From Anthoceros angustus (Eukaryota; Plantae; Anthocerotophyta): 64,000 nucleotides of DNA. The notes beneath the pieces are model-generated. The model searched no databases and had not been told where the DNA came from. It worked only from the letters and a program-made list of their open reading frames with translations. Positions within the stretch are counted from its first letter, which is position 1; each line of letters begins with the position of its first letter. A program made the translations under genes and the position numbers. Below are positions 1-64,000 of this stretch, piece by piece. The DNA is taken from the NCBI GenBank assembly GCA_010909165.1, contig VJWM01000019.1, positions 1 through 64,000 on the forward strand, written 5' to 3'.

Positions 1-1499
1 ATGGAGAAATGTAGGTATTAAGATGATGAGCAATTGGAGGAAGACTTAAATATGGTTTTCATTCATGGAAGACTTAAATTATGAAGTACACCGACCAAGA
101 CTTAAGTAATGAAGAAGATATTGATGAAGAATTAAATGATGGAGAAGATTGTGACAAAGACTTTAAGTAATGAAGAAGATTTTGAGGAAGACTTTAGTGA
201 TTGAAAGAGATTCGGATGAAGACTCAAGTAATTAAGGAGACACTCACGAATTCATGATGAAGTCAAGGTAGTATGAAGCATTGTACAATGAATGATAAAA
301 TATTGATCTAAGGAATATGTACGAGCATAAGGACAAGAACAAAAGTTTGACCGCTTATAGCTTTTTATGGAGTTGGCCACGCGCATGTATGGCTCTTTGT
401 CCACTTACTTGGCCCCTGGAGTTCGGTGAACCCTAAGCCCACGAAGGGGTAGGAGCTACAAACAAGAATTGCAAGGGCTCCTCATGAGCGGATGGAAGAA
501 ATTATTCATGAGCATGGATGGCATGCTCGATGGAGGCTGGCAAGCTTGTGAGTTCAACCTATCCCACTTGCGTTGTGTATGGACACCGCCTACTTCGTAC
601 ATTCCCTTCAGCTGCCTTTTTGCTTCCTACTGAAAGCCCTTTGAAACAGTCACCGATCTCCGGATAAATTGTCACGCTTTAGAATTTGCAACCATGATGA
701 TGGGGTGTGTTCGACGATCCTCTTGTACCTCACTTGCTTTCCCTCTTTCATTACCACGTTTCCAAAACCTAACACCTTGATTGTCCTTGGCGGCTCCCCA
801 AAGAAAGAAAAGGAGGAGGAATAGCTTAGCCGCCTGAGCAAAGGTCTTCTCGACAGCCCATCTCACCTCCTCCATGCTCGTATATGCTCAATCGATGTAG
901 GAATTCAAAATATAGGAATCCGACGTGTGGTGATGTCACCGCAAGTTACTTTGTGATAGCTAGATTGATGATGGTAGACATAGTTACTATTTGGAACCTC
1001 ACTTGAGGCTATAAAAGAGGGATGGTGGATTGCTCCATGCATATCGAAAAATCGAGACATGATGTGTTGAGACATGATGAGAGATGATGTTGAGATGTAA
1101 GAGCATGGTTAATTTGTTTTAATTGACAAATGACATGATAGGTTGAGACATGTACAAGAGCATGCACAATTTGGATAATGACATGATATGTTGAGACATG
1201 TATAAGAGCATGCCTAATTTGTTTTAATTATACGATAATGTATATTTTTCCAAGAGGGAATGGAAAACCTATAACAACGATACAAAGAATCAAGAGTGTT
1301 CTTGCTGATACGGTCTAGGTGTCACTTTCTCCCCAAGATAAAGATAAAGATCACAGAGCAAAAATTTCCACTTAACAAGATCAGGCATCACTGAGCTAAA
1401 ATTGCATGCTACTTGGTTCTTGCGAGTCAGTGACCGACTTCAAGCAATACCATGCCATAGTGAGGAAGATGATAAAAGACCACAAAGATCGTGAAATGA
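1..1499 (+). repeat. Partial macrosatellite unit: end of acidic tail plus spacer of the ~3.7 kb repeat
   Basis: Co-linear with the units from 25700 onward: acidic repeat, GGAGTTGGCCACG block, TTGAGACATGT subrepeats and CCAAGAGGGAATGGAAAACC block. Ends at GAAATGAT (1500). Confidence 0.95.
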
Positions 1500-2251
1500 T
1501 GCTTGAGGCAAGCTACCTTCTTGGGAAGGCGATGGCTCTACAGAGGTTTCGCAAATTGTCTAGGTTTTTTCGCGGTTTTCTTGCTCTCAAAATCATTACC
1601 GTGGTTGGACTCGTGGAGCGACCTCTTCAAAGATGAGGATGTTGACATGAACTTTGCACTGAAAACGCTTCAAATGCATCAAGGCCATCGAGTCTTCCTC
1701 TTCCTTGTGTACATGACTTTTCCAAAGTCCGATGTCGATTCATTAAGAAGTGAGTCCACACAAAGTAAGTCTTGATGATGCTTTGTATTCGATGTCGACT
1801 TTATCTTTGTCTTCTCTCGATTGAGTCAATCAACTTCAATTTTGATAGGCACTTTCCATTGAAAAGATAAGAAAAATCATCCACATCTAATTGGATAATT
1901 TTCTTTCATATATCGCGAATGCTTTCCTTGCTCTTAAAGGTCTTGCTCCTTCGCTATTCTTGCAAAAGCTAGTGGACCAAAGATCTACTCGCCCAATATG
2001 GATCACGTTTTGAGGCTTACCAAACTTTCCACATCCACATGTCGTTTGGACCCGGCCAAGGCATGGGTGCATACTGCCACCCATATCCCGACTCTTTGCT
2101 TCAAGCTGGAAATCGTCTGGAAGACATTGAGGTGCACGAAAGGACCACTCGCCATCTTCGAGTATGTGATTGGTTTTGGAATCGAGTGTGGAGAACCGGA
2201 TATTGTATCCTCTTCCGAACTCTCGAGAGTTGATGAGTTTGTTATCTTCAT
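1500..2251 (-). pseudogene. 5'-half copy of the array gene (DUF7081-like domain, truncated just before the U-box)
   Basis: Minus-strand ATG AAG ATA ACA AAC at 2251. The reading runs into the inversion breakpoint at 1500, just upstream of the U-box coding region. Confidence 0.75.
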
Positions 2252-3125
2252 TATCGTGAATTGTTCACTCCACAAGTACCAATATAACAAGTCCAATATA
2301 TTGGTATTGAAAGCTTATTAATAAGCTAGAGAAGAATCTTTAATGGAGGACCTACTATCTCGGGTAAACTCAATTAAAAAGCTAGTAAGCGTGCTCAATT
2401 GAAGAGCTAATACATGTATATCTTCAAATATAGGTGATGCAATTATAATCTTTCACACGTTGTTGAGATATGCTTTATGCGACAAGTGTGGAGCAAACAC
2501 ATAAAGTCGACACGTAGCAAAATATATAGGACACAAAACATATAATATCTTGATGTTGAGATATACTTTACACCACAAGTGAAGAACGAAACACATGAGC
2601 TAACGATAGAACTTTTGAATACTAGGCCGCCAAACCTTTATAAAGGGCCATGAGCTAACTATAGTATGTGTTTCTTATGAATTCTAGGCCGCTAAACCTT
2701 TATAAAGGCCATGAGCTAACTATAGTATTGTTCATTTTATGTTATTATTATGCTTAGAATACTACTTACACTATGCTCCAAATTTAGAATAGTAGCTACT
2801 TACAACAATTTAACTTTCTAATGCAATAATCTTCACTTGGGTCCAATTTTTCTTAATCTTACAACATAATGACCCTCACTTGGAATGACATCCTTCCTAA
2901 TCTATCTCCGAGTAGCCATATCCGATCCAGCTCAATTAAAGAGCTATGATCTCCAAGTAGGCTCAATTAAGGCGCTTATATTAAGCTCTCTCTTTAAGTA
3001 TATGCAATGTAATCCTAATATTTTCATACGACTAGTACGTGTATGTTGTCATTATTCATTATCCGACAATGACTTCATCTTTGTCTTCTCTAGTGTCCGC
3101 TCACACGTTTTGCTCCAAGACATCT
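1500..3125 (-). repeat. Inverted 1.6 kb segment of the macrosatellite unit (promoter side plus 5' part of the gene)
   Basis: Reverse complement of the unit from ...AGATGTCTTGGAGCAAAACG to ...TGCCTCAAGC. Minus-strand ORFs (2003..2296, 1887..2084) match plus-strand ORFs at 24535 and 42176. Confidence 0.95.
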
Positions 3126-3129
3126 CACG

Positions 3130-4920
3130 AGGACTCCTCCTCCTGAGTGTGAACTCCTTCTCTTCTTCTTCTTCTTTCCCCTAGGTAGATTTCTTCTTCC
3201 TTTGGTGCAACGATTCCTCATAGTTCTCCGCCTTGCCCTTCCTTCTCGGCCAGCGTGGGCGTGCTTAGCCATGGGTTTGGCTAATCCGGCGCAAACCACC
3301 ACCAAAGATGGTGTGAGTGGGATGCCTATCCCAGAGCGTAGAACCGCAGAGCCTAACTTCCTTTTACCCCTCTTCAAATCTTTCCAGCTTGATAGAACAT
3401 ACCTCCGATCGATCCCGTCCGAGGCATCCTTGAAGCCTCAAAAATGTATGCTGGCGTTTACTACCTCCTACCATGGGTTGCCCCGTGAGAACCCCTTGGA
3501 AAAGCTGGATGAGTTGTGCATCCGACCCTTCCTCGTTGAAGTTAGCTCTTGACACGAAATCCTCCACAAACGTCTCCGCGTCCCTTTCCTTCTTTCGCCC
3601 GAATATGGAGTACGCGTGCTTAGTCGAGGTAGGAACCATTCTTGCCGCCAAAAAACAAGCTAGGCACTACTACTCCACCGACTTCAGTTGAGGGCCTTTG
3701 CATTCCGTACTCTTCTTGGTCCAACAGTTCCGCAATGCTCTCTCTTCCTTAGCTGTTAGCACTCTCCCGTTGAACCTGCCGTCTCTCTCTCTCGGCCGAG
3801 AGTATGGCCCGCCCTCCCGATGCTTCCGCTCTTGGCCGCCGCTCGACCACCATGCATTCAACGTTTCTATCCTCTCTATATTTACAATATCCCAAGCTAC
3901 TAAACGATCTCATTCAAGAACGCCAAAATGTGGAACTTTTTGCACGGCGGCGGTGCATCGATCCTGTGTCGTTATGGTATGGGGTCCGCTCCTGGACAAT
4001 GATTTTGGCCATAGCTCTCACTCGCTTGGCCCTTCGATCCGACATCAACCACCCATTTGAGTACCTATGGGCATCCATCCTCAAGTGTATTGCCTTAGAA
4101 GCCTCGACCTTCCTTCCCCTCTGCCTAGCACCACCCTCCGATTTCCTCCGTTGGGTAATTGTATACCGCCCGAGTGCCTCCACCGTCCAATGCTGGAATC
4201 CTCCTCAAGCTCTTAGAGCGGACGGCCTTATTCACCACCGCTTAGCTTCCGGCATATTCCCCGACCAGCCATGTCGTGAGGTCGGATGGCTCGAACACGT
4301 CTGGTGCCACTCCGCACAAGCTCGCCTTCCTCTAGCCACGGCCCAAGTCCAGGGCCGCTTGGTGATATTCTTCTCCACTCTGTCCAAGGCACCGAGACTG
4401 CCTTCTTGGGTGCCATGCTCGCCCCACTCATGAGTAGCTCTTGCGCCATGACTCCCATCGTCCTTAGCCCCACAGAGAAGCGGTACCGAGAAGGCTGAGC
4501 CTCGGTCGGAGTTACTGGGAGAGCAAAGCCAGAGCCGGGTGACGGCTCGAGATCGAGAATGGCCAAGACACTAAGTCCGGGGTCTCCTTCTTCTCCTAGG
4601 CATGGGCGGGCATAATCGCCACGTGGGAAGATGTCCTTCGTGGCCAATAGCTCCCACCCCACGGCATCTAGTACCGCACTTTCACGCCCGCCGCCTTTTT
4701 GGGCGCCCCTCGGTCGTGACTCTGGCCCCGCTATAACGGCCTCGGCAAGTCCGTGGCCCCCTCCTCCACAAGTCATCGGCCCTATGCCACCTTCACGTGT
4801 CAACCTTCCATAATTCGACCCACTCCTTCGAATTTGCCTTTCTCGTCTCCACAGGGACCTCCTCCGGACCTTGCAAAGTGAGCTGTTGGCGGAGTTGGCC
4901 ATATAGGCCTTATTATCCAC
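3130..4920 (-). mobile_element. Degenerate Ty3/gypsy-like LTR-retrotransposon fragment: unknown ORF upstream of a gag remnant
   Basis: The minus ORF 3364..3651 (FGRKKERDAETFVEDF...SDAQLIQLFQGVLTG) and downstream frame pieces (RRYVLSSWKDLK...VVCAGLAKP) resemble retrotransposon gag (Retrotrans_gag type). ORF pieces 4228..4920 and 3914..4183 lie upstream on the same strand. No LTRs were identified. Confidence 0.55.
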
Positions 4921-6323
4921 GCTTATCCTTTATTTTAACACAATCACAAAACAGAAACTCCTATAATCGACTAGAAGGAGTCAAAGCAATCGTCCCTTGT
5001 CCACTATCACTGACTTTATAGTCACCTTGAAGAAGTGTGACTCTTGGGAAGTGAGATCACATATCTAGTCCGATATTCCTATAACTCTCGCTCTTGACTG
5101 CTACTCCTCAAGGTCAAGAACGGAGTGTTTGAGGTGCTACGAAATACATGACAACCGCTTCTGTGAATTCACGGAAGCTTGCTCACCGCCACGTTGTACT
5201 CGCAATATCATTAGCTGGAGTCTTGGGATGGACCAAATTATGGCCACCTGTGTCGTGACCAAGGTGGATGTTATCGTCAACTTTGCAACCAATACAAACT
5301 TGATGCCTGTGACATTTCAAGTCCTCGCCACCATTCCAACGAAATCAAATCCTAACTTTGAGAGGTTCGTCAGAGAGATCTCGTGAAGATTGAACCAATA
5401 ACAAACTAACAAAGTTTGAGCACTTGGTTGCTCTCTTTAAACCGTATACTTTCTACCAAGGAAGATGAGTACAGCAGTCAGTGGAGTCTCTCATCTTGAT
5501 ATACTACCGCTTATGTGTCAAATGTTTTGTGGTAGTAATTAGTGCAGGCTGATTGGCGTTTGGCAACAGCTTGAACCTTCAAAATGAGCTATCTCCAAAG
5601 GAAGAAGCTAATTTTGAGCACTTTAGTGGGCGCAAAATTGACAGGTACCACTAATTATCCAACATTTATCTACCAGGACTGCGACAACATGTGATGAAAG
5701 GTGGCAGTAGGTTCACATAAGGTTGAAGTTACAAGATGATGGTTTTGCACTCTTATACCTCACCCGTCTCATTCCAGTTTAAAAGAGGGTGTGAAGTTAG
5801 AATAGATCTCCTTGACTCTAGAGTTTATGGAAAAGATAATAATAATACAGTAATTAATCAAAAGTTAATTCATTACTAATTAAATAGTAGAATCTATTAT
5901 AATCTCATATGTGTTTTGTTATTCGATCATGTGATATCGAATGTGTAAATTAAATATTAACTATATAAACTTTCATATTGCAGACCTTATATAGTTCTAA
6001 TTATATATTATTGCAATCTCAAGATTATGTGAAAAAGAAAAATATAAGAATAAAAATAATAATATACGCACAAAACATGGAGTATATGACCTTTTGTTAT
6101 CGAGAAACTAATGTAATTCCAGCTATATATGTATTACATCAATAAAAAGACAAGCATATGAATTAAAAATCAACACATCAACTCTTGTCATCAAGAGACT
6201 AGTGTATTTGCAACTATATGTGTGAACCAATACAATTTGCAACTATATGTAAAAGCCAATACAATAGTTTAATTACTCTTTGGATTCTAGGTAGGTAATC
6301 ATTTGTGGTATTGGTTTTGCATA

Positions 6324-6470
6324 GTTTCTTGTTGCACATGTCTTGATGACCTTGTTTCTTGTTGCACATGTCTTGATGACCTTGTTTCTGCACATGACCT
6401 TGATGACATGTCTTGATGTTGCTTGTGCACATGTCTTGATGACCTTGTTCTTGTTGCATGTCTTGATGAC
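6324..6470. repeat. 30-bp minisatellite (GTTTCTTGTTGCACATGTCTTGATGACCTT), 2 perfect plus ~3 degenerate copies
   Basis: Direct reading of 6324-6383 and the degenerate copies that follow. Confidence 0.9.
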
Positions 6471-6730
6471 TCTGTGTATTAGTTAGGATGTGAAAGTTTT
6501 GAATTTTAAATTGTGTTATCTTTTCTTCGCAATTTTGAAGGAATGTAAGAGTTGCTCACAAGCGTGAGTTCTTTTTCTCATGTGTTTGGAATTAGGTAGT
6601 TGATGAAGCCTATTTTAATATTATTTTATGATGTAGGATGTGTGAATTCATTTTTCTTTTTCCATCATGGCACCCATTCCACGGAAATTAAGGACAAAGA
6701 TAGGGCTTTCCTAGTTTTAATTCACTAATC

Positions 6731-7012
6731 GAGGAATTGCCTATATTGGAGTTAGATGAAACTTGGGAAGGGTATCCATATGCCCAAACCATTTCCAAGC
6801 AAGGATGACAAATGGAGATTGTTGGTCCCAGAGCCATGTCCAAGACAAGTGGGTATTATGTTGTCATGTCATAGGGCACCTAGGGCATTTCTTAAATCGA
6901 AGAACATTCCCGAAATTCTTGTTCGGACAAATTGAAAGTATGTGAGAGAGCATTATCCGGAGCTGAAGAATATGCTCAGCAGCTTGCTAGTTCCTTTCAA
7001 TGGAAAATACCA
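6731..7012 (+). pseudogene. Diverged paralogue of the array gene's N-terminal DUF7081-like domain (frameshifted)
   Basis: Joined frames read EELPILELDETWEGYPYA/PKPFPSKDDKWR...RAPRAFLKS...KYVREHYPELK/ASSFQWKIP. This aligns by eye with the array's LPTVEAKESGYGWPYAPMPWPGPNDMWMW...TAPLAFCKN...RYMKENYPELDVDDFFLSFQWKVP. Confidence 0.75.
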
Positions 7013-8049
7013 CGTATGAACAATCATCCAGACATGTGGTAACAAGTAAAACTTATGGCGTCCTTGCATCCTTCCGGGATGTGAGTCGAAGAAGCTTGAC
7101 AAGTTCATGCTTTCCAAGAAGAGAGATGCCACGACAATAAACTCGGTACTAATATTCTTGGATCACGATTGGAAACACTTGCAATTTTGTTGAAAATGGT
7201 GGGTCCGACGAGAGGCTTGAGGCTAGGCTTATCATGCAAAGTCAAATTAGTTCCATCACTCGAAAGAAAAAGCAATAAGTGATTCTTCTAAAGAGGATAA
7301 AAGAACAAGATATCAACACCTCTCTAAGAGGAGTAGAAGACATTTAGTCAACGCTTCAACTCTTGGACTTTCTTCCGTGGGACTAAAGCGGCAAGGGTTC
7401 TAAGTTGCAATCTCCCACACTAGATCCGTGGTTGAGCCAATTCCTTCCACTTGCCGCTAATTTGAGATTTAAGAAAGGCAGTGTAGATGATTTTTCTCAT
7501 TACCGTATTAGATCTTCGTACTTAGCTCTTGTATGAACATCTTGTGGCAAATGGATATTTCATGTTTTATATGAATTTCAATCACTATAGTATACTATTT
7601 CACTCCATATGTTAGTTTTCTTGAGCCATAAATCACATATTAGTTTTTCACGATAACTATATTTTGGAAGTAGAAGTATGTATAACTCAATCCTCGACCC
7701 AACATTTATTAACACACTTGAGCCCAACGTTTATTGACACTTGAAGCCTAAAATGACGATCCATTGTAAAGTGTGATATGTTGTATGATAATTTGAAGTT
7801 TTTAGATCTTTTACAGTAATTAATTAATTAAACTAGGAGAACGATGTGTGAAATGTGATGTATCGCTTGGAACACCCTAAGGTTCTTTTTCGAGTAACCA
7901 CGCCTAGGGCACTAAGAATCATTTTTGAATAACCACGTCCTATGGCACTAACGCTAACAATCGGCCCCATACTCTATAGAGACGAAGGCATGGTATTTAG
8001 CTAGCCCCTGCCATGAACTTGGGGATGGACAACACCCCATCCGAGCACC

Positions 8050-8900
8050 GATCCAATCAAGCATGCTTAACTTGGGAGTTCCATCACTCCTTGAAGGAGG
8101 ACACCTTTATGTGCAAAACGGGCAATCCAATCACACGTTGGCCAAAGCACACTTGGAACTGCCGACATGTTGCTCAAACCAAGTCGGGTTTGGGCATCAG
8201 CCAGCCTATTAGTCACTACAAAGTTAGTGTGGACAAAGAACCCGTGGCGACCCACATGGCCACCATATCACATCCACTACGGTCATGCCATTGTTCACAC
8301 CACACTTTGCCCGTGCCATGCAACCATCAACCACGGCCTTTTCGTTCACATGACATGTCTACTGCCGCCGTCAAAGCTCCAATTACGAAAGCCAAGGCTC
8401 CGCGTGCCGTAATCCATCCGTCCGTGTTCAGTATTCATCGTAATCGACTATATTCATATAAACCTCGGATCCCATCTTTATAAACATCATACCTCTACTC
8501 CGGGCAAATTTGAAGAGGAAACGCCACAACTCCTCAAAAGTTGAGCTTGGGCGGCCTTGATGAGTGAGGCCCCACACACTCTCATGCCTCTTTTCCCGAA
8601 TCGTTGCTTCCTAGATGCTCGCCACTGCGGAGCCTTCCGCCACCACATCACCTCGGGAATTAATGAAGGTCAGGCATCCCAAGCCCAACGGATGTGCCCA
8701 AGCTGGGATGCCTTTGCGGGTGGTGCGAGGGCGATCTTGTGAGGGTGCCTCACTTAGGGCGATCCGCTCCACACTCTCCCGGGCCACATATCAACCAACT
8801 CTTAGTAGATTGCTGGCATTCTTCCGACTCACCCTCTTGCAGATCTGTGTTCAATCACTTAGGATATTTCTCTGACCCAGCACTAGTCGAAGCGCCTAGC
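8050..8900 (+). mobile_element. Probable L1-type LINE ORF2 3' remnant (post-RT region)
   Basis: Fragments VAQTKSGLGISQP (compare LINE PK..GGLGI) and RLTLLQICVQSLRIF (compare TLW.IW..RN..IF) occur in the expected order. Heavily degenerate. Confidence 0.4.
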
Positions 8901-9499
8901 GAGCAATTGACACCGGAGCGCTCCAGATCCCAAGCGTCGAGGCGCGCCACGAGCGATCGGCGGCGCCCACGTGCTAAGCCGTGGAGGCCACGCTCATAGA
9001 CACCAACACGCATGTGCGCGGAGCCACGCTGCGTGTGACATACTGTTGGCGGCGGCCGGGCACACACCATGTCCCACATCGTGTAGTATGTGATTCGATA
9101 CCAAGGGAATATATTGCGCCGCACGTCACCCTACTATTTTCAAACCACTTTGGGGAGTTCCCGCTCGGTTCATACCAATATTAACAAACTTGCCCCAGCC
9201 ACCAGGCCACAAACTCCGACGTCGGAGGATTCACCGGACCCACCTGGAGCTCTACGCGATGCTATTCCAGTGGGCGCGATGCCCGGTACATTAGGCGAGG
9301 CCGGCTGGGTCCGCATGTGAACCCGCGCGGCTAATCGCGCGTTGTGCCATAAGAAATACCTAGAGGACAACCCGACCCGCTCAGCGAATCGGACCGCTTT
9401 TGAGTCACTATTAATTATTTGTTGCTGCCTTTTGGTACCAAAAGCTGTAACCTTGGTACCAAAAGCTGTACCAAAATCTGGCGTAGATAGACTATTCTA

Positions 9500-10495
9500 T
9501 TCCTCAGTCCATCTTATATGTCGTGCTAAAACTTTGTGCGAGATAAGAAGGACATGGTTGTGGGATGACGCATCTCACGTCAAACTTGGGTACGAGTCAA
9601 TCACATACTTGGGGAACCATATCTTGTGTATGTATCCGGAGGTAGGCTACGAGGAGGGTGGCAAACCAAATCCCTTCATGTGGTTTTCAATAATCTCCGC
9701 ACATGCTACACATGGGGAGCCTAATGAGGCGATACAACTTTACATGTGTGTCGCCTGTGAAGGCGGATGCCCACATCTTTGTAGCACCCTTCAAGCTTGT
9801 GCATTTCCGTGGACTCGAATCTAGCGTAAAAGTGCGCAGCATGATATGTTGCAGTGACATTCCACCGAACTTGTTTATTGCCAATCGGTGGACATGTACG
9901 CAAACCTGGTGAACTGGAAGAGGCACACACGGTTTTCGATAGGTTAGGAAAGGATGTCGTGACATGGACGGCCCCGAGATAGTTGGGTATGCAAATCATG
10001 GGCTTGGCCAAGAGGCGCTTGTTCATGGACAAATGGAGAAGGAGGGATTGTGGGCAACCATGTTTTTTGCTTGCCTCAAGGCTGTGCAAACGCAAGTGCC
10101 TTATGGCTGCACTCTGATTGTGGAGAGAGGGCCTAGATAACACACTTGTGGGCACTTGCCTGGTGGACATGTAGGCAAAGTGTGGCGAAGTAGAAGATGC
10201 GCATCAAGTTTTTGCAATGCTTGAGCCCAAAGGATGTGGTGACTTGGAATGCCCGATTGCCGGTATGGATGTAAAGGGCTTGGTCAAGAGGCGCTATTTT
10301 TGTATGGACGAATGCAACAGGAGGGCCTCGCTTGTGGCGATGAGGTTACTTTTGCTTGCCTTTTGAAGGCATGTGCAAGCATTGGTGCCTTCTGCGGGCG
10401 GTGTAGCCGCACTCACTTGTGCAAAGAGGACATTTGGATAACGACTTGTGGGCGCCTGGTGGACTGTATGCCAAGATGCATGCCTGCTTTTGACT
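9500..10495 (+). pseudogene. PLS-class pentatricopeptide repeat (PPR) gene remnant
   Basis: Motif pieces: VKLGYESITYLGNHILCMY, WFSIISAHATHGEPNEAIQLY, GLGQEALFLYGRMQQEGLACGDEVTFACLLKACASIGA, and GLVDMYAKCG-like DNA (CTGGTGGACATGTAGGCAAAGTGTGGC). Many frameshifts. Confidence 0.85.
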
Positions 10496-10559
10496 AGGAA
10501 AATTCTTACACCGACATTTACAATGCGCTGGCACTATTATAAATCGATAAATTTGTATA

Positions 10560-11450
10560 ACATTTTACAATGTATTTGCAATGAACATGCACATCGCAAT
10601 TTCACTAATATATAGCCTCATAAATGACATAAATCAGGAAAAGGTCTCTTCCACATATTTACAATTACATAAATAAAGCATGCCACATCAGAATCTTACT
10701 AATATATAACCTCATAAATTACATAAATAAGGAAAAGGTCTCTTCCAAAATTTTACAATGGCATTTATAAAACATGCCACATCAGCAAATAATATATTTA
10801 TTCATGGATATTGGCTTTGCATTTTACAACCATAGTTACGACGCATGTGCCACGTCAAGAATATACAATAAAATGAATAATCCAATAATATAACATAAAT
10901 TGGAGAAACCATTTTACAATGATATTTGCAATGAGCTTGCCATGTCAGCAAATAATAAATTTATTTTATAGATATTTATATAAAATGGTTTTCATGCTTT
11001 TACAACCATAGCTACAATGCATGTGACACGTCAAGAATACAAAAAAAAAGATAATCCCATAACTAACATAAATCCAGAGAAACATATTTACAACATCATT
11101 TGCAACGAACTTGCCACATCAGCAAATAATAAATCTATTCATAGATATTCCAATAAATGGTATTATTCCAAAAATCAAGTCTTGCACAATTTACAACCAC
11201 ATCTACAACAAACATGGTTTACAACGCCTTTTACAAGTACCGCTTACAACATCCTTTATGCCACGTCATTATAAATTCAACAAAATGTAGTTTTATTAAC
11301 AAATAACCCCCATAGTTTTCTAAATCAAAAGAGTTTATGCACAATTAACAACGCATGTACAACGAAAAGCCATGTCAACAAATCGTTGTAAAAATCGTGT
11401 CAACATGCCATGTCAACAAACCTTGTAAAATCCATGCCACATCATATTAG
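10560..11450. repeat. Degenerate AT-rich satellite-like repeat with ~94-bp and ~165-176-bp periods and a recurrent TGCCA(C/T)(A/G)TCA motif
   Basis: CAACCATAG at 10827 and 11003. CAGCAAATAAT at 10783, 10946 and 11120. The CTAATATATA...GGAAAAGGTCTCTTCCA block occurs at ~10605 and ~10699. Confidence 0.75.
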
Positions 11451-14207
11451 TTAGGAACCCTTGTTGTAAATGTTCAAAAACTTACAACAGTGGCTTTGAG
11501 TCGTAAGAGTGTTGTAGTTTCTCTAACTAAACTTAGACCCATTTGTAAAGGTAGCCCCTCCTCAGTGGGCCATCAGTACCCACCCAAATCTCCCATCACC
11601 TCTTTCCTTTCATCCTTACCGCATTCCATAATAAGTTCTACCGGTGAGGTCCAAGACTACTAGACGTTTAAGGACTCCCACATCCTCGCCTAGCTAACCC
11701 GTAACCACGCCTCCTCCGTTCTCACTCATTCGCGACTCCGGGTTTGTCCGATGTATGTCTTCACAATCCGGTGGGTCGAGGTCGCAATGCCTCCGCGTGC
11801 GTATGCACAAGCGAGCTAGTCCGGCCCTTCATGCCTTAGCTTTCATGTCTTGTCACCAGCAATCGCCCTACTTATCCTCTCCTTCTCGCTCGTGAGGAGT
11901 GAGGTTGAGGCTCGCACTGCAACCATCACCACGCATTAGGGCTTGTCACGAGCCGAGGATGATCCTCTATGGGGTTGTCCGCCCACTTGGTGACTTAGGC
12001 AATATATTCACACCGCTCAGCGAACTCCGTGCAACAATGAGAACCAACCCCAAACGGAAAATCACATACAGGATGGCAACCTCCATCTTATATACCCAAG
12101 TGTGCCTTTATTAGCCTTAGCTGGCCCCTCACCCACTACCACACGGAGGGATACCGGATCCCTCGCTCGTGTCTACCTATGCCTATGGCATTGACCATCG
12201 AGGTGACCCTCCACCGCACCAATACATAATCTTCACGCCGAAGGGGTGCCAAGCCTAATTATTCTCGACCCCTGCCTTTCGGCAGGAGTCTGAACATCAA
12301 CCCAACCAGAATTGGGTCTCTCCCCAGGTCCTGCGCTGACAACTGAGGTCACCACAGTGTCCTCCTCTGCCTCTGCTGATAGCAGCACCGGGTTCTGGCA
12401 ATTCTTGCCTTGTCTTCTGGCAGGCCCCTGTGGAACGCCAAATTTTGGGTCCACAGTTAGAAGAGAGGCGGATGCCTCCTAGTTTTTTTCATATTAGTTA
12501 GGTTTCTTTTTTTCCTTTTTTTCTTTTCTCATCAGACAGTTACTCACGGGAAGATGAATCTAAGAGTGGCGGTGGAGAAGCTGGCTGATTTGCGATCCCT
12601 TGGATGGACGGAATGGAGGAAAACGGGCCTAAAAACGGTCCAATTTGGAAAGGACGGAGGTCAGTGGGAGGTTCGACAGGAGGGTTGGAGAACTTACGTG
12701 CGAGAGGTAGGTTCGGCCAAGACCCAAGCAGAGCAGGAGGGTTGGTGCTGGGCCTAGGGCGGGCGCCGTGTCACTCCCCGCCTTACTAATCGATGCGTGA
12801 GTAAAGTCCTTACTCCACCGAAGACGCCAGACGCAAGAGGGCTCTTCAATTCCCGGACAGCGCGTAATCTGGCAATCCAAAGAAGAAGGAGGGAGCAAGC
12901 CTACAAAGAAGGAGAAGAAGAAGGAGAAAGCGGCGAAGGAGAAGCCCGAGAAGGACCAGGCCGAGAAGGAGGGGCCGTGGTTTTTGTAGCCAGCGGCAAG
13001 TCTCCTCCAGGAGACTTATGGGATTTTCGATAGTGGGTCACGACTAAAGCCGGGTTTATGATAGGCACTAGGCCTATTCTAATGTGGAGTTGGTTGAGTC
13101 TTGCTACAGGCAGCTTGAACTGACGGAGGGAGAAACGGAGAATATGGAGGAGAGGAACGTGCGGATAGATCCAAAGGGATGGATTGTCCAGCACATTCGT
13201 AAGGTATATGGGAGGCCAGAGAGCGAAAGTGATGGTGTGGCTCCCACTGAGAGGAATGAGGATGGAAAAAGGGCAGTGGTGGCTGACCTTCCCGAGGAAG
13301 CTCTCAGCATGCTCATCAGAGGGGTAGACGCGAAGACGCAAAATGGCTGGAGGACAGATAAGATTGCTGACCTCAAGTGGAAACTTTTTACAAGGATAGT
13401 TTTGGGGCTGACCTGCTATCAGCAAACCACCTACTTCTAAAGGCATTCTTTCATTTCATGTGGAAGTCAAGCAAGGAGCTCACCGACTGGGGACAACCAT
13501 GTCGACCATCAAGATCACCGACAATGTTGAGGCCAAATATTGTGGACAACGAGGGGGCGAGACATAGCCATTTGAGTACTTACCTTGTGCAGTTGCGGGC
13601 AGCACATGGGTTACTGACAGAAGAAGAGCTGGAGGAGTCTTACCAAATTGCTTGAAGTGGTCCTCCTCGAGGGATGGTACAGGGTCCCTCTCTAAGAAGG
13701 TGAAGAAGGCAGAGGAGGAACCCAAGGTGGAGCAAGGAGTGCTTCACCTGTGGTGATCTTGGATGATGAGACCACCCCGGCGCCTGACGCTAAGGAAGAA
13801 GAGGTGTCATCGTGGGGAGAAGAGGTGGCACAAAAAGGAAGAGGTGGCGGTGCCACCATGTGTGTGTGAGGCAACCCCATGGAGGCGGTGGTGGTGGAAC
13901 TAACTCACCCAGGGAGATGACCAGTCACAGGAGTCCCACCCAACATCGATACCGAGTGGAGAGCCCACCAGAGAAAGGCCGAGTCCACCCCGGTGGAGGG
14001 GAATGAGAAGACTAAGGCTTTGAAGAAGGATCTGACCATCCGCCTAATTGATACTCCATTAGTGAAGCGGGCCTTACGGAGTAGGAGTTGGAGGTGAGAG
14101 TCGTCGCCGTGACCCAAGGCGATTGCCCTACCGTCAGGTGGGGAGAAGGATAGCAAGGCTATCCAGGAGATGGCGCTAGCAAAGGGGCGCCTAGTTGACC
14201 TAGAGAG

Positions 14208-14312
14208 TGATGAGAACAAGTGTTAATTCATTAGGGTTCAGTTTGGTACATATATAGTGTGAATTGTAGTTATTTTATAGCAATTGATCTACACCAATTC
14301 TCATATTTTTCA
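14208..14312 (+). repeat. 5' LTR (105 bp, internally deleted relative to the 3' LTR)
   Basis: The first 57 bp and last 48 bp are identical to the ends of the 3' LTR. Confidence 0.95.
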
Positions 14313-14324
14313 TGGTATCAGAGC
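14313..14324 (+). other. Primer-binding site TGGTATCAGAGC (tRNA-iMet)
   Basis: Canonical plant copia PBS immediately after the LTR's terminal CA. Confidence 0.95.
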
Positions 14325-15498
14325 CATGTTTAGGTGTAGATTGCATTTGTGAGAATGCACATAAAAATCTGCACATTCTGATGTGCAGGACAATGTATTT
14401 TGTTTATATGTTTTATTGTTGTTTTCTTTTAAAGAAACTACTTTAAGAACATATTTCAAGAAATAGGTTTATAGCTTTCTTGATTTTATATTTAGAAGAT
14501 TTGCATTTCTAGTAGGTTGTTCTAGTGCATCCATTGTCAGATTGCACTCAAGCAATCTGGCACTAGGCACGCTAGAACGCTAATTGGCAAATATTTAATT
14601 ATAGAATCATTCACAAAGTTACAAATGTTTCTTGAAAATAACAAAATACAAAAGCTGGCCAAATGAATGGCCAATTTGATGGACGGCAACAATGGCGACG
14701 CCACCGACGCATCCAACAGAGGAATGCTCACAGAGAACAACGAATTCAAGAGGCGGTGAATTTTGCGTAATCACTCTACCACCAAACCTGGATTGGATTC
14801 TTCAAACACAAGACCAGCTGAACTATCCCGGATTGTGAGAGATTCCTTCAATAACTGATTGAGGCGATCTTCCCACAAATAGCCATTTGTTGCTTGCTCC
14901 ACCACCCAGAATCAAATTAATCTTCCACCTACCGTGAACGGTAACCCTAGGGGTTTCCTGACAACACATACATCACCACATGTTAGTGTGTCACAATTAA
15001 ATGCAAGAATAGAAACACATCAACAATATGTTGACGAGCGTTTCAGAGCATCCGTCACAAGATAGTCAAGTTGACTTGCAAGATTTGAAGGAAGCGAATA
15101 GGACATTTGGACTTCAAGTTGCTTACCTTGCTTAAGCCCGCTTTGCTAACAAATCAGACGAGAGGTGTTGCTTGCAAAGCGTGCTAACAAGAAGTATAAG
15201 CAACACACTTTTGATGCTCCAAATTTCGCCCTTCATGCCTGCTTTATGCATTTAACGGATGGGAGATTAGACATCAAAGGATAGAAAATAGATTAGCAAA
15301 TCAACAGCCAATTTACCTCAAGTTGGTAGATTTGATCACCCTTTGTAGAAAGGGCTGCTCGCGATCTATCTAAGATGCAACAAGAGCATCATATTCCTTC
15401 CCTGCCTTCTTTCTCTTTGTACCTTGTCTGGATAGGTTACAAAGCTGCATACAGCCATTTCTCCTAACAGTTAGGATAGAATAATCACATTCTAACAA

Positions 15499-18400
15499 AT
15501 GGCTGACACCACTGTAACTGGTGATATTTTTAAGGAGAAAGATAGATTTGGGGGAACTGACTATGACATTTGGGTCATGCATATGAAAGGAGCCTTACAA
15601 AGTAAGAGGTTGTGGAGAATAGCAACAGGAGATGAGTCACGTCCAACACTTGATGCCTCTGTTGATGCTACTCCCTCTTCCTCTGAAAAGAAACTACAAG
15701 AAGCTTGGTATGTGAGGGATGAAGCGGCACAGCATCTGTTGAGAAGTGGACTAACCTCTGACATGCTGCGACAGACTTCTGGTTGTAATACATCTTTTGA
15801 GATATGGACCAGATTACATGAGCTGTACGCAGGGGTTAATACCACAAGTCAGATGACAACACTTCGCAACATACAAAATTGCAGAATGAGAGAAGGAGAG
15901 ACAATTGAAAAACATGTTGGGCACTTTAGATCCCTTGTTTCTAAGTTGGAAAGTGCTTCAGGAGGCTCTCGATGAGCTACTAACCTGTATTTCATGATGT
16001 CTCTACGACTCTTGGTCACATTTTGTGACCTCTTACAATACTTCACTACACAGGCTTCAAAATTGCTAGCAGTCACAATACCACACAACTTTTTCGAGTT
16101 AGTGGGAGCTCTTCTGAAGAGGCTAAGAGGACAGTAAAGGCCAAGCAGCTTTTACACCAAAAAAAACAAGGCGCAAGGCCCAACTTCAAAGGTAAGCAGA
16201 ATACCTTTCAAGGTGCTACGGCTCACGGCGAGGCAGATGGAAGAAACCCAAGAAGTCGGAAAATGCCACGTGCATTCCGTGACATTGGGAAAATGAATGT
16301 CGAAAGAAGCAGGCCGGAGTACCGCAAGGAGGGCAACTCTACCGAGACACATGTTGTGGTGAAAAGCAAGGCTCACCTTCCGCCTCTGTAGGGATTAGGA
16401 AGTTTGCATATCCTCTTGTTACCGCTTGTCTCGCAAACACACAAGGTAAACCACCGTGGAGTGGTACCTTGATACAGCAATACAAGACATATGCTTTGAC
16501 AAAATGCCTTTGTCACATACGAGTTAGTAGACAATCAATTTGTTTACTTAGGTGATGAGATCACTAGTGTCTCAGGCATCAGAGAAATTCCAGCCCTCCG
16601 GAGTTACACTCATCTTGAAAGATGTGTACTATGTTCCGAAATGACTAGGAATCTCATCTCTAGGAGACTCAACATGGATAATAATACTCACATCCTGTTT
16701 ACTCCTACAGTGTAGGATCATTGATGCCTTTGACCATCGTAAGATCCTAGCTTATGGGTCATCCTCACATGACCTCTTCCGTCTCGCAGATGACCATACA
16801 CAAACACATTTAGCTTCTAAGTCTACAGAATCTACTAGTAAGTTAGAAGTCAAAACTAAATTATGGCACGCTCGCCTAGGTCACCCACATAGTGCTAAGT
16901 TACATAAACTTGCACATAGTGACCTGTATGCTGATGGAAAAATTGGCACATTGCCACCTTTACCTCTCTGTGAAGCCTGTGTTTTATCCAAACGTCATCA
17001 GGCAGCTTTTAAAAATAAAGCTCCCTCTGAGGCTTGAAGTTCTTGAGTGGTTCACACGGACATCATGGACCTCTCTCACCTTCAATCGGTGGAGGCAAAT
17101 ATTTCGACATTCATGATGACAAAACAAGGTTTGTCATGGCTTATATCCTCAAAGCCAAAAGTGAGTGCTTTTCTTTTCAAAGAATATATGAAGTACAAGC
17201 ACTGGATCGCGTTAAAACCCTCGATCGGACAATGGGGTGAATTTACTTCTAGTGAATTCCAATCAGACAGACAGGAATGAAGGCAACTCACAGTTGTGTA
17301 TACACCACAGCAAAATGGTGTGGCAGAACACTTGAATCTGACCTTCCAGGAAATGACTTCCTCTATGCTTCATCAAGCTTCTCTGCCCCTTCGCTATTGG
17401 GCTGAGGCCCTTATGACAGCAGTGTACTTGCATAACAGGCTGCCTACTAATGCACTTGTAGGACAGACCCCTTATGAAGCCTTTTTTGGTAGAAAACCAG
17501 CTATCTTACACCTTAGAACCTTTGGATGCATAGCTTATGCATTTATCCCAAGAAGAAACGCCCCTAAGTTAGCTGCTAAAGCCAAGAAATATCTTATGAT
17601 AGGCTACACTGAAGGTATTAAAGCATATAAATTATACGATGTACCTGAGAACACTGTGGTTTATGCCCGCAGTGTTACTTTTGATGAACAACAAGTCTGG
17701 CAGCCAGTGGGAGCTCCTCCCACTTCTTTAGATGATTTTGATTTATCTGCTCTTCCTAACATCACTGTTTTCCCTGATCACCCTAATGAGGAGTTTGCTC
17801 TGGGGGGAAGACAAGAAAATGATAATGAGGATAACCAACGAAGCGCAGATCGAACTTGATTTTGTCGATATTCGTGACCAACCTTCTCATGCCCTCTCGG
17901 ATCGAACCCATTGTTCCAGCAGATGTTGAGGTAGTGACCTTGAGGATAGTGACCTTGAGGATATTCCAGCTCCTATTGAAGAGCCACCTTCTCTTATGCG
18001 CTCGTTATCCCCGCAAGAGAGACGTGCACCGATTATTATCAATCACAAGACTTTAGGGGACCTTCCATACATGTAGTTGATTTTGATCTTGATCCTGTGG
18101 AACCTCAGACTTATGAAGAAGCCTTAAATCGTCCTGACGCTGCTGAATGGAAGAAGGCCATTCAATCTGAATATGATTCTTTGATAAAAAATGGAACATG
18201 GGAATTAGCTAAACTACCTCCAGGACGCAAGCCAGTATCTTGCAAATGGGTGTTTAAGCTAAAGGTCAAGGCAGATGGTACCTTTGATCGTTATAAAGCC
18301 AGGCTTGTCGCCAGAGGTTTTTCTCAAGTACCAGGCCTTGACTACTTTGAAACTTATGCTCCTGTTGTTAAGCTGGCCACATTCCGCACTATCTCGTGCA

Positions 18401-19640
18401 TTGGCAGCACAATGACTATGAGCTTGACATGTTTGATGTAAAGAGCCTTTCTTACATGGAAAGTCGGATACGTAAATTTACATGCGACCACAAGGATACG
18501 AGGTCAAAGGAAAGAAGATTATGTCTTACGCTTAATTAAGACTCAGTATGGTCTAAAAACACTCTTGAATGGAATGTTGTCCCGGATGAAGAGCTGCGAA
18601 CGTTAGGCTTTGTCGATGTGTTTCGGATGGGAGCCTACGATACAGACAAAGAGGTGGTTTGTTACCTAGCGATATGTTGATGACCTCATATTGGCTTGTA
18701 ACACCCCCACCTTCATCAAAGACATAAACAAGCTATTATCAACCAAGTTTGAAATGACACACTTAGGTGCCTTACAGAGCTGTCTTGGTATTCTAATTCA
18801 GCGTGACAGAAAGAATAGAACTATCTCATTAACACAGCCACGTTACCTTCTTAGTAGTGCTGAACAACTTGGATTGAAGGATGCTAAACCTTTCGCAACT
18901 CCTTTGCCTTGTGGACTGAAGATGAGTAAAACCATGTGTCCTGATACACAATTAGAAAAAACGAAGATGAGTTTAGTCCCTTACAGACAGGCCGTAGGCA
19001 AACTCATATATGCAGCTAATACCACTAGGCCAAGTAGCTTATTCTACTAGTGTCTTATCAAGATCTCGGAAAACCTGTGGCAAACACATCGACGGTGTTA
19101 AGAGAGTTTTCGATACCTAAAGGGAACTCACAGCATTGGTGTAAAGTACAAGCACATACCTAGAGTGCCCTTACATCTTGATGTCTACACTGATTCAGAC
19201 TACGCTGGAGATATAGACACAAGGAAATCAATTTCTGGTTATGTTGTCATGTTGGCTGGAGGACCCATTTGCTGGTCTAGCAAGAAACAGCCTACTGTAG
19301 CCCTATCTAGCACTGAAGCAGAGTATCGGGTACTTACAGCTGCTGCAAAGGAGATAGCTTGGTGCAAGCTAATGTTCAAGGAACTTGGAATTCCCCTTCC
19401 AGCCTGCACCACAATCCACACAGATAACCAAGGGTCAATGAGCTTAGCACATAATCGCTTTTCACTCTGTGACTAAACATGTTGAAGTTGAGTATCACTT
19501 TATACGTGACCTCATCAAGTCTGGAGATATCAGCCTTGAGTATGTGCCTACGTCTGAAAATCCAGCAGACATTTTAACTAAGCCCCTAGGAAAGGAGCTA
19601 CATGAAAAACACATGAGAGTACTTGGCATGGGAAGCCATG
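15499..19640 (+). pseudogene. copia gag-pol polyprotein (frameshifted in this assembly)
   Basis: gag: DRFGGTDYDIW...EIWTRL (15499..15975). Degenerate zinc knuckle ~16261. Protease WYLDT ~16460. LWHARLGHP 16861. Integrase VHTD, YTPQQNGVAE (17296..17859). RT EPQTYEEA...CKWVFK...YKARLVARGFSQ (18097..) and YVDD ~18675. RNase H YTDSDYAG...SSTEAEY...KHVEVEYHFIRD...ADILTKPL. Confidence 0.95.
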
Positions 19641-20269
19641 AAGGCAATCCCACTGCCATTTCTAAGCCCTAGCCTACCAGGCTATTCACAACCCCAATCG
19701 ATCATTCATCATTGTCGAATCTCCATGAGGAGATTTAAAGGAACCCCTACTCTCGAGGTGGTGGAATCACCAAGCTTCTCCCATGAAGCATATTCCATGT
19801 TGTCGAGGAAAAGACTTCATTCTCCGAACGAGGAGACTGTCTCTTCTTCCTCGAGGAGATTCTCCCTAGATTCCAAGCTTTGCTCCTCCTCCGCCGCTCT
19901 TGGACCGTGGAGGAGATAGTGAGCAAAGTCGACAAGTGATGATAATGTGGGGGTTAGGAAATAATTATGCCACAAGCTACCATTACCAAGAGGATAAGGA
20001 AAAATTCAAAACAACAACAAGAGAGACAATAAAGAAGGTGCATGGGCGGAGGCTATCAGAGAAGCCGATCACATGGCCTTTACACTCCACGAACATTTCA
20101 ACCCTCACTCTCTTCATGGTGATGCCAGAAATTTGGCACTTGTACCACTGGGCTGCCGGCACTTCCCAAGTACCGTGTGATCACCTTGGTCTCGACATAA
20201 CGTTGCTTGAATCGGAAACTGCTTGGAACAGAGGACGTTGGTCGACACCTTCATTCGAACTCACCTCGA

Positions 20270-20740
20270 TTAAAGCGCCTGTTTCACAACATGCGGCACG
20301 AGCTCAGAGCTCGGATGGCCGCCCATAGCACCGGCTCTTGAAGATCCGGCAGCCCTAGCCGCCCTCACACGCGCGATCGAACCCTTGCCCGCATCCACGC
20401 CTAAAGAACGTGTTGCAGCTCGTAACTGACCTAACTTCCCACCGATGTTGGAAAGACGAAAGCTTGGAGGGGAGACGGAGAGTCCAGATGTAGCGATGTC
20501 ACGCCGCTGGTTCAAGCTAGCCTTGGTAGTGCCCCGCGGCCGCCCCCGCGGTCTCCTAACGCCGCTAGCTCCTCCTCCTCCTCGTGCTTGTGTATCTGGC
20601 TGTCTTGCAGGTTGATGCTCTTCCGCCCGTGCTCCAATGGCAGTTGTTCTAGCCACAGGCGATGTGGTGAACCTTCCTGCAGAGTCTCGCTGGTACGCGC
20701 GCCGCTTGGCTGCTCGAGCATCGTGCACCGGAGACGCCAT
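20270..20740 (-). CDS. Putative antisense ORF in the copia 3' region with an AT-hook-like RRPRGRPRG motif
   Basis: 156-aa ORF with ATG start, basic and Gly/Arg-rich, lying between the pol end and the PPT. Coding status is unproven and GC-rich DNA can produce such ORFs by chance. Confidence 0.35.
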   Translation of the reverse strand: MASPVHDARAAKRRAYQRDSAGRFTTSPVARTTAIGARAEEHQPARQPDTQARGGGGASGVRRPRGRPRGTTKASLNQRRDIATSGLSVSPPSFRLSNIGGKLGQLRAATRSLGVDAGKGSIARVRAARAAGSSRAGAMGGHPSSELVPHVVKQAL

Positions 20741-20957
20741 TGTTATCGCTTAGCCTTCGCTCAACGAGCTTTATTGCCGGAGGCATGGGACGTAAATGGC
20801 AGCTACAAGAAGCGCGAATCAAGATGGTCGCCTTCACACACACCGCCATCTTGAGCTTACGTCCCAAAGTACACACAAGGATCGTGAGATTCTCAGGACT
20901 CAGCCTTCACAACACCGGACGTAGTGGAGGGGAGGCAAACCGACTCCATAATAATTA

Positions 20958-20968
20958 ACAAGTGGGAG
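20958..20968 (+). other. Polypurine tract (ACAAGTGGGAG)
   Basis: Directly precedes the TG of the 3' LTR. Confidence 0.8.
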
Positions 20969-21215
20969 TGATGAGAACAAGTGTTAATTCATTAGGGTTC
21001 AGTTTGGTACATATATAGTGTGAATGCGTTCATAGCTATTATAAGTCTAGGTGCCCGTTCATTAGGGTTACGTCCTTATGAAGGGGTGTGTCTATTGACC
21101 CCACCTAGGTTAAGTTCAGTTATTTTGCTTGTGGTTTACATACTCATTGTTTTAACAAATATAATAATGTAGTTATTTTATAGCAATTGATCTACACCAA
21201 TTCTCATATTTTTCA
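20969..21215 (+). repeat. 3' LTR (247 bp)
   Basis: TGATGAGAAC...ATTTTTCA followed by the TSD. Contains a TATTATAAG TATA-like box at ~21038. Confidence 0.95.
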
Positions 21216-22739
21216 GAGAGAAGGTTGGGGCTCAGCAAGATTGAAGAACAGAGGTTAAGACAAGAAAGTAGGGAGCGAATGAAGGAGTGTACGCCTCAAT
21301 CGTAAAAATTGAGGAGACCGTCCTATATGGGAAGGAGTGGTAAGAAGAACTCACCCTTCAGCCGAGAAGGAAGAATGGGACGATTGAAGACTGCCCTGGG
21401 AGGCCGAGGCGCCAAGAAGAATGAAGGATCGAGGCCAAGCTCAAGGAGCCGGAGGAAGGACAAAGCCACATGGAGCAAGGAGCGTGAGGAGCTCACAAGC
21501 AAGCAACGGAGGCCGACCAACGGTGGAAGGAAGAGGTAGCCCACCGAGGAAAATGATGCATCGTGATGTCGGTCGTCAGAAGCAACGCCCAGCTGATTAT
21601 GCATGGCAACAAGGGATCGAGGCATGGAAGAGAGATGAAGAATGTCACTTCGCTTGAGTGAGGTGACGCTTGAGAGGGATGCTATGGTAAGATAGCCTCG
21701 AGAGTGGCCCGAGGAATTTGATGAGATTTGTTTGAAGGGCCGTGAGATGTGTCCACTTACATGCTAGGGTCAACAAGTTTGCCAAGGAGATGCGCCCTTG
21801 TTGACAAGGAAGTTGTTGGGTCCCCACGATGACGATGTGGAGATTTTGAAGAATTGCACCTCAACTCGGAGATCTGTGACTTGGAGAGTGAAATGGATGC
21901 GTAGGCTCAATGTGGGAGGAGCCAATGGAAGAGGAAGAGATTTCCAGCAGCCAGAGTTGGTGGGGTGTCTGGCAGACAGAGCTGCACCAACACCCAACCG
22001 CCTGAGGTAATTGCGGCGGCAGACTGATGGCTACAGAGAGGCCGCTGCTCTACAAGAGCGCCTGCAAGAGGGGTACCGCCCATCAGCCAAGATCGCCGAG
22101 ACAGTGTGGAGGTTCCCGCCGCGACGACGAGTGAAGAGATCCGGAGGGATGCCCCAAGCCAAGAGGAGGAAGACGGTGGTTGGGCGCCCGCCATGCCAAC
22201 CCAAGAAGAAGTAGGCGATAGTTGGTAGGGGAGTGAATGGGTCATTAAGACCCCTAGGGGTTAGTGGGATTGTTAGGAGGTAGGTTAAGAACCTTTAAGA
22301 GGCCACCTACTTAAAACCAGCAACCCCACCTACCCCACAAACTTAATTAATGCTAGGGTTTGGGGAGCTCCTATAAGAGGGGAGGAGCTCCCATAATAAA
22401 ATGTCATGCCTTGCTCTCACGACATGTGTGTGCTTGTCTTGCTACACAAGCGTGCGTCTTACCGTGTGAGGTGCATGGTGTCCAGTAGGGTCTTGAGGTG
22501 CGGTGACCCGGGGTGAGGCGGGCCCAAACCTTTCTTCTGAGTAGGTAGGTGGCGTTAGCGGTGAGGAGGCGGCATTGTGGTTGCGGTGCGGTCAGTGGTG
22601 AAGGAAGACCCCTAGCAAAATCCGGAGGGCGTCACTGCCAAATGTCTCCTAGGTCGTGAGGCAATGCCCTATGATCTGAGGCGATTCTTTGGGAGGCCGG
22701 AGGCGCCAGGCGATAGTTAGCTAGGAAGAGGTGGAAGAG

Positions 22740-22921
22740 GTAGATTAGAGAGGAAGAGGAGAAAGAGAAAAGAAAGAGGCGAGAGAGGCGAGAGAGAGAG
22801 GCGAGAGAGGCGAGAGGAGCTAGAGAGGATAGGGAGCAAGAGAGGAGAAGGAAGGAGCAAGAGAAAAGAGAAAAGACAAAAAGAGAAGAGAGGAGGAGAA
22901 ACCTAGAAAAGAGAGGGAAGG
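22740..22921 (+). repeat. Purine-only GA-rich tract including (GAGGCGAGA)n
   Basis: Direct reading. Confidence 0.85.
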
Positions 22922-23328
22922 TGAAATTTCAAAAGTGTGACGAGCTTGAGGGGCGGCCCCAAATTTGTCACGAGAAGGGTCTTGGAAGTGTAGGACTCTG
23001 GTGGGAGGATTGCCTATGCGGTGACTTGGGGGTCCAGGTCGCTTGGCTGAGATTAAGCGGTGCCTCTCATGACGTGAGTCATGTGAGTCATCGCGTAGGG
23101 GTGTGACTTGGGATGGGTCACCGGGCGGCGGTAGGAGGGGCGGTTAGTCGGTCAGGCGCGCTGTCGGGAGGTCGATAGTCGGTCGAGGTCGGTCAGGAGG
23201 GCACCTCCATCCGTGCGGGAAGGGCTCCCCACTCCTTCGTGGAAGCGAAACCTCTGAGGCAAGCGGTGGGATAAGTGTGGCCTTCTGAGTGAGGAGGTTA
23301 GGGGTCAGGGAACCTCCCACCACAATGC

Positions 23329-23562
23329 GTGAAGATGTTGGTGAGAAAATCTTCAATCAATGACATAGATTATAATCCTGAGGTGGAAGTAGATGAGGAC
23401 GTAAATACTGAAGACATGGATGCTGATGTACATGAAGAACACGAACAATCGGATAAAAACTTTAGTAATGGAGAAAATGTAGGTATTAAGGCTGATGAGC
23501 AATTGGAGGAAGACTTAAATATCCAAGAGGGTTTTCAAATTCATGGAAGACTTAAATTATAG
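23329..23562 (+). pseudogene. 3' fragment (acidic tail only) of the array gene at the island/array junction
   Basis: ORF KMLVRKSSINDIDYNPEVEVDED...HGRLKL. The upstream U-box is missing. Confidence 0.8.
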
Positions 23563-24579
23563 TACACGGACCAAGACTTAAGTAATGAAGAAGATATTGA
23601 TGAAGAATTAAATTATGGAGAAGATTGTGACAAAGACTTTAAGTAATGAAGAAGATTTTGAGGAAGACTTTAGTGATTGAAAGAGATTCGGATGAAGACT
23701 CAAGTAATTAAGGAGACACTCAGAATTCATGATGAAGTCAAGGTCGAGTATGAAGCATTGTACAATGAATGATAAAATACACGTACTAGTCGTGTATGAA
23801 AATATTAGGATTATTGCATATACTTAAAGAGAGAGCTTAATATAAGCGTAATTGAGCCTACTTGGAGATCATAGCTCTTTAATTGAGCTTGGATCGGATA
23901 TGGTAGCTACTCGGAGATAGATTAGGAAGGATGTCATTCCAAGTGAGGGTCATTATGTTGTAAGATTAAGAAAAATTGGACCCAAGTGAAGATTATTGCA
24001 TTAGAAAGTTAAATTGTTGTGGTAGCTACTATTCTAAATTTGGAGCATAGTGTAATAGTAGTATTCTAAGCATAATAATAACATAAAATGAACAATACTA
24101 TAGTTAGCTCATGGCCCTTTATAAAGGTTTAGCGGCCTAGAATTCATAAGAAACACTACTATAGTTAGCTCATGGCCCTTTATAAAGGTTTGGCGGCCTA
24201 GTATTCAAAAGTTCTATCACGTTAGCTCATGTGTTTCGTTCTTCACTTGTGGTGTAAAGTATATCTCAACATCAAGATATTATATGTTTTGTGTCCTATA
24301 TATTTTGCTACGTCGACTTTATGTGTTTGTTCCACACTTGTCGCATAAAGCATATCTCAACAACGTGTGAAAAGATTATAATTGCATCACCTATATTTGA
24401 AGATATACATGTATTAGCTCTTCAATTGAGCCTGCTTACGATTACTAGCTTTTTAATTGAGTTTACCCAGAGATAGTAGGTCCTCCATTAAAGATTCTTC
24501 TCTAGGTTATGAATAAGCTTTCAATACCAATATATTGGACTTGTTATATTGGTACTTGTGGAGTGAACAGTTCACAGTA

Positions 24580-25849
24580 ATGAAGATAATAAACTCATCA
24601 ACTTCTGAGAGTTCGGAAGAGGATACAATATCTGGTTCTCCACACTCAGATTCCAAAACCAATCACATACTCGAAGATGGCCAGAGTGGTCCTTTACGTG
24701 CACCTCAATGTCTTCCAGACGATTTCCCCCTTCCAACAGTTGAAGCAAAAGAGTCAGGATATGGGTGGCCGTATGCACCCATGCCTTGGCCGGGTCCAAA
24801 CGACATGTGGATGTGGAAAAGTTTAAGTAAGCCTCAAAACGTGATCCATATTAGGAGTAGATCTTTGCTCCACTAGCGTTTTGCAAGAATAGCGAAAAGA
24901 GCAAGACCTTTAAGAGCAAGGAAGCATTGCGAGATATGAAAGAAAATTATCCGTAATTAGATGTGGATGATTTTTCTTATCTTTTCAATGGAAAAGTGCC
25001 TATCAAAATTGAAGTTGACGACTCTATTGATAATGGAGAGAAGACAAAGATAAAGTCGACATCGAATACAAAGCATCATCAAGACTTACTTTGTGTGGAC
25101 TCACTTCTTAATGAATCGACATCCGACTTTGGAAAAGTCATATGTAAGAAGGAAGAGGAAGACTCGATGACGCAGATGATTTTGAAGCGTTGTGCAAAGT
25201 TCATGTCAACATCCTCATCTTTGAAGAGGTCCATGAGTCCAACCACGGTAATGATTTTGAGAGCAAGAAAACCGCGAAAAACCTAGACAATTTGCAAAGA
25301 AACCTCTTGTAGAGCCATCGCCTTCCCAAGAAGGTAGCTTGCCTCAAGCAAGTCTTGCGGGTGGATACGGTGGTGAAGCCGCCATCTTACCTTCTCGCCT
25401 ATTTCAAGGAGGCTCATGGCGAGCCTGTGACCGTGGTCTCTGGAGCCGATGAAAGAAATGTTTTGGGCTTGGTATGGTCAGGGAGAGAATATGTTTGAAG
25501 ATATGCATGGAAATAACAGAGGATGCCTACATCAAAAACATTTGGACTGCCAGAGAGACTATGAAGTGGTGTGCAAACAATGGATACGAGGAACCAAAGG
25601 CGCCTAGCTTGGAGGAAGCATCTAGATGCGTGAAGATGTTGGTGAGAAAATCTTCAATCAATGACATAGATTATAATAGGTGGAAGTAGATGAGGACGCA
25701 TCAAGACGTGGATGATGATGTACATGAAGAACACGAACAATCGGATAAAGACTTTAGTAATGGAGAAAATGTAGGTATTAAGTGATGAGCAATTGGAGGA
25801 AGACTTAAATATCAAGAGGGTTTTCATTCATGGAAGACTTAAATTATGA
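24580..25849 (+). CDS. Array gene copy 1: DUF7081-like/U-box/acidic-tail protein (frameshifts in assembly)
   Basis: ATG AAG ATA to ...AAATTATGA. Frames 24535..24876, 24963..25286 and 25474..25689 match the consensus. Confidence 0.7.
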
Positions 25850-26819
25850 AGTACACCGGACCAAGACTTAAGTAATGAAGAAGATATTGATGAAGAATTA
25901 AATGATGGAGAAGATTGTGACAAAGACTTTAAGTAATGAAGAAGATTTTGAGGAAGACTTTAGTGATTGAAAGAGATTCGGATGAAGACTCAAGTAATTA
26001 AGGAGACACTCACGAATTCATGATGAAGTCAAGGTCAGTATGAAGCATTGTACAATGAATGATAAAATATTGATCTAAGGAATATGTACGAGGTATGCAT
26101 AAGGACAAGAACAAAAGTTTGACCGTTTATAGCTTTTATGCGATGGAGTTGGCCACGCTACATGTATGGCTCTTTGTCCTTACTTACTTGGCCTGAGTTC
26201 GGTGAACCCTAAGCCCAAGGGGTAGGAGCTACAAACAAGAATTGCAAGGGCTCTCATGAGCGGATGGAAGAAATTATTCATGAGCATGGATGGCATGCTC
26301 AAGATGGAGGCTAGGGTGGCAAGCTTGTGAGTTCAACCTATCCCACTTGCGTTGTGTATGGACACCGCCTACTTACATTCCCTTCATCTGCCTTTTTTGC
26401 TTCCTCACAAGCAGTCACGATCTCCGGATAAATTGTCGCCACGCTTTAGAATTTGCAACCGAGCCCATGGGGTGTGTTCGACGATCCTCTTGTACCTCAC
26501 TTGCTTTCCCTCTTTCATTACGCGCTTCCAAAACCTAACACCTTGATTGTCCTTGGCAGTGCTCAAAGAAAGAAAAGGAGGAGGAATAGCCTAGCCGCTA
26601 GAAAGGTCTTCTCGATGACCCCATCTCACCTCCTCCATGCCTGTATGCTCAATCGATGTAGGAATTCAAAATATAGGAACCGGACGACGATCCGGGTGAT
26701 GTCACCGAGTTACTTTGTGATAGCTAGATTGATGATGGTAGACATAGTTACTATTTGGAACCTCACTTGGAGGCTACAATAGAGGGATGGTGGATTGCTC
26801 CATATGCGACAATCGAAAT

Positions 26820-27230
26820 GATGTGTTGAGACATGTGTAAGAGCATGGTTAATTAGTTTTAATTGTACGACAAATGACATGATAGGTTGAGACATGTACA
26901 AGAGCATGCACAATTTGGATAAATGACATGATATGTTGAGACATGTATAAGAGCATGCCTAATTTGTTTTAATTATACGATAAATGTATATTTTTCCCCA
27001 AGAGGGAATGGAAAACCTATAACAACGATACAATACAAAGAATCAAGAGTGTTCTACAAAGAATCAAGAGTGTTTTCCGCTGGTACGGTCTAGGTGTCAC
27101 TTTCTCCCCAAGAGGGAATGGAAAACCTATAACAACGATACAATACAAAGAATCAAGAGTGTTCTTGTTGGTACGGTCTAGGTGTCACGTTAAGATAAAG
27201 ATCACAAGATCGAGGCCACCGAGCTGAAAA
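26820..27230 (+). repeat. Spacer subrepeats in each unit: 3x TTGAGACATGT(G/A)(T/C)AAGAGCATG (~50-62 bp) and 2x ~111-bp CCCCAAGAGGGAATGGAAAACCTATAACAACG block
   Basis: Direct reading, conserved in all complete units. Coordinates are for the first full spacer. Confidence 0.9.
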
Positions 27231-27807
27231 TTGCATGCTACTTGGTTCTTGCGAGTTGCAGGCACCGACTTCAAGCAATACCATGCCATAGTGAGGAAGA
27301 TGATAAAAGACCACAAAGATCGATTTAAATGATGATGATGTCGTGTCCGCTGCGGCGATATGACCTCGAAAGACCACGCCTCTGAGGGTTAGAGCCTCAC
27401 CATGCTTGTAAGATGTCTTGGAGCAAAACGTGTTGAAGTAGGACACCGGAGAGAAGACGAAGATGAAGTCATTGTCGGATAATGAATGACAAAGAACATA
27501 CACGCATTAGTCGTATGAAAATATTAGGATTACATTGCATATACTTAAAGAGAGAGCTTAATATAAGCGTCTTAATTGAGCCTACTTGGAGATCATAGCT
27601 CTTTAATTGAGCTTGGTATGTAGCTTACTAGATAGATTAGGAAGGATGTCATTCCAAGTGAGGGTCATTATGTTGTAAGATTAAGAAAAATTGGACCCAA
27701 GTGAAGATTATTGCATTAGAAAGTTAAATTGTTGTAAGTAGCTACTATTCTAAATTTGGAGCATAGTGTAATAGTAGTATTCTAAGCATAATAATAACAT
27801 AAAATGA

Positions 27808-27945
27808 ACAATACTATAGTTAGCTCATGGCCCTTTATAAAGGTTTAGCGGCCTAGAATTCATAAGAAACACACTATAGTTAGCTCATGGCCCTTTATAA
27901 AGGTTTGGCCTAGTATTCAAAAGTTCTATGCGTTAGCTCATGTGT
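27808..27945 (+). promoter_or_regulatory. Duplicated TATA-like module (TATAGTTAGCTCATGGCCCTTTATAAAGGTTT) ~350-450 bp upstream of each gene ATG
   Basis: Two ~58-bp copies plus a third partial GTTAGCTCATG. Promoter function is inferred from position and the TTTATAAA motif only. Confidence 0.4.
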
Positions 27946-28279
27946 TTCGTTCTTCACTTGTGGTGTAAAGTATATCTCAACATCAAGATATTATATGTTT
28001 TGTGTCCTATATATTTTGCGTGTCGCCTTTTATGTGTTTGCTCCACACTTGTCGATAAAGCATATCTCAACAACGATGAAAAGATTATAATTGCATCACC
28101 TATATTTGAAGATATATGTATTAGCTCTTCAATTGAGCCTACGATTACTAGCTTTTAATTGAGTTTACCTGCAGATAGTAGGTCCTCCATTAAAGATTCT
28201 TCTCTAGCTTATTAATAAGCTTTCAATACCAATATATTGGACTTGTTATATTGGTACTTGTGGAGGAACAATTCCATGA

Positions 28280-29539
28280 ATGAAGATAACAAACTCATCA
28301 ACTTCGAGAGTAAGAGGATACAATATCCAGTTCTCCACACTGATTCCAAAACCAATCACATACTCAAGATGGCGAGTGGTCCTTTACGCACCTCAATGTC
28401 TTCAGATTTCCTTCCAACAGCTTGAAGCAAAAGAGTCGGGATATGGGTGGTCAGATGCACCCATGCCTTGGGTCCAAACGACATGTGGATGTGGAAAGTT
28501 TCGTAAGCCTCAAAACGTGATCCATATTGGGTAGTAGATCTTTGACCCGCCCACTTTAGCTTTGCAAGAATAGCGAAAGGAGCAAGACCTTTAAGAGCAA
28601 GGAAAGCATTCGCAGATATATGAAAAGAAAATTATCCGAATTAGATGTGGATGATTTTTCTTATCTTTTCAATGGAAAGTGCCTATCAAAATTGAAGTTG
28701 ACGACTCTATTGATAATCGAGAGAAGACAAAGATAAAGTCGACATCAATCATCATCAAGACTTACTTTGTGTGGACTCACTTCTTAATGAATCGACATCG
28801 CGACTTTGGAAAAGTCATATGTACAAAGAAGGAAGAGGAAGACTCGGCGACGCAGATGATTTTGAAGCGTTTTGTGTGCAAAGTTCATGTCAACATCCTC
28901 ATCTTTGAAGAGGTCGCCACAGAGTCCAACCACGTGAATGATTTTGAGAGCAAGAAAACCGCGAAAAACCTAGACAATTTGCAAAGAAACCTCTTGTAGA
29001 GCCATCGCCTTCCCAAGAAGGTAGCTTGCCTCAAGCAAGTCTTGTGCGGTGGATAGGTGGTGAAGCCATCTACCTTCTCTCGCCCTATTTCAAGGAGGCT
29101 CATGGCGAGCTGTGACCGTGGTCTCTGGAGCCGCCGCGAAAAGAAATGTTTTGGGCTTGGTATGGGGAGAGAATATGTTTGAAGACAGCATGGAAATAAC
29201 AGAGGATGCCTACATCAAAACATTTGGACTGCCAGAGACTATGAAGTGGTGTGCAAACAATGGATACGAGGAACCAAAGGCGCCTAGCTTGGAGGAAGCA
29301 TCTAGATGCGTGAAGATGTTGGTGAGAAAATCTTCAATCAATGACATAGATTATAATCCCGAGGTGGAAGTAGATGAGGACGCATCAAGACGTGGATGAT
29401 GATGTACATGAAGAACACGAACAATCGGATAAAAGACTTTAGTAATGGAGAAAATGTAGGTATTAAGACCGATGAGCAATTGGAGGAAGACTTAAATATC
29501 AAAGAGGGTTTTCACATTCATGGAAGACTTAAATTATGA
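28280..29539 (+). CDS. Array gene copy 2
   Basis: ORF pieces 28280..28534, 28679..28999 and 29112..29399. Confidence 0.7.
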
Positions 29540-32012
29540 AGTACACCGGACCAAGACTTAAGTAATGAAGAAGATATTGATGAAGAATTAAATGATGGAG
29601 AAGATTGTGACAAAGACTTAAGTAATGAAGAAGATTTTGAGGAAGACTTTAGTGATTGAAAGAGATTCGGATGAAGACTCAAGTAATTAAGGAGACACTC
29701 ACGAATTCATGATGAAGTCAAGGTCGAGTATGAAGCATTGTACAATGAATGATAAAATATTGATCTAAGGAATATGTACGAGGTATGCATAAGGACAAGA
29801 ACAAAAGTTTGACCGTTTATAGCTTTTAATTGTACGACAAATGACATGATAGGTTGAGACATGTATGGCTCTTTGTCCTTACTTACTTGGCCTGCGGAGT
29901 TCGGTGAACCCTAAGCCCACGAAGGGGTAGGAGCTACAAACAAGAATTGCAAGGGCTCCTCATGAGCGGATGGAAGAAAATTATTCATGAGCATGGATGG
30001 CATGCTCGATTATGGAGGCTAGGGTGGCAAGCTTGTGAGTTCAACCTATCCCACTTGCGTTGTGTATGGACACCGCCACGCCGACATTCTCTTCATCGTT
30101 TTTTCGCTTTCACGGTGAAAGCTTTGAAACAGTCACCGATCTCCGGATAAATTGTCGTCACGCTTTAGAATTGCAACCGAGCCCATGATGGGGTGTGTTC
30201 GACGATCCTCTTGTACCTCACTTGCTTTCCTCTTTCATTACCACGTTCCAAAACCTAACACCTTGATTGTCCTTGGCGGTGCTCCCCAAGAAAGAAAAGG
30301 AGGAGGGAATAGCGCTAGCTCGAGCTGCAAAGGTCTTCTCGACAGCCCATCTCACCTCCTCCATGCTGTCGATGCTCAATCGATGTAGGAATTCAAAATA
30401 TAGGAATCCGGACGACGATCCGGGTGATGTCACCGCAAGTTACTTTGTGATAGCTAGATTGATGATGGTAGACATAGTTACTATTTGGAACCTCACTTGG
30501 AGGCTACAATAGAGGGATGGTGGATTGCTCCATATGCGACAATCGAAATGATGTGTTGAGACATGTGTAAGAGCATGGTTAATTAGTTTTAATTGTACGA
30601 CAAATGACATGATAGGTTGAGACATGTACAAGAGCATGCACAATTTGGATAAATGACATGATATGTTGAGACATGTATAAGAGCATGCCTAATTTGTTTT
30701 AATTATATGATAAATGTATATTTTTCCCCAAGAGGGAATGGAAAACCTATAACAACGATACAATACAAAGAATCAAGAGTGTTCTACAAAGAATCAAGAG
30801 TGTTTTCCGTTGGTACGGTCTAGGTGTCACTTTCTCCCCAAGAGGGAATGGAAAACCTATAACAACGATACAATACAAAGAATCAAGAGTGTTCTTGTTG
30901 GTACGGTCTAGGTGTCACGTTAAGATAAAGATCACAAGACCGAGGCCACTGAGGAATTGCATGCTACTTGGTTCTTGCGAGTCACGGTGCGACCGACTTC
31001 AAGCAATACCATGCCATAGTGAGGAAGATGATAAAAGACCACAAAGATCGACGAAATGATGATGATGTCGTGTCACAAGGCGCATATGACCTCGATACGC
31101 CTCGGTGAGGGTTAGAGCCTCACCATGCTTGTAAGATGTCTTGGAGCAAAACGTGTTGAAGTAGGACACGGAGAGAAGACGAAGATGAAGTCATTGTCGG
31201 ATAATGAATGACAAAGAACATACACGCATTTAGTCGTATGAAAATATTAGGATTACATTGCATATACTTAAAGAGAGCTTAATATAAGCGTCTTAATTGA
31301 GCCTACTTGGAGATCATAGCTCTTTAATTGAGCTTGGTCGATACGGTAGCTTACTCGAGATAGATTAGGAAGGATGTCATTCCAAGTGAGGGTCATTATG
31401 TTGTAAGATTAAGAAAAATTGGACCCAAGTGAAGATTATTGCATTAGAAAGTTAAATTGTTGTAAGTAGCTACTATTCTAAATTTGGAGCATAGTGTAAT
31501 AGTAGTATTCTAAGCATAATAATAACATAAAATGAACAATACTATAGTTAGCTCATGCCCTTTATAAAGGTTTAGCGGCCTAGAATTCATAAGAAACACT
31601 GCATTATAGTTAGCTCATGGCCCTTTATAAAGGTTTGGCCTAGTATTCAAAAGTTCTATGCGTTAGCTCATGTGTTTCGTTCTTCACTTGTGGTGTAAAG
31701 TATATCTCAACATCAAGATATTATATGTTTTGTGTCCTATATATTTTGCTACGTGTCGACTTTATGTGTTTGCTCCACACTTGTCGACAAAGCATATCTC
31801 AACAACGTATGAAAAGATTATAATTGCATCACCTATATTTGAAGATATACATGTATTAGCTCTTCAATTGAGCCTACGATTACTAGCTTTTAATTGAGTT
31901 TACCCAGATAGTAGGTCCTCCATTAAAGATTCTTCTCTAGCTTATTAATAAGCTTTCAATACCAATATATTGGACTTGTTATATTGGTACTTGTGGAGTG
32001 AACAATTCACGA

Positions 32013-33311
32013 ATGAAGATAATAAACTCATCAACTTCTGAGAGTTCGGAAGAGGATACAATATCCGGTTCTCCACACTCGATTCCAAAACCAATCACAT
32101 ACTCAAGATGGCCGAGTGGTCCTTTACGTGCACCTCAATGTCTTCCAGACGATTTCCCTTCCAACAGCTTGAAGCAAAAGAGTCGGGATATGGGTGGTCA
32201 GATGCACCCATGCCTTGGCCGGGTCCAAACGACATGTGGATGTGGAAAAGTTTCGTAAGCCTCAAAACGTGATCCATATTGGGCGAGTAGATCTTTGACC
32301 GCTCCACTAGCGTTTTGCAAGAATAGCGAAAGGAGCAAGACCTTTAAGAGCAAGGAAAGCATTCGCAGATATATGAAAAGAAAATTATCCGAATTAGATG
32401 TGGATGATTTTTCTTATCTTTCAATGGAAAGTGCCTATCAAAATTGAAGTTGACGACTCTATTGATAATCGGAGAGAAGACAAAGATAAAGTCGACATCG
32501 AATACAAAGCATCATCAAGACTTACTTTGTGTGGACTCACTTCTTAATGAATCGACATCGGCGACTTTGGAAAAGTCATATGTACAAAGAAGGAAGAGGA
32601 AGACTCGATGACGCAGATGCGGATTTGAAGCGTTTTGCAAAGTTCATGTCAACATCCTCATCTTTGAAGAGGTCGCTCACAGAGTCCAACCACGGTAATG
32701 ATTTTGAGAGCAAGAAAACCGCGAAAAAACCTAGACAATTTGCAAAGAAACCTCTTGTAGAGCCATCACCTTCCCAAGAAGGTAGCTTGCCTCAAGCAAG
32801 TCTTGTGCGGGTGGATACGGTGGTGAAGCCGCCATCTTACCTTCTCTGCCCTATTTCAAGGAGGCTCATGGCAGAGCCTGTGACCGTGGTCTCTGGAGCC
32901 GTTTGCGAAAAGAAATGTTTTGGGCTTGGTATGGTCTTGGGAGAGAATATGTTTGAAGACATGGAAATAACAGAGGATGCCTACATCAAAAACATTTGAC
33001 TGCCAGAGACTATGAAGTGGTGTGCAAACAATGGATACGAGGAACCAAAGGCGCCTAGCTTGGAGGAAGCATCTAGATGCGTGAAGATGTTGGTGAGAAA
33101 ATCTTCAATCAATGACATAGATTATAATCCCGAGGTGGAAGTAGATGAGGACGCAATTCAAGACGTGGATGATGATGTACATGAAGAACACGAACAATCG
33201 GATAAAGACTTTAGTAATGGAGAAAATGTAGGTATTAAGACCGATGAGCAATTGGAGGAAGACTTAAATATCAAAGAGGGTTTTCACATTCATGGAAGAC
33301 TTAAATTATGA
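32013..33311 (+). CDS. Array gene copy 3 (best-preserved U-box start, ~32829-33036)
   Basis: KPPSYLLCPISRRLMAEPVTVVSGA (32529..32999) and MKWCANNGY (33012..33311). Confidence 0.75.
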
Positions 33312-36300
33312 AGTACACCGGACCAAGACTTAAGTAATGAAGAAGATATTGATGAAGAATTAAATGATGGAGAAGATTGTGACAAAGACTTAAGTAATGA
33401 AGAAGATTTTGAGGAAGACTTTAGTGATTGAAAGAGATTCGATGAAGACTCAAGTAATTAAGGAGACACTCACGAATTCATGATGAAGTCAAGGTCGAGT
33501 ATGAAGCATTGTACAATGAATGATAAAATATTGATCTAAGGAATATGTACGAGGTATGCATAAGGACAAGAACAAAAGTTTGACCGCTTATAGCTTTTGC
33601 GATGGAGTTGGCCACGCACATGTATGGCTCTTTGTCCTTACTTACTTGGCCTGCGGAGTTCCGGTGAACCCTAAGCCCACGAAGGGGTAGGAGCTACAAA
33701 CAAGAATTGCAAGGGCTCCTCATGAGCGGATGGAAGAAAATTATTCATGAGCATGGATGGCATGCTCAAGATGGAGGCTAGGGTGGCAAGCTTGTGAGTT
33801 CAACCTATCCCACTTGCGTTGTGTATGGACACCGCCTACTGTACATTCCCTTCATCGGCTGCCTTTTTGCTTCCTACAGAAAGCCCTTTGAAACAGTCAC
33901 CGATCTCCGATAAATTGTCGTCACGCTTTAGAATTTGCAACCGAGCCCATGATGGGGTGTGTTCGACGATCCTCTTGTACCTCACTTGCTTTCCCTCTTT
34001 CATTACCACGCTTCCAAAACCTAACACCTTGATTGTCCTTGGCGGTGCTCCCCAGAAAGAAAAGGAGGAGGAATAGCGCTAGCCTGAGCAAAGGTCTTCT
34101 CGACAGCCCATCTCACCTCCTCCATGCTCGTATGCGATGCTCAATCGATGTAGGAATTCAAAATATAGGAATCCGGACGACGCATCCGGGTGATGTCACC
34201 GCAAGTTACTTTGTGATAGCTAGATTGATGATGGTAGACATAGTTACTATTTGGAACCTCACTTGGAGGCTACAATAGAGGGATGGTGGATTGCTCCATA
34301 TGCGACAATCGAAATGATGTGTTGAGACATGTGTAAGAGCATGGTTAATTAGTTTTAATTGTACGACAAATGACATGATAGGTTGAGACATGTACAAGAG
34401 CATGCACAATTTGGATAAATGACATGATATGTTGAGACATGTATAAGAGCATGCCTAATTTGTTTTAATTATACGATAAATGTATATTTTTCCCCAAGAG
34501 GAATGGAAAACCTATAACAACGATACAATACAAAGAATCAAGAGTGTTCTACAAAGAATCAAGAGTGTTTTCCGTTGGTACGGTCTAGGTGTCACTTTCT
34601 CCCCAAGAGGAATGGAAAACCTATAACAACGATACAATACAAAGAATCAAGAGTGTTCTTGTTGGTACGGTCTAGGTGTCACGTTAAGATAAAGATCACA
34701 AGATCGAGGCCACGAGCTCGAAATTGCATGCTACTTGGTTCTTGCGAGTCACGGTGCGACTTCAAGCAATACCATGCCATAGTGAGGAAGATGATAAAAG
34801 ACCACAAAGATCGACGAAATGATGATGATGTCGTGTCACAAGGCGAGGCCACTGAGCTCGAAATTGCATGCTACTTGGTTCTTGCGAGTCACGGTGTGCG
34901 CGACTTCAAGCAATACCATGCCATAGTGAGGAAGATGATAAAAGACCACAAAGATCGACGAAATGATGATGATGTCGTGTCACGCGCATATGACCTCGAG
35001 CGTACGCCTCGGTGAGGGTTAGAGCCTCACCATGCTTGTAAGATGTCTTGGAGCAAAACGTGTTGAAGTAGGACACGGAGAGAAGACGAAGATGAAGTCA
35101 TTGTCGGATAATGAATGACAAGAACATACACGTACTAGTCGTATGAAAATATTAGGATTACATTGCATATACTTAAAGAGAGAGCTTAATATAAGCGTCT
35201 TAATTGAGCCTACTTGGAGATCATAGCTCTTTAATTGAGCTTGGTCGATACGGTAGCTTACTCGAGATAGATTAGGAAGGATGTCATTCCAAGTGAGGGT
35301 CATTATGTTGTAAGATTAAGAAAAATTGGACCCAAGTGAAGATTATTGCATTAGAAAGTTAAATTGTTGTAAGTAGCTACTATTCTAAATTTGGAGCATA
35401 GTGTAATAGTAGTATTCTAAGCATAATAATAACATAAAATGAACAATACTATAGTTAGCTCATGGCCCTTTATAAAGGTTTAGCGGCCTAGAATTCATAA
35501 GAAACACATATAGTTAGCTCATGGCCCTTTATAAAGGTTTGGCCTAGTATTCAAAAGTTCTATCGTTAGCTCATGTGTTTCGTTCTTCACTTGTGGTGTA
35601 AAGTATATCTCAACATCAAGATATTATATGTTTTGTGTCCTATATATTTTTCCCCAAGAGGGAATGGAAAACCTATAACAACGATACAATACAAAGAATC
35701 AAGAGTGTTCTACAAAGAATCAAGAGTGTTCTTGTTGGTACGGTCTAGGTGTCACTTTCTCCCCAAGAGGGAATGGAAAACCTATAACAACGATACAATA
35801 CAAAGAATCAAGAGTGTTCTTGTTGGTACGGTCTAGGTGTCACGTTAAGATAAAGATCACAAGATCGAGGCCACTGAGCTCGAAATTGCATGCTACTTGG
35901 TTCTTGCGAGTCACGGTGCGACCGACTTCAAGCAATACCATGCCATAGTGAGGAAGATGATAAAAGACCACAAAGATCGACGAAATGATGATGATGTCGT
36001 GTCACGCGCATATGACCTCGAGCAAGATTACGCCTCGGTGAGGGTTAGAGCCTCACCATGCTTGTAAGATGTCTTGGAGCAAAACGTGTTGAAGTAGGAC
36101 ACGGAGAGAAGACGAAGATGAAGTCATTGTCGGATAATGAATGACAAGAACATACACGTACTAGTCGTATGAAAATATTAGGATTACATTGCATATACTT
36201 AAAGAGAGCTTAATATAAGCGTCTTAATTGAGCCTACTTGGAGATCATAGCTCTTTAATTGAGCTTGGTCGATACGGTAGCTTACTCGGAGATAGATTAG

Positions 36301-37537
36301 GAAGGATGTCATTCCAAGTGAGGGTCATTATGTTGTAAGATTAAGAAAAATTGGACCCAAGTGAAGATTATTGCATTAGAAAGTTAAATTGTTGTAAGTA
36401 GCTACTATTCTAAATTTGGAGCATAGTGTAATAGTAGTATTCTAAGCATAATAATAACATAAAATGAACAATACTATAGTTAGCTCATGGCCCTTTATAA
36501 AGGTTTAGCGGCCTAGAATTCATAAGAAACACTGTACTATAGTTAGCTCATGGCCCTTTATAAAGGTTTGGCCTAGTATTCAAAAGTTCTATGCGTTAGC
36601 TCATGTGTTTCGTTCTTCACTTGTGGTGTAAAGTATATCTCAACATCAAGATATTATATGTTTTGTGTCCTATATATTTTGCTACGTGTCGACTTTATGT
36701 GTTTGCTCCACACTTGTCGCATAAAGCATATCTCAACAACGTATGAAAAGATTATAATTGCATCACCTATATTTGAAGATATACATGTATTAGCTCTTCA
36801 ATTGAGCCTACTTGGAGATCATAGCTCTTTAATTGAGCCTACTTGGAGATCATAGCTCTTTAATTGAGTTTACCCGGAGATAGATTAGGAAGGATGTCAT
36901 TCCAAGTGAGGGTCATTATGTTGTAAGATTAAGAAAAATTGGACCCAAGTGAAGATTATTGCATTAGAAAGTTAAATTGTTGTAAGTAGCTACTATTCTA
37001 AATTTGGAGCATAGTGTAATAGTAGTATTCTAAGCATAATAATAACATAAAATGAACAATACTATAGTTAGCTCATGGCCCTTTATAAAGGTTTAGCGGC
37101 CTAGAATTCATAAGAAACACATACTATAGTTAGCTCATGGCCCTTTATAAAGGTTTGGCCTAGTATTCAAAAGTTCTATCGTTAGCTCATGTGTTTCGTT
37201 CTTCACTTGTGGTGTAAAGTATATCTCAACATCAAGATATTATATGTTTTGTGTCCTATATATTTTGCTACGTGTCGACTTTATGTGTTTCGTTCCACAC
37301 TTGTCGCATAAAGCATATCTCAACAACGTATGAAAAGATTATAATTGCATCACCTATATTTGAAGATATACATGTATTAGCTCTTCAATTGAGCCGCCAC
37401 GATTACTAGCTTTTAATTGAGTTTACCCGGAGATAGTAGGTCCTCCATTAAAGATTCTTCTCTAGCTTATTAATAAGCTTTCAATACCAATATATTGGAC
37501 TTGTTATATTGGTACTTGTGGAGTGAACAATTCACGA

Positions 37538-39736
37538 ATGAAGATAACAAACTCATCAACTCGAGAGTTCTAAGAGGATACAATATCCGTTCTCCACACT
37601 CGATTCCAAAACCAATCACATACTCGAAGATGGCGAGTGGTCCTTTACGCACCTCAATGTCTTCCAGACGATTTCCCCTTCCAACAGCTTGAAGCAAAAG
37701 AGTCGGGATATGGGTGGTCAGATGCACCCATGCCTTGGCCGGGTCCAAACGACATGTGGATGTGGAAAAGTTTCGTAAGCCTCAAAACGTGATCCATATT
37801 GGGCGAGTAGATCTTTGACCGCTCCACTAGCGTTTTGCAAGAATAGCGAAAGGAGCAAGACCTTTAAGAGCAAGGAAAGCATTCGCAGATATATGAAAGA
37901 AAATTATCCAATTAGATGTGGATGATTTTTCTTATCTTTCAATGGAAAAGTGCCTATCAAAATTGAAGTTGACGACTCTATTGATCGAGAGAAGACAAAG
38001 ATAAAGTCGACATCGAATACAAAGCATCATCAAGACTTACTTTGTGTGGACTCACTTCTTAATGAATCGACATCGACTTTGGAAAAGTCATATGTACAAA
38101 GAAGGAAGAGGAAGACTCGATGACGCAGATGCGGATTTGAAGCGTTTTGTGCAAAGTTCATGTCAACATCCTCATCTTTGAAGAGGTCGCTCACGAGTCC
38201 AACCACGGTAATGATTTTGAGAGCAAGAAAACCGCGAAAAACCTAGACAATTTGCAAAGAAACCTCTTGTAGAGCCATCGCCTTCCCAAGAAGGTAGCTT
38301 GCCTCAAGCAAGTCTTGTGCGGGTGGATACGGTGGTGAAGCCGCCATCTTACCTTCTCTCGCCTATTTCAAGGAGGCTCATGGCGAGCCTGTGACCGTGG
38401 TCTCGGAGCCGTTTGCGAAAAGAAATGTTTTGGGCTTGGTATGGTCGGGAGAGAATATGTTTGAAGACAGGCATGGAAATAAGAGGATACAATATCCAGT
38501 TCTCCACACTCGATTCCAAAACCAATCACATACTCAAGATGGCGAGTGGTCCTTTACGTGCACCTCAATGTCTTCAGACGATTTCCCCTTCCAACAGCTT
38601 GAAGCAAAAGAGTCGGGATATGGGTGGTCAGATGCACCCATGCCTTGGCCGGGTCCAAACGACATGTGGATGTGGAAAAGTTTCGTAAGCCTCAAAACGT
38701 GATCCATATTGGGCGAGTAGATCTTTGACCGCTCCACTAGCGTTTTGCAAGAATAGCGAAAGGAGCAAGACCTTTAAGAGCAAGGAAGCATTCGCAGATA
38801 TATGAAAGAAAATTATCCAGAATTAGATGTGGATGATTTTTTCTTATCTTTTCAATGGAAAGTGCCTATCAAAATTGAAGTTGACGACTCTATTGATAAT
38901 GGAGAGAAGACAAAGATAAAGTCGACATCGAATACAAAGCATCATCAAGACTTACTTTGTGTGGACTCACTTCTTAATGAATTGACATCGGCGACTTTGG
39001 AAAAGTCATATGTGCAGCAAGGAAGAGGAAGACTCGATGACGCAGATGCGGATTTGAAGCGTTTTGTGCAAAGTTCATGTCAACATCCTCATCTTTGAAG
39101 AGGTCGCTCACGAGTCCAACCACGGTAATGATTTTGAGAGCAAGAAAACCGAAAAACCTAGACAATTTGCAAAGAAACCTCTTGTAGAGCCATCGCCTTC
39201 CCAAGAAGGTAGCTTGCCTCAAGCAAGTCTTGTGCGGGTGGATACGGTGGTGAAGCCGCCATCTTACCTTCTCGCCTATTTCAAGGAGGCTCATGGCGAG
39301 CCTGTGACCGTGGTCTCTGGAGCCGTTTGCGAAAAGAAATGTTTTGGGCTTGGTATGGTCGGGAGAGAATATGTTTGAAGACAGCATGGAAATAACAGAG
39401 GATGCCTACATCAAAAACATTTGACTGCCAGAGAGACTATGAAGTGGTGTGCAAACAATGGATACGAGGAACCAAAGGCGCCTAGCTTGGAGGAAGCATC
39501 TAGATGCGTGAAGATGTTGGTGAGAAAATCTTCAATCAATGACATAGATTATAATCGAGGTGGAAGTAGATGAGGACGCAATTCAAGACGTGGATGATGA
39601 TGTACATGAAGAACACGAACAATCGGATAAAGACTTTAGTAATGGAGAAAATGTAGGTATTAAGACCGATGAGCAATTGGAGGAAGACTTAAATATCAAA
39701 GAGGGTTTTCACATTCATGGAAGACTTAAATTATGA
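37538..39736 (+). CDS. Array gene copy 4 with a ~0.9 kb internal duplication (jump at ~38480)
   Basis: GGAAATAAGAGGATACAATATCC joins the U-box region back to the gene's 5' end. Confidence 0.6.
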
Positions 39737-42218
39737 AGTACACCGGACCAAGACTTAAGTAATGAAGAAGATATTGATGAAGAATTAAATGATGGAGAAG
39801 ATTGTGACAAAGACTTTAAGTAATGAAGAAGATTTTGAGGAAGACTTTAGTGATTGAAAGAGATTCGATGAAGACTCAAGTAATTAAGGAGACACTCACG
39901 AATTCATGATGAAGTCAAGGTCGAGTATGAAGCATTGTACAATGAATGATAAAATATTGATCTAAGGAATATGTACGAGGTATGCATAAGGACAAGAACA
40001 AAAGTTTGACCGCTTATAGCTTTTGCGATGGAGTTGGCCACGCGCATGTATGGCTCTTTGTCCTTACTTACTTGGCCTCGGAGTTCGGTGAACCCTAAGC
40101 CCACGAAGGGGTAGGAGCTACAAACAAGAATTGCAAGGGCTCCTCATGAGCGGATGGAAGAAATTATTCATGAGCATGGATGGCATGCTCAAGATGGAGG
40201 CTAGGGTGGCAAGCTTGTGAGTTCAACCTATCCCACTTGCGTTGTGTATGGACACCGCCTACTGTACATTCCCTTCATGGCTGCCTTTTTGCTTCCTACA
40301 GAAAGCCCTTTGAAACAGTCACGATCTCCGGATAAATTGTCGTCACGCTTTAGAATTTGCAACCGAGCCCATGATGGGGTGTGTTCGACGATCCTCTTGT
40401 ACCTCACTTGCTTTCCCTCTTTCATTACCACGCTTCCAAAACCTAACACCTTGATTGTCCTTGGCGGTGCTCCCCAGAAAGAAAAGGAGGAGGGAATAGC
40501 GCTAGCAGCTGCAAAGGTCTTCTCGACAGCCCATCTCACCTCCTCCATGCTCGTATGCGATGCTCAATCGATGTAGGAATTCAAAATATAGGAATCGGAC
40601 GACGATCCGGGTGATGTCACCGCAAGTTACTTTGTGATAGCTAGATTGATGATGGTAGACATAGTTACTATTTGGAACCTCACTTGGAGGCTACAATAGA
40701 GGGATGGTGGATTGCTCCATATGCGACAATCGAAATGATGTGTTGAGACATGTGTAAGAGCATGGTTAATTAGTTTTAATTGTACGACAAATGACATGAT
40801 AGGTTGAGACATGTACAAGAGCATGCACAATTTGGATAAATGACATGATATGTTGAGACATGTATAAGAGCATGCCTAATTTGTTTTAATTATACGATAA
40901 ATGTATATTTTTCCCCAAGAGGGAATGGAAAACCTATAACAACGATACAATACAAAGAATCAAGAGTGTTCTACAAAGAATCAAGAGTGTTTTCCGTTGG
41001 TACGGTCTAGGTGTCACTTTCTCCCCAAGAGGGAATGGAAAACCTATAACAACGATACAATACAAAGAATCAAGAGTGTTCTTGTTGGTACGGTCTAGGT
41101 GTCACGTTAAGATAAAGATCACAAGACGAGGCCACGCGAGCTCGAAATTGCATGCTACTTGGTTCTTGCGAGTCACGGTGTGCGCGACTTCAAGCAATAC
41201 CATGCCATAGTGAGGAAGATGATAAAAGACCACAAAGATCGACGAAATGATGATGATGTCGTGTCACCGCGGCGCATATGACCTCGAGCAAGACCACGCC
41301 TCGGTGAGGGTTAGAGCCTCACCATGCTTGTAAGATGTCTTGGAGCAAAACGTGTTGAAGTAGGACCGGAGAGAAGACAAAGATGAAGTCATTGTCGGAT
41401 AATGAATGACAACATACACGTACTAGTCGTATGAAAATATTAGGATTACATTGCATATACTTAAAGAGAGAGCTTAATATAAGCGTCTTAATTGAGCCTA
41501 CTTGGAGATCATAGCTCTTTAATTGAGCTTGGTCGATACGGTAGCTTACTCGAGATAGATTAGGAAGGATGTCATTCCAAGTGAGGGTCATTATGTTGTA
41601 AGATTAAGAAAAATTGGACCCAAGTGAAGATTATTGCATTAGAAAGTTAAATTGTTGTAAGTAGCTACTATTCTAAATTTGGAGCATAGTGTAATAGTAG
41701 TATTCTAAGCATAATAATAACATAAAATGAACAATACTATAGTTAGCTCATGCCCTTTATAAAGGTTTAGCGGCCTAGAATTCATAAGAAACACTGTACT
41801 ATAGTTAGCTCATGGCCCTTTATAAAGGTTTGGCGGCCTAGTATTCAAAAGTTCTATGCGTTAGCTCATGTGTTTCGCTCTTCACTTGTGGTGTAAAGTA
41901 TATCTCAACATCAAGATATTATATGTTTTGTGTCCTATATATTTTGCTACGTGTCGACTTTATGTGTTTCGTTCCACACTTGTCGCATAAAGCATATCTC
42001 AACAACGTATGAAAAGATTATAATTGCATCACCTATATTTGAAGATATACATGTATTAGCTCTTCAATTGAGCCTACTTGGAGATCATAGCTCTTTAATT
42101 GAGTTTACCCGAGATAGTAGGTCCTCCATTAAAGATTCTTCTCTAGCTTATTAATAAGCTTTCAATACCAATATATTGGACTTGTTATATTGGTACTTGT
42201 GGAGTGAACAATTCACGA

Positions 42219-43510
42219 ATGAAGATAACAAACTCATCAACTTCGAGAGTTCGGAAGAGGATACAATATCCGGTTCTCCACACTCGATTCCAAAACCAAT
42301 CACATACTCAAGATGGCCGAGTGGTCCTTTACGTGCACCTCAATGTCTTCCGACGATTTCCCCTTCCAACAGCTTGAAGCAAAAGAGTCGGGATATGGGT
42401 GGTCAGATGCACCCATGCCTTGGCCGGGTCCAAACGACATGTGGATGTGGAAAAGTTTCGTAAGCCTCAAAACGTGATCCATATTGGGCGAGTAGATCTT
42501 TGACCGCTCCACTAGCGTTTTGCAAGAATAGCGAAAGGAGCAAGACCTTTAAGAGCAAGGAAGCATTCGCAGATATATGAAAAGAAAATTATCCGAATTA
42601 GATGTGGATGATTTTTCTTATCTTTCAATGGAAAAGTGCCTATCAAAATTGAAGTTGACGACTCTATTGATAATCGGAGAGAAGACAAAGATAAAGTCGA
42701 CATCGAATACAAAGCATCATCAAGACTTACTTTGTGTGGACTCACTTCTTAATGAATCGACATCGGCGACTTTGGAAAAGTCATATGTACAAGAAGGAAG
42801 AGGAAGACTCGATGACGCAGATGCGGATTTGAAGCGTTTTCAGTGCAAAGTTCATGTCAACATCCTCATCTTTGAAGAGGTCGCTCACGAGTCCAACCAC
42901 TAATGATTTTGAGAGCAAGAAAACCGCGAAAAACCTAGACAATTTGCAAAGAAACCTCTTGTAGAGCCATCGCCTTCCCAAGAAGGTAGCTTGCCTCAAG
43001 CAAGTCTTGTGCGGTGGATACGGTGGTGAAGCCGCCATCTTACCTTCTCGCCTATTTCAAGGAGGCTCATGGCGAGCCTGTGACCGTGGTCTCGGAGCCG
43101 CTTATGAAAGAAATGTTTTGGGCTTGGTATGGTCGGGAGAGAATATGTTTGAAGACAGCATGGAAATAACAGAGGATGCCTACATCAAAAACATTTGGAC
43201 TGCCAGAGACTATGAAGTGGTGTGCAAACAATGGATACGAGGAACCAAAGGCGCCTAGCTTGGAGGAAGCATCTAGATGCGTGAAGATGTTGGTGAGAAA
43301 ATCTTCAATCAATGACATAGATTATAATCCCGAGGTGGAAGTAGATGAGGACGCAATCAAGACGTGGATGATGATGTACATGAAGAACACGAACAATCGG
43401 ATAAAGACTTTAGTAATGGAGAAAATGTAGGTATTAAGACCGATGAGCAATTGGAGGAAGACTTAAATATCAAAGAGGGTTTTCACATTCATGGAAGACT
43501 TAAATTATGA
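42219..43510 (+). CDS. Array gene copy 5
   Basis: ORF pieces 42176..42463, 42577..42903 and 43176..43430. Confidence 0.7.
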
Positions 43511-46500
43511 AGTACACCGACCAAGACTTAAGTAATGAAGAAGATATTGATGAAGAATTAAATGATGGAGAAGATTGTGACAAAGACTTTAAGTAATGAA
43601 GAAGATTTTGAGGAAGACTTTAGTGATTGAAAGAGATTCGATGAAGACTCAAGTAATTAAGGAGACACTCACGAATTCATGATGAAGTCAAGGTCGAGTA
43701 TGAAGCATTGTACAATGAATGATAAAATATTGATCTAAGGAATATGTACGAGGTATGCATAAGGACAAGAACAAAAGTTTGACCGTTTATAGCTTTTGCG
43801 ATGGAGTTGGCCACGCGCACATGTATGGCTCTTTGTCCTTACTTACTTGGCCTGGAGTTCCGGTGAACCCTAAGCCCACGAAGGGGTAGGAGCTACAAAC
43901 AAGAATTGCAAGGGCTCCTCATGAGCGGATGGAAGAAATTATTCATGAGCATGGATGGCATGCTCGATGGAGGCTAGGTGGCAAGCTTGTGAGTTCAACC
44001 TATCCCACTTGCGTTGTGTATGGACACCGCCTACTTACATTCCCTTCATTGGCTGCCTTTTTGCTTCCTACAGAAAGCCCTTTGAAACAGTCCGATCTCC
44101 GATAAATTGTCGCCACGCTTTAGAATTGCAACCGAGCCCATGATGGGGTGTGTTCGACGATCCTCTTGTACCTCACTTGCTTTCCTCTTTCATTACCACG
44201 TTTCCAAAACCTAACACCTTGATTGTCCTTGGCGTGTGCTCCCCAAAGAAAGAAAAGGAGGAGGGAATAGCGCTAGCTTGGAGGCTACAAAGGTCTTCTC
44301 GACAGCCCATCTCACCTCCTCCATGCTCGTATGCGATGCTCAATCGATGTAGGAATTCAAAATATAGGAATCCGGACGACGCATCCGGGTGATGTCACCG
44401 CAAGTTACTTTGTGATAGCTAGATTGATGATGGTAGACATAGTTACTATTTGGAACCTCACTTGGAGGCTACAATAGAGGGATGGTGGATTGCTCCATAT
44501 GCGACAATCGAAATGATGTGTTGAGACATGTGTAAGAGCATGGTTAATTAGTTTTAATTGTACGACAAATGACATGATAGGTTGAGACATGTACAAGAGC
44601 ATGCACAATTTGGATAAATGACATGATATGTTGAGACATGTATAAGAGCATGCCTAATTTGTTTTAATTATATGATAAATGTATATTTTTCCCCAAGAGG
44701 AATGGAAAACCTATAACAACGATACAATACAAAGAATCAAGAGTGTTCTACAAAGAATCAAGAGTGTTTTCCGTTGGTACGGTCTAGGTGTCACTTTCTC
44801 CCCAAGAGGGAATGGAAAACCTATAACAACGATACAATACAAAGAATCAAGAGTGTTCTTGTTGGTACGGTCTAGGTGTCACGTTAAGATAAAGATCACA
44901 AGACCGAGGCCACGCGCACATGTATGGCTCTTTGTCCTTACTTACTTGGCCTGGAGTTCCGGTGAACCCTAAGCCCACGAAGGGGTAGGAGCTACAAACA
45001 AGAATTGCAAGGGCTCCTCATGAGCGGATGGAAGAAATTATTCATGAGCATGGATGGCATGCTCAAGATGGAGGCTAGGTGGCAAGCTTGTGAGTTCAAC
45101 CTATCCCACTTGCGTTGTGTATGGACACCGCCTACTTACATTCCCTTCATTGGCTGCCTTTTTGCTTCCTACAGAAAGCCCTTTGAAACAGTCCGATCTC
45201 CGATAAATTGTCGCCACGCTTTAGAATTGCAACCGAGCCCATGATGGGGTGTGTTCGACGATCCTCTTGTACCTCACTTGCTTTCCCTCTTTCATTACCA
45301 CGCTTCCAAAACCTAACACCTTGATTGTCCTTGGCGTGTGCTCCCCAAAGAAAGAAAAGGAGGAGGGAATAGCGCTAGCTTGGAGGCTACAAAGGTCTTC
45401 TCGACAGCCCATCTCACCTCCTCCATGCTCGTATGCGATGCTCAATCGATGTAGGAATTCAAAATATAGGAATCGGACGACGCATCCGGGTGATGTCACG
45501 CAAGTTACTTTGTGATAGCTAGATTGATGATGGTAGACATAGTTACTATTTGGAACCTCACTTGGAGGCTACAATAGAGGGATGGTGGATTGCTCCATAT
45601 GCGACAATCGAAATGATGTGTTGAGACATGTGTAAGAGCATGGTTAATTAGTTTTAATTGTACGACAAATGACATGATAGGTTGAGACATGTACAAGAGC
45701 ATGCACAATTTGGATAAATGACATGATATGTTGAGACATGTATAAGAGCATGCCTAATTTGTTTTAATTATATGATAAATGTATATTTTTCCCCAAGAGG
45801 GAATGGAAAACCTATAACAACGATACAATACAAAGAATCAAGAGTGTTCTACAAAGAATCAAGAGTGTTTTCCGTTGGTACGGTCTAGGTGTCACTTTCT
45901 CCCCAAGAGGGAATGGAAAACCTATAACAACGATACAATACAAAGAATCAAGAGTGTTCTTGTTGGTACGGTCTAGGTGTCACGTTAAGATAAAGATCAC
46001 AAGACCGAGGCCACGAGCTCGAAATTGCATGCTACTTGGTTCTTGCGAGTCACGGTGTCGACTTCAAGCAATACCATGCCATAGTGAGGAAGATGATAAA
46101 AGACCACAAAGATCGACGAAATGATGATGATGTCGTGTCACGCGCATATGACCTCGGCGACCACGCCTCGGTGAGGGTTAGAGCCTCACCATGCTTGTAA
46201 GATGTCTTGGAGCAAAACGTGTTGAAGTAGGACCGGAGAGAAGACGAAGATGAAGTCATTGTCGGATAATGAATGACAACATACACGTACTAGTCGTATG
46301 AAAATATTAGGATTACATTGCATATACTTAAAGAGAGAGCTTAATATAAGCGTCTTAATTGAGCCTACTTGGAGATCATAGCTCTTTAATTGAGCTTGGT
46401 CGATACGGTAGCTTACTCGAGATAGATTAGGAAGGATGTCATTCCAAGTGAGGGTCATTATGTTGTAAGATTAAGAAAAATTGGACCCAAGTGAAGATTA

Positions 46501-47080
46501 TTGCATTAGAAAGTTAAATTGTTGTAAGTAGCTACTATTCTAAATTTGGAGCATAGTGTAATAGTAGTATTCTAAGCATAATAATAACATAAAATGAACA
46601 ATACTATAGTTAGCTCATGGCCCTTTATAAAGGTTTAGCGGCCTAGAATTCATAAGAAACACACTATAGTTAGCTCATGGCCCTTTATAAAGGTTTGGCG
46701 GCCTAGTATTCAAAAGTTCTATGCGTTAGCTCATGTGTTTCGTTCTTCACTTGTGGTGTAAAGTATATCTCAACATCAAGATATTATATGTTTTGTGTCC
46801 TATATATTTTGCTACGTGTCGACTTTATGTGTTTCGTTCCACACTTGTCGATAAAGCATATCTCAACAACGTATGAAAAGATTATAATTGCATCACCTAT
46901 ATTTGAAGATATACATGTATTAGCTCTTCAATTGAGCACCTTCGATTACTAGCTTTTAATTGAGTTTACCCAGAGATAGTAGGTCCTCCATTAAAGATTC
47001 TTCTCTAGCTTATTAATAAGCTTTCAATACCAATATATTGGACTTGTTATATTGGTACTTGTGGAGTGAACAATTCACGA

Positions 47081-48367
47081 ATGAAGATAACAAACTCATC
47101 AACTTCGAGAGTTCTAAGAGGATACAATATCCGGTTCTCCACACTCGATTCCAAAACCAATCACATACTCAAGATGGCGAGTGGTCCTTTACGTGCACCT
47201 CAATGTCTTCCGACGATTTCCCTTCCAACAGTTGAAGCAAAAGAGTCGGGATATGGGTGGTCAGATGCACCCATGCCTTGGCCGGGTCCAAACGACATGT
47301 GGATGTGGAAAAGTTTCGTAAGCCTCAAAACGTGATCCATATTGGGCGAGTAGATCTTTGACCGCTCCACTAGCGTTTTGCAAGAATAGCGAAAGGAGCA
47401 AGACCTTTAAGAGCAAGGAAGCATTCGCAGATATATGAAAAGAAAATTATCCGTAATTAGATGTGGATGATTTTTCTTATCTTTTCAATGGAAAGTGCCT
47501 ATCAAAATTGAAGTTGACGACTCTATTGATCGGAGAGAAGACAAAGATAAAGTCGACATCGAATACAAAGCATCATCAAGACTTACTTTGTGTGGACTCA
47601 CTTCTTAATGAATCGACATCGGCGACTTTGGAAAAGTCATATGTACAAGAAGGAAGAGGAAGACTCGATGGCAGATGCGGATTTGAAGCGTTTTCGGTGC
47701 AAAGTTCATGTCAACATCCTCATCTTTGAAGAGGTCGCTCACGAGTCCAACCACGGTAATGATTTTGAGAGCAAGAAAACCGCGAAAAACCTAGACAATT
47801 TGCAAAGAAACCTCTTGTAGAGCCATCGCCTTCCCAAGAAGGTAGCTTGCCTCAAGCAAGTCTTGTGCGGGTGGATACGGTGGTGAAGCCGCCATCTTAC
47901 CTTCTCGCCTATTTCAAGGAGGCTCATGGCGAGCCTGACCGTGGTCTCTGGAGCCGCTTATGAAAGAAATGTTTTGGGCTTGGTATGGTCGGGAGAGAAT
48001 ATGTTTGAAGACAGGCATGGAAATAACAGAGGATGCCTACATCAAAAACATTTGGACCGCCAGAGACTATGAAGTGGTGTGCAAACAATGGATACGAGGA
48101 ACCAAAGGCGCCTAGCTTGGAGGAAGCATCTAGATGCGTGAAGATGTTGGTGAGAAAATCTTCAATCAATGACATAGATTATAATCCCGAGGTGGAAGTA
48201 GATGAGGACGCAATTCAAGACGTGGATGATGATGTACATGAAGAACACGAACAATCGGATAAAGACTTTAGTAATGGAGAAAATGTAGGTATTAAGATGA
48301 TGAGCAATTGGAGGAAGACTTAAATATCAAAGAGGGTTTTCACATTCATGGAAGACTTAAATTATGA
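47081..48367 (+). CDS. Array gene copy 6
   Basis: ORF pieces 47066..47335, 47463..47729 and 48033..48323. Confidence 0.7.
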
Positions 48368-50859
48368 AGTACACCGACCAAGACTTAAGTAATGAAGAAG
48401 ATATTGATGAAGAATTAAATGATGGAGAAGATTGTGACAAAGACTTAAGTAATGAAGAAGATTTTGAGGAAGACTTTAGTGATTGAAAGAGATTCGATGA
48501 AGACTCAAGTAATTAAGGAGACACTCACGAATTCATGATGAAGTCAAGGTCGAGTATGAAGCATTGTACAATGAATGATAAAATATTGATCTAAGGAATA
48601 TGTACGAGGTATGCATAAGGACAAGAACAAAAGTTTGACCGTTTATAGCTTTTGCGATGGAGTTGGCCACGCACATGTATGGCTCTTTGTCCTTACTTAC
48701 TTGGCCTGGAGTTCCGGTGAACCCTAAGCCCACGAAGGGGTAGGAGCTACAAACAAGAATTGCAAGGGCTCCTCATGAGCGGATGGAAGAAATTATTCAT
48801 GAGCATGGATGGCATGCTCGATGGAGGCTAGGGTGGCAAGCTTGTGAGTTCAACCTATCCCACTTGCGTTGTGTATGGACACCGCCTACTGACATTCCCT
48901 TCATTGGCTGCCTTTTTGCTTCCTACAGAAAGCCCTTTGAAACAGTCACCGATCTCCGGATAAATTGTCGCCACGCTTTAGAATTGCAACCGAGCCCATG
49001 ATGGGGTGTGTTCGACGATCCTCTTGTACCTCACTTGCTTTCCCTCTTTCATTACCACGCTTCCAAAACCTAACACCTTGATTGTCCTTGGCGTGTGCTC
49101 CCCAAAGAAAGAAAAGGAGGAGGGAATAGCGCTAGCCTCGAGCTGCAAAGGTCTTCTCGACAGCCCATCTCACCTCCTCCATGCTCTGTATGCGATGCTC
49201 AATCAGATGTAGGAATTCAAAATATAGGAATCTGGGACGTACGCATCTGGGTGATGTCACTGCAAGTTACTTTGTGATAGCTAGATTGATGATGGTAGAC
49301 ATAGTTACTATTTGGAACCTCACTTGGAGGCTATAAAAGAGGGATGGTGGATTGCTCCATATGCAGCACAATCGAAATGATGTGTTGAGACATGTGTAAG
49401 AGCATGGTTAATTAGTTTTAATTGTACGACAAATGACATGATAGGTTGAGACATGTACAAGAGCATGCACAATTTGGATAAATGACATGATATGTTGAGA
49501 CATGTATAAGAGCATGCCTAATTTGTTTTAATTATATGATAAATGTATATTTTTCCCCAAGAGGGAATGGAAAACCTATAACAACGATACAATACAAAGA
49601 ATCAAGAGTGTTCTACAAAGAATCAAGAGTGTTTTCCGTTGGTACGGTCTAGGTGTCACTTTCTCCCCAAGAGGGAATGGAAAACCTATAACAACGATAC
49701 AATACAAAGAATCAAGAGTGTTCTTGTTGGTACGGTCTAGGTGTCACGTTAAGATAAAGATCACAAGACCGAGGCCACTGAGCTCGAAATTGCATGCTAC
49801 TTGGTTCTTGCGAGTCACGGTGCGCACGACTTCAAGCAATACCATGCCATAGTGAGGAAGATGATAAAAGACCACAAAGATCGACGAAATGATGATGATG
49901 TCGTGTCACGCGCGCATATGACCTCGAGCAAGACCACGCCTCGGTGAGGGTTAGAGCCTCACCATGCTTGTAAGATGTCTTGGAGCAAAACGTGTTGAAG
50001 TAGGACACGGAGAGAAGACGAAGATGAAGTCATTGTCGGATAATGAATGACAACATACACGTACTAGTCGTATGAAAATATTAGGATTACATTGCATATA
50101 CTTAAAGAGAGAGCTTAATATAAGCGTCTTAATTGAGCCTACTTGGAGATCATAGCTCTTTAATTGAGCTTGGTCGATACGGTAGCTTACTCGAGATAGA
50201 TTAGGAAGGATGTCATTCCAAGTGAGGGTCATTATGTTGTAAGATTAAGAAAAATTGGACCCAAGTGAAGATTATTGCATTAGAAAGTTAAATTGTTGTA
50301 AGTAGCTACTATTCTAAATTTGGAGCATAGTGTAATAGTAGTATTCTAAGCATAATAATAACATAAAATGAACAATACTATAGTTAGCTCATGGCCCTTT
50401 ATAAAGGTTTAGCGGCCTAGAATTCATAAGAAACACTGTACTATAGTTAGCTCATGGCCCTTTATAAAGGTTTGGCGGCCTAGTATTCAAAAGTTCTATG
50501 CGTTAGCTCATGTGTTTCGTTCTTCACTTGTGGTGTAAAGTATATCTCAACATCAAGATATTATATGTTTTGTGTCCTATATATTTTGCTACGTGTCGAC
50601 TTTATGTGTTTCGCTCCACACTTGTCGCATAAAGCATATCTCAACAACGATGAAAAGATTATAATTGCATCACCTATATTTGAAGATATACATGTATTAG
50701 CTCTTCAATTGAGCCTACTTGGAGATCATAGCTCTTTAATTGAGTTTACCCGAGATAGTAGGTCCTCCATTAAAGATTCTTCTCTAGCTTATTAATAAGC
50801 TTTCAATACCAATATATTGGACTTGTTATATTGGTACTTGTGGAGTGAACAATTCACGA

Positions 50860-52155
50860 ATGAAGATAACAAACTCATCAACTTCGAGAGTTCTAAGAGG
50901 ATACAATATCCGTTCTCCACACTCGATTCCAAAACCAATCACATACTCAAGATGGCCGAGTGGTCCTTTACGCACCTCAATGTCTTCCAGACGATTTCCC
51001 CTTCCAACAGCTTGAAGCAAAAGAGTCGGGATATGGGTGGTCAGTATGCACCCATGCCTTGGCCGGTCCAAACGACATGTGGATGTGGAAAGTTTCTGGT
51101 AAGCCTCAAAAACGTGATCCATATTGGGCGAGTAGATCTTTGACTGCTCCACTAGCATTTTACAAGAATAGCGAAAGGAGCAAGATCTTTAAGAGCAAGG
51201 AAAGCATTCGCAGATATATGAAAGAAAATTATCCAGAATTAGATGTGGATGATTTTTTCTTATCTTTTCAATGGAAAGTACCTATCAAAATTGAAGTTGA
51301 CGAACTATTGATACTGGAGAGAAGACAAAGATAAAGTCAACGTCAAATACAAAGCATCAGCAAGACTTACTTTGTGTGGACTCACTTCTTAATGAATCGA
51401 CATCGGCGCCTTTGGAAAAGTCATATGTACAGCAAGGAAGAGGAAGACTCGATGACGCAGATGCGGATTTGAAGCGTTTTTCAGGTGCAAAGTTCATGTC
51501 AACATCCTCATCTTTGAAGAGGTCGCTCACAGAGTCCAACCACAGTAATGATTTTGAGAGCAAGAAAACCGCGAAAAAACCTAGACAATTTGCAAAGAAA
51601 CCTCTTGTAGAGCCATCGCCTTCCCAAGAAGGTAGCTTGCCTCAAGCAAGTCTTGTGCGGGTGGATACGGTGGTGAAGCCGCCATCTTACCTTCTCTCGC
51701 CTATTTCAAGGAGGCTCATGGCGAGCCTGACCGTGGTCTCTGGAGCCGCTTAAAAGAAATGTTTTGGGCTTGGTATGGTCGGGAGAGAATATGTTTGAAG
51801 ACATGGAAATAACAGAGGATGCCTACATCAAAAACATTTGGACTGCCAGAGACTATGAAGTGGTGTGCAAACAATGGATACGAGGAACCAAAGGCGCCTA
51901 GCTTGGAGGAAGCATCTAGATGCGTGAAGATGTTGGTGAGAAAATCTTCAATCAATGACATAGATTATAATCCCGAGGTGGAAGTAGATGAGGACGAATT
52001 ATCAAGACGTGGATGATGATGTACATGAAGAACACGAACAATCGGATAAAGACTTTAGTAATGGAGAAAATGTAGGTATTAAGACCGATGAGCAATTGGA
52101 GGAAGACTTAAATATCAAAGAGGGTTTTCACATTCATGGAAGACTTAAATTATGA
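50860..52155 (+). CDS. Array gene copy 7
   Basis: ORF 50960..51334 (KVSGKPQKRDPYWASRSLTAPLAF...FQWKVP) and ORF 51376..51753 (...PISRRLM). Confidence 0.75.
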
Positions 52156-55100
52156 AGTACACCGACCAAGACTTAAGTAATGAAGAAGATATTGATGAAG
52201 AATTAAATGATGGAGAAGATTGTGACAAAGACTTTAAGTAATGAAGAAGATTTTGAGGAAGACTTTAGTGATTGAAAGAGATTCGATGAAGACTCAAGTA
52301 ATTAAGGAGACACTCACGAATTCATGATGAAGTCAAGGTCGAGTATGAAGCATTGTACAATGAATGATAAAATATTGATCTAAGGAATATGTACGAGGTA
52401 TGCATAAGGACAAGAACAAAAGTTTGACCGTTTATAGCTTTTGCGATGGAGTTGGCCACGCGCACATGTATGGCTCTTTGTCCTTACTTACTTGGCCCTG
52501 TGGAGTTCCGGTGAACCCTAAGCCCACGAAGGGGGTAGGAGCTACAAACAAGAATTTCAAGGGCTCCTCATGAGCGGATGGAAGAAATTATTCATGAGCA
52601 TGGATGGCATGCTCAGTATGGAGGCTAGGGTGGCAAGCTTGTGAGTTCAACCTATCCCACTTGCGTTGTGTATGGACACCGCCTACTTCGTACATTCCCT
52701 TCACTGGCTGCCTTTTTTTGCTTCCTACAGGAAAGCCCTTTGAAACAGGTCACTGATCTCCAGATAAATTGTCGTCACGCTTTAGAATTTGCAACCGAGC
52801 CCATGATGGGGTGTGTTCTGACGATCCTCTTGTACCTCACTTGCTTTCCCTCTTTCAGTACAACGTTTCCAAAACCTAACACCTTGATTGTCCTTGGCAG
52901 TGTGCTCCCCCGAGCAAAGAAAAGGAGGAGGGGAATAGCGCTAGCTGCCTGAGCTGCAAAGGTCTTCTCGACAGCCCATCTCACCTCCTCCATGCTCGTA
53001 TGCGATGCTCAATCGGATGTAGGAATTCAAAATATAGGAATCCGGACGACGCATCCGGGTGATGTCACGCAAGTTACTTTGTGATAGCTAGATTGATGAT
53101 GGTAGACATAGTTACTATTTGGAACCTCACTTGGAGGCTACAATAGAGGGATGGTGGATTGCTCCATATGCGACAATCGAAATGATGTGTTGAGACATGT
53201 GTAAGAGCATGGTTAATTAGTTTTAATTGTACGACAAATGACATGATAGGTTGAGACATGTACAAGAGCATGCACAATTTGGATAAATGACATGATATGT
53301 TGAGACATGTATAAGAGCATGCCTAATTTGTTTTAATTATATGATAAATGTATATTTTTCCCCAAGAGGAATGGAAAACCTATAACAACGATACAATACA
53401 AAGAATCAAGAGTGTTCTACAAAGAATCAAGAGTGTTTTCCGTTGGTACGGTCTAGGTGTCACTTTCTCCCCAAGAGGAATGGAAAACCTATAACAACGA
53501 TACAATACAAAGAATCAAGAGTGTTCTTGTTGGTACGGTCTAGGTGTCACGTTAAGATAAAAGATCACAAGATCGAGGCCACTGAGCTCGAAATTGCATG
53601 CTACTTGGTTCTTGCGAGTCACGGTGTCGACTTCAAGCAATACCATGCCATAGTGAGGAAGATGATAAAAGACCACAAAGATCGACGAAATGATGATGAT
53701 GTCGTGTCACGCGTGCATATGACCTCGAAAGCAAGTACCACGCCTCGGTGAGGGTTAGAGCCTCACCATGCTTGTAAGATGTCTTGGAGCAAAACGTGTT
53801 GAAGTAGGACACGGAGAGAAGACGAAGATGAAGTCATTGTCGGATAATGAATGACAACATACACGTACTAGTCGTATGAAAATATTAGGATTACATTGCA
53901 TATACTTAAAGAGAGAGCTTAATATAAGCGCCTTAATTGAGCCTACTTGGAGATCATAGCTCTTTAATTGAGCCTACTTGGAGATCATAGCTCTTTAATT
54001 GAGTTTACCCGGAGATAGATTAGGAAGGATGTCATTCCAAGTGAGGGTCATTATGTTGTAAGATTAAGAAAAATTGGACCCAAGTGAAGATTATTGCATT
54101 AGAAAGTTAAATTGTTGTAAGTAGCTACTATTCTAAATTTGGAGCATAGTGTAATAGTAGTATTCTAAGCATAATAATAACATAAAATGAACAATACTAT
54201 AGTTAGCTCATGGCCCTTTATAAAGGTTTAGCGGCCTAGAATTCATAAGAAACACTGTACTATAGTTAGCTCATGGCCCTTTATAAAGGTTTGGCGGCCT
54301 AGTATTCAAAAGTTCTATGCGTTAGCTCATGTGTTTCGTTCTTCACTTGTGGTGTAAAGTATATCTCAACATCAAGATATTATATGTTTTGTGTCCTATA
54401 TATTTTTCCCAAGAGGGAATGGAAAACCTATAACAACGATACAATACAAAGAATCAAGAGTGTTCTACAAAGAATCAAGAGTGTTTTCCGTTGGTACGGT
54501 CTAGGTGTCACTTTCTCCCCAAGAGGGAATGGAAAACCTATAACAACGATACAATACAAAGAATCAAGAGTGTTCTTGTTGGTACGGTCTAGGTGTCACG
54601 TTAAGATAAAAGATCACAAGATCGAGGCCACTGAGCTCGAAATTGCATGCTACTTGGTTCTTGCGAGTCACGGTGTCGACTTCAAGCAATACCATGCCAT
54701 AGTGAGGAAGATGATAAAAGACCACAAAGATCGGCGAAATGATGATGTCGTGTCACCGCGCATATGACCTCGGCGGTACCACGCCTCGGTGAGGGTTAGA
54801 GCCTCACCATGCTTGTAAGATGTCTTGGAGCAAAACGTGTTGAAGTAGGACCGGAGAGAAGACGAAGATGAAGTCATTGTCGGATAATGAATGACAACAT
54901 ACACGCATTAGTCGTATGAAAATATTAGGATTACATTGCATATACTTAAAGAGAGAGCTTAATATAAGCGTCTTAATTGAGCCTACTTGGAGATCATAGC
55001 TCTTTAATTGAGCTTGGTCGGTAGCTTACTCGAGATAGATTAGGAAGGATGTCATTCCAAGTGAGGGTCATTATGTTGTAAGATTAAGAAAAATTGGACC

Positions 55101-55697
55101 CAAGTGAAGATTATTGCATTAGAAAGTTAAATTGTTGTAAGTAGCTACTATTCTAAATTTGGAGCATAGTGTAATAGTAGTATTCTAAGCATAATAATAA
55201 CATAAAATGAACAATACTATAGTTAGCTCATGGCCCTTTATAAAGGTTTAGCGGCCTAGAATTCATAAGAAACACTGTACTATAGTTAGCTCATGGCCCT
55301 TTATAAAGGTTTGGCGGCCTAGTATTCAAAAGTTCTATGCGTTAGCTCATGTGTTTCGTTCTTCACTTGTGGTGTAAAGTATATCTCAACATCAAGATAT
55401 TATATGTTTTGTGTCCTATATATTTTGCTACGTGTCGACTTTATGTGTTTCGTTCCACACTTGTCGCATAAAGCATATCTCAACAACGTATGAAAAGATT
55501 ATAATTGCATCACCTATATTTGAAGATATACATGTATTAGCTCTTCAATTGAGCCTACTTGGAGATCATAGCTCTTTAATTGAGTTTACCCAGATAGTAG
55601 GTCCTCCATTAAAGATTCTTCTCTAGCTTATTAATAAGCTTTCAATACCAATATATTGGACTTGTTATATTGGTACTTGTGGAGGAACAATTCACGA

Positions 55698-56996
55698 ATG
55701 AAGATAACAAACTCATCAACTCGAGAGTTCGGAAGAGGATACAATATCCGTTCTCCACACTCGATTCCAAAACCAATCACATACTCGAAGATGGCCAGAG
55801 TGGTCCTTTACGTGCACCTCAATGTCTTCCAGACGATTTCCCCCTTCCAACAGTTGAAGCAAAAGAGTCAGGATATGGGTGGCCATATGCACCCATGCCT
55901 TGGCCGGGTCCAAACGACATGTGGATGTGGAAAGTTTCTGGTAAGCCTCAAAAACGTGATCCATATTGGGCGAGTAGATCTTTGACTGCTCCACTAGCGT
56001 TTTGCAAGAATAGCGAAAAGAGCAAGACCTTTAAGAGCAAGGAAAGCATTCGCAGATATATGAAAGAAAATTATCCAGAATTAGATGTGGATGATTTTTT
56101 CTTATCTTTTCAATGGAAAGTGCCTATCAAAATTGAAGTTGACGACTCTATTGATCGGAGAGAAGACAAAGATAAAGTCGACATCGAATACAAAGCATCA
56201 TCAAGACTTACTTTGTGTGGACTCACTTAATGAATCGACATCGGCGACTTTGGAAAAGTCATATGTACAAAGAAGGAAGAGGAAGACTCGATGACGCAGA
56301 TGCGGATTTGAAGCGTTTTGTGCAAAGTTCATGTCAACATCCTCATCTTTGAAGAGGTCGCTCACAGAGTCCAACCACGGTAATGATTTTGAGAGCAAGA
56401 AAACCGAAAAACCTAGACAATTTGCAAAGAAACCTCTTGTAGAGCCATCGCCTTCCCAAGAAGGTAGCTTGCCTCAAGCAAGTCTTGTGCGGGTGGATAC
56501 GGTGGTGAAGCCGCCATCTTACCTTCTCCGCCTATTTCAAGGAGGCTCATGGCGAGCCTGTGACCGTGGTCTCTGGAGCCGCTTAAAAGAAATGTTTTGG
56601 GCTTGGTATGGTCGGGAGAGAATATGTTTGAAGACAGGCATGGAAACAACAGAGGATGCCTACATCAAAAACATTTGGACTGCCAGAGAGACTATGAAGT
56701 GGTGTGCAAACAATGGATACGAGGAACCAAAGGCGCCTAGCTTGGAGGAAGCATCTAGATGCGTGAAGATGTTGGTGAGAAAATCTTCAATCAATGACAT
56801 AGATTATAATCCTGAGGTGGAAGTAGATGAGGACGCAATTACTGAAGACGTGGATAATGATGTACATGAAGAACACGAACAATCGGATAATGGCTTTAGT
56901 AATGGAGAAAATGTAGGTATTAAGGCTGATGAGCAATTGGAGGAAGACTTAAATATCCAAGAGGGTTTTCAAATTCATGGAAGACTTAAATTATGA
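55698..56996 (+). CDS. Array gene copy 8 (complete N-terminal domain in one frame, ~55831-56125)
   Basis: ORF 55670..56230 gives the whole DUF7081-like domain. ORF 56331..56996 gives WYGRERICLKTGME...IKN...WCANNG plus the acidic tail. Confidence 0.8.
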
Positions 56997-57160
56997 AGTA
57001 CACCGGACCAAGACTTAAGTAATGAAGAAGATATTGATGAAGAATTAAATGATGGAGAAGATTGTGACAAAGACTTTAAGTAATGAAGAAGATTTTGAGG
57101 AAGACTTTAGTGATTGAAAGAGATTCGATGAAGACTCAAGTAATTAAGGAGACACTCACG
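56860..57160 (+). repeat. 30-bp coding minisatellite (acidic decapeptides, e.g. DQDLSNEEDI/DEELNDGEDC/DKDLSNEEDF), present in every unit
   Basis: GAAGAC(T)TTAAGTAATGAAGAAGAT-type motifs recur at ~30-bp spacing. Coordinates are given for copy 8. Confidence 0.85.
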
Positions 57161-59463
57161 AATTCATGATGAAGTCAAGGTCAGTATGAAGCATTGTACA
57201 ATGAATGATAAAATATTGATCTAAGGAATATGTACGAGGTATGCATAAGGACAAGAACAAAAGTTTGACCGTTTATAGCTTTTGCGATGGAGTTGGCCAC
57301 GCACATGTATGGCTCTTTGTCCTTACTTACTTGGCCTGCGGAGTTCGGTGAACCCTAAGCCCACGAAGGGGTAGGAGCTACAAACAAGAATTGCAAGGGC
57401 TCCTCATGAGCGGATGGAAGAAATTATTCATGAGCATGGATGGCATGCTCGATGGAGGCTAGGGTGGCAAGCTTGTGAGTTCAACCTATCCCACTTGCGT
57501 TGTGTATGGACACCGCCTACTGACATTCCCTTCATTGGCTGCCTTTTTGCTTCCTGAAAGCCCTTTGAAACAGTCACCGATCTCCGGATAAATTGTCGCC
57601 ACGCTTTAGAATTGCAACCGAGCCCATGATGGGGTGTGTTCGACGATCCTCTTGTACCTCACTTGCTTTCCCTCTTTCATTACCACGCTTCCAAAACCTA
57701 ACACCTTGATTGTCCTTGGCGGTGCTCCCCAAAGAAAGAAAAGGAGGAGGAATAGCGCTAGCTGCAAAGGTCTTCTCGACAGCCCATCTCACCTCCTCCA
57801 TGCTCGTATGCGATGCTCAATCGATGTAGGAATTCAAAATATAGGAATCCGGACGACGATCCGGGTGATGTCACCGCAAGTTACTTTGTGATAGCTAGAT
57901 TGATGATGGTAGACATAGTTACTATTTGGAACCTCACTTGGAGGCTACAATAGAGGGATGGTGGATTGCTCCATATGCAGACAATCGAAATGATGTGTTG
58001 AGACATGTGTAAGAGCATGGTTAATTAGTTTTAATTGTCGACAAATGACATGATAGGTTGAGACATGTACAAGAGCATGCACAATTTGGATAAATGACAT
58101 GATATGTTGAGACATGTATAAGAGCATGCCTAATTTGTTTTAATTATACGATAAATGTATATTTTTCCCCAAGAGGGAATGGAAAACCTATAACAACGAT
58201 ACAATACAAAGAATCAAGAGTGTTCTACAAAGAATCAAGAGTGTTTTCCGTTGGTACGGTCTAGGTGTCACTTTCTCCCCAAGAGGGAATGGAAAACCTA
58301 TAACAACGATACAATACAAAGAATCAAGAGTGTTCTTGTTGGTACGGTCTAGGTGTCACGTTAAGATAAAGATCACAAGATCGAGGCCACTGAGCTCGAA
58401 ATTGCATGCTACTTGGTTCTTGCGAGTCACGGTGCGACTTCAAGCAATACCATGCCATAGTGAGGAAGATGATAAAAGACCACAAAGATCGAAATGATGA
58501 TGATGTCGTGTCACCGCGCATATGACCTCGAGCGTACCACGCCTCGGTGAGGGTTAGAGCCTCACCATGCTTGTAAGATGTCTTGGAGCAAAACGTGTTG
58601 AAGTAGGACATCGGAGAGAAGACGAAGATGAAGTCATTGTCGGATAATGAATGATGACAACATACACGTACTAGTCGTATGAAAATATTAGGATTACATT
58701 GCATATACTTAAAGAGAGAGCTTAATATAAGCGTCTTAATTGAGCCTACTTGGAGATCATAGCTCTTTAATTGAGCTTGGTCGATACGGTAGCTTACTCG
58801 AGATAGATTAGGAAGGATGTCATTCCAAGTGAGGGTCATTATGTTGTAAGATTAAGAAAAATTGGACCCAAGTGAAGATTATTGCATTAGAAAGTTAAAT
58901 TGTTGTAAGTAGCTACTATTCTAAATTTGGAGCATAGTGTAATAGTAGTATTCTAAGCATAATAATAACATAAAATGAACAATACTATAGTTAGCTCATG
59001 GCCCTTTATAAAGGTTTAGCGGCCTAGAATTCATAAGAAACACTGTACTATAGTTAGCTCATGGCCCTTTATAAAGGTTTGGCGGCCTAGTATTCAAAAG
59101 TTCTATGCGTTAGCTCATGTGTTTCGTTCTTCACTTGTGGTGTAAAGTATATCTCAACATCAAGATATTATATGTTTTGTGTCCTATATATTTTGCTACG
59201 TGTCGACTTTATGTGTTTCGTTCCACACTTGTCGATAAAGCATATCTCAACAACGTATGAAAAGATTATAATTGCATCACCTATATTTGAAGATATACAT
59301 GTATTAGCTCTTCAATTGAGCCTACTTGGAGATCATAGCTCTTTAATTGAGTTTACCCAGATAGTAGGTCCTCCATTAAAGATTCTTCTAGCTTATTAAT
59401 AAGCTTTCAATACCAATATATTGGACTTGTTATATTGGTACTTGTGGAGTGAACAATTCACGA

Positions 59464-60758
59464 ATGAAGATAACAAACTCATCAACTTCGAGAGTTCGGA
59501 AGAGGATACAATATCCGGTTCTCCACACTCATTCCAAAACCAATCACATACTCGAAGATGGCGAGTGGTCCTTTACGCACCTCAATGTCTTCCGACGATT
59601 TCCCCTTCCAACAGCTTGAAGCAAAAGAGTCGGGATATGGGTGGTCAGATGCACCCATGCCTTGGCCGGGTCCAAACGACATGTGGATGTGGAAAAGTTT
59701 CGTAAGCCTCAAAAACGTGATCCATATTGGGCGAGTAGATCTTTGACGCTCCACTAGCGTTTTGCAAGAATAGCGAAGGAGCAAGACCTTTAAGAGCAAG
59801 GAAGCATTCGCAGATATATGAAAAGAAAAATTATCCGAATTAGATGTGGATGATTTTTCTTATCTTTCAATGGAAAGTGCCTATCAAAATTGAAGTTGAC
59901 GACTCTATTGATAATCGGAGAGAAGACAAAGATAAAGTCGACATCGAATACAAAGCATCATCAAGACTTACTTTGTGTGGACTCACTTCTTAATGAATCG
60001 ACATCGGCGACTTTGGAAAAGTCATATGTACAAGGAAGAGGAAGAGGAAGACTCGATGACGCAGATGCGGATTTGAAGCGTTTTCAGTGCAAAGTTCATG
60101 TCAACATCCTCATCTTTGAAGAGGTCGCTCACGAGTCCAACCACGGTAATGATTTTGAGAGCAAGAAAACCGAAAAACCTAGACAATTTGCAAAGAAACC
60201 TCTTGTAGAGCCATCGCCTTCCCAAGAAGGTAGCTTGCCTCAAGCAAGTCTTGTGCGGGTGGATACGGTGGTGAAGCCGCCATCTTACCTTCTCGCCTAT
60301 TTCAAGGAGGCTCATGGCGAGCCTGTGACCGTGGTCTCTGGAGCCGTTGCGAAAAGAAATGTTTTGGGCTTGGTATGGTCTTTGGGAGAGAATATGTTTG
60401 AAGACAGGCATGGAAATAAGAGGATGCCTACATCAAAAACATTTGGACTGCCAGAGACTATGAAGTGGTGTGCAAACAATGGATACGAGGAACCAAAGGC
60501 GCCTAGCTTGGAGGAAGCATCTAGATGCGTGAAGATGTTGGTGAGAAAATCTTCAATCAATGACATAGATTATAATCGAGGTGGAAGTAGATGAGGACGC
60601 AATATCAAGACGTGGATGATGATGTACATGAAGAACACGAACAATCGGATAAAGACTTTAGTAATGGAGAAAATGTAGGTATTAAGACCGATGAGCAATT
60701 GGAGGAAGACTTAAATATCAAAGAGGGTTTTCACATTCATGGAAGACTTAAATTATGA
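59464..60758 (+). CDS. Array gene copy 9
   Basis: ORF pieces 59421..59705 and 59890..60594. Confidence 0.7.
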
Positions 60759-62548
60759 AGTACACCGGACCAAGACTTAAGTAATGAAGAAGATATTGAT
60801 GAAGAATTAAATGATGGAGAAGATTGTGACAAAGACTTTAAGTAATGAAGAAGATTTTGAGGAAGACTTTAGTGATTGAAAGAGATTCGGATGAAGACTC
60901 AAGTAATTAAGGAGACACTCACGAATTCATGATGAAGTCAAGGTCGAGTATGAAGCATTGTACAATGAATGATAAAATATTGATCTAAGGAATATGTACG
61001 AGGTATGCATAAGGACAAGAACAAAAGTTTGACCGTTTATAGCTTTTGCGATGGAGTTGGCCACGCGCACATGTATGGCTCTTTGTCCTTACTTACTTGG
61101 CCTGGAGTTCCGGTGAACCCTAAGCCCACGAAGGGGTAGGAGCTACAAACAAGAATTGCAAGGGCTCCTCATGAGCGGATGGAAGAAATTATTCATGAGC
61201 ATGGATGGCATGCTCGATGGAGGCTAGGGTGGCAAGCTTGTGAGTTCAACCTATCCCACTTGCGTTGTGTATGGACACCGCCTACTGTACATTCCCTTCA
61301 TCGGCTGCCTTTTTGCTTCCTACAGAAAGCCCTTTGAAACAGTCACCGATCTCCGGATAAATTGTCGTCACGCTTTAGAATTGCAACCGAGCCCATGATG
61401 GGGTGTGTTCGACGATCCTCTTGTACCTCACTTGCTTTCCCTCTTTCATTACCACGCTTCCAAAACCTAACACCTTGATTGTCCTTGGCGTGTGCTCCCC
61501 AAAGAAAGAAAAGGAGGAGGGAATAGCGCTAGCTGAGCTGCAAAGGTCTTCTCGACAGCCCATCTCACCTCCTCCATGCTCGTATGCGATGCTCAATCGA
61601 TGTAGGAATTCAAAATATAGGAATCGGACGACGATCCGGGTGATGTCACCGCAAGTTACTTTGTGATAGCTAGATTGATGATGGTAGACATAGTTACTAT
61701 TTGGAACCTCACTTGGAGGCTACAATAGAGGGATGGTGGATTGCTCCATATGCAGACAATCGAAATGATGTGTTGAGACATGTGTAAGAGCATGGTTAAT
61801 TAGTTTTAATTGTACGACAAATGACATGATATGTTGAGACATGTACAAGAGCATGCACAATTTGGATAAATGACATGATATGTTGAGACATGTATAAGAG
61901 CATGCCTAATTTGTTTTAATTATACGATAAATGTATATTTTTCCCCAAGAGGGAATGGAAAACCTATAACAACGATACAATACAAAGAATCAAGAGTGTT
62001 CTACAAAGAATCAAGAGTGTTTTCCGTTGGTACGGTCTAGGTGTCACTTTCTCCCCAAGAGGGAATGGAAAACCTATAACAACGATACAATACAAAGAAT
62101 CAAGAGTGTTCTTGTTGGTACGGTCTAGGTGTCACGTTAAGATAAAGATCACAAGATCGAGGCCACTGAGCTTGAAAATTGCATGCTACTTGGTTCTTGC
62201 GAGTCACGGTGTCGACTTCAAGCAATACCATGCCATAGTGAGGAAGATGATAAAAGACCACAAAGATCGACGAAATGATGATGATGTCGTGTCACCGCGC
62301 ATATGACCTCGGCAAGACCACGCCTCGGTGAGGGTTAGAGCCTCACCATGCTTGTAAGATGTCTTGGAGCAAAACGTGTTGAAGTAGGACACTGGAGAGA
62401 AGACGAAGATGAAGTCATTGTCGGATAATGAATGACAACATACACGTACTAGTCGTATGAAAATATTAGGATTACATTGCATATACTTAAAGAGAGAGCT
62501 TAATATAAGCGTCTTAATTGAGCCTACTTGGAGATCATAGCTCTTTAA

Positions 62549-62947
62549 TTGAGCTTGGTATGGTCTGGAGAGAATATGTTTGAAGACAGCATGGAAATAA
62601 CAGAGGATGCCTACATCAAAAACATTTGGACCGCCAGAGAGACTATGAAGTGGTGTGCAAACAATGGATACGAGGAACCAAAGGCGCCTAGCTTGGAGGA
62701 AGCATCTAGATGCGTGAAGATGTTGGTGAGAAAATCTTCAATCAATGACATAGATTATAATCCCGAGGTGGAAGTAGATGAGGACGCAATTATCAAGACG
62801 TGGATGATGATGTACATGAAGAACACGAACAATCGGATAAAAGACTTTAGTAATGGAGAAAATGTAGGTATTAAGACCGATGAGCAATTGGAGGAAGACT
62901 TAAATATCAAAGAGGGTTTTCACATTCATGGAAGACTTAAATTATGA
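62549..62947 (+). pseudogene. 3'-part copy of the array gene (5' part deleted at the GCTTGGT junction, ~62553)
   Basis: Spacer sequence TTAATTGAGCTTGGT joins directly to ATGGTC...GAGAATATGTTTG within the U-box region. Confidence 0.75.
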
Positions 62948-64000
62948 AGTACACCGACCAAGACTTAAGTAATGAAGAAGATATTGATGAAGAATTAAAT
63001 GATGGAGAAGATTGTGACAAAGACTTTAAGTAATGAAGAAGATTTTGAGGAAGACTTTAGTGATTGAAAGAGATTCGGATGAAGACTCAAGTAATTAAGG
63101 AGACACTCACGAATTCATGATGAAGTCAAGGTCGAGTATGAAGCATTGTACAATGAATGATAAAATATTGATCTAAGGAATATGTACGAGGTATGCATAA
63201 GGACAAGAACAAAAGTTTGACCGTTTATAGCTTTTGCGATGGAGTTGGCCACGCACATGTATGGCTCTTTGTCCTTACTTACTTGGCCTGGAGTTCCGGT
63301 GAACCCTAAGCCCACGAAGGGGTAGGAGCTACAAACAAGAATTGCAAGGGCTCCTCATGAGCGGATGGAAGAAATTATTCATGAGCATGGATGGCATGCT
63401 CGATGGAGGCTAGGGTGGCAAGCTTGTGAGTTCAACCTATCCCACTTGCGTTGTGTATGGACACCGCCTACTTCAGACATTCCCTTCATTGGCTGCCTTT
63501 TTGCTTCCTACAGAAAGCCCTTTGAAACAGTCACCGATCTCCGGATAAATTGTCGCCACGCTTTAGAATTGCAACCGAGCCCATGATGGGGTGTGTTCGA
63601 CGATCCTCTTGTACCTCACTTGCTTTCCCTCTTTCATTACCACGTTTCCAAAACCTAACACCTTGATTGTCCTTGGCGTGTGCTCCCCAAAGAAAGAAAA
63701 GGAGGAGGGAATAGCGCTGAGCTGCAAAGGTCTTCTCGACAGCCCATCTCACCTCCTCCATGCTCGTATGCGATGCTCAATCGATGTAGGAATTCAAAAT
63801 ATAGGAATCCGGACGACGATCCGGGTGATGTCACCGCAAGTTACTTTGTGATAGCTAGATTGATGATGGTAGACATAGTTACTATTTGGAACCTCACTTG
63901 GAGGCTACAATAGAGGGATGGTGGATTGCTCCATATGCAGACAATCGAAATGATGTGTTGAGACATGTGTAAGAGCATGGTTAATTAGTTTTAATTGTAC

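What the first reader, a model, noticed from the sequence alone, without database searches (positions are those of the whole stretch)
23325..64000. Gene-carrying macrosatellite (D4Z4/DUX4-like organisation) amplifying a chromatin-type E3 ligase
Seen: at least 9 full and 4 partial gene copies in ~3.7 kb head-to-tail units that extend past both window edges. There are no recognisable introns, TE termini or RT/transposase in the unit, and CG-free stretches are near-identical between copies. Established: tandem gene macrosatellites such as D4Z4/DUX4 and rDNA are homogenised by unequal exchange and silenced in a copy-number-dependent way. Inference: a recent, homogenised amplification. It may be a dosage-selected or selfish locus, for example an anti-silencing factor analogous in logic to VANDAL VANC, or a stage-specific chromatin factor.
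Basis: partly seen in the sequence, partly recalled or inferred. Interest (0 to 1): 0.8.

Follow-up and report, generated by a model that had tools for sequence, protein, structure and literature searches.

The report
Tandem array of U-box ligase genes
A plant genome (probably a hornwort) carries a real head-to-tail repeat of 3.76-kb units, each holding an intron-free gene for an unusual ubiquitin-ligase-type protein. Every copy looks broken in the assembly, but mostly through sequencing noise at methylated DNA, so it is a further example of a gene-bearing repeat kind the scan has already met several times in this genome.

Summary
Positions 23325-64000, and also 1-3078, are a head-to-tail array of a 3.76-kb unit. 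It holds 8 full units, 1 near-full gene copy and 4-5 partial ones, and runs off both window edges. A 20-kb transposon island splits it.

Each unit carries one intron-free reading frame of about 433 codons: a DUF7081 domain (Pfam E=4e-25), a U-box (three weak but concordant lines of evidence) and an acidic tail. None of 124 DUF7081 cluster representatives showed a U-box.

No assembled copy is intact; each has 8-22 frameshifts. The breaks look technical:
- There are 130 frameshifts against 5 in-frame stops.
- Indel events are about as frequent as substitutions.
- Differences sit at CG/CHG sites, and only 4% of CG cells are TG/CA.
- Away from CG/CHG the units are 99.1-99.96% identical.

My reading is a young or homogenised array, probably densely methylated. 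Whether the genes are intact or expressed cannot be decided from this window.

The unit has no transposon termini, primer-binding site or transposon proteins. The "chromatin-type" label rests on a weak MBD-like fold match (Z 3-4) and on PHD_Oberon partners in relatives. Nothing supports a selfish or anti-silencing role.

Earlier scan notes describe at least nine similar gene-bearing arrays, with the same noise, on other DNA of this genome.

The parts
1..1501 (+). Left-hand array segment (reference unit positions about 2035-3632); it runs off the window start
   Evidence: BLAST of the reference unit: 1-1302 at 91%, 1375-1501 at 91%
1500..3078 (-). Inverted partial unit (reference positions 1-1613) holding the 5' part of the gene, including DUF7081
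   Evidence: 93.6% identity, minus strand
3131..23324 (.). Transposon island that splits the array. It holds a young Copia element at 14208-21215 with target-site duplication GAGAG and a tRNA-Met primer-binding site at 14313
23325..23779 (+). Partial unit at the array edge (reference positions 1892-2348: the gene's 3' end and acidic tail)
23750..34839 (+). Units U1-U3 (23750-27462, 27463-31184, 31185-34839). U1 and U2 differ from the other units slightly more (0.4-0.8%; 0.9% from each other)
34836..38488 (+). Irregular stretch with gene-less short units (reference 1-559 joined to 3291-3760, junction at about 35643-35650) and a 5' partial gene copy (36823-38488)
38481..41382 (+). Near-full gene copy (reference positions 866-3760), joined to the preceding partial copy
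41383..53827 (+). Units U5 (41383-44913), a partial spacer (44908-46249), U6 (46250-50023) and U7 (50024-53827)
53828..54867 (+). Second gene-less short unit with the same 559-to-3291 junction (at about 54399-54406)
54868..58627 (+). Reference unit U8, among the least broken copies (9 frameshifts; U7 has 8)
55698..56996 (+). Gene in U8: tentative ATG at 55698, stop TGA at 56994-56996, about 433 codons, 9 frame breaks as assembled
55853..56125 (+). DUF7081 domain (PF23299, E=3.8e-25; AF2 model pLDDT 88.7)
32832..32915 (+). First half of the U-box, in frame in unit U3 (profile positions 2-29 of 73). The matching U8 region is about 56580-56790
56790..57140 (+). Acidic tail built from ~60-nt repeats. 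It continues in decayed form past the stop codon
58628..62408 (+). Unit U9. It differs from U5, 17.2 kb away, at 1 of 2299 clean columns
62409..64000 (+). Reference positions 1-151 joined to 1730-3171 (a 3' partial gene copy); the array runs off the window end

Best explanation
This is a real, young or strongly homogenised gene-bearing macrosatellite. A 3.76-kb unit was amplified head to tail, most likely by unequal exchange. This left gene-less short units with a recurring junction, internal deletions and an inverted piece, and transposons later inserted into the array.

Each unit holds one intron-free gene of about 433 codons. Its protein has an N-terminal DUF7081 domain (possibly an MBD-like reader fold), a U-box E3-ligase domain and an acidic repeat tail.

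The many frame breaks in the assembled copies are mostly sequencing or assembly noise at modified cytosines that short-read polishing could not repair in a repeat. The true copies are 99% or more identical and could be intact.

The same noise implies dense CG/CHG methylation over the whole unit, including the region upstream of the gene. The array is therefore probably packaged like a transposon and silent in the sequenced tissue.

Shown here: the array, the domains, the noise pattern.
Inferred: the methylation, the silencing, the amplification mechanism, ligase activity.
For: Array structure.

Domains:
- DUF7081 at E=3.8e-25.
- U-box from three lines: Pfam E=3.3e-4, the six best PDB matches all U-box proteins, and Atlas feature hits all U-box at 0.92.

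Noise pattern:
- 334 indel events against 379 substitutions relative to the consensus.
- Near CG/CHG, substitutions run at 3.4-3.8% and gap columns at 95-111 per kb. Elsewhere the figures are 0.5-0.7% and 27-31 per kb.
- At consensus CG sites 26% of cells are altered, but only 4.3% are TG/CA. Indels make up 12.7% and other substitutions 9.4%.
- There are 130 frameshifts but 5 in-frame stops in 9 copies, with 89-96% residue identity.
- 78% of the 118 frameshift calls in the 8 aligned full units lie within 3 nt of CG/CHG, against a 45% background.
- Noise near CG/CHG is raised in nearly every 250-bp bin of the unit, including upstream of the gene.

True identity: pairs differ at 1-22 of about 2300-2440 clean columns, and 10 informative sites show several real haplotypes.

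Independent control: a Copia element with 100% identical shared LTR sequence, an intact target-site duplication and a primer-binding site still has its polyprotein in six or more frames.

Literature: nanopore base errors caused by DNA methylation, and small indels in unpolished long-read assemblies, are described in PMC7501810.
Against: - I do not know the sequencing platform and have no reads, so 'noise' is inferred from the pattern alone.
- The simple majority consensus of 8 units is also frame-broken. Some breaks are therefore shared by most copies. That fits systematic basecalling error, but it also fits real shared mutations.
- The coding region is not better conserved than the spacer (2.7% against 2.0-2.1% raw substitutions), so nothing shows purifying selection.
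- No close relative (50% identity or more) exists among 1.84 billion cluster representatives, and the two word searches gave nothing. There is no outside copy to show an intact frame or a transcript.
- The U-box never reaches Pfam's cutoff, and no copy holds it in one frame.
Confidence: 0.7

Rival explanations
1. The array is real, but its genes are truly dead. The frameshifts are genuine mutations in a decaying pseudogene satellite.
For: - No intact copy exists.
- The majority consensus is also broken.
- The coding region is no better conserved than the spacer.
- Decayed acidic repeats lie after the stop codon.
Against: - The mutation spectrum is unnatural: indel events are about as frequent as substitutions.
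- There are 130 frameshifts against 5 stops.
- Changes cluster at CG/CHG, but only 4.3% of CG cells are deamination-type TG/CA.
- Sequence away from CG/CHG is 99.1-99.96% identical. That is too young to have gathered 8-22 frameshifts per 1.3 kb.
- A young Copia element shows the same breakage.
Confidence: 0.15
2. Assembly artefact: only one or two real units exist, and the assembler expanded them from noisy long reads.
For: Copy number cannot be checked without reads. Much of the inter-unit difference is noise.
Against: - Units differ by structural variants: short units with a recurring junction, fused partial copies and an inverted piece.
- There are 10 parsimony-informative substitutions away from CG/CHG.
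- Differences between units are graded.
- A 20-kb transposon island sits inside the array.
Confidence: 0.05
3. The unit is part of a transposon that captured a host gene. Candidates are an LTR-internal-LTR tandem or a Helitron-type capture. The repeat would then be a mobile-element array rather than a host gene array.
For: - The gene is intron-free.
- A pair of ~100-bp direct repeats, 82-89% identical and 572-574 bp apart, lies upstream of the gene.
- Earlier scan notes report retrotransposon or CACTA ends in other arrays of this genome (unchecked).
Against: - No inverted repeats.
- No tRNA-Met-type primer-binding site in the unit.
- No transposon protein domain on either strand.
- Within this window, copies of the unit lie only in the array and in its two flanking pieces at the left end.
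Confidence: 0.07

Closest known systems
D4Z4 macrosatellite with the DUX4 retrogene (human 4q35/10q26; from general knowledge)
   Same: Both have kilobase units (3.3 kb against 3.76 kb) repeated head to tail. Each unit carries one intron-free ORF for a nuclear-type regulator. Units are nearly identical, and the array is heavily cytosine-methylated (here only inferred from the noise pattern).
   Different: The gene family is different: a homeobox there, DUF7081 plus U-box here. Copy-number-dependent silencing and polymorphism are untested here. This array is irregular, with short units, an inversion and transposon insertions, and its ORF status is unknown.
V(Y)-chromosome repeat family of Marchantia polymorpha carrying the ORF162 gene (Okada et al. 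2001, cited in PMC5629387 and PMC9261002)
   Same: Both are in bryophytes, with a gene embedded in and amplified with a repeat unit. From my own memory, ORF162 encodes a RING-finger-type protein, that is, the same broad E3-ligase superfamily as a U-box.
   Different: The Marchantia repeat is sex-chromosome-specific and expressed in the male organ. For this array neither the chromosome type nor expression is known. Earlier scan notes place ordinary genes about 34-39 kb beyond the window end. I found no sequence relationship. The RING-finger detail could not be checked, because the paper is not held.
DUF7081 proteins of land plants (PF23299), commonly DUF7081 + PHD_Oberon + DUF7615
   Same: The N-terminal domain is a clear family member (E=3.8e-25). 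The invariant G-x-G-x-P-Y ... D-x-W-x-W motif is present.
   Different: Identity to any relative is only 33-48%. The partner domain here is a U-box rather than PHD_Oberon. No U-box appeared among the 124 representatives. Checks were a strict motif search and tblastn and Pfam scans listing the 25 most frequent families in each half; 12 rarer families in one half were not listed.
Plant U-box (PUB) E3 ligases
   Same: The first half reads P-x-x-L-L-C-P-I-S-x-x-L-M-x-E-P-V-x-V-x-S-G. It aligns with PUB12, PUB14 and LubX U-boxes.
   Different: There are no ARM repeats or kinase partner domain. The match is below Pfam's cutoff, and the second half can only be read by switching frames or copies.
Other gene-bearing tandem arrays noted by this scan in the same genome (ELF1, TFIIB, eIF5A-like, giant E2, OTU deubiquitinase, PLATZ, RING-H2, EG45-like)
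   Same: They share 2-4 kb units, intron-free divergent gene copies and frame breaks tied to methylation contexts (AI notes that I did not check).
   Different: The gene is different. I found no shared spacer sequence, but a blank in the sequence look-up means nothing.

Membership tests
Gene-bearing macrosatellite (D4Z4-like organisation) | Head-to-tail repeat of a kilobase-scale unit, many copies | tested here: met
   Period about 3.76 kb; 8 full units plus partial ones over more than 40 kb
Gene-bearing macrosatellite (D4Z4-like organisation) | Each unit carries a complete ORF | tested here: inconclusive
   Each unit has the full coding region, but with 8-22 frame breaks as assembled. The breaks look technical
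Gene-bearing macrosatellite (D4Z4-like organisation) | High identity between units (homogenisation) | tested here: met
   99.1-99.96% identity away from CG/CHG
Gene-bearing macrosatellite (D4Z4-like organisation) | Dense DNA methylation / heterochromatin and copy-number polymorphism | not testable with these tools
   Methylation is inferred only from context-specific noise. No reads, bisulfite data or second accession are available
U-box E3 ligases (PF04564) | A ~70-residue U-box scoring above the curated cutoff | tested here: inconclusive
   21.2 bits against a cutoff of 21.4, covering profile positions 2-29 of 73 in one copy. Other pieces gave no hit. The PDB and Atlas look-alikes are all U-box
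U-box E3 ligases (PF04564) | E2-dependent ubiquitin ligase activity | not testable with these tools
   Needs the true sequence and a biochemical assay
DUF7081 (PF23299) | Domain match above the gathering score | tested here: met
   88.7-90.5 bits against a cutoff of 27. 124 relatives found by phmmer
Methyl-CpG-binding domain (MBD/TAM) | Sequence-level match to MBD | tested here: not met
   No MBD Pfam hit in 125 family members. The profile against PDB sequences gave no MBD
Methyl-CpG-binding domain (MBD/TAM) | Shared fold | tested here: inconclusive
   In the wide VIA search, ranks 2-8 are all MBD domains, but Z is only 3.0-3.9. Foldseek gave nothing at E<=0.001
Transposable element (LTR, TIR, Helitron) | Termini, primer-binding site or transposon-encoded proteins in the unit | tested here: not met
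   No inverted repeats, no tRNA-Met-type primer-binding site, no transposon Pfam domain

The most novel reading that the evidence does not exclude
The array may be one of a genome-wide set of amplified, intron-free regulator genes. The scan notes list ubiquitin-system genes (E2, OTU deubiquitinase, RING-H2, this U-box) and transcription or translation factors (ELF1, TFIIB, PLATZ, eIF5A-like). In this reading the copies are intact and are released from methylation in one life stage, for example antheridia, spermatogenesis or the sporophyte. They would then act as ampliconic, dosage-driven or selfish genes, in the manner of Y-linked amplicons or Stellate/Su(Ste). The DUF7081-U-box protein would read modified chromatin through an MBD-like fold and ubiquitinate chromatin targets.
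Probability: 0.12. Interest if true: 0.8.

Novelty: new member of a known kind. Interest (0 to 1): 0.45.

Why it matters
If the copies prove intact and expressed, the plant would have amplified a new DUF7081 + U-box protein to ten or more identical copies. Together with the other arrays noted in this genome, that would point to a lineage-specific habit of amplifying regulator genes in methylated tandem repeats. That could be tested for stage-specific release or genetic conflict.

The practical lesson is more certain. In this assembly, frame breaks in methylated repeats cannot be read as pseudogenisation. Annotation will miss or mangle all such genes until the arrays are re-called from accurate reads.

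Tried and rejected
Searches and tests that gave nothing:
- Word-based protein searches with the 233-aa and 205-aa pieces gave nothing. The length filter excludes full-length proteins of about 433 aa, so this says little.
- The exhaustive phmmer search found only distant DUF7081 relatives at 33-48% identity. There is no orthologue, transcript-derived protein or clean copy.
- Pfam on further U-box pieces gave no hit.
- tblastn HSP chaining failed as a way to count frameshifts, because gapped HSPs ran through wrong frames. I replaced it with my own frameshift-aware alignment.
- The majority consensus did not give an open frame.
- Rfam and tRNA scans were empty.
- The bacterial-type promoter and terminator scan is uninformative for a plant.
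- The Atlas fold library was not available.
- A literature search for DUF7081 found no paper.
- Okada 2001 and Tanurdzic & Banks 2004 are not held. I found no paper on hornwort gene arrays.
- The sequence look-up in scan notes was blank, which means nothing.

Readings rejected:
- CpG decay as the cause of the CG-linked differences: only 4.3% of CG cells are TG/CA.
- A transposon unit: no termini, primer-binding site or transposon domain.
Full report

Self-comparison of the window and BLAST of a reference unit (54868-58627, 3760 bp) show a direct, head-to-tail repeat from 23325 to the window end. There are eight full units:
- 23750-27462
- 27463-31184
- 31185-34839
- 41383-44913
- 46250-50023
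- 50024-53827
- 54868-58627
- 58628-62408

Irregular pieces lie between them:
- Two gene-less 'short units' in which reference position 559 is joined to 3291. The junction lies at about 35643-35650 and again at about 54399-54406.
- A 5' partial gene copy (36823-38488) fused to a near-full one (38481-41382).
- A spacer fragment (44908-46249).
- A last unit in which reference position 151 is joined to 1730 (62409-64000).

On the left, 1-1501 is plus-strand array again and 1500-3078 is an inverted partial unit. Between the two array parts lies a 20-kb island with no copy of the unit.

TRF missed the array only because its longest period is 500.

**2. What does the unit carry?**

The coding region is at reference positions about 830-2130, which in unit U8 is 55698-56996.

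*DUF7081.* The 205-aa open frame 55613-56227 matches Pfam DUF7081 at E=3.8e-25.

*U-box.* Three independent but individually weak lines agree:
- Pfam U-box at E=3.3e-4 in the frame 32490-32996. The score is 21.2 bits against a cutoff of 21.4, and it covers profile positions 2-29 of 73.
- In phmmer against PDB sequences, the six best hits are all U-box proteins: LubX, a LubX-like ligase, PUB12 twice, a RING-type E3 transferase and the AtPUB14 U-box. E-values are 0.017-0.22.
- In language-model features, all listed look-alike clusters are U-box, with a top score of 0.92 and 177 shared features.

The second half of the U-box (…YERNVLGLVW… MEITEDAYIKNIWTARETMKWCANNG…) can be read only by changing frame or copy. 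Pfam does not detect those pieces.

*Tail.* An acidic tail of ~60-nt repeats follows. It continues in decayed form past the TGA at 56994-56996.

*Introns.* Overlapping open frames from different copies tile the whole coding region, so no intron is needed.

*Rest of the unit.* The remaining ~2.4 kb holds minisatellites of about 50-63 and 110 nt. It has no Pfam domain on either strand, no inverted repeats, no tRNA-Met-type primer-binding site, no Rfam family and no tRNA.

**3. Are the copies broken, and why?**

No copy is open. I built a 418-residue mosaic inside a script from referenced pieces of five copies. I used it only there and sent it to no database or fold tool. I aligned it to each of the nine near-complete copies with a frameshift-aware algorithm. 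The copies need 8-22 frameshifts each, 130 in all, but contain only 5 in-frame stops. Aligned codons are 89-96% identical to the mosaic.

The differences between units have an unnatural spectrum:
- Against the consensus there are 334 indel events and 379 substitutions.
- Among the six inner units, substitutions run at 3.4-3.8% within 2-3 nt of CG/CHG and 0.5-0.7% elsewhere. Gap columns run at 95-111 per kb against 27-31 per kb.
- At consensus CG dinucleotides 26% of unit-by-site cells are altered. Only 4.3% are the TG/CA expected from deamination; 12.7% are indels and 9.4% are other substitutions. Other dinucleotides are altered in 3-9% of cells.
- 78% of the 118 frameshift calls in the eight aligned full units lie within 3 nt of a CG/CHG, against 45% of coding columns.
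- The effect is seen in nearly every 250-bp bin of the unit, including upstream of the gene.

In 2121 clean columns away from CG/CHG only 32 vary, 22 as singletons and 10 as informative sites. Pairwise differences there are 1 to 22 per ~2300-2440 columns. U5 and U9, 17 kb apart, differ once. U1 and U2 differ from the other units at 10-19 sites (0.4-0.8%) and from each other at 22 (0.9%).

An internal control points the same way. The Copia element in the island has these marks of a recent insertion:
- 105 nt of shared LTR sequence that is 100% identical.
- An intact GAGAG target-site duplication.
- A perfect tRNA-Met primer-binding site.

Yet its gag, pre-integrase, SH3 and RVT_2 matches lie in six or more separate frames.

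Base errors caused by DNA methylation in nanopore data, and many small indels in unpolished long-read assemblies, are described in PMC7501810.

I therefore read most breaks as technical. I infer that the array is densely methylated at CG and CHG. The caveats are these:
- I do not know the platform.
- The plain majority consensus is also frame-broken, as systematic errors or real shared mutations would both predict.
- The coding region is not better conserved than the spacer.

**4. Relatives**

The two word searches found nothing; their length windows exclude the expected full-length protein.

The exhaustive search of 1.84 billion representatives with the DUF7081 frame found 124 proteins. The best had 33-48% identity and matched only over DUF7081. 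Named hits are uncharacterised flowering-plant proteins.

Their commonest partners are PHD_Oberon (30 of 124) and DUF7615 (23 of 124), or a second DUF7081. None showed a U-box, by a strict motif search, by tblastn, or among the 25 most frequent Pfam families listed for each half. Twelve rarer families in one half were not listed.

The fusion thus looks lineage-specific, and no clean outside copy or transcript-derived protein is available.

An AlphaFold model of the domain is confident (pLDDT 88.7). Foldseek finds nothing at E<=0.001. In the Foldseek-independent search, ranks 2-8 are all methyl-CpG-binding domains: MeCP2, MBD1, MBD2, MBD4, SETDB2 and one unnamed MBD. Z is only 3.0-3.9, and there is no sequence-level link. 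'Chromatin reader-like' is therefore a lead, not a result.

**5. How it most likely works**

Shown here:
- A tandem array of nearly identical units.
- One intron-free DUF7081 + U-box gene per unit.
- Noise tied to methylation contexts across the whole unit.

Inferred:
- Amplification and homogenisation by unequal exchange. Evidence is the recurring short-unit junction, the near-identity of distant units and the graded differences between units.
- Transposon-like methylation, and hence silence in the sequenced tissue.
- Ligase activity of the product.

Nothing here bears on dosage selection, drive or anti-silencing.

**6. Comparison with known systems and novelty**

The organisation matches D4Z4/DUX4 in unit size, in having one intron-free ORF per unit and in high identity.

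The closest bryophyte precedent is the repeat-embedded, male-organ-expressed gene on the Marchantia V chromosome (Okada 2001, as cited in PMC5629387, and PMC9261002). That it encodes a RING-finger protein is from my memory, because the paper is not held.

Earlier notes of this scan are unchecked AI notes, used only as leads. They describe at least nine other gene-bearing arrays in this same genome: ELF1 (two windows), TFIIB, eIF5A-like, a giant E2, an OTU deubiquitinase, PLATZ, RING-H2 and an EG45-like gene. Most of their follow-ups reach the same noise conclusion. I reached mine, before reading them.

Other notes call the genome a probable hornwort. Further notes place ordinary genes about 34-39 kb beyond the window end, which would cap the right-hand array at roughly 20 units.

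This array is therefore a new member of a known kind. It has an unreported domain combination whose integrity is undecided.

**7. Verdict**

Interest is moderate at 0.45. The array and the fusion are real and undescribed. But the scan has already met the phenomenon in this genome, the gene's state cannot be decided from the assembly, and no evidence supports the selfish or anti-silencing reading.

Noticed in passing
window 14208-21215: A young Copia retrotransposon. It has LTRs at 14208-14312 and 20969-21215, target-site duplication GAGAG, and primer-binding site TGGTATCAGAGC at 14313. The shared LTR sequence is 100% identical, but the right LTR carries an extra 142 nt (21026-21167). The polyprotein is split over six or more frames, probably by the same assembly noise as in the array.
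   Followed up: partly
tblastn with the array's domain gives only 26% identity over 80 residues (E=0.015), with a stop and a frame change. A short SFQWK(I/V)P motif lies in another frame. The support is weak.
   Followed up: partly
window 22744-23103, and 22001-24000 generally: A very charged low-complexity open frame (runs of E/K/R) and a strong GC skew (+0.32) lie just before the array edge. The origin is unknown.
   Followed up: no
window 10584-11149: Minisatellites of 94 and 174 nt (82-84% matches) lie in the transposon island.
   Followed up: no
window 55201-55326 (and the same place in every unit; also 2612-2732 on the inverted copy): A 63-nt tandem duplication about 400 nt upstream of the gene. 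Each copy holds the palindrome CCCTTTATAAAGG, which is TATA-box-like. It may be a promoter element of the unit or just a minisatellite.
   Followed up: no
window 41383-44913 versus 58628-62408: Units U5 and U9, 17.2 kb apart, differ at only 1 of 2299 clean columns, while neighbouring units differ at 6-22. This hints at a higher-order (multi-unit) duplication or at gene conversion within the array.
   Followed up: partly
locus L001 (Logan run SRR18067352), 334-912 and 1091-1777: In the closest short relative, the DUF7081 part and a PHD_Oberon part are called as two adjacent genes 180 nt apart. They are probably two exons of one DUF7081-PHD_Oberon gene.
   Followed up: no

What the first reader, a model, noticed from the sequence alone, without database searches (positions are those of the whole stretch)
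55698..56996. Apparently novel domain fusion: DUF7081/MBD-like domain + U-box E3 ligase + acidic repeat tail
Seen: the consensus built from copies 3, 7 and 8 reads ...LPTVEAKESGYGWPYAPMPWPGPNDMWMWKVSGKPQKRDPYWASRSLTAPLAFCKNSEKSKTFKSKESIRRYMKENYPELDVDDFFLSFQWKVP... It continues through a low-complexity linker, then PPSYLLCPISRRLMAEPVTVVSGA(A/Y)ERNVLGLWYGRxERICLKTGMEITEDAYIKNIWTARETMKWCANNG, then a D/E-rich tail. Established: the second block fits the plant U-box consensus (CPIS-LM-DPV-SG-TYER-W-CP-T-PN-WC). Plant PUBs usually pair the U-box with ARM, kinase, WD40 or TPR domains. From memory, the first block matches the N-terminal domain of plant OBERON-like proteins (PYAP-WP-GD-W-W...F-SK-Y...F-F-WKIP; DUF7081). 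Its KTFKSKESIRRY motif recalls the KxFRSKxE(L)xRY motif of methyl-CpG-binding domains. Inference: a nuclear, DNA- or chromatin-targeted ubiquitin ligase with a histone-binding or DNA-mimic acidic tail. I do not know this architecture from any described family.
Basis: partly seen in the sequence, partly recalled or inferred. Interest (0 to 1): 0.85.

Follow-up and report, generated by a model that had tools for sequence, protein, structure and literature searches.

The report
Tandem-array gene fusing DUF7081 and U-box
A plant genome holds a head-to-tail array of a 3.76-kb repeat whose only recognisable gene joins an MBD-like chromatin-type domain (DUF7081) to a U-box ubiquitin-ligase domain, a pairing I found in no other protein. 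Every copy reads as broken in this very noisy assembly, so whether any copy works is open.

Summary
Window 23.3-64 kb is a tandem array of a 3.76-kb unit (94-98% identical), with further fragments at 1-2942. Each full unit carries one intronless reading path of about 434 codons: DUF7081 (Pfam E 3.8e-25 in one frame of copy 8), a 127-residue linker, a U-box and a 67-residue acidic tail.

The U-box is unbroken in no copy. Joined from copies 3 and 8 with XXX at the break, it passes Pfam's threshold (23.4 vs 21.4 bits) and matches the solved PUB12 and PUB14 U-boxes end to end (E 7e-6).

Every copy has 9-27 frame switches. Indels are about as frequent as substitutions, equally in ORF and spacer, which points to assembly noise rather than decay. 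Intactness therefore cannot be judged.

DUF7081 is weakly but consistently MBD-like: MeCP2 MBD tops the structure comparison at Z 4.4, and MBD-type chains fill ranks 2-7 of 48,161.

None of the 125 DUF7081 cluster representatives has a U-box. The nearest relatives are bryophyte-type OBERON-like genes. I rate it a lineage-specific new domain combination of uncertain function.

Earlier notes report other gene-bearing arrays and the same noise elsewhere in this genome, but not this gene.

The parts
23325..64000 (+). Tandem array of a ~3.76-kb unit, about 11 units, some truncated or rearranged; it runs off the window's end
   Evidence: blastn of unit 55001-58800 against the window: 94-98% identity, period about 3.76 kb
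55698..56996 (+). Copy 8 of the array's ORF (the finding): ATG to stop, read through 9 frame switches
   Evidence: the tiled path of 434 codons has no stop
55865..56125 (+). DUF7081 core (ESGYGW...WKVP), intact in one frame in copy 8
   Evidence: PF23299 E 3.8e-25; family alignment A1; AlphaFold model with pLDDT 83; coordinates
56126..56504 (+). Ser/Lys-rich linker of about 127 residues with a basic stretch (KKTxKKPRQFAKKP) that looks like a nuclear localisation signal
   Evidence: no Pfam hit; the localisation-signal reading is inference
56505..56717 (+). U-box region in copy 8; the N-half is out of frame here and the C-half (from KEMFW, 56583) is in frame
32823..32900 (+). U-box N-half (VKPPSYLLCPISRRLMAEPVTVVSGA), in frame in copy 3
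   Evidence: PF04564 E 3.4e-4, 21.1 bits, profile 2-23
56793..56993 (+). Acidic C-terminal tail: 67 residues, 22 D/E, 3 K/R, no repeats
24549..25849 (+). ORF copy 1 (20 frame switches); contains the in-frame start MKIINSS... through the first half of DUF7081
28251..29539 (+). ORF copy 2 (27 frame switches)
31984..33311 (+). ORF copy 3 (15 frame switches)
37509..39736 (+). Rearranged copy 4: ORF positions 1-988 are joined at 38481-38488 to ORF positions 64-1327
42190..43510 (+). ORF copy 5 (22 frame switches)
47052..48367 (+). ORF copy 6 (22 frame switches)
50831..52155 (+). ORF copy 7 (14 frame switches); 428 nt in frame from the linker into the U-box
59435..60758 (+). ORF copy 9 (22 frame switches)
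62549..62947 (+). Partial copy: U-box C-half and tail only
1500..2942 (-). Inverted partial unit holding ORF positions 1-811 (91% identity), next to a plus-strand unit fragment at 1-1501

Best explanation
Shown: the array's unit carries one intronless gene of about 434 codons that arose in this plant lineage by domain shuffling. Its parts are the N-terminal DUF7081 exon of a bryophyte-type OBERON-like gene, a new Ser/Lys-rich linker, a U-box of the ARM-PUB type (closest to PUB12/13/14) and a short acidic tail. The gene was then amplified together with its 3.76-kb unit.

Inferred: if expressed, the U-box would recruit a ubiquitin-charged E2. The MBD-like DUF7081 would place the enzyme on DNA or chromatin or on a chromatin partner, in the way UHRF1 and the plant VIM/ORTH proteins combine a DNA-mark reader with an E3 domain.

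Inferred: most of the many frame breaks are base-calling or polishing errors of the assembly, not mutations. The copies may therefore be much more intact than they read, but this cannot be decided from the window.
For: Domains:
- DUF7081 scores E 3.8e-25, with all invariant columns present.
- The joined U-box is above Pfam's threshold over the whole profile. It aligns end to end with the solved PUB12 U-box (7xed_C, E 7.3e-6) and AtPUB14 U-box (1t1h, E 2.6e-5). The XXX falls on the T-Y-E motif.

One ORF:
- In-frame stretches from different copies overlap and tile 434 codons without a stop or a conflict.
- All nine copies are collinear over 1.3 kb.

Origin:
- The window's domain sits in a 97/91-supported clade with Physcomitrium patens XP_024384987 and four assembly-derived proteins.
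- The two I looked up (P0004, P0040) are followed by PHD_Oberon after an AG|GTAATA donor 8-12 codons past the WKxP motif.

Noise:
- Indels run at 14.4 per kb against 16.1 substitutions per kb in the ORF. In the spacer the figures are 12.3 against 16.0.
- Some copies show 4-7 substitutions but 14-17 indels.
- There are 98 indel events, many at hot spots with several states and no tree-like sharing.
- Earlier notes on the same genome report the same noise, and in one case RNA that reads through breaks seen in the assembly (not checked by me).

MBD-like fold.
Against: - No single copy has an intact ORF or an intact U-box, and the majority consensus is still frameshifted.
- There is no sign of purifying selection among copies: 8 synonymous against 20 non-synonymous changes, and codon positions 12/19/22. 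Power is low.
- The domain has a very long branch, 1.3 against a median of 0.37.
- It has Pro at the family's near-invariant Arg.
- The U-box has Leu and Lys where PUBs have the conserved prolines of CP and PN.
- No relative of the fusion, the linker or the tail turned up in the protein collections, so there is no evidence of conservation or expression.
- The MBD match has a low Z (at most 4.4), and Foldseek alone found nothing significant.
Confidence: 0.55

Rival explanations
1. The array is a dead satellite-like amplicon. A chimeric ORF was made once by retroposition, transposon capture or illegitimate recombination of gene fragments. It was amplified as part of a repeat and has decayed neutrally since, so no copy encodes a protein.
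For: - Every copy is broken, and so is the consensus.
- Indels are as frequent in the ORF as in the spacer.
- The synonymous to non-synonymous ratio is about neutral.
- The branch is long and conserved Arg and Pro residues are lost.
- The gene is intronless whereas its relatives are spliced.
- The setting is transposon-rich, with a copia island at 15.5-19 kb.
- No homologue exists elsewhere.
Against: - An indel-to-substitution ratio near 1 is far above what real sequence divergence usually shows (roughly one indel per ten substitutions, from general knowledge). Twenty frameshifts beside 5-10 substitutions in copies 96-98% alike is hard to get by mutation.
- The tiled path keeps 434 codons free of stops, and all fold-defining residues of DUF7081 are kept.
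- No transposon protein or other domain lies in the unit.
Confidence: 0.33
2. The array itself, or the domain junction, is an assembly artefact: an over-expanded or mis-joined repeat. The fusion does not exist in the plant.
For: Several units are truncated or joined at odd points (34.8-38.5 kb, 44.9 kb, 54.0-55.0 kb). Earlier notes suspect artefactual walks in other arrays of this genome.
Against: The DUF7081-linker-U-box order is the same in nine copies that differ by their own substitutions. It spans only 1.3 kb, well within a single long read. In-frame stretches of single copies cross both junctions (38778-39095 and 51301-51750).
Confidence: 0.05
3. The gene is real and active, but DUF7081 is a protein-protein adaptor with no role on DNA or chromatin. 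The ligase would then be an ordinary cytoplasmic PUB with a new substrate-binding head.
For: - The window's domain lacks the near-invariant Arg. By my motif alignment recalled from memory, that Arg would correspond to an MBD arginine finger.
- The MBD fold match is weak.
- Some MBD-fold domains (SETDB, MBD5/6) bind proteins rather than methylated DNA (general knowledge).
Against: In its other known settings DUF7081 sits next to the Oberon PHD finger, a chromatin-linked module. The linker has a basic stretch like a nuclear localisation signal.
Confidence: 0.07

Closest known systems
Plant U-box (PUB) E3 ligases of the ARM-repeat class (PUB12/13, AtPUB14)
   Same: The U-box aligns over the whole 70-75 residue domain with the solved PUB12 (7xed_C) and AtPUB14 (1t1h) U-boxes. 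It shares the CPIS...M.EPV..SG...W and WC..NG motifs.
   Different: There are no ARM repeats or any other known PUB partner domain, and the U-box lies near the C-terminus after DUF7081. It has CL for CP and KN for PN in the second loop region. It is unbroken in no copy.
OBERON-like proteins (DUF7081 + PHD_Oberon + DUF7615 coiled coil)
   Same: The N-terminal DUF7081 is of the same family, and the window's domain groups with the bryophyte-type members.
   Different: The PHD finger and coiled coil are replaced by a linker, a U-box and an acidic tail. The gene is intronless, multi-copy and very fast-evolving.
UHRF1 and plant VIM/ORTH proteins (SRA methyl-DNA reader + PHD + RING E3)
   Same: The proposed logic is the same: a DNA- or chromatin-mark reader fused to a ubiquitin-ligase domain (general knowledge; a functional analogy only).
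Methyl-CpG-binding domains (MeCP2, MBD1-4, AtMBD6) and the BAZ2A TAM domain
   Same: The predicted DUF7081 core superposes on nearly the whole MBD: 5bt2_A at Z 4.4, rmsd 4.1 A, 69 of 71 residues, 17% identity. MBD-type chains take ranks 2-7, 9, 16, 19 and 23 of 48,161. Three of 61 relatives give weak Pfam MBD hits.
   Different: There is no Pfam MBD hit for the window's domain and the Z scores are low. DUF7081 has an extra N-terminal GxGxPYAPxxWP segment and a longer hairpin. The position of the second arginine finger is not conserved in the family, and the window has Pro at the first (residue equivalence inferred from memory).
Marchantia polymorpha V-chromosome YR1 repeats with the ORF162 gene family
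   Same: A protein-coding gene is co-amplified with a kilobase-scale repeat unit into many copies in a liverwort. From my memory of Okada et al. 2001, ORF162 has a RING-finger motif and male-organ expression.
   Different: No sequence comparison was possible. ORF162 is a far shorter protein (162 residues, going by its name). The sex linkage and expression of the present array are unknown.

Membership tests
DUF7081 (PF23299) | Pfam score above the gathering cut-off | tested here: met
   88.7 bits against 27, E 3.8e-25, profile 2-95 of 96, in a single frame of copy 8; copy 7 gives E 2.5e-17
DUF7081 (PF23299) | Family-invariant and near-invariant residues | tested here: met
   All 10 invariant columns are present (G33 G35 P37 P44 W50 W52 R68 P73 F112 W114). 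Of the near-invariant columns, only R58 is missing (Pro).
U-box (PF04564) | Pfam score above the gathering cut-off over the whole domain | tested here: inconclusive
   Met only for a join of two copies with XXX at the break: 23.4 against 21.4 bits, profile 2-70 of 73. The best single-copy piece gives 21.2 bits. The C-half alone gives no hit.
U-box (PF04564) | Similarity to solved U-box domains | tested here: met
   PUB12 7xed_C at E 7.3e-6, AtPUB14 1t1h at E 2.6e-5 and 7c96_B at E 0.003, all over the full domain (joined sequence)
U-box (PF04564) | Conserved E2-contact residues (Ile of CPI; Pro of the CP.T loop; PN) | tested here: inconclusive
   CPI is present, but CP is replaced by CL and PN by KN. 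The effect on E2 binding is unknown.
U-box (PF04564) | E2-dependent ubiquitin-ligase activity | not testable with these tools
   Needs an in vitro ubiquitination assay
MBD (PF01429) | Pfam MBD match | tested here: not met
   No MBD hit for the window's domain at E up to 5. Three of 61 relatives give sub-threshold hits, best 0.0061.
MBD (PF01429) | MBD fold (beta sheet followed by a helix) | tested here: inconclusive
   The top structural matches are MBDs, but at Z 2.6-4.4 with rmsd 3.3-4.3 A. Foldseek gives E above 1.
MBD (PF01429) | Arginine fingers and the Asp/Tyr that read methyl-CpG | not tested
   Only a motif alignment recalled from memory. It suggests the first Arg is Pro in the window and the second is not conserved in DUF7081.
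OBERON / OBERON-like proteins | Oberon-type PHD finger (PF07227) and C-terminal coiled coil (PF24590) | tested here: not met
   No such hit in any piece of the ORF or the unit. Both are present in the relatives.

The most novel reading that the evidence does not exclude
The copies are largely intact in the living plant and are expressed, giving a lineage-specific, ampliconic family of chromatin-targeted U-box ligases whose MBD-like head reads DNA or nucleosomes. It would be a plant parallel to UHRF1/VIM built from different folds. Like Marchantia's ORF162 repeats, it might be tied to a sex chromosome or to the germ line. As a by-product, DUF7081 of the land-plant OBERON-like proteins would be recognised as a divergent MBD-type domain.
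Probability: 0.2. Interest if true: 0.7.

Novelty: new variant of a known kind. Interest (0 to 1): 0.45.

Why it matters
U-box ligases get their targets from the domain fused to the U-box, and the catalogued plant partners are ARM, kinase, WD40, TPR and cyclophilin domains. A partner of chromatin-reader type would be a new way to aim ubiquitination at chromatin in plants.

The side result may have wider use. DUF7081, which heads the OBERON-like proteins of land plants, looks like a divergent methyl-CpG-binding-type domain. That gives a testable idea for an uncharacterised domain.

The case also shows how a gene-bearing repeat in a noisy long-read assembly can look like a pseudogene field when it may not be one.

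Tried and rejected
- The majority consensus of ten copies is still frameshifted, so it gives no clean ORF.
- Pfam and PDB searches of the U-box C-half alone found nothing.
- The search for homologous proteins with the 233-residue C-terminal piece and the 186-residue N-terminal piece found nothing. Its length window (up to 408 and 325 residues) would miss a full-length 434-residue relative.
- The profile search with full-length DUF7081 proteins listed only OBERON-like proteins among the 120 rows shown of 404. It therefore does not by itself exclude a U-box partner lower down.
- Foldseek against the PDB gave no significant match.
- The PDB sequence search with the DUF7081 profile hit only designed propeller proteins, through a short WxxKxG motif, which I take as chance.
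- Codon-position and synonymous/non-synonymous counts showed no signal and have low power.
- Other ORFs of the unit have no Pfam domain, and the window has no Rfam match.
- tblastn did not recover the degenerate DUF7081-like stretch noted by another reader at 6731-7012 at E 1e-3.
- Literature searches for DUF7081, for OBERON-like protein and for plant U-box with methyl-CpG-binding domain described neither the domain nor the fusion.

Full report
**What is there**

A 3.76-kb unit is repeated head to tail from 23325 to the end of the window at 94-98% identity. A plus-strand fragment lies at 1-1501 and an inverted partial unit at 1500-2942. A transposon-rich island sits between these and the array.

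A 1.3-kb stretch of each full unit is collinear in nine copies plus fragments. The finding's coordinates (55698-56996) run from an ATG ('MKITNSS') to a stop shared by all copies.

**The two domains**

In copy 8 the N-terminal block is intact in one frame and is a clear DUF7081: PF23299, E 3.8e-25, 88.7 bits against a cut-off of 27. In an alignment with 60 family members, all ten invariant columns are present. One near-invariant Arg is Pro in the window.

The U-box is never unbroken.
- The N-half of copy 3 (32823-32900) scores 21.1-21.2 bits, just below Pfam's 21.4.
- The C-half of copy 8 (56583-56741) gets no hit on its own.
- Joined with XXX at the break, the two halves score 23.4 bits over profile positions 2-70 of 73.
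- The join aligns end to end with the solved U-boxes of PUB12 (7xed_C, E 7.3e-6) and AtPUB14 (1t1h, E 2.6e-5). The XXX falls on their T-Y-E.

The DNA alignment explains the break. The few bases between 'SGA' and 'KEMFW' have lengths of 4, 5, 7, 7 and 8 in different copies, never a multiple of three. The frame that fits the family is KEMFWAWYGRERICLKTG. Compared with PUBs, the domain has CL for CP and KN for PN.

**One reading path**

In-frame stretches taken from five copies overlap without conflict and tile 434 codons without a stop. The order is:
- start and DUF7081;
- a 127-residue Ser/Lys-rich linker with a basic stretch;
- the U-box;
- a 67-residue tail with 22 D/E and no repeats.

Single copies read in frame across the DUF7081-linker junction (38778-39095) and the linker-U-box junction (51301-51750). 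There is no intron. The rest of the unit has no Pfam domain and no Rfam match.

**Broken copies or a noisy assembly**

Relative to the tiled path, every copy has 9-27 frame switches, and the majority consensus is still frameshifted. The pattern is not that of ordinary decay.
- Indel events are about as common as substitutions: 14.4 against 16.1 per kb in the ORF and 12.3 against 16.0 per kb in the spacer.
- Some copies have 4-7 substitutions but 14-17 indels.
- Many of the 98 indel events sit at hot spots that show several states shared in a non-tree-like way.
- From general knowledge, real divergence gives roughly one indel per ten substitutions.

Earlier notes on this genome call it liverwort-like and error-ridden, and report one case in which RNA reads through breaks seen in the assembly. 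I did not check those notes, but my counts agree with them.

I conclude that intactness cannot be judged here. Counts of synonymous against non-synonymous changes (8 against 20) and of codon positions (12/19/22) show no purifying selection among copies, with little power.

**Where the parts came from**

A full scan of 1.84 billion cluster representatives with the DUF7081 piece gave 125 hits, the best at 40-48% identity. Their architectures are DUF7081 alone, two DUF7081 domains plus a coiled coil, or DUF7081 + PHD_Oberon + DUF7615 (the OBERON-like proteins).

None of them has a U-box:
- Pfam on the 69 longer ones gave PHD_Oberon in 29, DUF7615 in 21 and U-box in 0.
- A local phmmer and motif search on all 125 also found none.

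In a tree, the window's domain falls in a 97/91-supported clade with a Physcomitrium patens protein and four assembly-derived proteins. Its end branch is 1.3, against a median of 0.37. Two of these relatives lie on contigs where the DUF7081 exon ends at an AG|GTAATA donor 8-12 codons after WKxP and a PHD_Oberon exon follows.

The simplest history is that the head exon of an OBERON-like gene was joined to new sequence ending in a PUB-type U-box, and that the chimera was then amplified with its unit. Word-based searches with both halves found no close relative, and literature searches found no description.

**Is DUF7081 MBD-like?**

The AlphaFold model of the domain (mean pLDDT 83, core above 90) has a small sheet followed by two helices.
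- Foldseek found nothing significant, although MeCP2 appeared three times in its top 25.
- An all-against-representatives comparison put MBD-type chains at ranks 2-7, 9, 16, 19 and 23 of 48,161. These were an MBD NMR structure, MeCP2, MBD4, MBD2, SETDB2, MBD1, AtMBD6 and BAZ2A. Z was 2.6-4.0, and nearly the whole MBD was aligned.
- In the second-look comparison the top four were all MeCP2, the best being 5bt2_A at Z 4.4, rmsd 4.1 A, 69 of 71 residues and 17% identity.
- Pfam MBD is the only second family hit by more than one DUF7081 member (3 of 61, best E 0.006). The window's own domain does not hit it.

Each line is weak, but together they make a distant MBD-type fold likely; I put it at about two in three. 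By a motif alignment recalled from memory, the family's near-invariant Arg would match the first arginine finger of MeCP2, which is Pro in the window. The second finger position is not conserved in DUF7081. Canonical methyl-CpG reading is therefore doubtful.

**How it would work**

- Shown: the domain identities and their order in one reading path.
- Inferred: the U-box binds a charged E2, and the MBD-like head and the basic linker bring the protein to DNA, nucleosomes or a chromatin partner. The acidic tail could bind histones or fold back on the basic parts. This is the logic of UHRF1 and VIM/ORTH with different folds.
- Alternative: the main rival is a dead, neutrally drifting amplicon.

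A precedent for a gene co-amplified with its repeat exists on the Marchantia V chromosome (the ORF162 family). Earlier notes mention other gene-bearing arrays in this same genome.

**Verdict**

This is a real and, as far as I could search, uncatalogued domain combination: a new variant of the plant U-box ligase theme, in a lineage-specific tandem array. Whether any copy is intact or expressed cannot be told from this assembly. I rate the interest as moderate.

Noticed in passing
window 3100-23300: A transposon-rich island interrupts the array. It holds a Ty1/copia element with gag at 15499-15975 (Retrotran_gag_2, E 1e-19) and an integrase SH3-like domain at 17296-17859 (E 5e-24). Its polyprotein is cut into ORFs of under 190 residues, consistent with either decay or the same assembly noise.
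   Followed up: partly
window 34836-38488, 44908, 53957-55020: Several units are truncated or joined at odd points. At 38481-38488, ORF position 988 abuts ORF position 64, so one ORF (38298-38699) reads a U-box fragment followed by DUF7081. These could be real rearrangements or assembly walks through the repeat.
   Followed up: no
window 56973-57152 and 58083-58360 (and the same places in each unit): Short internal tandem repeats of about 60-65 bp lie inside the unit. One set starts just before the ORF's stop and another lies in the spacer.
   Followed up: no
window 6731-7012: A degenerate DUF7081-like stretch flagged by another first-stage note. By eye, fragments resemble the G.G..P..P...DKW and SFQWKIP motifs in different frames, but tblastn with the array's domain did not find it at E 1e-3.
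   Followed up: partly
window 24549-60758 (ORF copies): Indel hot spots take three to five different states across copies at the same site, for example the bases between 'SGA' and 'KEMFW' and the site at CTTCTC(..)GCC. Why these sites are error-prone was not tested; base modification or mis-polishing between copies are possibilities.
   Followed up: no
L001 334-1777 and L002 1932-5731: Two public assembly contigs from unnamed samples (SRR18067352, SRR31511108) carry bryophyte-type OBERON-like genes with DUF7081, PHD_Oberon and (in L002) DUF7615 exons. The DUF7081 exon ends at an AG|GTAATA donor shortly after WKxP.
   Followed up: partly
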